From Antechinus flavipes (taxonomy: Eukaryota): a stretch of DNA of 64,000 nt. Under the pieces are notes generated by a model. The model worked only from the letters and a program-made list of their open reading frames with translations. It ran no database searches and was not told the origin of the DNA. The stretch is from NCBI RefSeq assembly GCF_016432865.1, contig NC_067398.1:724284001-724348000 (forward strand), given 5' to 3'. Of this stretch, positions 1 through 64,000 are shown one piece after another. Positions within the stretch are counted from its first letter, which is position 1; each line of letters opens with the position of its first letter. A program made the position numbers and the translations under genes.

Positions 1-2633
1 ATCAATCTGATTCCTATGTTTCTCCCCACTAGGCTCCCCCCACTCCTCTTTCCTGTGATAGTATCTGGAGTTATCATATAAGCAGGTCATTTCATCAACT
101 TTCTCTCTCATTACACCAATAGCTGTTCAATCAGTAAGTCACAGTGAATTGGGCCCTTCTTCTATACCAGGCCTTGGACAAAGTACTTGAGAGACCCAGA
201 AAGGCCAAAGCACAGGCTCCTTTCAAGGGGGTGACCAGGTGCATACTGGACCCCCAGGGAGCAGGTGTGAGGATCCCTGGCTTCCTTTGAGCTCAGCTTC
301 AAAGCCCCTCCCTTCTGTAAGGAGCTTTTTCCTGGTCCCTTTTAAGGCCAATGCTTCCTCCCCTCCTAACTCCCCTCACAGTCCCTGTGTTTTGTTTCAT
401 TTGTATGTTTCCATTTATAAGTTGTACCCTGATGTGTCCACCCTGTATAGATCCCCTAAGCTTTCTTCAGGGCAGCATCTGGGTTTTACCATGTTTATAT
501 CCTCAATGTTGAACACAGTGCCTGGCATCCAGCAGGCACTAAATAAGTGCTGGTTTTCCTGAGTCAGCTTAGTCCTGAGGGAAGCCTGGCAGATTGTATC
601 TCCTTGGAGACTTTATCTGAACCAGCATTACTGCTGACTTCCCTCTTCCCCCGCCGTCATTCACCCCAGCCCCGAAACATCCCCAGTCCAGATATCTTCT
701 CAGATATCCCCTACTCCAACCTCCCCCCTGTTCCTAATTTCCCTATCAAAGGCAGTGCTATCCTCCTACTCACCTAGACTTTTTAAATCTAGGAGTCATT
801 CTTGCTTTCTTACTCCCTCACTCCTCCTCTTCCCACAGTTAATCTGTTGCCAATTCACATCAACATCCACCCTCAGCCAGGGAGAAGCTCTAGGGACTTC
901 CCTGCCTGAGTCATTTCCCCCTTTGTCCCAGTGTCCAAGTCCCAAAACTAGGAAATGATGTTTTGCATTTTCCTTCCATGTTCCAGGCCAAGCTCATGGG
1001 ACCAAAGAAATTGGAGTTTCTTAAGAGCCTCATTTTACCTGCTTGAATGTTTCTCTTCCTGATCCAGGGGCACATATATATCTCTGTGTCATCAGCAAGG
1101 GACAGCAGGGACTCTGGGCTGACACAGGCTGTTATATTGGGCAAAAATCCATCATCATTTTCTTTCCATCACAATTCTGGGCAGGACTGATTATGAAGTG
1201 GCAAGTTGATAACAGACCCATGGTCTAGAAGACTTGTGGTCTTGATGTTCTCACACTTGTAATATTTCTGCAGTCCTTGAAGGCTTGCAAAGAGCTGGAT
1301 GTATTATCACAGGTGATCCACAATCACCTCTGTGAAGTAGGAGCTAGCATTGTCTCCATGTCATGGATGGGGAAAGTCTCAGAGCTAGTAAGTGTTTGAA
1401 GTAAGTTCTAATCTGAGTTTTTTCTAACTCCCATTTTAAAACCTTTATCCCTGATTCCTCCTCTCTGCATCTTGTGTTAACTTTGGGCTATGCAATCCCA
1501 CCCTGACAACTTGCAGCTCAGAGTGAGTCTAAGTGCTATCACTGGCCATGAATTACTTGGGAATCCCCTTGCCTTCCCACTCCCACTGCCCCATCCCAAT
1601 AACCGAGTATTAGAGATGTATAACAGTATCCCAGAGATGCAAGGACACTGCAAGGTCCTCCCTTTCACAGGACAGAAATCCCTCTTCATGAGGACTCTTC
1701 CATAGACAGGCAATTTCACTGGCCCCAGCAGCCCAACATAACCCCAGTGACTGTTCTTGAGAAGTAACCAATCTTGGAGGATTATAAGAAACTTCAAAAG
1801 GCATCCCACCTAATCTGTACTAGAAAGGGAATCCCAGCTTCAGAATCCCCTACACAATGTCAGCTTCCACTTAAAGGCTCAGTGAGGGATACCTCCCCAC
1901 CTCCTCCATTTTACCTCACCTCCTTGTATTTTAGATCAGCTCTAATTGTTGGGAGATTTTCTTCCTGTCATATTGAACTCTACCCTTTGCCACCTTGATC
2001 AGTCCTTCCTCTTCTTCCTTTCCATGATCAATCTTCAAACACTTAGAGACATCTTAAGACTCATGAAATTAAAATTTTCTTTTTGGGGCTGGATATGTTC
2101 CGTTTCTTCGATTAGTGGATCTATAATCTATAGCCCCTTAACATGTCGGCCATCTTCCATTATTCTTCCCCACCAGCCTTCCTGGAATGAAGGGGAATAC
2201 AGGAGGAAGAGTACTGGAGATTGATTTGGAATTAGCATGTAGTTGATTCTTTGTTGTGCCTATAACCCTTTACATGATCTCATTTGAGCTCCAACCCAAT
2301 GATGTGGCTTGTGCTGCATGTTGAACAGTTATTATATGTCCAGATTCCTTATGTTTTGTACCTGGTTTACAAGGGAAAGATTTCCTTTATAGAGCCTAAG
2401 ACTTTCAGCTTGATGGTGTTGAAGTTGAGGTCATACCTCCCATCCTCCCTGCTCTTAACACAGAGATTCTCTTCTTAACTCTACTTGTAGATTGCAATGC
2501 CTGAAGTGGCTCCCTAGAACATCTTGGGACCAGCTGACTCCTTGATCTTAGAAGAGGAGTCAAAAGGTGGGACTCTGGTGGATAGTCAAACATGGAGTCT
2601 ATTTATTCCAAATTCTCTCAGCCTTACATATCC
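1..2633 (+). repeat. Segmental duplication arm A (KZFP 3' flank), inverted copy of ~7630-10890 and direct copy of ~41000-42005
   Basis: Reverse complement of 130-200 matches 10730-10790. The 239..562(+) and 10355..10672(-) ORFs are paralogous. 2600-2633 matches 7630-7665 inverted. Homology runs off the left edge. Confidence 0.9.
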
Positions 2634-3038
2634 TTTTTTTTTTTGGTTTGTTTGCTTAGGACATTTAAATTTATTATTTTTATGTAATTTTTTTATATAG
2701 CTTTTTATTTACAAGATATATACATGGGTGATTTTTCAGCATTGACAATTGCAAAACCTTTTGTTCCAACTTTTCCCCTCCTTCCCCCCCACCCCCTTCC
2801 CCAGATGGCAGGTTGACCAATATATGTTAAATATGGTAAAGTATAAATTAAATACAATATATGTATACATGGCCAAACAGTTATTTTGCTGTACAAAAAG
2901 AATCAGACTTTGAAATAATGTACTATTAGTCTGTGAAGGAAATAAAAAATGCAGGTGGACAAAAATATACGGATTGAGAATTCTATACAATGGTTCATAG
3001 TCATCTCCTAGAGTTCTTTTACTGGGTGTAGCTGGTTT
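2634..3038 (-). mobile_element. L1 3' UTR fragment (older 3'-end type) with poly(T) tail
   Basis: T-rich tail then tatagctttttatttacaagatatatacatgggt...; same 3' end type as 50000-50330(+) and 53003-53165(-). Confidence 0.8.
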
Positions 3039-3039
3039 G

Positions 3040-3110
3040 GCAATTGTCAATAATGTAAAATTACCCATGCATATAACTTGTAAATAAAAAGCTATTTAAA
3101 AAAAAAAAAA
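3040..3110 (+). mobile_element. Very short L1 3' terminus with poly(A)
   Basis: gcaattgtcaataatgtaaaattacccatgcatataacttgtaaataaaaagctattt followed by A-run. Confidence 0.75.
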
Positions 3111-5689
3111 GATAATGGATTGAAGGCTAGTAGGGATTTCAAGGAATCTTCTAATTCCAATCACTTCATTTTTTCCAGGTAAAGAAACCAAATCTCAAAG
3201 TAATTATCTTGGCCAAAATCACACAAGGATTAAGTGACCAAGACAATTTCAAATCCATGTCCTGGCCAGAAGATTCTCCATTTCTGTGGTCATGGCAGTC
3301 AACTTTGCTTGACATTCATTAATTTGCTTTCCAACAATGAGGGTTGGTATCTCAATTAAATAGTGAGATTCAAATATAGAGTCTCTCTTATTTCCTCCAA
3401 TGTCATATCCCTCTTAAGTGCAATGAAACTGCTCACTCATCTTCCACATTTCTTCAGTCAGATGGTTTGAGGGAAAGATATATATAGTCCACTCTTAAGT
3501 TCTAAGATGTTCTCTGTCTCAAAATCTTTCCTCCCAAGATTAACCAGAATCTCAATAAAATGAATTATTCTAGTCTTAATTGCACCAGTCATCATCACCT
3601 CCATTTTACTGAATCATGGGAGAGCTCCACATAGGTGAGATATTATACAAGTCACACATGAGATTCAAAATCAATGAATTAGATTTGAAAGGGAATGTTA
3701 GAGTCCTTATCCCAGGCCATGCCTGTTTGTCTTTGTGGGATAAGCTCTTACCTAGCACTGAATTTTAGAGTAAGTCTTGGGTTCAAATCTTTACTCTATC
3801 ATTCACTTGTGAGAATGGGGGGAATTCTTTCTTTGGATTCCCATCATGAGGTACGAAAATTCCCATCATGAGGTACAAAAACTGATGCTAGTGGGACTAG
3901 TGATATCTGCCTTACTGGCTACTGTGATGAGCAAGTCAGTATGTCCTCTGCCATTTACCAAGTGTATGATCCTGGACAAGTCAGTTTCTCATTGCTAGGG
4001 ATGGAAATCCTAATAGCAGGCAGCACAGAATCCAAGCTAATGAGAATGCATGGAGAGGATTTGAGCAGGGTAGTCATTTTATCCCTGTACTTCAGGTCTG
4101 AAGACTCAGTAAAGCACTTTGCAAATAATGCTTATTCTGTTCCCTGCACTTAGCTCAGTGCTTAATGCTGGATAAAACCTTGTTTGTGGTCTAATTCACA
4201 GAAGGCACTGGGTACACCCACACAAAACAAACAACCATCTCCAGTCTCAAGAAGCTTTCATTTTCCTGCCATATGTAATATAAAAAAGGTAAGGCAAAGA
4301 TGATTAGAAAAGGAAAAAAGAATTGAACAAAACGGGTCCAGGAAGGTCAGTCCTGAAGCCTGGTGCTGTGGATAAAGAATGGGACCTCGAGTCAAGATTC
4401 AGACACTGTCACCCTGGCAAGTAAGTGACCTTTCTCCCTCAGTTTCCTTAACTTTACAATAGGAGTCATCATGGCACCTACCACAGTGTTACTTGAAGGA
4501 TCAAATTATTTTTGTAAAGCCATTAGCCCAGAGTCTAACACGTAGGAGGTGATTGAAAAATCCTTTTCTCTTTGCCCTAAGGCCATGAAAGGAAAGCTCA
4601 GGATGTTCAGAAGGGGAGGGGAGAAAGCTATGGCTTTCAAGTATGGAGAGTAGGAGGAAATGTCTTCTAGTTCAGTTTGGGAAGGGCTGCTGATGGAGGC
4701 TGGGAAATACAGTGAGCAGAAGACGGGCAAAGGTAAAGAGGCTGCAGACAAAACGTGAAGATGAAGGGCCCTGAGCAGCTGTAGGGTCTCTGTCTTAGGG
4801 AAATTGTGTCATTTTAGGAGCTCCTATTCCTTGACTTAGACTTAGAGGCCAGCTGTATCTCACCTACTCTCCCAGTCTGAAACACCCTCTCCTTCCTTTC
4901 TCTTCTGGGAATCCCTAGCTTTCTTTAAAGATGTTTAGGGGAAAAGGTCAGAAGCAAGCTACTTTTCCTGATTCATCAATAAGTTTGATGTGCATGTTTA
5001 TCTACACCTTTAATAACAGGATTCCATGGATACAGTGCTTTAAAAGTTACAAAGTGTGTAACATGATAAAAAAAAAAAAAAAAGATATATGGTTCAGTAC
5101 AAAATCCTAGTGTGTTATCTCAAGATATAGATTTTAAAAAATGGTATATGGCTCAGTCCAAAACCCTAAGGCACCTGAATGTTGACCACTTCCTAAGCTG
5201 CTATTAAACCATTCACAATCCCTCATGCAGCCACTATACTGTTCTAATTATTCCTATTTTATATTACTATTACCTCCCTCATCTTTCTTTCTTTCATGTT
5301 GGAAGCATGATGCTCTCAAAGTTGGTCTGGCTAATGGACCAGTGTATTTTGTTGAGGATCTCTTTATTGTTTGGACACATCACTGTCATTCACACTGACT
5401 TTCCCCTCCCCAATAGAGCTCCTGATTAATAATTAAATATTGTCAAGGAAAACCCATTTGCTACTTTTTAAAGTATTTTCCCCCTTTGCTTCTCGAGTCA
5501 ATCACCCCTCTCCTGAAGAAAAATGGTTCACCAACACAAACTGAAGGGCTCTTCCCATTCATTCTGTTTCATGGTTCCTTATCAATATTAAATAAATGTA
5601 TCAAGGAGAGGCTTCCTGAGAAAAGTACAGCTTCACTGCTTATATTGATGAGGTTCTCTCCATCAGGATTTCTATAACTGAGTTTAGTG

Positions 5690-7112
<1,423 letters not shown>

Positions 7113-7629
7113 CTGAAAGAAAAAACTGTAAAAATTCCTTTTTCTTTGACAAGTAAGGATCTATCTATATATCGCTTTCTCCAATATTCTGAGGTTACAA
7201 GCAATGTACATTGTTTTCTCCTGACCTGAAATAAATTCTTATGACTTCTGAAATTTACTTGAATTCATCATGCTTAGACTTCATATAATCCCATCATATT
7301 ATTTAGGTGAATACACCAAGATTGATGCGGACCATGTACAATCAATTGAAACACCCGACCATTGCTGGCTCTCCTGCACCAAAAATAACAGTTTAGCTTG
7401 AAAAGGTCCCTCCTACCCCCAAAAAATGTTCATCTGAAATAGCATATTTGGGAGAGAAGTCATGGGAGTGTGATCATTGGGTCTAAGGAAAAAAAGCTCC
7501 TACATAGATAATAATTACAACCTGTGCTATAATTAAAGCACAGTAATAACAAGTGGCAAAGAGATATCTACACACAATAGCGAGTTGTTTATGCGGTCCC
7601 GCATGTACAGTATGCTATAATTATATAAG

Positions 7630-10600
7630 GGCATTAGGGTATGTAAGACTGAGAGAATTTGGAATAAACAGATTCCATGTTTGACCATCCATGTGAGTCC
7701 TGCCTCTTTACTCCTCTTCTAAGACCAAGGACTGGGCCCAAGATCCTCCAGAGAGTTAGTCCAGACATTACAATCTACAAGTGTAGTTAAGAAGATGTTG
7801 AAAGAAGGAAAGATGGGAAATATGACCTAAAATTCAACACTATCAAGCTGAAAGTCTCATGCTCTATAAAGGAAATACCTTTCCCCTTTGAACCAGGTAC
7901 AAAACAATAAGGAATCTCTGGCCATATAATAACTGTTCAACAATCAGTGCACCCCACATCATTGGGTTGGGCTAAAATGAGATCATGTAAAGGATTATAG
8001 GCACAATATAGAATCAGCTACATGCTGATTCCAAATCAATCTTCGATGCTCTTCCTCCCCTTCATTCCAGGAAGGCCAGTGGGGAAGAGAGTTATTGAGG
8101 ATGGCCAACATATTAAGGGGCTGTAGATTATAGATCTGCTATTTGAAGGAATGGGACATATCCAGACCCAAAAAGAAAATTTTAATTTTATGAGGCATAA
8201 GATGTCTCCAAGTGTTTGAAGATTGATCATGGAAAGGTAGAAGAGGAAGAATTGATCAAGGTGGCAAAGGATAGAGTTCAATATGACAGGAAGAAAATCT
8301 CCCAACAATGAGAGCTGATCTAAAATGGAACGAGGTGAGGTAAAATGGAGGAGGTGGGGAGGTATCCCTCACTGAGCCTTTAAGTGGAAGCTGACCTTTC
8401 ATGTTGGTGAGTCTGAAACTAGGATTCGCATTATAATATAGATTAGGTTAGATACCTTTTGAAGATTCTTATAATCCCCAGATTGGTTACTTGTCAAGAA
8501 CAATCACTGGGGTCATGTTAGGCTACTGGAGACAGTGAAACTGCAGGTCTATAGAAGAGTCCTCATGAAGGGGGATTTCTGTGCTGTAAAAGGGTTGCAT
8601 CTGATGAGTTTGCAGTGCCTTTGCATCTCTGGTATTGTTATACATCTCTAATACTCAGTTATCGGGATGGGGCAGTGGAAATGGGAAGGCAAGGGGATTC
8701 CCAAGTAATTCATGGCCAGTGATAGCACTTAGAGAGAATCACTCTGAGCTGCAAGTTGTCAGAGTGAGACTGTATAGCCCAAGGTTAACACAAGATGCAG
8801 ATAGGAGGAATTGGGGATAAAAGTTTTAAAATGGGAGTTAGAAAAAGCTCAGATTAGATCTTTCTTCAGATACTTACTAGCTCTGAGACTTTCCCTATCC
8901 ATGACATGGGGACAACGCTAGCTCCTACTTCACAGAGGTGATTGTGGATCACCTGTGATAATACATCCAGCTCGTTTGTAGCAGCCCTGTTTGTAGTGGC
9001 TAGAAACTGGAAAATGAATGGATGCCCATCAATTGGAGAATGGCTGGATAAATTGTGGTATATGAATGTTATGGAATATTATTGCTCTGTAAGGAATGAC
9101 CAGCAGGATGAATACAGAGAGGCTTGGAGAGACCTACATGGACTGATGCTAAGTGAGATGAGCAGAACCAGGAGATCATTATACACTTCGACAACGATAT
9201 TGTATGAGGATGTATTCTGATGGAAGTGGATTTCTCTGACAAAGAGACTTAACTGAGTTTCATTGGAGAAATGATGGACAGAAACAGCTACACCCAAAGA
9301 AGGAATACTGGGAAATGAATGTGAACTATTTGCATTTTTGATTTTCTTCCCGAGTTATTTTTACCTTCTGAATCCAATTCTCCCTGTGCAACGGGAGAAC
9401 TGTTCGGTTCTGCAAATATGTATTGTATCTAGGATATACTGCAACATATTTAACATATATAAGACTGCTTGCCATCTTGGGGGGGGGGGGAGGAGGGAGG
9501 GAGGGGAAAAAACGAAACATAAGTGATTGCAAGGGATAATGTCGTGTAAAAATTATCCTGGCATGGATTCTGTCAATACAAAGTTATTATTAAATAAAAT
9601 AAAATTAAAAAAAAAAAAAGATAATACATCCAGCTCTTTGCAAACCTTCAAGGACTACAGAAATGTTACAAGTATGAAAACATCAAGACCTCAAGTATTC
9701 TAGGCGATGGGCCTGTTATCAACATGCCACTTCACAATCACTTCTGTCTGAAGCCCAGAATTGTGATGGAAAGAAAATGATGATGGATTTTTGCCCAACA
9801 TAACAGCCTGTGTCAGCCCAGAGTTCCTGCTGTCCCTTGCTGATGACACAGGGATATGCATGTGCCCCCAGATCAGGAGGAAAAACATTCAAACAGGTAA
9901 AATGAGCCTCTTAAGAAACTCCAATTTCTTTGGTTCCACAAGCTCAGCTTGGAACATGGAAGGAAAGTGCAAAACCTCATTTCCTACTTTTGGTTTTCCC
10001 CTTGGACACTGGTACATAGGGGGGAAATGACTCAGGCCGGGAAATCTCCAGAGCTTCTCCCTGATGTGAAGTGGCAACAGATTAACTGTGGGAAGGAGAG
10101 GAGTGAGGGGAGTGAGAAAGCAAGAATGACTCCTAGATTTAAAAAGCTTAGGTGAGTAGGAGGCAAGTACTGCCTTTGATGGGAAATTAGGAAGAAGGGG
10201 GAGATTGGAGTAGGGGATATCTGAGAAGAGGCCACTGGACTGGGGATGTTTGGGGGGAGTCAGCAGTAACTACTGGCTCAGGGATAGTCTCCAAGGAGAT
10301 GCAACCTGTCAGGCTTCCCCAGGACTTAGTTAATTCAGGAAAACCAGCACTTATTCAGTGCTTGCTGGATGAAGGCACTGTGTTCAATGCTGAGGATACA
10401 AAAAAAGGTAAACCCAGATGCTGCCCTGAAGAAAGCTTAGGGGATCTACACAGGGTGGATACATCAGAGTACAACCTAGAAATGGGAGCACACAAATGAA
10501 ACAAAGCACAGGGAGTGTGAGGGGGATTGGGAGGGGAGGAAGCATTGGCCTTAAAGAGGACCAGGAAAAGCTCCTTACAGAAAGGGGGGGGAGCATTGAA

Positions 10601-10890
10601 GCTGAGCCTCCAAGGAAGCCAGGGACCCTCTTGAGCTGCCTCACACCTGCTCCGTGGGGATCCAGTATGCACCTGGTCATCCCCTTGAAAGGAGCCTGTG
10701 CTTTGGCCTTTCTGAGTCTCTCAAGTACTTTGTCAAGGCCTGGTAGACAGGAAGGGCCTAATTCACTGTGACTTGGTGAATGAACAAATGTTGGGGTAAT
10801 GATAGAGAACAATGGAGAAATGACCTGAAAGAGGAAGGGGTGGGAGTTTTCTCCTCCCTTGTGGGGAGGAACACAGGGAGCGGATTGATT
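7630..10890 (-). repeat. Segmental duplication arm B (3' flank of G1), inverted relative to 1-2633
   Basis: Colinear reverse-complement similarity apart from the L1 insertion at 8974-9619; paralogous ORFs 8036..8308(-) vs 1946..2224(+) and 9791..10030(+) vs 911..1144(-). Confidence 0.9.
8974..9619 (+). mobile_element. 5'-truncated L1 (ORF2 end + 3' UTR + poly(A)) with 17-bp TSD
   Basis: TSD gataatacatccagctc at 8957-8973 and 9620-9636. ORF2 C-terminus FVAALFVVARNWKMNGCPSIGEWLDKLWYMNVMEYY. Empty site at 1292-1308 (minus) in arm A. Confidence 0.95.
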
Positions 10891-11269
10891 CTAGTAATCT
10901 GCTCCCTATAAATAGTGTTGCCCTTGACTCTACCCACTCAGTGGCTAATTCTCCTTTCTGCCTCCATGGATCTTCTCACGGGCCCCCTTCCATTCCACTG
11001 CCTTGTGTAGACCGTCCCGCTCACTCACCTGAACTTTGTATAGTCCCTCGTATTTGAATCTCCAGCCCCAAATCTCTGCCTATTCTACTTCATCCTCTAC
11101 AAGTCACTGATGTGATTTTCCTATAGCACAGGACAACTGTCCCACCCCACTACCCCTCTATTTGAAATTCTAGTGCTATTTCTGCTAGGATCAAATATTT
11201 GACTTTCAATGCTCTGAATAACCCTAAAATCTAATTTAAAAGCCATCCTTGTGTGAGCCTGAGAAGGCC

Positions 11270-11350
11270 TTATCTGGGCCTGGTTTCCTCATCTGAAAAA
11301 AGAGAAGGCTAGACTCCAGGGATTCCCTTCAACATCTAAGTCCATGACTT
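11270..11350 (-). mobile_element. MIR-family SINE remnant (paralog at ~40535-40620, +)
   Basis: gatgaggaaaccaggcccag core motif. Confidence 0.6.
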
Positions 11351-11924
11351 TATAATAATAACATGAGGGACCAGCCAACAAGAGCCCCATCTAAACAAAG
11401 ATTAACTGAAACAAGATGATCTCAGCAAAGAAAACGAGGAGGCAAAATATCAACTTTCTAAAGACCATGAAGTCATCCTCTATATTGACTTAGAAAACCA
11501 GTAGATTAACCAGTAGACATTTTTGTGTTTTATTGTGAATTTATTTTCTTAAATATTTTCAAATTATATTTTGAGGTGGATCAGTCCACTAGAGTGTTTT
11601 ACTTCAATGATCAAATTAATGAGGTTTTTCTCCATCAAGAGTTCTATAGTACTGAGGAGGTGCTTTGATTAGAGGGACTGCTTTCGCCCATTAAATTTAT
11701 TCCTAGGATTTCTCTCTGGCATGTATTCTCTTATGTCAACAAAGACCTGAATTCTGGGTGTAGGCTTTCCCACATTCGGTACATTTGGAGGCGTTCTCTT
11801 CAGTGTGAATTCTCTGATGTTGAGTTAGCATTGTGCTGCAGAAAAAGGCTTTTCCAGAATCAATGGATTTGAAAGATTTCTCTCCAGTGTGAATGCTGAA
11901 GTGTTGCATAAGATCTGACCTCTA

Positions 11925-17785
<5,861 letters not shown>

Positions 17786-17812
<27 letters not shown>

Positions 17813-17872
17813 AGGGGCCAGGATGGCTCTCCTCCCCCCTGCACGGGGTCTGTGGGGTCCTTGAAGGCTGAG
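17786..17872 (-). CDS. G1 exon 2 with start codon (ATG 17812-17810, MLLDIRSPQ)
   Basis: ttcctttctAG acceptor, cag|GTGAG donor; conserved in G2 (35298-35386) and G3 (61111-61201). Confidence 0.8.
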
Positions 17873-18066
17873 CTAGAAAGGAACAAGGAGCCATGAAAAA
17901 GGTTGGCCTGTTGCCCCTCCCAGTTCCCAAACCTCCCTCCGCTTTGGAAAAAGGCTCAGAGGAGAGGGTAGTGTGAAGAGTAAGAAGTGCAAAGGGAATA
18001 TGGGAGCCTCAGATCATCTGTCAGATGGAGGGATTTGGGGAACAGAAAAGGAAAGGGAAGAAAGAG

Positions 18067-19520
18067 TGTGTGGCTCAGAATGGTGAGTGATCACCATTTA
18101 TGAAAAAAGCTGGAGAGATCTCTAGGAGCAAAGCAAAAGTTTATTGTACATTCTGGAGAGAAGGGAGTCTCCCTCCCTTCCAGCAAGCAATAGGAAGGAG
18201 GAGGTAGCTTTTGGGACAGGTTTGACACTTTAAATAGTCCATAACATAAACACTCCTCCCGTCCCTGACCATCATCCTCACTGGCATTCTAAACTACCCA
18301 AGAAATTGAACTTGGCCATTAAATAAATACATAGTTGCCCGTGTCTGATTGAAGTAGGGAGAAAATAAAGTCATGGGAGGAGAGCAGGGAGGGGACTTAG
18401 GTATGTCCTTGAGTCAATGCCCAAGGACCTTCAGGCCTCTATTCCAAGAGGAGGAGATGAAGCCTTACTCGATTTTCAGAACTGTCTTGAGGGATCTCAC
18501 CTCATCTCGTTCAGTCCCTTCTTCTTTGTACCCCGAGATCTCTTCAAAGTTTTCTAATATAACTTCACATTCCCTAAGTCCTCATCCCTTTCTGGCTCCT
18601 GTCTGTCTTCCTGGGGCACTGGCTCCCACCCTTGTCCTTTTAGCACCAACAATCTAACAGACCCTTCAGCTTTCCCTTCACACCTAATCATTCTGAATAA
18701 TGACTTTTGGACTCTTCTAGTTATCAACCAGATCCCGGCCATAGCTGTCTGACTGGTGATTAGCTCTACAACTGCTTGAAGTCTAATTATCCATAGTCCG
18801 GCATATTCTACCTCCTCTGGATGAGCAGATTCTTGACTATTAACAAATTTCGTTTTTGGCGCACCCAGTCTTCCAGGCAGCCACACTTAGGCCAAATAGA
18901 GCCTCCACTAACACTGTTGCTACCCCAGGCAAAACGACAATACCTGAGCAGCTTTCTCTTGCTTTTTCCTTTATATGTTTGGCACTTTGTTACAATTACT
19001 TATCTCCCGAGGGGCTATCTCCCGGCATTTTCTGATCTTTTTTCCCCCATTGTTCTCTGGGAGGGATGGCCCGGATCCATCGAATCTGGATAGAATCTAA
19101 ATTCCAAAACGCCCAACATGTCAATTGTACCCACTTAATCTCAGTCACCCAAGAAGGCCGATGCTGTCCTGCCCAGAGCACCCCTCCAGAGTCTGTAACT
19201 GGACTCAAGGGGCTCACAGGGGGCTTACCGCTTTAAATAGTCCCTAATGCAAACACCTCTCCCCCACTGACCATGGTCCTCACTGGCTGACAGTCTCACA
19301 TTCTAAACTACCCAAGAAATTGAACTGGCCAATAAGTGCATAGTTGCCCGTGTCTGACGGAAGTAGGGAGAAAATGAAGTCCAGGGTGGAGAGCAGGGAG
19401 GGGACTTAGGTATGTCCTTGAGTCAATGCGCAAGGACCTTCAGGCCTACTCTAACCCAAGGAGATGAAGCCGTGCTCGATTTCTACCACTGTCTTGAGAC
19501 ATTTCACCTCATCCTGTTCA
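18067..19520 (-). mobile_element. Internally deleted class I (gamma-like, HERV-I-type gag) provirus in G1 intron 1, 4-bp TSD AGAG
   Basis: 5' LTR U3 19520->~19232 (TGAACAGG...), then leader, gag MA (...IWPKCGCLEDWVRQK) fused to env tail (IRLQAVVELITSQT), PPT aaagaagaagggac, 3' LTR 18513->18067 (TGAACGAG...CACA). AGAG at 18063-18066 and 19521-19524. Empty site in G2 (~34864) and G3 (~60058). Confidence 0.85.
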
Positions 19521-20281
19521 AGAGGAAATGGGAGAGAAAGAAAGCGGGAGTAGAGGAAAATGAAGGGGCAAAAAAAGAGGGGAGAAGGGAAGGGACAAAG
19601 AAAGGGAAAGGGAGCAGAAAGGAAGGAGGGGAGAGGTCCCCGCAGGATCGGGGAGCCTTTGCCCCATTTCACAGACCTCACAACTGAGGCAAGAAAGGGG
19701 GGAGAAGCCAGGTAGGGGTGGGCGTCCCAAGTGCCTCACCTTGTTGCGGATGCAGGACAGCGCTGCCGCACGCGCGGAACACAGCCTTGAGTGGCCTCCA
19801 GACGGCTCCGGGATAGAATATCTACAAGGAACTTCCTTGTCCGAAGTGTCGCTCACTGGGCTGGGGGCGCACCCATTGGCTGGCTGCCGGAGGCGGAGCG
19901 TTCTCAGACCCCCGCCCTTCTCGGTGGGCTGCAGTTGAGAAAGGGGGAATTCGCCCCTTTCACACACATACACTCCTTCCCGCCGCTCCTGAAACTTTAA
20001 GCCAATCAGAGGCGCCGCCGCTGCCGGTGTCCCGCCCCTGAGATACCCCTCCGGCGTCCCTTCACTCCTAGGAGTTTTTCTGGGAAGTCCAGCTCGCTGG
20101 GTTTTGGTCAGTGGTTCTCGGAGTGGCCCGAGGCTGAGTCTCGCGGGGAGGGCGGGGAAGGGAGGGGCGGGGAGGACGGCCCCCAGGAGTGAGGGGCGGA
20201 GCCACAGGGCCACGAGCCCAGGAATTTTCTATAATGGGCAGTTAAGGGATACAAATGTGTCTGATGAGCTTCGGTAGCGCA

Positions 20282-20454
20282 GAGACAAAATAACCCTGTG
20301 ATACGTAGCCACGCCATTGATACAAAATAGCCCCGTTGACACAAAGTAGCCCCAGATCCAATGGCACCATTGATACATAATAACCCCGTGATAGATAATA
20401 TCGCTTTGATACATAATAGCCCTATTGACATGCAATAACGCCACTGACATGTTA
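20282..20454. repeat. Degenerate 18-19-bp tandem array (consensus ~GAYACATAATAGCCCCATT), ~9-10 units
   Basis: Units visible by eye; homologous arrays at 34111-34198, 51770-51895 and 59232-59330. Confidence 0.8.
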
Positions 20455-20646
20455 CAGGGGTGCTCAAACTTTTTAAATAGGGGGCCAGGTCACTGTCCCT
20501 CGGACTGTTGGAGGGCCGCACTATAGTAAAAACAAAACCTTTGTTTTGTGGACCTTTAAATAAAGAAACTTCATAGCCCTGGGTGAGGGGGTTAACCGTC
20601 CTCAGCGGCCTCATCTGGCCCGCGGGCCGTAGTTTGAGGACTCCTG
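20455..20646. mobile_element. 192-bp hAT MITE, OC1/OposCharlie1-like
   Basis: 16-bp TIRs caggggtgctcaaact / agtttgaggactcctg (14/16 match); absent from the other three paralogs; no clean 8-bp TSD; family name is from recall. Confidence 0.8.
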
Positions 20647-23172
20647 CGAGGGGGTTTGTGGTCGAGCCCCTAAAGCTCCAGCCCTGACGGGACTCACGCA
20701 CTCTCGGAAGCGCGACCCTATTCTGCTCTAATGCGCGCCGACAGCCATCAAGTCCCCGCCCCCGCCAAGGCTGATTCACGGGATTAGGGGACAGAGGCGG
20801 ACAGAGAGTGACGCGGGTGCAAGACCCGAGCTGAGCCCGGCTCCCCTCCCCTCCCCCACTTTCCCTCCCGCCTCTCCAGGAAACCCCCCGGGCGCCGCTT
20901 CTGGCTCCGGACTTCAGGTTCAGCCTTTGCCCTCGCCAGCAAACCGCGGCCTCGGGCTTTCCCACACCGACCCTCACCGCGCATCTCAAACAAGCGTCAT
21001 CTTGCAATTACAGCGCCCCCCCGGGGTAGGAGGAGAATAGGTAGGTCCTGAGGCTCTCCCCATCCTGCAGTCGCATCCTTTCTGCTGCATTTCCTTTCAT
21101 TTGTTCTTCGGGGCCACTGCAGCCTCGGCAAGGGCGGCTCTTGAAGTCAGGAAAAGCAGCCCCTGACCCGGGAGCAGAGGGAATATTTCCAAAGCGCTGT
21201 TGGATCAGGGAAGTAACAGGGAGCCACGGGAGTGCACTAAAGAGTGGGGTGACCTAATTTTTATCCCAGAAGCTGGACTTTGAAGGTTTATCAAAAACGA
21301 GATTACAAGTGTCATTGATTACTATGTCATGTGATTTTCACCTCTTTCACTGATACAACATTTTATCTCTTACCCAGTTCTATGTGTTTTTGATAACTGT
21401 TGCTTTATAAGAGAGTTTTAGGTCTGGTACTGCGAGGCCACTGTCCTTTGTGTTTGTTCCCATTAATTCCCTTAATTTTTTGCCCCTTTGTTCTTCAAAA
21501 TGAATTTTGTTATTGTTTTTTTTCCCACAAGCCACTATTTTTTTTTTCAGTTTGATTGGCTAGCCATTGAACAAATAGACCAATTTAGGGAGAATTTTTG
21601 TTTTTATTATATTAGCTCGGCCTACCCATGAACATTGATATTTTTCCAGTTGTTTAGACCTCACCTTATTTGTGGGGGAAGTGATTTTTAATTGTTTTAT
21701 ATAATTTATATAATAACTGTTCGTGACATGTAAAAATTAGAAAATTTCTGATAGAGCTTTAAGACTGTAAATTGATTGTTATCACTTAAGTTCTTTCTTA
21801 AAGACATCTCCTGAGACATCTAATTACAATTTTTTTTTATTTCCTTCATACTTCCCAAACAACCTGATCAAATTCTTGACCCCACTCTCTTATGAGGCAG
21901 CTTCACGTTTCCAGTGCCCTTATTTGGAACTCATTAACTTCTAACCACCAAAACAAAACAAGACAAAAAATCCCCAACACCTGAATTTCTCCCTATCATT
22001 CTTCTTTCAGAAAAGTTTCTCAAACATTTTTCAACATTCTTACATTTCCCCCCGTAATTTCTGTGTGTGTAAATTTAGTAGAATATAAACTAACATTACA
22101 TAAAATAAATATGAGATGTTAATAAAAAATAACAATTCTGAGATCATTTGAAGAGGCAGAAATAATTTAAAGTCTGTGTAAAGTAGATCTCCACCTAAAA
22201 CAACCTTGGCGAAGTTTAGGAAGAACCCTACTTTCCAAGTTAGTGTGGGGGGGTTAATTTTAATTTTTTATTGTTTTCTTTTTCTGATTACACATGTATA
22301 TTCTTTTTAAAATACATATTTCTCTATGAATCATATTGGCAGATAAAAATTAGAACAAAAGGGAAAAACCGTGAGAGCGAGAAAAAGCAAAAGGAAAAGA
22401 AAAAAGTGAACATGGTTTGTCTTGATGTACATTCATTTTCCAGACTTCTCTCTCTGGATGCAGATGGTGTTTTCTATCCAAGCTTTACTGGATTGCCTTG
22501 GACCATGGAACTGCTGAGAAGAACCAAGTCTTTCAAAGCTGTTCATTGCACAATCTTGCTGTTACATTGTACGATGTACCCAGTACTACTTGTTTCATTC
22601 AACCTCAGTTCGTGTAAATCTTTCCAGACCTTTCTAAAATCATTTTTCATCATTTTTTATGAACAATAATGTTCCATTACTTTCACGTATTGATTGATCC
22701 ACTCACTTTCCAATTCTTTGCCACCACAAAAAGAGCTGCACAAACCCAGGTTAGTACTTTGACCTGATTGAAGTGCAAATACTTCTGGGGCAGAGGCTAA
22801 GGAAAGGACAAAAAATAGACCCTGGAGTTAGCTTTGTAGACTTCAGTACTAACCTCAGGAACGTTAGCCAAAAGTGTGGATTGGACAGACGACCAGGGAC
22901 AGAAGGCAGGACCCTCTAGTTGAACTCCTGGTCAAAGTGAGATGACACATCTGAGCCCTGATTGTGGTTGTGGGGGAGGAGGGGTGATGTCATTCCAGGT
23001 CAGAATTACATGAATATGGTCAAAGGGAAAGCTGCTGGTGGTGGTCACTCTCTGAATCCCTGATTTGGATTGCAAGGTAGAGGGGTGAGCTGAAGCTTGC
23101 AGCCTCAAGAGACTGGAGGGAGCAATAGCATTGGCAGTGGCTCATGGTTTGTAGCTCAGGAGGCGAGAGCAG

Positions 23173-23175
<3 letters not shown>

Positions 23176-23222
<47 letters not shown>

Positions 23223-23224
23223 AC
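23176..23224. repeat. (AC)n microsatellite
   Basis: Direct inspection; absent at the paralogous position ~42185. Confidence 0.95.
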
Positions 23225-23299
23225 TGAATTAGGCCTGAGATATCCCCAACACCTTGGGTCTAAAGGCCAACTTTAATACAAAGTCCACAAATAGGAAAC

Positions 23300-23300
<1 letters not shown>

Positions 23301-23330
<30 letters not shown>
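23301..23330. repeat. (CTG)10 microsatellite
   Basis: Direct inspection; shorter (CAG)n at paralog ~42090-42107. Confidence 0.9.
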
Positions 23331-23816
23331 AAATGATGAAAAGGAATAGTAAGAATCCACCCATAGATTACTTCAATGGTATGCAGAAGATCTGGATTCA
23401 AATTCAGAAGAAAATGGTGAAATTAAAATAGTTACTTTGATGCATTCTGAGAAGATGGCAGAGCTCCAGATTCTCCATGAACAGATAGGAAATTACCACA
23501 AAATGAATATAGAGAAGCAAAGATAAAGGGGTAAAGCAGTTGCCTTCCTAGGACAAAACAAGAGGACCCCAAAAAAGACCGGAATTCCCAAGGGCTGAGA
23601 CTTAGCCAGAATGAAGGATAGACACCTCTACACTGACTCCTTCACTGGTCTCCAAACACAACAAATCAAGCCCTGGGACAGCTTTGTCAGGAGGCAGACT
23701 AAGCCTCCAGAAATTCCCTCTCAACTTTCTCCTCACTCTAAGCTTCAAGGAAATTTCCCCTCAGAAACTTTTACTGTAGAATGCACAACCTGTGAAAAGC
23801 CAGAAATCAGACCAGC

Positions 23817-24334
23817 TGTTCTGGCTCTCACAGAGGCCATGAAAAGCGACAGAAAGACAAACAGACCCCGGCGTTCTTCCAAAGTGAAGTAGTGACAAAG
23901 AATAACATAGAGAGTTTTATTATCATTGATTGACCCTTAAAAGCCACAATATGGCTAAGGAAACACAAATGAAAAAAGAAAGTAGATAAACCAGTCAGTG
24001 TATGAAGGGATTAGGGGAAAGTTGGGTTCAAGGAGAAACTTTAGCATTCCCAGACAAACTGTCTCTCCTCCTATCTGGGCAGGGGGCTTATTATTCCTGT
24101 ACATTCTGTTCTCATAACATCTCAATACTCCCGAAGCTTCCCAGCCTCTGCTGGCCAATGAGCAGACTGAAGTGGGGATTTGTGCCGGGTCAGAATGACA
24201 TGAATTACTGCAAACTGAGTGCAGATTGAGCAGGCCAGAATGCCTGGGAAAGGACAGCTTGGAAGCAAGCTATGCACAGGCTAGGCAGGTGTGATTACAT
24301 CACCAAGGCAAGTATGATTACCTGGGAGGTCACA
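23817..24334 (-). mobile_element. 3' LTR of the ERV2
   Basis: PPT aaaaaattaaagggggaatt (24335-24354) followed immediately by TGTGACC; ends ...CCAGAACA; AATAAA in the distal part. Confidence 0.75.
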
Positions 24335-24369
24335 AATTCCCCCTTTAATTTTTTTTTTTTGCAAACATA

Positions 24370-25100
24370 TCCAGAATTAATAACCAGTGTTTGCTTACGA
24401 AGCTCACTATTACTTGACAGAACCAGGGCATCAGGCAGCAGAGTGTAAATATGAACTATAGGATGGCGACAAGAGGGCCAAGGAATGAGAACACAGATTG
24501 CCAAAATGACAGGGCTGGCTGGAATAACTTATGGATTTTATCAGCAATGTTCCTGGGGTCAGATTGATCTAAAGAAGCCTGATTCATATCCTCAATGATT
24601 TTTTCAAAGATTGCCATATTAACACCCATTTTAGAAGTTGGAACACATCAAACAAATGAGCTCTTAATTGATTCCAAGAATAATTCGATGCGTTAACTTT
24701 TACAGCAGTAACACATAAAGGATGAAATCTATAATCACATCTCAGTGTAAGCCATCGTTCTAAGTAATCTACATTATCTCCTAATGTATCTCTTATTTCA
24801 ATAATAATGATAACAATGATACCTTTTCTATTCTGGGACCCGCCCCCCAGTGGAAACAAATGGGGGTGGAGTGGGCTGACACACCAGTATAATTAAAATG
24901 TAACATGACATTCCAGTGGGAGGTATTAATACGTCCATAGTTCGGGTGGCTTCTGGAACTGCCATCCGTCCTAAGGGAACAGGTGAATCTTCCCAGTTCA
25001 CCGACGAAAACCACGAGGTTGCATCCCACAATGCCCAGCGGAGTTCCATGGATCCGTGTTCCGATGATAGAAGAACGAGGAGACCCAGCAAGACCTGCAT
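24370..25100 (-). pseudogene. env: ERV2 env remnant (internally deleted)
   Basis: Hydrophobic signal-like LLGLLVLLSS, WEDSPVP motif of beta-type SU, TM-like FWQSVFSFLGPLVAIL before the PPT. Confidence 0.6.
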
Positions 25101-25299
25101 GGTGCCTTCTCAGGCACTGCTTTGTTTTCCACAGACCAGAGCGTTCGCCAGGCTCCAGTTATCTCGTCTCCAGGATCCGTAATGAGAAGAACAGAAGCCT
25201 TCTCCCATCTTTCCACTGTGGTCGGAGGTGCCACAGCCCCGTGGTCAGATCTGTCCACCTGACTTATGAAGCTAACAGTGGGGGCAGGTCTCGATGACC

Positions 25300-27740
25300 G
25301 CTAGAGCCGTGGGGCGCCTGCGGAGGTGGGTGGAGAGACAATCTCTCTGCAGGAGAAATCTTGTTTGAGTCAAGAGTTTAAAAGTTCCCAGTGAGTAACA
25401 GCCAGCGAATCTTGCCGCTGGAGAAGGTGATCGCACAGGCCATTGACTCCCCCTTTCTGTTTGAGGAGACAGGCTTTGAAGTCTCCCAGGCGGTGCTGCT
25501 CAATAGCCTGACCCTGGGGTCTTTGTGAGGTGATGAATACGAAAGGAAGCACAAGAGGTAGTAAAAGCAGAGGCAACAAACGGGGCCGTCGTCTGTTTTA
25601 AGAGAAGCCAGGAACCCCCAAGGTTGGGAATGTGAGGATACAATGATTTGGACCTGTTCTCTGAGGAATGAGCTGAGGCACCTGGCAATGACCAATACGT
25701 ATCTATGGAAACGTGGACATAAGGAGGGCGACCAAACATTGAAACATGAGTAACACCAGTGAGCCCGGGATCATTAGGGAAACGAGCACGAGGGTTAAAA
25801 GGAGGAGGGGGGCCAACAAGCAGGACAGCTTTTCACTGTCTGTGGAGCTTGCTCTCTTAAGGGGAAAGGAGCGGGAAAGTGAAATGCGCATGTGCACGCT
25901 GAGCTTCTTGGAGAGTGCCTAGGAGTAGAGAGTCTGCAGGGGCATTGGCTTCAGCCTTTGGGCGAGGGAGATTTGTGTGAGAGCGAATAGGAACGATCTA
26001 GAAGGCTCAGGTCCCGGGGCGTTTAATACGCCTTTAATAAGCCTTTAAGGCTTGAAGGTCAGAAAACAATTGCAACACGGAGGCCAGCCGCCTCTGATCG
26101 CCTCACGGCATTACTGCACACAAACTTTCACAGATAGTCCAGAGAGGACCAGGGACAAGGTTTAACGCCTGAAGAATTGCAGAAAGTGCATTCGTTTGTG
26201 GAGACGTAAAAGGCGCGTTAAACACAAAAGATTGAGACAAATGGGGGGAAATAAGGGAGCTTTGTAGTTCTTTGTGGCATCCGTATTTGCGTGAGGAGCT
26301 TGTGACAAGGCCGGGAGCAATCCAAGGCCAGTAAGGAATAGTGGAGAGCACTGGAAGTTTAGAGCGAGATAATGGCACAAAGGGAATACCGTAGGCAAGA
26401 AGCACTCGCCATTGGGGTCCTGGGAAAGGAGAGCCTCCAATTGCTTGTTAGTATACATAGGAGCAACAGCATCTGGAAGTGAAGCGAAATAGGAAACAAC
26501 TCTCTTAATTGCTAATTCCTGCTGAAGAAGCATAAGTCAACATCACTTTGGTAGGTTGAAATGGAGGCAAAAAACATTGTAAAATAGAATCATTTTGGTG
26601 GAGTAATGCAGTAGGATACTCGGGTGGGGGAAGAAGAGACAGTAACTGGAAGGGCTGGATCATGACAATGAGACACTGAGTGAAGAATGTTTACAACTGG
26701 CTCCAAAGCAGCTTTAGCTGCTGGGAGAGAAAAGCTGGATCCCCGGGTGCAAATCATATAAAGGCTTTAATTAAGCTTTCGTTAAAGGCAATCTCGGCCA
26801 TAAGACTGGATATCGTCCAAGAACTTTTGAAAGTCATTAAGCACAATCAATCCGTCTGTTCTAATTTGTATCTTCTGAGGTGAAATGAATTCCGGGGACA
26901 CCTTGAAACCTAAATAGTTAACGATAGTAGTTTTCTGCATTTTGTCAGGAGCAACGTATAATTGTGGGGCTTCTGAGCCTCCGGCTGTGTGTTGTAGCAT
27001 GTCCTCAGCAGTTGAGGATGTTGGAGCAGCACCTAGAATACCATCCATATAATGGATTATTAGAGAACCTGGATATTTTGTCCTAATAGGCTTAATAACT
27101 TCTGCAACATACATTTGACATAGTGAGGTGCTATTTTTCATGCCCTGTGGCAGAACTGTCCATTGATAACTGTCCATTGATACCTTTCATAAGGAGCTGC
27201 GAGATTAGCAGTGGGAACAGAAAAAGCATATCTAAATCTGTCATTGGCATAAACAGGTATAGAATAAAAACAATCCTGAATATTTATGACCCACACTGGC
27301 CTGTGAAAGAATCATATTTGGAGATGTCTCCAAATTTTGTCTCTATTTGATTATTAATTTTCCTAAATTCTGTAAACATTCTCCACTTTCCTAATTTCTT
27401 TTTTTTTTAATCACAAATACTGGAGAGTTCCAAAGACTGTAGGAGATCTCAATATGTCCTTGTAACTGAATTTGCATTATGTCTCTCAAATATTGGATTT
27501 GTACTATGTCTCTTCCTAAATACTGGAGAGTTCCAAGGACTGTAGGAGATCTCAACATGCCTTGTAACTAAATTTGTATTATGTCTCTCAAATACTGGAT
27601 TTGTACTATGTCTCTGCCTAAATACTGGATTTGTACTATGTCTCTTCCTAAATACTGGATTTGTACTATGTCTCTGCCTAAATTCTAAATTTGTACTATG
27701 TCTCTCAAAGCCTTAGATCTCTCTTTAACGAGGGGCCACT
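25300..27740 (-). pseudogene. pol: ERV2 pol remnant (RT, RNase H, integrase) with stops and frameshifts
   Basis: ORF 26782..27177 YQWTVLPQGMKNSTSLCQMYV...IIHYMDGIL; WTEQWPL and NSPVFVIKKK at RT start; IN motifs in 25370..25739. Confidence 0.9.
27415..27706. repeat. Compound tandem repeat inside RT: two ~102-bp units then three ~30-bp units
   Basis: Units start at 27415, 27518, 27620, 27650 and 27680 (aaatactggatttgtactatgtctct[g/t]cct). Confidence 0.9.
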
Positions 27741-27799
27741 GCTCTGTCCATACCTGTTGATCAGTTTTCCATCTATTTGGGACAGGAGCAGGCTATGCT

Positions 27800-28330
27800 G
27801 TGGCCCTTACGAAAAATTCTCTGTGGTAAGGTGAATCCCTAGTTGGCTGAGTGAGTTCCTGCCCATAAATTTACTGGCAGGTGGTCAATAATATAAGATC
27901 TGATTTTTCTTGATTCCATTATATATTCAAGTTAAGGGCTGAGTAGTAACGTGAGGTGCTGCGGATGGCTCCGATTCCCAGAAAGCAGTATCAGCCGATT
28001 GAGACACGGTCATTCTGCCAGCCAAAGTAGATATGACAACACTGATTTGTCTGCACCCGTGTCTATAAGACCTTCAAACATTTAGTTGTCAACATAGGAC
28101 TAGAAGACTGAGCTATTACTATAGACCCATAAACAGGAGAAGGAGCTCCATCTAATCCTCCATTCTCAAATTTCTTAAAATTAAAAGGCTCTTTGGTATG
28201 GAAGAAAAGACCCTAGGCGAACACTTCCCCCTCATGAAAATACATTGCTCTGTTGGTAGGATGAATGATAGGATTAAAAAATTTCTTTAGGGCCCCAGAG
28301 GATGAGGTGAATAATGTAGCCTTTAAATGC
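27800..28330 (-). pseudogene. pro: ERV2 dUTPase C-terminus and protease remnant
   Basis: tttgaaggtcttatagacacgggtgcagac = FEGLIDTGAD; LPVNLW; RxGG motif upstream. Confidence 0.75.
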
Positions 28331-28559
28331 AACCTCTGGGCCTACAGTAATGCCCAGAGTGCATGGAGGAAAGCTGGGTTTTCTACTATGCTCATTTGGG
28401 AAGTAGAAAAAGATCTGATACAGGGCTGAAGCAGAGGCAAAATGTGGAACAGATGCCTCATGAACATAGCTTTACCTTGGCTATCTGTAAGCATGAAGGC
28501 TTTTGTGTCTGCCCTTCAGCCACTGCTGAGTATGAGCTGACTGAGGGAGAGAATCATCA

Positions 28560-29790
28560 TCCCCAAATTCTGTTACCAGGGCTGGAGGCAGGGCCCTCCT
28601 GGGGCTGGTTTCCCGACCTGCATTCTGAAGACCAGCAAAATCCCTTTTTACACTTGGAACTGTTATGCCACAATTCTCTTTAACTGTCCTGACTCAGTTT
28701 CCCTGTATGAGTTTCCCTTGTCTCAGTCTCCCTATTTCCCTTAGTTGTAAACCCCCTCTGATCCATTAAGACTGAGGACTATTTGCTCTAAGGTTATAAA
28801 TTGTTAGCAAGATGAACAAGAGAGTAGACCTCTTGACTCTTTTCTGTCCTCAAGAATTTACAATATCCCTCTAAAATATTCCAAGATATCTCACTGACAT
28901 CTTTATCTCTGTGTATTCAGACATCCTGTCTCTGGGTTTTTAGGCCTCCCCCATGCTGACAGAAGTTTTCCCAAGCTTCTTACCCCTTCCTTTGTTTAGA
29001 GAAAAGGTATTTAAGAAGTTGGGGGTCTTCCATTCATCGCTGGACGCTGGATTCTTTGAGATGACAGTCTCCTCCAGCCCTGGAACCAACATGGATTCCT
29101 TGGTCCCAGTATATCTTTCTTTATCTGTCTGACTGGATAATTTGAGACGAGAGTCTTGTCCAGTCAATTATACTCTCCCATTAATAAAATATTAAAAACT
29201 TTCTAATCTCTCTCCTGCCTCAGTTTCTCCGGCATTACATTTAGAAGTGGAAGGCTGGGATTTGTTCTGATCTTTGTCTTTACCTAGTGGACAAGCAGAA
29301 TGCAAGTGTCCTTCTCCAGTTGTTCTATTCACCGCTGCTCTGAGAGTAGCGAGAAAGTTACTGAAAGTCTCCCTAGTCCTTGTTTTATTCGTGTAAAAGA
29401 CTCATTTCCATCTTTTGCAGGTGGGATTTTTTGCCAAGCTCTTAAAACACAAATAGCAACTTGTTGATGTGCCTGCAGGTTATAATGCGATTGTCCGCCT
29501 GACCATATGGGCCTGTCCCTGCTGCCTGTTCCTGGGTGACATCATTGTTGTTGGTTTGATTTTTTATTGCCTGAAGTCTGCATTGCTCACCAAACTCTGT
29601 GGACCAAGCTAGAAAGTCCCCTGGGTCCGGGCAGATTCGAGCCAGAGTTCCAATCAGGTGGAGGCAAGACAAGCTGAACCTGCTCTAAAAGCTTCCTTAC
29701 ACAAGCAGGTGTGGGCCCACAGTCCTTGGAAGCAGCCTTTAACTCTAAGAATATCCACATAATCCCGTCCGGGCTGTCCCAACTCAAGTT
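28560..29790 (-). pseudogene. gag: ERV2 gag remnant (CA, NC) interrupted by a foreign LTR
   Basis: LELKAASKDCGPTPACVRKLLE, PPDW, AGTGPYG; second zinc knuckle at ~28600-28670. Confidence 0.8.
28685..29239 (+). mobile_element. Solo LTR nested in ERV2 gag, same family as 61213-61781
   Basis: TG...CA; shared termini ctcagtttccc and tctaatctct...gcctcagtttctcc[g/a]gcattaca; TSD not clearly resolved. Confidence 0.7.
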
Positions 29791-31099
29791 GGGATCTTGA
29801 GTTTCAATGACAGGGAAATTCTCAAAAAGGGAACCCCCGGACGTGAGCCTCCCCCTGGGTGGGTCTGTAAAAGTTTTTGCAGGGAGTGCTCTCTATGGCT
29901 GTTTTGACGGCAGCTGCTGATCTTGCCCTCAGGCAGAAGCGGAAGACTGTGGCTGTTGTCTCAGAAGGCTTAGGTAAGGACTATGATCCATCAAAGTCTG
30001 AACTGTAACTGTCTCGCTAAGGGAGCTTCTTTCTCAGGATCTGAGTTTCAGCAGAGAGGTGCTCTCTCCAGGATCATGTCCTTATCACTAACTGGCAGAG
30101 ATAAGGACATAGTGCTAACCTGGGAGCCATGGAGGTTCTAGAGCAAGGGAGTGACCTGGTCAGATCTATCCCTTAGAGATGTGTTTGGCAATTGTGTGGA
30201 AAATGTAGGGGAAGGAGGAGAGGCTGGATGTGGAAAGGCCAGTTAGTGGATTATCTTGGTATCTTAGGATCCTCGATTTCTGACAGGAAGGACCCCAAAA
30301 GCCATCTAGTTAAACTGCTTCCATTTCCACATGAAGACCCAGGATTCACCTGGGGTGCTGAAACAGCAGAGGTAGTGAGCATCAGAGAGGGATTTGAACC
30401 CAGAACTCCCCTTTGCCCCGCGGCATAGGACAGCTTATAAACGTCCAGGAGAGTTTGTTTCACCAGAATCACCAGGGTGGGGGTGGGGGTGGGGACAGTG
30501 AATGGAGAGCCCAGTCTCTGGGCAAGAGCTCCCTGGAGCTCCCAGGAGCAGCTTCTGTGGCCACCACAGACTTGCCCAGGAAGATGCTATGGGGGAAAAG
30601 ACGCAGCTCTGATTTGTTCCCGTGGGAGGAGAGAGAGCAAGGCCGGCCCAGGTACTGCCCTGTACCCCTCCTCACTTCCCCCCACCCTTGGCCTGGGTTC
30701 CTTCAAGGTCCACCTAAAACTGGGTGCTCCAGTAGTGGCTCTAGGAGAGCTGCTCAGCCTCAGACACTAACTAGCTGTGTGTCCCCGGGTAGTTCACTTT
30801 ACCATGTTTGCCTCAGTATTCTCATCTATAAAATGAGCTTGAGGAAGAACCGGCGCTCTATCCACCACCCTACCTGGCCCTCCTAGAATTTCCTGTGAGT
30901 ACATAAGGAGGAAAGAGCAGGGCGGGCTGCTGCACACAGAGAAACCCAGTGGCCTTCGTCCCTCATCTTCTCAAGCTGCTGGTCCTTCCTCACTCAGCTG
31001 AGGAAGAAGCAAAATGTTAGGGCTCCATAGTCCATGCTTGGGAGAAAACCACAAAATGATACCACTAGGAGGGTCTTAGGATGGGGAATGCCACAGCTA

Positions 31100-31655
31100 G
31101 AAGGGGCCTGAGAACAGGGAATGTCAGAGCTGGGGGGGTTCTTAGAACAGGGAATGTCAGAGCTGGGAGGGTTCTTAGAACAAGGAATGTCAGGTGGGAG
31201 GACTCTTAGAACAGGGAATGTCAGAGGTGGGAGGGTTCTTAGAAAAGGGAATATTAGAGGTAGGAGAGCTCTTAGAACAGGGAATGTCAGAGCTGGGAGG
31301 GTTCTTAGAACAAGGAATGTCAGGTGGGAGGTTCTTAGAACAAGGAATGTCAGGTGGGAGGACTCTTAGAAAAGGGAATATCAGAAGTAGGAGAGCTCTT
31401 AGAACAGGAATGTCAGAGGTGAGAGGGTTTTTAGAACAGGGAATGTCAGAGATGGGAGGGTTCTTAGAACAGTAAATGTCAGAAGTGGAGGGTTCTTAGA
31501 ACAGGGAATGTCAGAGGTGGAGGGTTCTTAGAACAGGGAATGCCAGGTGGGAGGTTCTTAGAACAGTACATAGCTGAGCTGGGAGAGATCTTAAAACAGG
31601 GAATGTCAGAGCTGGGAAGATTCTTAGAACAGGGAATGTCAGAGGTGGGAGGGGT
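31100..31655 (+). repeat. Minisatellite, 17 units of 30-33 bp (ttcttagaacagggaatgtcagagctgggaggg), probably derived from a MIR end
   Basis: Units counted directly; MIR core ggcaaactgaggccc follows at ~31728; 2-unit relic at ~58560-58620. Confidence 0.92.
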
Positions 31656-33504
31656 CGCATCATGTAAAAAAAAAAATAAAGGCTTAGAAATCCTGTTATA
31701 CATTTTCTAGACTGTGTTTACATATAGGCAAACTGAGGCCCAAAGGGCACAGCATTAGGAGCTAGTAGTCTTATTTAGCAGCGGACTTCCTGACCCCAGC
31801 CTCAAACACTCTCTTTGGCTGCATGGTCTGGGTTCCTTCCACTTGCTCAGACATCGGGACCTCCTCCAATGTCCACTCTCTCCAGTGTATGAGTTTCCTT
31901 TTCCTTGTGCTGGCAAAGGCCTGTGCCCTGGAATGGGCAGCTGTGGTGCCAGCCGGATGGGATGGCATTTCTGACACAAATTCCGCTCTAGGTCCTTGGG
32001 CTTAGGAGAGGAGAGGAAGGAGTGGAAGGAGGGAGTTTCCACTTTACTCCCATTTTTATTCTGAGGAAGAGGAAGCCAGAGCTTGGACTTAAGGTCCAAG
32101 TCTGCAGAAAGTTGCCTGGTGGGTGATTTTCTCAGGCCCCCTACTCAGTGGCTTTTGGGAAAAGAAGGGGTGAAGACATGGCCAGGGGGAGAGACAATGG
32201 TGGGAGAGCTCTTCAGTCACAGAAAAATTCCTGGGGCCCAGTAGTTTTGCTGGTTGGTTTCAGCCCCCAAGCTTTCAGGGAGGGTGACCATGACTTTTAA
32301 ATGTTACTTAACCCTTGGAGGAAGTATGAGCCAGGCATGAGGCTGTAGGGAGGCCATAAAGTCCCACAGGCTCTCCCCCCTAAGTCAGGATGCTTTCTCT
32401 AGAGGTCCCAGTTGGTCCAGACTTGGAGCCAGTGTGGATCATGGAGCTTGAAGTGGGAGGAATTTCAGAGGGAGACACTGAGGCCGGAAAGCTGAAGGGG
32501 GTGAAATGCCCAGAGTCACACGGGGAGTTGGAGGTGCAGGCCCTCTCTGCTGGGGCAGACAGAGCATGGAAACTAAGCCTCCCCTGGCCTCCCTGCCTCC
32601 TCTGATGGAAGCTTTCTCTCTCTTGCTTCTGGTGGGGGGTTTTATTTTTCACAGCTAAGGCATCCCTGTGGGCCTAATGATTACAAGTCACAGAGTCCCC
32701 ACACTTTACCGTTCATGGTGACTTCTCTGTCCCTTCTCTCTCCTCTCCTCAACTCCAAGGGGTCCTTCAAGGCTCAACCTGATACTAACAAGTCACATTG
32801 CAAAGCGTCTCCTTTTTTACACCCTTGACTGAGGGGATAGATCATGATCCCCATTTCTCTAATTAGTGATGCTTTAGAGCATTTTTTTATATGAGTATAG
32901 ATAACTTTGATTTTGTTTTCCAAAAACTGTCTATCAGTTAGACAATACTCACTTCTCTATATATTAGAGAAATAAGGCCTTCTTAGAAACTGAGGCAAAA
33001 TTTGGTTGCTTGGGTCAATGGTATTGTATTATCAGCTTCAGGTGTCACGTTCCCCTGCATAATGGCCTATAATCTGGAGCTTTCCCAGTCCCCAGTGGAG
33101 TGAAACCGAGCTGAGTGCTTCCTTGCTTTTTACCTCGACATTCTGAGCCCTGTGTCAAACTTCTTTAATGAGAACGGAATGCCATGGAGAGCAGCTACGC
33201 ACTCTGGGAAATTCTCCAACTTCAAAAGGCTCCAGGCCAAGGCTGAGCTGGAGGGAGAGCTGGGATGGGACTCAGGGTCTCTGAGCACCTTCGGGGGGAC
33301 GTCCTCTTCCCGAGCAGGGTGAGCAGCTCTTCCGAGGCAGGGACCCGGTCCCGAGGGCTCAGGGAAGGACCCCCGGAATCGCAAATGGGTTTTTCTTGGA
33401 TGCTCATGGTCTGCTATGACTCTCCTTCCCCCAGTGCTTGGGCCTCGGTCTCCCCCGGAGTCCTCCCTCCCCCAGCCGTGACCACAACCTCCTTAAGCCC
33501 AGTT

Positions 33505-34660
33505 CTGATTAAGTCACCCCACTCTTCAGTGCCCGCCCGTGGCTCCCTGTTACTGCCCCGATCCAACAGCGCTTTGGAAATGGTCCCTCTGCTCCCGGGT
33601 CAGGGGCTGCTTTTATGACATCAAGAGACGCACTTGATGAGAGAACAAATGGAAGGAAATGCAGCAGGAAGGATGCGACTTGGGGATAGGGAGGGCGGCA
33701 GGACCTGCCTCTTCTCTTCTCACCCCCCCCCCCCCGGGGGTGGGGGGCGGCGCTGCAATTACAAGATGATGCTTGTTTGAGATGCGGGGGGGAGGGTTGG
33801 TGTGGGAAAGCCCGAGGCCGCGGTTTGCTGGCGAGGGGAAAGGCTGAACCTGAAGTCCGGAGCCAGAAGCGGCGCCCGGGGAGTTTCCTGGAAAGGAGGG
33901 GAGGGGAGCCGGGCTCAGCTCGGGTCTTGCCCCCGCGTCACTCTCTGTCCGCCTCTGTCCCCTAATCCCGTGAATCAGCCTTGGCAAGGGCTGGGACTTG
34001 ATGGCTGTCAGCGAGCGTCAGTGCGTTAAGCGGAACAGGGCCGCGCTTCCCAGAGTGCATGAGTCCCGTCAGGCCTGGAGCTTTAGGGGCTAAACCACAA
34101 ACCCCCTAATGTACCACGTGTCAGCGGCGTTCTTACGTGTCAGCGTGGTTATTATGTGTCAATGGCATTGTTACGTATCATGGGATTATTACGTCTCTGT
34201 TACTGAAGCTCTCTAGGACACATTTGTATCCCTTAACTGCCTGTTACAGAAAATTCCGGGGCGCGTGGCCCTGTGGCTCCGCCCCCTCATTCCTGGGGGC
34301 CGTCCTCCCCTCCCCTCCCTCTTCCCCCCTCCTCTCGGGACTCAGTCTCGGCCACCCCGAGAACTGCTGGCCGAAACCACGCGAGTCAGACTTCTCGGAA
34401 AAACTGCTAGGAGTGAAAGGGAGGGCGCCGGAAGGAGAGAATGTATGTGAAAGTGGAGAATGTCCCTTCCTAAGCTGCAGACCCCTGAGAAGGGGAGTGG
34501 TCTGAGAACGCCCCGCCTCCGGAATCCAGCCAATGGATTCCACTGAGCGACAGTGCTGACACAGAGATTTTTCTAGATCTTAGATGTGGGAGCCATCGGG
34601 AGGCCATTAAAATCTGTCCCGCCAGTGTGGTGGCAGCGCTGGTCCTGGGTCTGGGACAAG
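33505..34660 (+). promoter_or_regulatory. G2 CpG-island promoter and non-coding exon 1 (donor after 34660)
   Basis: Inverted paralog of 19740-21260; CCAAT 34530-34534; GC box; caag|GTGAG. Confidence 0.75.
34111..34198. repeat. 18-19-bp promoter array, G2 copy (~5 units)
   Basis: gtaccacgtgtc/agcggcgttcttacgtgtc/agcgtggttattatgtgtc/aatggcattgttacgtatc/atgggattattacgtctc. Confidence 0.75.
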
Positions 34661-35359
34661 GTGAGATGCCTAGGATCCCTGCCCCCTCCCTGTCTTCTCC
34701 CTCTCCTTGACTTAATTGTCTGGTTTTTGAAATGGGGTAAAGGCTCCTGGATCCTTCAGGCACCGTCCCTTTTTGCTCCCCTTTTCTTTCTCCCTTACCT
34801 TCTCCCCTCTTTTTTGCCCCTTCATTTCCCCCTACTCCCGCTTTCTTCCTCTCCCATTTCCTCTTCTGCTCCCCAAATCCCTCTCTCTGATGCAAATGAC
34901 CTGGGACTCCCACATTCCCTCCCCTCTTCTTATTCTTCTTCAAGCTACCCTCTTGCCTAACACCCCCACTCCCCGGAAAGAAGCTTCAGCCTCACCTCCT
35001 TAGCCCTCCCCACATGACCAGCCATTTTCCAGGACTACTCTGGGCGAGTTAATGGGGAGAGACAAGCTAGACTTTATTTTGTTCCTCCCATTTCTGGCAT
35101 CCCAGAGTGCAGGGAGGTATATAGTAGACATTTCATCAATGCAGGTTTAGTTGATCTAAGCCCTAGAAACAGACAAACTTTCCCTCTGGGCTTTGTATGA
35201 ACAGGGAGGACTATGGGCTTTTCCAAAGCAGAGGGAGATTTGGGAGCTGGGAGGGGCAAAAGGCCAACCCTGTTCATGGCTCCTTGTTCCTTTCTAGCTC
35301 AGCCTACAGGGACCCCACAGACCACGTGCAGAGGAGAGGAAAGGGCCATCCTGGCCCCT

Positions 35360-40140
<4,781 letters not shown>

Positions 40141-40149
40141 CCTGACATC

Positions 40150-42005
40150 AGAGAATACATGCCAGAGAGAAATCCTAGGAATATCATTAATGGGGGAAAG
40201 CAGTCCTTCTGATCAAAGGACATCCTTAGTACTATAGAACTCATGATGGAGAAAAACCTCATTAACTTAATTATTGAAGGAAAACACTCTAGTGTGCTGA
40301 TCCAGATTAAAATGTAATTTGAAAATATTTAAGAAAATAAATGCACAAAAAAACCTCAAAAGATATTAGTCTACTGATTGTCTTTGTCAATATAGAGGAT
40401 GACCCCATGGTCCTTAGAATCTTAATATTTTGCTTCCTCATTTTCCTTGCTGAGATCGTCTTGTTTCAGTTCATCTTTGTTTGCCCAGAAGGAAGGGGCT
40501 CTTGTTGGCTAGACCCCATGTTATTATTATAAAGTCATAGACTTAGATGTTGAAGGGAGTCCCTGCAGTCCAGCCTCCTTGTTTTGCAGATGAGGAAACC
40601 AGGCCCAGATAAGTAAATGACCTTCTCAGGCTCACACAAGGACGGCTTTTAAACTACAGTTGAGATTCGTGCAGAGCTTTGAAAGTCAACTATTTGCTCT
40701 TAGAAGAAATAGGGATTACTAGAATTTCAAGTAGAGGGGCAAGTGGGGTGGGACAGTCATACCTGTGCTATAGGAAAATCATTTCAGTGGCTTGAATGGG
40801 ATGAACTGGAGTGGGCAGAGATTTGGGGCTGGAGATTCAAATAGGAGGAGACTTTATAAAGCACAAGTGAGTGAACAGAAGAATCTACATGAAGTAGCAG
40901 GAAAGGAAGGGGATTGTGAGAAGATCCATGGAGGCAGAAAGGAGGAAATTTAGCCATTGAGTGAATAGAGTCAAGGGCAACATTATCAATGGAGAGCAGA
41001 TTACTAGAATCGATCTGTTCCCCATGTTCCTCCTCACATGGCTACCCCATTCTCTTTTCTATAATAGTGATGATGTCGGAACCTGAGCTTGGAGAAGGAG
41101 GGAAAGAAAGAAAGGCAGAGGGAGACAAGTCCAAGTGATAAGAATTCAGAGACATCTGTGGCACAGAATAGGAAAGTTTATTTCTGTATATCACTAGAAA
41201 GAGACTCTCTTAGTGGACAAAAGCTCCTAGTACAATTAGGAGATTTTGAAAAGAAGTTTGTTGGTGGGACTTTGTTTTATGGGCAGATCCTAGAGCTTGG
41301 GACAATTGAAACAATGGAGAATTTTAGAATTGAATGGGTGTCTGTACACTAATCTTTACCTCCACAGAGAACTTAATCAGTATTATCAATGGGGGTGGTC
41401 TCTCAGGGCAACAGAATGAAGCTGGTTATCCTGTTTGCCTCTGGAGGGGTATAGAGACAAGGTTCAAGGAGTCTTTCTCCTTGAGAGAGAAAGTTTTGTG
41501 GTCTCTCTTTAGTTTCAGGCTCTCCTGCTCAATAGCATCTTCAGTCATTGCATAGGCAGGTTATTTCTCCAGTGTTCTCTATCATTAGAGCAACAGTGTT
41601 CAATCACCAAGTCACAGTGAATTGGCCCTTTTTGTATACCAGGCCTTGGCAAAGTACTTGAGAGACCCAGAAAGATCAAAGCACAGACTCATTTCAAGGG
41701 TATGACCAGGTGCACATTGGACCCCCAGGAAGCAGGTGTGAGGCAGCTCAGGAGGATTCCTGGCTTACTTGGAGGCTCACCTTCAATGCCCCCCTTCTGT
41801 AAGGAGCTTTTCCTAGTCCCTTTTAAGGCCAGTGCTTCCCTCACACACACCCTCACACTCCCTGTGCTTTTTTTGTTTCATTTGTATGTTGCCATTTGTA
41901 GGTTGTACCCTGATGCATCTACTCTATGTAGATCCCCTAAGCTTCTTCAGGGCAGCATCTGGGTTTTATCTTTTTTTAATATCCTCAGTGTTGAACACAG
42001 TGCCT
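40150..42005 (+). repeat. G2 3' flank: inverted paralog of ~10330-11700 and direct paralog of 1-540
   Basis: Colinear matches, e.g. 41590-41660 vs 130-200. Confidence 0.85.
41068..41552 (-). mobile_element. Probable solo LTR present only in the G2 flank
   Basis: TG...CA ends; AATAAA on minus (~41176-41181); absent from paralogs at ~55-85 and ~10825; TSD ambiguous (tag/atag). Confidence 0.6.
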
Positions 42006-42009
42006 GATG

Positions 42010-43200
42010 TTCTTCTGAATTTGAATCCAGATCTCTGCATACCATTGAAGTAATCTATGGGTGGATTCTTACTATTCCTTTTCATTATCTGCAGCAGCAG
42101 CAGCAGCATGTTTCCTATTTGTGGACTTTGTATTAAAGTTGGCCTTTAGGACCAAGGTGTTGAGGATATCTCAGGCCTAATTTGGGTTGTTCTCGTCTCC
42201 TGGGCCACAAACCATGAGCCACTGCCAATGCTATTGCTCCCTCCAGTCTCTTGAAGCTGCAAGCTTCAACTTGCCCCTCTCCCTTGCAATCCAAATCCGG
42301 GATTCAGAGGGTGACCACCACTAGCAGCTTTCCCTTTGACCATATTCGTGTAATTCTGACTTGGAATGACATCACCCCTCCTCCCCCACAGCCACAGCCA
42401 GGGACCAGATGGGGTCATCTCACCTTGACTAGGAGTTCAACTAGAGGGTCCTGCCATCTTTCCACAGTCATCTTTCCAAAGTCAACTTTGTCCTTCAGGC
42501 AGCACTTCTGAAGTTGAAAATGATGCCTATAAAGCTGCCCTCCAGGCTTATCTTTTTTTTTTTTTAATAACTTTTTATTGATAGAACCCATGCCAGGGTA
42601 ATTTTTTACAGCATTACAGGCTTATCTTTTGTCACTTCTTAGCCTCTGCCCCAGAAGTATTTGTACTTCAACCAGTTCAAAGCACTAACTTGGGGTTGTA
42701 GCAGCTCTTTTTGGCAAAGAATTGGAAAGTGAGTAGATGCCTATCAACTGGGGAAGGGCTAAGTCATGTTGCATGAAAGTAATGGAGTATTATTGTTCTA
42801 ATCAAAATGACAAATAAACTAATTTTATAAAGGCTTGGAAAGATTTACACAACCGAGACTGAGTGAAACAAATAGTAACAGGAATACATCGTACAATGTA
42901 ACAACAAGATTGTGCAATGAACAGCTATGAAAGACTTGATTCTTCTCAGCAATTCAGGGATCCAAGGCAGTCCCAATACAATTTGGCTAGAAAACACTTT
43001 TTGCATCCAGAGAGAAAAGAACCTTTGTTATTGCTATGCTTTTAAAATATCATTATCATTATCATTGAGAAAATTGCCGATGATATTTTTTTACTACAAA
43101 AAAAGGATTTATCCATTTTGATGATAATATTTAAGATCTTTTCAAAATACAGGATGTTTTTAAATGTTAAAGAAAGTTTAGAAATTGAAGAGATTCACAT
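42010..43200 (-). repeat. Inverted copy of the G1/P4 upstream spacer (~22400-23420)
   Basis: 42090-42180 is the reverse complement of 23225-23320; abrupt junction at ~42005. Confidence 0.85.
42557..42616 (-). mobile_element. 60-bp L1 3' terminus with 14-bp TSD
   Basis: caggcttatctttt at 42543-42556 and 42617-42630; empty paralogous site near 22815. Confidence 0.85.
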
Positions 43201-45689
43201 TGGAAAAACTAGGTGTACATACACCTAGAAGGGAAGCAATCAACTACATGAAAGAGAAGGTTATATAAAAAAAGGAAGTTCCCCTTCGATTTGTTCAGCT
43301 CTATTCAAGCATGATTTCCTATGTATATAATTTGGAAATGCATGTGAACAATGAATAACAGCTGACTAGTGTGGAATATTACAGGCTCCCTAACACCCTG
43401 TCCAAAATGGCTACCATTAACCTCTCATCATCATCACAGCCAACATGTAACTCCAATTTCCAACCTTACGTTTTTCTGCAACTCAGACTATCCTTTCCCC
43501 TGTCCTTTAGGACTTTGGATTGCACTTGCCACTTGCCCTCCTGCAGCTCTGCCTCCAGGCTGGCAATCCTCTGTGCCACCTCCCTTCACACTTGGCATGC
43601 CTCGTGTGGAAGGATGGGGAAATGCAGCTTGAATGAGATCATATGATGTTCCAATAGTCTTCTCAATACTCTTTTAAAAAGTAAAAAAAAAAAAAAAAAT
43701 TCTTTATTGTATTTGTTTTAATCACCTTTGAAGTCTAATTTAAGTGGCAAAATAGTTTTACACTATGGTTCCCTATATAATGCTACCCATCTGCAGTACA
43801 GAAAGAGAGTGGAATAGTGAACTTGAATTCTGGTGGGCCTTCTACAATATGGCTTCATGTAAAGCCAATTATAATCTAGCTTTCTATATTTGATGAATTT
43901 AAAGTCACTTGTTGCTGTACTGGATTCCTCTCTACTAGTGAGCAAGTGAACTAGCCATATTTATTCTATAGTTCTCTGTAAAGAGGACATTTCCTTTTAG
44001 AAACCAGTGCCTCCTTTTACTTAAAAAAAAAAAAAATTAAATAATCCAGTATTAATTTAAAGTCAGAAAGCTATTTCCCCTCTGAACAATGCTCTCAAGT
44101 GATATATGTGCTGTTGTTAGACTTTGTTGTTTTAACTGGTATTATCAGTCCTTACATTTTTAAGTTGTCAGGTAAGGATGGGTTTGGGGAGAGGAGAAAC
44201 ACGAGAATAAAACTGGAACTTGGAAAGTAATGTATGTTTACATCTATTAACAAATTCCTGTATGTAAAGAAATATTTTTTTTAAAGGAGGATTACAACAC
44301 TGTAGTGTGAATTTCATCTTGGTTACAAATGAGACTCCCTTACTTAGTTACCTACCCAAATAAAATTATTTCGGAGGGGGAAAAATAAAGTTTGTTCCAT
44401 GCATTTAAATTCTTGATCCTGTGAATATTATTGTAATATTTCTAAATTTCTTTCTAATGTGTATATTAGTAAATTGTTTTTAACCACACTATTTTTACTT
44501 TCATTTATCAGTTCTTTCTCTGGAAATGGAAATTGTCTTCCTTCATAGATTATTTACAATTACTCTAAAGTATTTATAGTACTTGGGGACAACTAGTTTG
44601 TTCACAATTATTCTTTGAACCGTACTACTGTGTTAAGGATTATGCCTGAGTGAAGAGGCAGGTTAATTCTCTGAGAGCCTCCACAGCTGTGAATCAACAT
44701 CTGAAGGAGTTGCAAAGCAACCTTTGGTGACACAGGCATTGCAGACTGGGAATGAAATAAATTGGAGGCAGAGGGAAGAGGAGGGTGGTCAGACAATGCA
44801 ACTGCCTCTCAGTCTCCTTGAATCATCATCATCCACTCACATGAAGAGATCCATTCTACAGATCTGAGTCAGACCTCCAGCAGCCACTGGCAGGTGTTTC
44901 CCATATCACAACAATACTGTAATATATGTACATATATAACATATATACACACACATATACATGTATATATACATGTACACAAATCTCCAAAGTGAGCAAA
45001 AAAGAGTATACCAAAAGGAACTCCATTAGAAAAGCTCCTTGTACCATGATATAAGTGAGAGTTCCCCAGTGTGCCAGGAATGGAAAGAGACAGACAGATG
45101 GACAGAGAGAGAAACAGACAGACAGAGATACAGAGACAGAGAAAACAAAGGTTTCTATGATATTTGGTCTAAAACAATATGATATTTGGTCTAAAACAAC
45201 ACTTACTTTATGGGGAGGGGAAATAATTGTAGCCCCCATATGGATCTTTAATTATCAGAAATTAAAATATATAAGTAGTATATAGTAGACAGAAGACCAA
45301 ACTGATATTGCCACTAAAACTCTAAAGGTAGCAGTTCAGTCTTTCCCTCAATTTCTTCTCTGGTCCCTTACTCTGCTTATGCTCTTTCCCCACACTTTGC
45401 CACCTCTTTGATCTAACCTCCAGATTTTCAACCCTATATTAATCCCTTCTTCTCTAGGTCCCTTGCTTACCTCACCTCCTTTTCTCTTATTAATTACTTT
45501 ACTTTGACACCTGAAAATAGCTGTGGTACTACCCTAACAGGGGAATGGAGAAGGGCTGTAGATCATTCCCTATACCCCCAGATACTCCCACTTCTCTTCA
45601 GGGACTCCCTTCCATGTCCCCTTTTGCCAGTTCTAGGAGTTGAATATCTAGCCTTTTTACTGGCAATAAACTTAAGAAATTCTAATTGA

Positions 45690-46550
45690 GTAATAAAAGC
45701 TGAATAGGGAAAGAAATTTTGATTTAATTCGGTGAAGCAGTAGCTAGATGGCAACTTTTCTTCCTGTGTTTCAGTCATTTTAAATGGGAAAAGATCTTGA
45801 ATTCTAAAAGTCCAGAAATTCTGATGTAATTGGATCCCAAACTGAAGTCTGTAAATTATATTCAAATGAATATTGAGAACTGTTTGGCCTCTGGGCCAAC
45901 AAAGTTGGATTTTAAATGTTAATCCTTTCCTGATTCATGAAAAATTAAAATTTATTGAAAGAATTTTTGAGATTCATGCAATTTATTGGTTTAGGAAACT
46001 TTCATTGTTGCTGTTCTTTCAGAATCTGAAGTCCTAATTTCTCATCCATATAACCCCATGATAGCCTTAAGGTTGGAATCATTAATAAAGAAGTCTCTAA
46101 ATTTTCAATGTTATTAGAGGTTTCAGGATAGTCTCAGCATCTTTCCTAGTATAGCCTCCCAGGGTTCCTTTTTCTTTTTTGTAGAACAATTTTCTCCAGG
46201 AGTCTCAATCACCTGGAAAATCTAAGGAGAAAATCCTTATGCAAACTTAGAGCTACAATTCCTTACTCTCTGATGGTATTCTGATCCATAAAATTGCTCA
46301 CTTGATATCTGACATCGGGGCAGTGCCTTCAAAACTGCAGAAGTAAAATTTTTTTTTGTTCTTTAAGGAATTCTTTGATGAATGTTTCTCTATAGTGATC
46401 CTATGCATCAGACTCTTTTAAAGAAATATTTGTAGAAGAAATGTTCAGAATTTGAAACTACAATTTTGGATTTAAAAAAGAATATTAGCTCTCTCCAAAT
46501 TCTGAAAAGCGAAGATAAAAACAAAGAGATTAAGTACAGTTTATTCTTTA
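45690..46550 (-). mobile_element. Old L1 ORF1-region fragment
   Basis: Decayed similarity to marsupial L1 ORF1 (e.g. IRITSEFL-like); judged by eye. Confidence 0.5.
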
Positions 46551-46561
46551 AAATGCTTCAA

Positions 46562-47159
46562 ACTGCTGGAAAATGAAAGGATGCCCATCAATTGGAGAAT
46601 GGTTGAGTAAATTGTGGTATATGAACATTAAGGAATATTATTGTTCTGTAAAGAATGACCAGTGGGATGAATACAGAGAGGACTGTTGAGACTTACATGA
46701 ACTGATGCTAAGTGAAATGAGCAGAACCAGGAGATCATTCTATACCTCAACAATGATACTGTTTGAGGATGTATTCTGATGGAAGTGGATCTCTTTGATA
46801 AAGAGAGCTAATTCAGTTTCAATTGATCAAAGATGGACAGAAGCAGCTACACCCAAAGAAAGAACACTGGGAAATGAATATAAACTGCTTGCATTTTTGT
46901 TTTTCTTCCTGGGTTATTTATACCTTCTGAATTCAATTCTCCCTGTGCAACAAGAAAACTGTTCGGTTCTGTACACATATATTGTATCTAGGATATACTG
47001 TAACCTATTTAACATGTAAAGGACTGCTTCCCATCTGGGGGAGGGGGTGGAGGGAGGAAGGGGAAAAATCGGAACAGAAGTGAATGCAAGGGATAATGCT
47101 GTAAAAAATTACCCTGGCATGGGTTCTATCAATAAAAAGTTATTAAAAAAAATAAAAAT
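46562..47159 (+). mobile_element. Young-type 5'-truncated L1 with 12-bp TSD
   Basis: aaaatgcttcaa at 46550-46561 and 47160-47171; 3' end aaattaccctggcatgggttctatcaataaaaagttatt. Confidence 0.9.
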
Positions 47160-47199
47160 AAAATGCTTCAAGCTTATCTTTATAAAAGACATGCTGAAA

Positions 47200-50100
47200 A
47201 TCATCCCCAGGATAATACACCAAGACAAAGTAGGATTTATACCAGGAATGCAGGGCTGGTTCAATATTAGGAAAACTACTAGCATAATTGACTATATCAA
47301 TAACTAAACAAAAACCATATGATCATCTCAATAGATACAGAAAAAGCATTTCATAAAATCTAACACCCATTCCCATGAAAAACTCTAGAGTATAGGAATA
47401 AATGGGCCTTTCCTTAAAATTGTAGCATCTATTTAAAACCATCAGTAAGCATCATATGTAATGGGGATAAACTGGAACCATTCTCAATAAGATCAAGAGT
47501 GAAACAAGGTTGCCCACTATCACCATTACTATTCAATATTGTATTAGAAATGCTAGCTTCGGCAATAACGGTTGAGAAAGAGATTAAGGGAACTAGAGTA
47601 GGTAATGAGGAAACCAAATTATCACTCTTTGCAGATGATATGATGATATACTTAGAGATTCTCAGAGATTCTACTAAAAGCTATCAGAAATAATCCACAA
47701 CTTTAGCAAAGTTGCAGGATAAAAAATAAATTCACATAAATCACCAGCATTCTTATATATCACTAACAAAATCCAACAGCAAAAGATACAAATAGAAATT
47801 CCATTTAAAGTAACTGTAGATAGTATAAAATATTTGGGAATCTATTTGCCAAGGGAAAGTCAGGAACTATATGAGCAAAACTACAAAACACTTTCCACAA
47901 AAATAAAGTCAGATATAACCAATTGGAAAAATATTAAGTGTTTTTGGATAGTCGAGCGAATATAATAAAGATGACAATACTACCTAAACTAATCTATTTA
48001 TTTAGTGCTATACCAATCAGATTCCCAAAAAACTATTTTAATGGCCTAGAAAAAATAACAACAAAATTCATGTAGAAGAACAAAAGGTTGAGAATTTCAA
48101 GGGAATTAATGAAAAAAAATCAAATGAAGGTGACCTAGCTGTACCAGATCTAAAACTATATTATAAAGCAGCTGTGATGTTTTTCTTCTTTAAAATAATA
48201 ATTGTTCTCTCTGGGAGAGAACAGGTTTCTCAAGGAGGTTTTCTGGAGGCAGCCTTAGTATCAGTTCAGATCAATAATTATCCCAAATGCAGCCAGGTGA
48301 TAAAAGGTCAGATCTTTTATTGTCTCCAGTATAGCCCGGTTAGCTTAGAGGCCTATCTCTCTGCTTGGTTACAAGAGCTCCCTCCAAATGTCTCCAAATC
48401 CAAAGGTTTGTCCTTCAGCCTCCAGCCAGCACAAAGGTGAATCTGTCTTGCCTCTGAGAAAAACAGACAGAGGCTCTGTTTCTTATATATGAGAGTGGGA
48501 TTGTGGGATATCTCCCAGCGTGCTCTCTGGCCCTAAGAGCTTCAAGGGAGGTGTGAATTTGGATATCTCATACTAAACCCTGAAATCTCCCAAACATGTG
48601 AACTCCAATGAGTAAAGGTATGAACACAAGCATTGTATCAATTAGTTCTACTTAGTACCTTGTTTCAGGTTCTGGCTCAAAACATCTCCTTGTAAGATCA
48701 GATCAATAATCTATCAATTCTAATGAGTTAGCAGTTTGTAAAGATTCCAACAAGCAGCAGTCACCAAAACAATTTGGTATTGGCTAAGAAATAGATTAGT
48801 TGATCAGTGGAAAAGGTTAGGTTCACAAGACAAAATAGTCAATAACTACAGCAATCTAGTGTTTGACAAACCCAAAGATCCCAACTTTTGGGATAAGAAT
48901 TCATGATTTGACAAAAACTGCTAGGAAAACTGGAAATTACTATGGCAGAAATTAGGCATGGACCCATACTTAACACCATATACCAAGACAAGATCAAAAT
49001 GAGTCCATGATTTAGGCATAAAGAACGAGATCATAAATAAATTAGAGGAACATAGGATAGTTTACCTCTCAGACTTGTGGAAGAGGAAGGAATTTATGAC
49101 CAAAGAAGAACTAGAGATCATTATTGATCACAAAATAGAAAATTTTGATTACATCAAATTAAAAAGCCTTTGTACAAACAAAACTAATGCAAACAAAATT
49201 AGAAGGGAAGCAACAAACTGGGAAAACATTTTTACAGTTAAAGATGCTGATAAAGGCCTCATTTCCAAAATATATAGAGAATTGACTCTAATTTATAAGA
49301 AATCAAGGCATTCTCCAGTTGATAAATAGTCAAAGGATATGAACAGACAACTTTCAGAGGATGAAATTGAAACTATTTCCACTCATATGAAAGTGTTTCA
49401 AATCACTATTCATCAGAGAAATGCAAATTAAGACAACTCTGAGATACCACTACACACCTGTCAGATTAGCGAATGTTGGAGGGGACAAGGGAAAACTGGA
49501 TCATTGATGTATTGTTGGTGGAGTTGTGAATGAATCCAACCATTCTGGAGAGCAAGCTGGAATTATACCCCAAAAGTTATCAAACTGTGCATACCCTTTG
49601 ATCTAGCAGTGCTACTACTGGGCTTATATCCCAAAGAAATACTAAAGAAGGGAAAGGATCCTGTATATGCTAAAATGTTTGTGGCAGCCCTGTTTGTAGT
49701 GGCTAGAAACTGGAAAATGAATGGATGCCCATCAATTAGAGAATGGTTGGGTAAATTGTGGTATATGAATGTTATGGAATATTATTGTTCTGTAAGAAAT
49801 GACCAGCAGGATGAATATAGAGAGGACTGGAGAGACTCACATGAACTGAGGCTAAGTGAAATGAGCAGAACAAGGAGATCATTATACAGTTGAACAACTA
49901 TATGAGGATCAATTCTGAGGAAAGTGAAGGCTCTCTTCAACAATGAGATGATCCAAAGCAGTTCCAATTGTTCAGTAATAAAGAGAGACATCTACACCCA
50001 GAGATAGGACTATGGAAAATGAGTGTGGACCACAACATAGCAATTCCACTCCTGTTTTAGTCGACTTGCATTTTTGTTTTTCTTCCCAGGTTATATTTAC

Positions 50101-50340
50101 CTTCTTTCTAGAGCCGATTTTTCTTGTGTAGCAAGATAACTGAATAAATATGTATACATATATTGTATTTAACATATATTTTAACATATTTAACATGCAT
50201 TGGACTCCCTGCCATCTGGGGGAGTGGGTGGAAGGAAGGTAGAAGTAAGACAGAAGGTTTTACAAGGATCAAAGTTGAAAAATTACCCATAAATGTTTTG
50301 TAAACAAAAAGCTATAATAATAATAATAATGATAAATGTT
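47200..50340 (+). mobile_element. L1 ORF2 (RT and C-terminus) + 3' UTR fragment with stops and frameshifts, interrupted by an LTR
   Basis: [44 protein letters not shown]; tail (aat)n at ~50315-50330. Confidence 0.95.
48173..48752 (-). mobile_element. Solo LTR with 6-bp TSD (agcagc) inserted in L1 ORF2
   Basis: TSD 48167-48172 and 48753-48758; TG...CA; same family as 53852-54634. Confidence 0.9.
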
Positions 50341-50344
50341 AAAA

Positions 50345-51265
50345 ATTTTTGTTCTGCTAGCCTGTTGGGATCTTCTATTAAGGGTTTCATTTTCTTCTCA
50401 AAGATCCTGATTTCCGTGGCGCTCAGGGGAATATTCACATATTATACACATCCCTGAGCCCAGGGAACTTCTCTTAAGGGATAGAATTTAGGACTCGGCC
50501 TTTGGGACTCTGGAAGAGGGTAACTTTGGATATCCCTTTGAACTTGATCTTATTTTTTTCTCAAGGAAGCAAATGACCCTTTGTGGGCCTGGATGGGGTT
50601 GACTGAATTAAGTCTCTGGTGCCCTTAAGGCTCCTGGAGGGGCTGCTAGAATTAAGTCCTCTCCTTCCCTTTCAGGTCCAGAGGAGGCGGCTTCCAGAGG
50701 AAGGAGGAGCTGGAGGTAACAATGGGTCCCATGGCTAGTCCCCTCCTCTACAGCAATTTCACTTTGGTTCTTCTCAACTTTAGGGGGTCGGAATGCTATA
50801 TAGTCCGACACATCGAGCCTCCTGGGGATGAACAGATCCTTGACTATTAACAACCAAATTTGTTTTTGGCGCACCCAGTCTTCAAGGCAGCCACACACAG
50901 ACCAAATAGATCCTCCACCAACACTGTTGCTACCCCAAAAGGACAATACCTGAGCAGCTTTCTCTTGCTTTTTCCTTTATGTTTTGGCACTTTGTTCCAG
51001 TTACTTATCTCCCAAGGGACTATGTCCGGCATTTTCTGATGTTTTTTTTTTTTTCCATTGTTCTCCCGGAGGGATGGGTGGGACTGGGCCACACCCATTG
51101 AAGTTGGATGGAATCTAAATTCCAAAACGCCCAAACAAGTCAATTGTCACCACTTGACCTCAGTCACTTAAGAAGGCCGATGCTGTCCTGCCCAGAGCGC
51201 CCCTCCAGAGTCTGTAACTGGACTCAAGTGGCTCACAGAGGGCTTACCACTTGAAATAGTCCGTA
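50345..51265 (-). mobile_element. gag: Class I ERV leader + gag (MA, p12, start of CA), paralog of the G1 intron-1 provirus, truncated at an L1 tail
   Basis: NWNKVPKHKGKSKRKLLRYC, IWSVCGCLEDWVRQK, FYPLREVPW, VNIPLSATEIRIFEKKMKPLIEDP (HERV-I-type gag pattern, from recall); same TATA-to-leader junction as G1. Confidence 0.85.
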
Positions 51266-51322
51266 ATAACGGAGGAAAGGAAAGGGAGAAGCCAGGAAGG
51301 AGTGGGGTTCCAGGTACCTCAC

Positions 51323-52450
51323 CTTGTCCTGGACAAAGGATCTAGGAAGAACTTCCTAGTTTCAGCGGTAGCTCCCAGGGCTGGGGGCGCACCCATTGGC
51401 TGGCTTCCAGAGGCGGGGCGTTATCTGACCTGCCTCTTATCGGTGGGCTGCAGTCATATTTTCCTTCCCGCAGCGCCTGGAAATTTGAGCCAATCAGAGA
51501 CACCACCGCTGCCGCAGTCCCGCCTTCGAGGCTCCCCTACAGCGCCCCCTTCAGTCCTCCTAGCAGATTTTTCTAAAAGTCTAGCTCAGGTGGTTTTGGT
51601 CAGCTGTTCTTGGGATGGCCCGAGGCTGAGTCACAAGTCTAGGGAGAAGGGAGGGGCGGAGAGGACGGCCCCCAGGAGTGAGAGGGAGGGTTAGACAGGG
51701 CCACGTGGCCAGTAATTTTCTATAATAGGCAGTTAAGAGATACAAATTATCCTACATCTTCTGTAGCACAGAGACATAATAACCCCATGATACGTAGCAA
51801 AGCCATTGATACACAATAGTCCCATTGTTACGTAATAACCTCGCGGATACGTAGTAGCCCCGTTGACACGTAATAATCCCACTGACACATAGTACATTAG
51901 GGGGTTGTGGTTGAGCCCCTAAAGCTCCAGGCCTGACGGGACTCACGCACTCTCGGAAGCGCGGCCCTGTTCCACTTAACGCACTGACGCTCGCTGACAG
52001 CCATCAAGTCCCAGCTCCCGCCAAGGCTGATTCACGGGATTAGGGGACAGAGGCGGACAGAAAGGGACGCAAGACCCGAGCTGAGCCCGGCGCCCCTCCC
52101 CTCCCCCACCTTTCCCTCCTCTCCTCTCCAGGAAATCCCCCAGGCGCTGCTTCTGGCTCCAGACTTCGGGTTCAGCCTCACCAACCCTCCCCGCGCATCT
52201 CAAAAAGCATCGTCTTTAATTACAGCACCTCCCCGGGGTGGGAGGAGAATAGGCAGGTCCTGCCGCTCTCCCCATCCCCCAGCCGCATCTTTTCTGCTAC
52301 ATTTCCTTCCATTTGTTCTTCCGGGCCACTGCAGCCTCGCCAAGGGCGGCTCTTGATGTCATAAAAGCAGCCCCTGACCCGGGAGGAGAGGGAACATTTC
52401 TAAAGCGCTGTTGGATCGGGGAAGTAACAGGGAGCCACGAGGGTGCACTA
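51323..52450 (-). promoter_or_regulatory. P4: bodiless paralogous CpG-island promoter + exon 1 (donor after 51323); no coding exons follow
   Basis: Direct paralog of 19740-21260; CCAAT 51395-51399 (-) and ~51490 (+); array 51770-51895; no ATG, KRAB or finger exon found between 42010 and 51300. Confidence 0.75.
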
Positions 52451-53002
52451 AAGAGTCGGATGACCTAATTTTTATCCCAGAAGCTACAGTTTGAAGGCTT
52501 ATCAAATACGATTGTGTCATGTGATTGTCACCCCTTTCACAGATACACCATTTTATTTCTTATCCAGTTCTATTTTTTGTTTGTTTGTTTTTGATGTTTT
52601 TGATAACTGCTGCTTTATAATAGAGTTTTAGGTCTGATATTGCGAGGCCACTGTCCTTTGTGTTTCTTCCCATTAATCCTTAATTTTCTTGCCCCTTTGT
52701 TCTTCAAGATGAATTTTGTTATTGTTTTTGTAGCTCAAGCCAATTTTTTTTTTCAGTTTGATTGGCTAGGCATTGAACAAGTAGACCAATTTAGGGAGAA
52801 TTTTTGTTTTTATTATATTAGCCTGGCCTACCCGTGAACAATTGATATTTTTCCAGTTGTTTAGATCTCACTTTATTTGTGGGAAAGGTGTTTTGTAATT
52901 GTTTTTTATAGTTCATATAGTAACTATTTACGACATGTAAAAATTATAAAATTTCTGATAGGCCTTTAAGACTGTAAATTGATTGTTATCACTTAACTTC
53001 TT

Positions 53003-53165
53003 TCTTTTTTTATTATAGCTTTTTATTTACAAGATATATGCATGGGTAATTTTTCAATATTGACCCTTGCAAAACTGTCTGTTCCAACTTTTCCTTTCCT
53101 TCCCCTCACCCTTTCCCCTAGATGGCAGGTAATGCAATATATGTTAAATATGTTCAAGTATATGT
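53003..53165 (-). mobile_element. Short L1 3' end with 10-bp TSD
   Basis: ttaacttctt at 52993-53002 and 53166-53175; empty site at ~21786-21800. Confidence 0.85.
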
Positions 53166-53851
53166 TTAACTTCTTAAAGACATCTCCTGAGGCAGCTACT
53201 TTCTAATTTTTTTTTTATTTCCTTCAAACTTCCCAAACAACCTGACCAAATTCTTGACCCCACTCTCTTCAGAGACAGCTTCACGTTCCCAGTGCCCTTA
53301 TTTGGAACTCATTAACTTCTAACCACCAAAAAACAAAACAAAAAAAATCCAAAAAACCTGAATTTCTCCCTATCATTCTTATTTCAGAAATGTTTTTCAA
53401 ACATTTTTTCAACATTCTTACATTTTTTTCCGTAATCTCTCTGTGTGTATAAATTTAGTAGAATATAAACTAACATCACATATAATAAATGAGGTGTTTA
53501 TATAAAATAACAATTCTAAGATCACTTGAAGAGGCAGAAATAATTTAAAGTCTGTGTAAAGCAGTTCTTTCCTAAAACAATCTTGGTGGAGTTTAGGAAA
53601 AGCCCTACTTTCCAGTTAGTGTATGTGTGTGGGGGGTTAATTTTAATTTTTTTATTGTTTTCTTTTTTTTTCTGATTATACATGTACATTATTTTTAAAA
53701 TACATATTTGTCTATGAATCATATTGGTAGAGAAAAAATCAGAACAAAAGGGAAAAATCATGAGAGAGAGAAAAAGCAGAAGGAAAAGTAAACCGTGAAG
53801 ATGGTTTGTCTTGATTTACATTCATTTTCCAGACTTCTCTCTCTGGATGCA

Positions 53852-54634
53852 TGTGGTGAGTTCAAAATGTTAGGTTCTTGTTCTTCTTTAAAATATTATA
53901 ATAGTTCTCTCTGGGTGCCTTCCCTGGAATCAGGATTTTGTTGGTCCCTGTTCGGGCGCCAAAATGTGGTGAGCTTTTTCTTCTCAAAACACAGCCAGGT
54001 GATAAAAGTTCAGATCTTTTATTATCTCCAATATAGCCCGGTTAGCTTAGAGGCCTATCTCTCTGCTTGGTTCCAAGAGCTCTTGCCGCTTTGTCCTTTG
54101 CTTCTGCCTCTGCTTTCTTCAGCCTCCAGAGCCAGTACTACTCTTCATATCATTCCGGTGAAATCTGTCAAAGTGCTCTCTGTCTGCACCAGAGTGCTCC
54201 TCTCCAGTCCAGCTGAATTCTCTTCTGTGACCAGCCAGCCAAGTGGAAAATATATTCTCTCTTGCCTTGCCTTGGAGAGAGGGTTAGCTTCTGGCGCAAT
54301 TCCGCTGGAATCTCGACTTGTAGCTTCTTCACTCTGAAGGACTTCTTTGACTGGCCCATTGAAGCTCTATTTATGCTTCTTCAAGAGAGGGATTGTGGGA
54401 TTTCTCCCATAGTGCTCTCTGGCCCAAAGAGCTTCAAGGGAGGTGTGAACTCATAAAGTTACAAAGTTTACTTTGTGAAACTCCCATACTTGTGAACTCC
54501 AATGAGTAAAGGTGTGAACACAAGCCTTGTATTAATTAGTCCTACTTAGTACCTTGTTTCAGGTTCTGCCCAAAGCATCTTCTTGTAAGATTAGATCAAC
54601 TCTAATTAGTTAGCAGTTTGTAAGGATTCCAACA
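53852..54634 (-). mobile_element. Collapsed provirus: LTR (54634->53965) + PBS + U5 end of a second LTR, 6-bp TSD gatgca
   Basis: TSD 53846-53851 and 54635-54640; empty site 22457-22462; both LTR ends read ...ctcaccaca. Confidence 0.88.
53944..53961 (-). other. Retroviral primer-binding site for tRNA-Lys3 (TGGCGCCCGAACAGGGAC)
   Basis: 18/18 identity to the canonical Lys3 PBS, 3 nt downstream of the LTR CA. Confidence 0.92.
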
Positions 54635-55945
54635 GATGCAGATGGTGTTTTCTATCCAAACTTCACTGGATTGCTTGGACCACTGAACTGCTGAGAAGAA
54701 CCAGGTCTTTCAAAGCTGTTCATCGCACAATCTTGCTGTTACATTGTACGATGTATTCCCGGTACTACTTGTTACACTCAACCTCAGTTTGTATAAATCT
54801 TTCCAGGCCTTTCTAAAATCATCTTGCTCATCATTTTTTAATAGACAATAACGTTCCATTACTTTTACGTATTGACGAGCATCCCCTCACTTTCCAATTC
54901 TTTGCCACCACAAAAAGAGCTGCTACAAACCCAGGTTAGTTCTTTGACCTAATTGAAGTTCTGGGGCAGAGGCTAAGGAAACTATAAAAAATAAGCCCTG
55001 GAGGCAGCTTTGTAGACTTCAGTACCACCCTCAGGAAAGTTTGCCTGAAGCCCAAAGTGTGGAATGGCAGGACCCTCTAGTTGAACTCCCGTCCAAGGTG
55101 AGATGAGCAGATCTGGGCCCTTACTGTGGCCATAGATGAGGAAGGAGGGATTTCGTGCTGGCTGGATGGGGTCCAAGAGAAAGCTGCTGGTTGTGGTCAC
55201 ACTCTGAATCCCTGATTTGGGTTGCACGGTAGAGGGATGAGCTGAAGCTTGCAGGCTCGAGAAACTAGCGGAAACACCCTGAGATGGAGTTCCAGAGCAC
55301 AATTCAGAAAGGAAGACCTTTACTCAAAGTCATGATTAAAATTTGATTACAATAATAACCTGAGAAAAATAAAATATAAGTAAAATTGAGCAAGCAAAGG
55401 AAAAAGAACCACAGATAATTATGAAGATCTGGGCTTGTATTCAGAGGAAGATAGGGGAAAAACAAACAAAAAAACCACTCGTGCTCTTCCTCTACGCTTT
55501 CGCGTAGCAGGGCTGCGGGCTGGAGCGCTAGCGTGTCCGAGGCCTCGGGCCAGACATCCAGACCATTCGCTGCCTGTGAGAGGGCTCGGGGCCGGGAGCC
55601 ATGCAGTGGGCGTCTATGGCGGACGCCTGCGCTCCTGCAGGAGCAACCACTGAGAAAGCATGCGGAAATCAGAGTCCTGGAAGCCTGCAGATGAGAAAAC
55701 GAGTAATGACGTCTCTGAGCAAAGCCGGCAGGGCGTTCCCAAGTAAAACACAGATCTGGAATACAACCAGACGATCATCTTCCACCATTTCTCCGGACCC
55801 TGGGGGAGAAAGCCTCACCCTCTGCCCAGTGCTAAATTTCATCCTAAAAACTCTTGGGCGGTCCGGGGAGCAGCCACGTGCAGCTTCTGCTTGTGCTGTT
55901 CTCTCTGGAGGAGCTATCCCTAGTAGGTGGGACATGGCTTCCTAG

Positions 55946-56062
<117 letters not shown>

Positions 56063-56619
56063 TAAAGAATTACTTTGGGTTGGAGATGCTACTGAAAAAC
56101 CCGGGCCATGGTTACCGAGGCTGATTCCTGTCCCGAAGGCGGCTCTGATTTACTCAGATGGGGAAATGTCGGATGATGAAGCCGGGCGAACGCTGTAGTT
56201 CCCTCGAGGAGTGTTGTCGCGTCTTCCCTACGATCACCTGAAGCTTTTGCTGACAAGTCTTTCCAAAAGACTAATGGATAAGAAACTAAACAAATATAGA
56301 GCTCCAGAACCCAGAAGAAGATTTGGCTTTTCCAGCCCAAGAGAACCTAAAAGTTCCACAGCATTAGTACCTTGTCTTTGTTTAATAGATATTAAATAAA
56401 GTGATTTTAATTTATCACTTTTTAAAAAAGTGGGGAGGGGCTCGGCATGAAAGGTTTGTTGCACCAGAGTAAGAAGGCAGCTCAGCCCAGCATATGCTGC
56501 CCCAGCAGAAACCGGGTTCCAGGGAAACAGGAGCATCCATGAGGGCCACCTAATCATTGGAAATAGTAGTGATTTGCAGACCTCTCAAGCCACAGGTGCC
56601 AAAGAAAATAGGTCATCAG

Positions 56620-57210
56620 GAATGCACACTCCATTGAGAGTGAAGCACAGTCAGTGCAGGTCCCACAGAGTAAAAGTTATGTTTCTACTGATGTGGATTA
56701 GCAATTATGATCTCAGACAAATTCATGGATAAAATAGATTTAATTAAAAGTCATAAACAAACTTTATTTTGATTAACAAATACCATAAACAATGAATCAA
56801 TGATACTGAACCCATGTGCACCAAATGCTATAGCACCCAAATTTTAAAAGAGAAGTTTAAATGAATTCAAGGTGAAGATAGATAATAGTTTTATAGAAAT
56901 AGAGGACTTAACCTTCCCTTCTCAGCACGAGATAAAATTTAAATTCCATCCCCCTAAAAAAAAAGATAGAAATCAAGGAAGGAAATAGAATTTTAGAGAA
57001 GTGAAATGTGATAGATATCTAGAGAGAATTGAATGAAACTAGAAAGGAACACACCTTTTTTCAGTGGTACATGGTAAAGACATAAAAATTTTGTAAAGAC
57101 AGAAATATTAAAAATATTTTCAGATTAGAATGTAATAAAATATACTGACTAATGGACAATGAAAACAGATTAAAGACTAGTTGGAGGTTAAACACCCTAA
57201 TCTTAAAGAT
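56620..57210 (+). mobile_element. Old L1 ORF2 endonuclease-region fragment
   Basis: gcaattatgatctcagacaaa, tatgcaccaaatgctatagcaccc-like and atagaggacttaaccttccc segments typical of marsupial L1 EN. Confidence 0.65.
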
Positions 57211-58809
57211 AAATTTGAAGCAGCCAAATGATACTGATTTTTACAAAGAGACATTTTCTAAAGACTTATTTTATACAGAAACAGAATAGACCAGAATAGG
57301 CCAGGCCACTTAAGTTTTGCATCTGAAAAGGTACATTCTTTGCATAATCTTTCTTCCTGCCCCCAGAGGGTGTGGGACCATACAGGTTTGTGTATGAAAA
57401 GAGTCTTTCTCTAGAATTTCTTCTAGAGAATATAAATCCATTTAAGTTTATTTACATCAGTTTATCAGGATGGGCTGTCCGGTTTTGCCCTCATCAAAGA
57501 TTATAAAACCATTTGCTAGCAATTGGGGAAGCAGTGGGCGGCTCATGTGGGGATTACTCCCCAATCCTGCTGAGCTCCATGGAGCTTTGATAATATGGGG
57601 ATCACAGAGGAACACATAAAAAATATCTGAAGGGTCATCTGGTTTTGTTTTCCTGGAAAGAAGAAGAGATGGAGCAAAGAAGGGAATTGTCTTCAGAAAG
57701 ATGAGTTCATTTGGTCCATACAATACAGAGGTATCTGGAAGCTTTCATGACTACAAGTGCTTACCCTGGAACTTTAGCAAGTCTCTGTGGCCTGAACATG
57801 GATAATATGTTTTCATTGCTTCCACATGTATAATTTATATCAATTTGTTTTCCTTCTCAATGAAGTGAAAGGAGAGGGAACTTAAAATGTTTTCAGAAAC
57901 TATTGTTAAAAAATATTTTTAGGTGTAACTAAAAATATACCAAAAATTTCACTAAAAAAATGACTTGTACAAACATTCTCAGCAGAAATGCCTGTAATTG
58001 TGTAAAGTTGGAAGCATCTTTTTGGGGGAGGAACAATAAGGGAATCTGAACAAGGTGTAGCATGTGATCAATGCAAGGGAAAGACGCTTTAAGAAGCAAA
58101 CATGAGGAATTCATAGAAATGGGAGCAGACGTGTATAAAGTGATAAAAGCTAAAGAAAATGTAAAGAAAATATAGGTAATGCCCGCTAAGTAAATAATGA
58201 CATTAAACGGCCACATTTTCAGGCATCATATATTGGACAAAGTTGCTGTTATTTTCAAATACATTGCATTTTCTCCTCGCCTTTCAGGGATGCTTTTGGA
58301 TTATTCTGTGATTCTGTGGGTCTAAGGAGCTCCCAGTAAAGAAATTTCCTCTCCTTAAGACAAATGTCCAGGGCTGAGACAGAGAGCCTTAGTGCTAAGA
58401 GTCACTATACAAAGTGCAGACTACCCTGAAATGGCCTCAGGAAGCACAGTTGCTCTTGCAGATTGTTCCTTAACTTTCCAACAAACTGTTGAAGACCACA
58501 ATATTGGCCTAAATCTCATCAGAGGAGGGATAAATGCAGGGAGACATTGAGGCCAGAGGGAGGGCCTTAGAACAGGGGGTGTCAGAGGAGGGAGGGGCCT
58601 TAGAACAAGGGATGTCAGGGCTCAGAGGACCAGGTCCCGGCTCCCTTTGTTCGTTAGACAATGAAGGGACTAGGTGCCTTGTCAAGTCCCAACGGGCCCC
58701 AAGTGGGTAATGCAGGGGCGTTACACGTTCCTGGGCACAGCAGTAGATGGGCTTTTCAGATCCCTGGAGGCCCCTGAGAGCTTGGGAGAGGGCCTTGCTC
58801 ACAGGAGTC

Positions 58810-59833
58810 ACTCCCTAAACCTTGTTGGAAGGAAAGCACGTGTCATATAAAGACGTTGGACCTGGATTCCCGAGTCTGCAGTGGGCCCGAAGCAGAAATG
58901 ATGCGGCAGGTGGATGGGGAGAGCGGCAGGAGCTGCAGGTCGAAAGGCTGAGGCTGAAGTCTGGGCAAGAAGTGGCGCCCGGGGGGTTTCCTGGAGAGGC
59001 GGGAGGGAAAGTAGAGGAGGGGAGGGGAGCTGGTCTCAGCTCGGGTCTCGCACCCGCATCACTTTCTATCCTCCTCTGTCCCCTAATCCCGTGAATCAGC
59101 CTTGGCGGGGGCTGGGACTTGATGGCTGTCAGCGAGCGTCAGTGCGCTAAGCGGAACAGGGCCGCGCTTCCGAGAGTGCGTGAGTCCCGTCAGGCCTGGA
59201 GCTTTAGGGCTGAACAACATACCCTTAATGTATGTATGTATGGCTTTATTGCGTGTCAACGGGGTTATTATGTATCAGCGAGGTTATTATGTGTCAATGG
59301 CGTTGTTACGTACACGTGGTTATTACGTCTCTGCTACTGAAGCTCTAGGACACATTTGTATCCCTTAACTGCGGGTTATAGAAAATTCCTGGGCGCGTGC
59401 CCTGTGGCCCCGCCCCCTCACTGCTGGGGGCCATTGTCACTGCCTCTCTCCTCCCCCGCTCCCCTCGCTGAGAGCTAGCTCGCTAGCTAGAGTCGCCCCA
59501 AAACTGCTAGGAGTGAAGGGATGGGGCGGCGGAGGGGCGCCTCGGGGGCGGGACAGCGGTAGCGGCGGCCTCTCTGATTGGCTCAAAGTTCCAGGCGGCG
59601 GGAAAGAGAATATGAGTGTGAAAGAGGCCAATTCCCTTTTCCTCAACTGCAGCCCAAGGAAAAATGGGTCAACGCCCCGCCTCGGGAAGCCAGCCAATGG
59701 GTGCGCCCCCACCCCAGTGAGCTACAGTGCTGACGCGGAAGTTGCTGTAGATCCTCTATCCAGAAGCTGTTCAGAGGCCATTAAAGTCTGGTTTCTGCGG
59801 GGGCGACAACGCTGGTCCTGGGTCCGGGACAAG
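58810..59833 (+). promoter_or_regulatory. G3 CpG-island promoter and non-coding exon 1 (donor after 59833)
   Basis: Paralog of the G2 promoter; CCAAT 59694-59698; GCGGAAGT 59735-59742; aag|GTAAGG; array 59232-59330. Confidence 0.75.
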
Positions 59834-60202
59834 GTAAGGGGCTTGGGACCCCCGCCCCCCCCCCCCGGTTTCTGCTCCCTCTCCTTACCTCAGTTGTCTA
59901 ATCTGTGAAATTGAGCAAGGGCTGCTGGATCCTGCGAGGACCGCCCTTTCCCTCCTTCCTTTCTGCTCCCCTTCCCTTTTTTTCTCTCTTACCGTCTCAC
60001 CTCTTTTTTTGCCCCTTCATTTCCCCCACTCCCGCTTTCTCCCTCTCCCATTTCCTCTTCCTCTTCTTTCCCCTTCCACTCCCCAAATCCCTCTCTCTGA
60101 CACAGATGATATGGGGCTCCCACATTCCTTTCTCCCTTCTTAGTCTTCACACTAGCCTCTCCCCCGACCTCTCTCCCATGGCCCGGGAAAGGAGCTTCAG
60201 CC

Positions 60203-60750
60203 TGAACGAGATGAGGTGAGATCTTTTAAGACAGTTGTGAAAATCGAGTAAGGCTTCATCTAGTTCAGAGTTTGAGCAGGCCTGAAGGACTTTAAGCATT
60301 GAGTCAAGGGCATACCCAAGTCCCCTTCCTGCTATCCTCCCATGACATCAGCATCTCCCTATTTCAAATATGGGTAACTATGTACTTATTGGTCAAGTTC
60401 AATTTCTTGGGTAGCTCCTGCGTTTAGAATGTAAGATCCTCAGCCAATAAGGATGAGGGTCAGTGGTCGGTGGGGTATATGCTTAGGGATTAAAAGTGAT
60501 GACCCTGCCCCCTATGGTGCTTCCTTCGATTCTCTGCTGGATGAGTAGGCCGCCCATTTCTTGAGAATGTATAATAAGTTTTGCTTTGCTTCTAAAGATT
60601 GCTCTGGCTTTATTTAAATTAAATGGTGACCTCCAACAGAAGTGAGTACAAGTGATAATCTTGTAAAAAATTACCCTGGCACGGGTTCTGTCAATAAAAA
60701 AAGTTATTTTAAAAAAATGGTGACCCCCCTCATCATTTCTGAACCATCCA
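60203..60750 (+). mobile_element. Solo LTR (same family as G1 provirus LTRs), 4-bp TSD AGCC, containing an 83-bp L1 tail
   Basis: TGAACGAGATGAGG...CCATCCA; AGCC at 60199-60202 and 60751-60754; empty site in G2 at 34988-34991. Confidence 0.88.
60632..60714 (+). mobile_element. 83-bp L1 3' terminus nested in the LTR, 11-bp TSD
   Basis: aaatggtgacc at 60621-60631 and 60715-60725. Confidence 0.85.
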
Positions 60751-61162
60751 AGCCTCACCTCCTTAGCACTCCCCAAAAAGTCCTTCCTGCCCCCACTCCA
60801 GATCTTCCTTCCAAGTATTACTGTCCACCCCTTCCCCGATGACCAGCCATTTTTTAGGACTGCTCTGGGGGTGTTAAGGGAGAGAGACAATCTAGGCTTT
60901 ATTTTGTCCCTGACGCCCAAGACTGGAGGGAGGTATACAGTAGGCATTTCATCAGTGCAGGTTTAGTTGATCCAAGCCCTGGAAACAGACAAGCCTTCCC
61001 CCTGGGGTTTGTGGGAGCAGGGAGGACTGTGGGCTTCTAAGCAGAGGGAGGTTTGGGAGCTGGGAGGGGCAAAAGGCTAACCCTGTTCATGGCTCCTTGT
61101 TCCTTTGTAGCTCAGCCTTCAGGGACCTCATAAGCCTCGTACCAGGCGAGGAGGAGAGGGCC

Positions 61163-63548
<2,386 letters not shown>

Positions 63549-64000
63549 GTGAGTGAGTGAGATAAAGTATGTGCCATCTGTGTGAGAACCCCCTAAAAAT
63601 GAGCACCTTGTGATCCTGGACGTGACCTTTTTGGTCCTGAACCCCTTCTCCCACTCATAGGTCTTGGAGGTAATTTTCCTCCACTCCTCTAGTTTGTTTG
63701 GATGATGTTGCCTTTTCATACCAATGTCACTTGATAGTAGGGACAGGTGGAAATTCTTCAGTTCTCTTGGTGCTTTCTGAATGAGCAGTACTGCTACTCT
63801 GTGGGTGGAAATTTGAATTGATTTTATGTTTTTGGAAAGCCAAGAGTAAGAGTGACACAGAGCTTCCTCTTGGACCCAGTGGTCACTCAAGGACTCTCCC
63901 AGGTGTGATTTTCAGATGAGAAATTTCCTAAAAAAATACTTTAAGCTATTTTGTTCCTGTTGATATATGGGAACCAGCAGTTTGTATCTGTTTTTATTAA

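What the first reader, a model, noticed from the sequence alone, without database searches (positions are those of the whole stretch)
18067..60750. Same LTR family integrated independently ~145 bp apart at the homologous intron-1 position of two paralogs
Seen: G1 carries a two-LTR provirus with TSD AGAG at a site homologous to G3 ~60058. G3 is empty there but has a solo LTR of the same family with a different TSD (AGCC) at 60203. G2 is empty at both sites (34864 and 34991). Both insertions are sense to the gene, within ~400 bp downstream of the exon-1 donor. Established: gammaretroviral integrases favour TSS/CpG islands (BET tethering in MLV), and intronic sense LTRs are usually purged. Inference: an integration hotspot, or repeated retention because the LTR rewires KZFP expression (a sensor-like coupling of the repressor to its target's promoter). 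Caveat: G1 has deleted the AGCC-site region.
Basis: partly seen in the sequence, partly recalled or inferred. Interest (0 to 1): 0.7.

Follow-up and report, generated by a model that had tools for sequence, protein, structure and literature searches.

The report
Retroviruses pile into KZFP first introns
In a cluster of 17 duplicated zinc-finger repressor genes, retroviral remnants of three families landed six separate times in the short first intron just behind the promoter, likely because this class of virus inserts near promoters and duplicated genes tolerate the damage.

Summary
G1 carries a heavily deleted two-LTR provirus (18067-19520, TSD AGAG). G3 carries a solo LTR (60203-60750, TSD AGCC) 145 bp further along the homologous intron. 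G2 is empty at both sites. The two are independent integrations: G3's LTR belongs to a younger subfamily, and one clade with the G1-site LTRs is rejected (AU p 1.7e-5). The window is part of a 17-unit KRAB-zinc-finger cluster. The G1-site insertion is one old event copied into 7 units, including a third copy in the window (50349-51267). Intron 1 took six independent LTR insertions from three families. Of 9 events with 4-bp target duplications, 6 lie in intron 1, against 1 of 18 with 6-bp duplications (p 0.002; 0.03 after removing seed events). Elsewhere in the genome 1 of 68 fetched copies of this family lies near a CpG island. All 9 complete carrier genes keep open KRAB-A and finger exons. 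Best reading: MLV-like promoter-proximal integration, kept where paralogs are redundant and the intron is 5'-untranslated, then multiplied by duplication. The family-specific 'sensor' idea gets no support, and no usable RNA was found.

The parts
18067..19520 (-). G1 intron-1 deleted provirus of the older alpha1 subfamily; TSD AGAG (+) at 18063-18066 and 19521-19524
19231..19520 (-). G1 5' LTR, cut just after the TATA box and joined to the leader's splice-donor-like site; junction shared with B and G4
18067..18513 (-). G1 3' LTR (447 bp), preceded by a polypurine tract; AATAAA intact
60203..60750 (+). G3 intron-1 solo LTR of the younger alpha2 subfamily; TSD AGCC; LTR poly(A) hexamer reads AATAAG
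60632..60714 (.). 83-bp L1-like piece inside the G3 LTR with an 11-bp target duplication; carries a sense AATAAA
34861..34864 (+). G2 empty CTCT site
34988..34991 (+). G2 empty AGCC site
60055..60058 (+). G3 empty CTCT site
50349..51267 (-).
12036..19980 (-). KZFP gene G1: inferred exon 1 ends 19740; exon 2 17872-17786 with ATG at 17812; KRAB-A exon near 16541-16701; finger exon ORF 12036-13940 with 13 fingers
34430..39852 (+). KZFP gene G2: inferred exon 1 ends 34660; exon 2 35298-35386; finger exon ORF 38281-39852 with 10 fingers
59600..64000 (+). KZFP gene G3, 5' part: inferred exon 1 ends 59833; exon 2 61111-61201; finger exon lies beyond the window (L080, 14 fingers)
61212..61781 (+). Sense beta-family solo LTR at +10 of G3 intron 2 (TSD GCAC), shared with paralogs P and Q
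35841..36367 (-). Antisense delta-family solo LTR (6-bp TSD class) in G2 intron 2

Best explanation
The G1 and G3 elements are two independent integrations of an older and a younger subfamily of one gamma-like endogenous retrovirus, among six LTR insertions in this first intron across 17 duplicated KRAB-zinc-finger units, and they likely pile up there because this class of virus is predicted to integrate beside active CpG-island promoters while redundant paralogs likely escape the purging seen elsewhere. Step 1 (shown): an alpha1 provirus entered the CTCT site once and was copied with the gene into units B, C, G1, G4, J, L and M, where it then decayed in different ways (solo LTR, internal deletions, 100-bp remnant). 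Step 2 (shown): an alpha2 element entered the AGCC site of G3 alone; its nearest relatives P and Q are empty there. Step 3 (shown, small numbers): LTRs with 4-bp target duplications cluster near exon 1, while those with 6-bp duplications are scattered. Step 4 (inferred): MLV-type promoter targeting supplies the insertions. Step 5 (inferred): they survive because intron 1 lies upstream of the start codon, the genes are redundant, and the first LTR poly(A) signal is repeatedly lost.
For: G3's LTR nests among 19 dispersed alpha2 copies (100/100), and a clade with the cluster's alpha1 LTRs is rejected (p-AU 1.7e-5). The TSDs differ and both are canonical. Intron 1 has 6 direct events from 3 families, against 4 in intron 2 and 1 in introns 3-4 (p 0.025). 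4-bp-TSD events in intron 1: 6 of 9, against 1 of 18 for 6-bp-TSD events (p 0.002; 3 of 5 against 1 of 16, p 0.028, after removing one seed event per family). Intron 1 is about 3% of the 364 kb examined. Dispersed copies rarely lie within 1.5 kb of a CpG island: 1 of 68 distinct alpha LTR loci and 0 of 22 beta loci. All 9 complete carrier genes keep open KRAB-A and finger exons, and the ATG is in exon 2. The first alpha LTR's AATAAA is lost in 5 of 5 independent lineages, against 37 of 47 intact in dispersed copies. The RT fragment is closest to MMLV (E 1e-18). MLV integrates within a 2-kb window of a TSS in 19% of cases (PMC4121521, passages).
Against: The family's integration preference is not shown. 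Fixed dispersed copies show none, so the model needs strong purging elsewhere, which I infer from other systems (PMC4911145 passages; PMC1794541 section 8). The published BET-binding motif is only partly matched in the integrase tail. The LTR library was seeded from the introns, and the check for missed families used only 419 kb of background, so intergenic 4-bp-class LTRs may be undercounted. Events are few, were classified by eye, and the window was picked after the fact. The 3' LTR poly(A) signal is intact in G1, B and J, and G3 regains an AATAAA from its L1-like piece, which weakens the read-through argument. Near the promoter 6 of 8 4-bp-class events are sense, against 0 of 4 6-bp-class events inside the genes (p 0.06), which leans towards active retention. 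Host-gene trees are mostly unresolved and do not establish the CTCT carriers as a clade. Dispersed copies were top-scoring hits, not a random draw.
Confidence: 0.6

Rival explanations
1. Sense class I LTRs were actively kept because they act as alternative promoters or enhancers that drive the whole KZFP reading frame from inside the 5'-untranslated intron.
For: The ATG lies downstream in exon 2. 6 of 8 promoter-proximal 4-bp-class events are sense (p 0.011 against an assumed 30% sense share). J keeps LTR, primer site and a donor-like site in line. M's 5' LTR has become CpG-rich (4.5 CpG per 100 bp against a dispersed maximum of 1.4). B, G1, J and L have deletions that shorten the path from LTR to exon 2.
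Against: 6 of 8 does not differ from 50% (p 0.14). The 3' LTRs and G3's LTR have CpG levels like dispersed copies. The G1/B/G4 deletion removes the region where the 5' LTR transcript would start. L keeps only about 100 bp. Two carriers (B, G4) are gene fragments.
Confidence: 0.2
2. There is no integration preference: the cluster is under relaxed selection, all LTRs accumulate, and the excess in intron 1 is chance plus ascertainment.
For: The cluster holds about 27 LTR events by my count. ERV enrichment in KZFP clusters is known (PMC12575710 passages). The library was seeded from the introns, and the seed-corrected p is only 0.03.
Against: 6-bp-class LTRs in the same genes are scattered and antisense (4 of 4 oriented events). 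Every alpha hit in 364 kb lies in an intron 1. Two alpha events in 11.6 kb have p 0.0002-0.006 for 5,000-30,000 assumed genome copies.
Confidence: 0.12
3. Sensor coupling: these KZFPs bind this LTR family, and the LTR copy in their own intron ties their expression to the activity of their target.
For: The same family was retained twice, both times sense and near the promoter. In mice, some KZFPs target ERVs that are moderately enriched in their own cluster (PMC12575710 passage). G1, L, M and J share several fingerprints.
Against: Two other families hit the same intron. G3's array shares no fingerprint with G1's, and carriers are no more alike than random sets (p 0.32). The alpha1 copy decayed in different ways in each paralog. 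The shared fingers of G1, L, M and J are explained by descent.
Confidence: 0.07
4. One insertion was displaced by local rearrangement or gene conversion, or the pattern is an assembly error.
For: Gene conversion is active here: the internal regions of B, J and M are 94-97% identical in part while their 3' LTRs are 85-87%.
Against: The subfamilies differ, the TSDs differ, the empty sites are clean, and G3's 3' junction is present in two independent DNA runs.
Confidence: 0.01

Closest known systems
ERV build-up in young mouse KZFP clusters (PMC12575710, passages read)
   Same: ERVs inside a tandem KZFP cluster multiply by segmental duplication rather than by new integration; here one insertion became 7 copies.
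   Different: This is a non-rodent genome (marsupial-like by my own inference from its 727-Mb first chromosome). The pattern is resolved to position within the gene and to ERV class. The paper's main text has no occurrence of 'promoter', 'intron', 'TSS' or 'marsupial'; its supplements were not read.
MLV BET-tethered integration at promoters and CpG islands (PMC4121521, passages read)
   Same: Gamma-like RT, 4-bp TSD, and insertions within about 1 kb of a CpG-island promoter.
   Different: These are fixed germline fossils, not fresh integrations. The full BET motif is not matched, and dispersed copies show no promoter bias.
KZFP clusters as permissive sites for retroviral persistence (PMC13709654, section 9 read)
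   Same: Retention of insertions that would be lost elsewhere; the review calls this an open question.
   Different: The review invokes silent chromatin, whereas these insertions sit beside a CpG-island promoter in genes with open KRAB-A and finger exons.
Antisense bias of intronic ERVs (PMC1794541, outline and section 8 read)
   Same: The 6-bp-class LTRs in these genes are antisense (4 of 4 oriented events).
   Different: The 4-bp-class LTRs near the promoter are mostly sense (6 of 8) and densest where human genes show a dip.

Membership tests
Class I (gamma-like) ERV | TG..CA LTR ends with 4-bp target duplication | tested here: met
   G1 and G3; exact 4-bp TSD read by eye in at least 11 of 19 alpha2 copies
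Class I (gamma-like) ERV | Reverse transcriptase closest to gammaretroviruses | tested here: met
   139-aa natural fragment of copy B: MMLV RT E 1e-18, next group 1e-7. Pfam RVT_1 scored 16.9 bits, below its cut-off of 29.6; 5 of 6 fragments had no Pfam hit
Class I (gamma-like) ERV | tRNA-Pro-like primer binding site after the 5' LTR | tested here: inconclusive
   G-rich site after the LTR in L113, L117, L131 and J; likeness to the MLV site is recalled, not from a call
Genus Gammaretrovirus proper | Full C-terminal BET-interaction motif of integrase (PMC4121521) | tested here: not met
   Copies B, L133 and L136 show a tryptophan followed by a basic and hydrophobic stretch at the matching place but not the full published motif. 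The copies are decayed, so I file the family as gamma-like only
Genus Gammaretrovirus proper | Gamma-type envelope | not tested
   No env was examined
KRAB-zinc-finger gene cluster | Tandem paralogs with a KRAB-A exon and a C2H2 array exon | tested here: met
   16 of 16 complete units examined (15 of the 17, plus divergent R) have an open KRAB-A exon and 7-24 fingers; KRAB-B exon and splicing not checked
ERV-KZFP co-duplication (mouse model) | ERV copies multiplied by duplication of the gene | tested here: met
   Same site and TSD in 7 units; the four 3' LTRs form one clade, 99/91
ERV-KZFP co-duplication (mouse model) | ERV-mediated recombination at duplication breakpoints | not tested
   Breakpoints were not mapped
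Sensor or feedback coupling | The KZFP binds the LTR family in its own intron | not testable with these tools
   Indirect test negative: no shared fingerprints across carriers
Sensor or feedback coupling | The LTR drives or modulates KZFP transcription | tested here: inconclusive
   The only RNA run offered was a contig set with 0.06 of the words and showed no exon joint among the joints listed

The most novel reading that the evidence does not exclude
The 5'-untranslated first intron of this KZFP family is a retained landing pad for class I retroviral LTRs. Successive viral waves insert sense promoters upstream of the start codon, lose their first poly(A) signal, and rewire individual paralogs to be expressed when and where LTRs are active. 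Each invasion would then diversify the expression of the repressor repertoire that fights it.
Probability: 0.15. Interest if true: 0.8.

Novelty: new variant of a known kind. Interest (0 to 1): 0.45.

Why it matters
Fixed ERVs usually hide their original integration preference because selection removes promoter-proximal copies. A tandem array of 17 near-identical promoters works as a set of natural replicates: the same 0.7-kb intron was hit six times by one ERV class and almost never by the other. If the contrast survives a full annotation, KZFP clusters record ancient promoter targeting and allow a direct test of whether they retain ERVs by tolerance or by use, which a 2026 review calls open. 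The paralogs give ready-made with-and-without-LTR pairs (G3 against P and Q) for expression tests.

Tried and rejected
RNA evidence: one metatranscriptomic contig run held 0.06 of the words and gave no exon joint among those listed, so it is no evidence either way. G3's 5' junction is reached by only 30 letters in run X4, under the tool's 31-letter bar, so it is not counted as bridged. An apparent inversion inside J's provirus was my misreading of strands and was dropped. Pseudogene explanation: rejected for the 9 complete carriers; B and G4 are fragments. Family-wide CpG-island preference among fixed copies: not seen, even with the CpG-rich M LTR as query (1 of 23, two of them already counted). 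Host-gene trees: star-like, with no starred support for a CTCT clade; segment 1 needs 3 changes. One provirus fetched for its integrase (L132) held a different nested element and was uninformative. M's 5' LTR was left out of the AU test as a long, compositionally odd branch; that grouping came from the finding's own refutation criterion, but I had already seen the tree. Paralog B was missing from two of the three host trees and G4 from two. No tRNA genes in the window. The scan's earlier notes returned nothing. Six literature searches listed no paper on class-specific first-intron LTR build-up in KZFP paralogs or on this cluster; I saw only listings for most hits and read no supplements.
Full report
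Observation. The window holds three complete KRAB-zinc-finger (KZFP) genes and a 5' fragment, G4. G1's element runs 18067-19520 on the minus strand with AGAG on both sides. G3's runs 60203-60750 with AGCC on both sides. G2 has one copy of each tetramer. The sites are 145 bp apart in G3 and lie 219 and 369 bp into intron 1. G1's element is a deleted provirus of 1454 bp. Its 5' LTR stops after the TATA box, and about 4.5 kb present in paralog B is gone. G3's 3' junction is bridged by contigs of two DNA runs, and two runs show the LTR-at-CTCT junction as a joint.

Independence. In a tree of 57 LTR copies, G3 nests with 19 dispersed copies in a short-branched subfamily (alpha2, 100/100). The cluster's other LTRs belong with the older alpha1 copies, and their four 3' LTRs form one clade (99/91). 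Forcing G3 together with eight cluster LTRs costs 88 log-likelihood units (p-AU 1.7e-5). G1's two LTRs differ at 34 of 277 aligned sites (12.3%). Three dispersed proviruses give 9.0-11.5%, and G3 against G1 gives 17-19%. I give no absolute dates. The alpha2 copies were chosen as G3's best hits, which favours nesting, but their 100/100 stem and the different TSD do not depend on that choice.

Wider context. The window lies in a cluster at C1:724.19-724.54 Mb with 17 units that have exon-1 homology. The CTCT-site insertion is shared by B, C, G1, G4, J, L and M, as proviruses of 4.4-5.9 kb, a solo LTR and remnants. So it is one old event multiplied by gene duplication, as described for mouse clusters (PMC12575710, passages). 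The AGCC-site LTR is in G3 only. P and Q, which group with G3 upstream of the promoter (99/96) and share an intron-2 LTR with it, are empty there. Host trees are otherwise star-like, and gene conversion is evident.

The hotspot is real but not family-specific. Intron 1 (about 680 bp when empty) took six direct insertions: alpha1, alpha2, three beta-family elements (units A, O, Q) and one gamma-family provirus (A). One more element is nested in C's LTR. The labels alpha to epsilon are mine. Intron 2 took four insertions and introns 3-4 took one (p 0.025 for intron 1). Sorted by target duplication, 6 of 9 4-bp-class events lie in intron 1 and 8 of 9 within 1.3 kb of exon 1, against 1 of 18 and 2 of 18 for the 6-bp class (p 0.002 and 0.0002). 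After removing one seed event per family the p values are 0.028 and 0.011. TSDs were read by eye. Several partial elements were classed by family, one intergenic beta LTR has no TSD, and one beta piece nested in O's provirus was left out. A search for missed families used 419 kb of background and is incomplete.

Element class. The RT fragment of copy B is closest to MMLV. The family makes 4-bp duplications and has a tRNA-Pro-like primer site (likeness recalled). The integrase tail only partly matches the BET motif given in PMC4121521. So it likely works like MLV but is not filed as a gammaretrovirus proper.

Retention. Among fetched dispersed copies, 1 of 68 distinct alpha LTR loci and 0 of 22 beta loci have a CpG island within 1.5 kb. 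Promoter-proximal copies are therefore rare genome-wide and common here. All 16 complete units examined keep an open KRAB-A exon and 7-24 fingers, including the 9 with an LTR in intron 1. The start codon lies in exon 2, so intron 1 is untranslated. The first alpha LTR's AATAAA is deleted or changed in 5 of 5 independent lineages, against 37 of 47 intact in dispersed copies (p 0.001). Against this, the 3' LTR signal survives in G1, B and J, G3 regains one from an L1-like piece, and sequence near the island evolves two to three times faster, which inflates such losses.

Mechanism. I commit to promoter-proximal integration by a gamma-like ERV class, retention through redundancy and 5'-untranslated position, and amplification by duplication (0.6). 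Independence, duplication and the class contrast are shown; targeting and tolerance are inferred. Exaptation of sense LTRs as promoters (0.2) is the main rival: 6 of 8 proximal 4-bp-class events are sense and M's 5' LTR has become CpG-rich, but the G3 and 3' LTRs look like dispersed copies. The sensor model (0.07) is weakened because other families hit the same intron and carriers share no special fingers. No usable RNA was found.

Novelty. ERV build-up and co-duplication in KZFP clusters are known, and retention there is discussed as open (PMC13709654 section 9). Six searches listed nothing on class-specific first-intron build-up, and the mouse paper's main text does not mention promoters or introns. 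Supplements were not read. Verdict: a real feature and a new variant of a known kind, interest 0.45.

Noticed in passing
L072:8874-9371, L089:735-1055, L092:5892-6632: Two different 6-bp-TSD LTR families sit at the same nucleotide of intron 2 with the same duplication (GAATAT): a delta LTR in units A and N, and an epsilon element in unit O. Either recurrent integration at one base or replacement by recombination.
   Followed up: partly
L092:5892-6632: The epsilon element in O is a fold-back: two inverted arms of about 200 bp (98.5% identical) from one LTR end, around SINE-like pieces.
   Followed up: no
L086:5231-5830: The 5' LTR and leader of unit M have become GC- and CpG-rich (GC 0.60, 4.5 CpG per 100 bp, branch 0.33), as if absorbed into the promoter island; best candidate for an exapted LTR or for GC-biased conversion.
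   Followed up: partly
L074:1913-7857, L081:5185-10000, L086:5231-9643: Internal regions of the B, J and M proviral copies are 94-97% identical in part while their 3' LTRs are 85-87%, suggesting gene conversion between copies in oppositely oriented paralogs.
   Followed up: partly
window 19231-19240; also B and G4: A shared deletion joins the 5' LTR TATA box almost directly to the leader's splice-donor-like site, removing R, U5, the poly(A) signal and the primer site.
   Followed up: partly
exon 1 and start of intron 1 of all units: The CpG-island segment diverges about 0.12 per branch, against 0.05 for the intron after KRAB-A.
   Followed up: no
L075 and L077: Unit C shares a 229-bp finger-exon deletion and similar fingers with D but carries the CTCT LTR that D lacks, so C looks like a mosaic of two paralogs.
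   Followed up: no
window 20456-20652: A short insertion in the G1 promoter that looks like a non-autonomous DNA transposon (family likeness recalled, not tested).
   Followed up: no
window 5600-7500: A degraded zinc-finger exon with broken frames downstream of G1, minus strand; similar remnants lie near other units.
   Followed up: no
L079:3036-3699: A sense 4-bp-TSD (GACC) LTR-like element of a further family lies 0.5-1.2 kb upstream of unit E's exon-1 donor.
   Followed up: partly
L166:1-420: The only dispersed alpha LTR found near a CpG island; no KRAB or finger motif within 1.5 kb.
   Followed up: partly
window 31065-31656: A tandem repeat of about 26-bp units.
   Followed up: no
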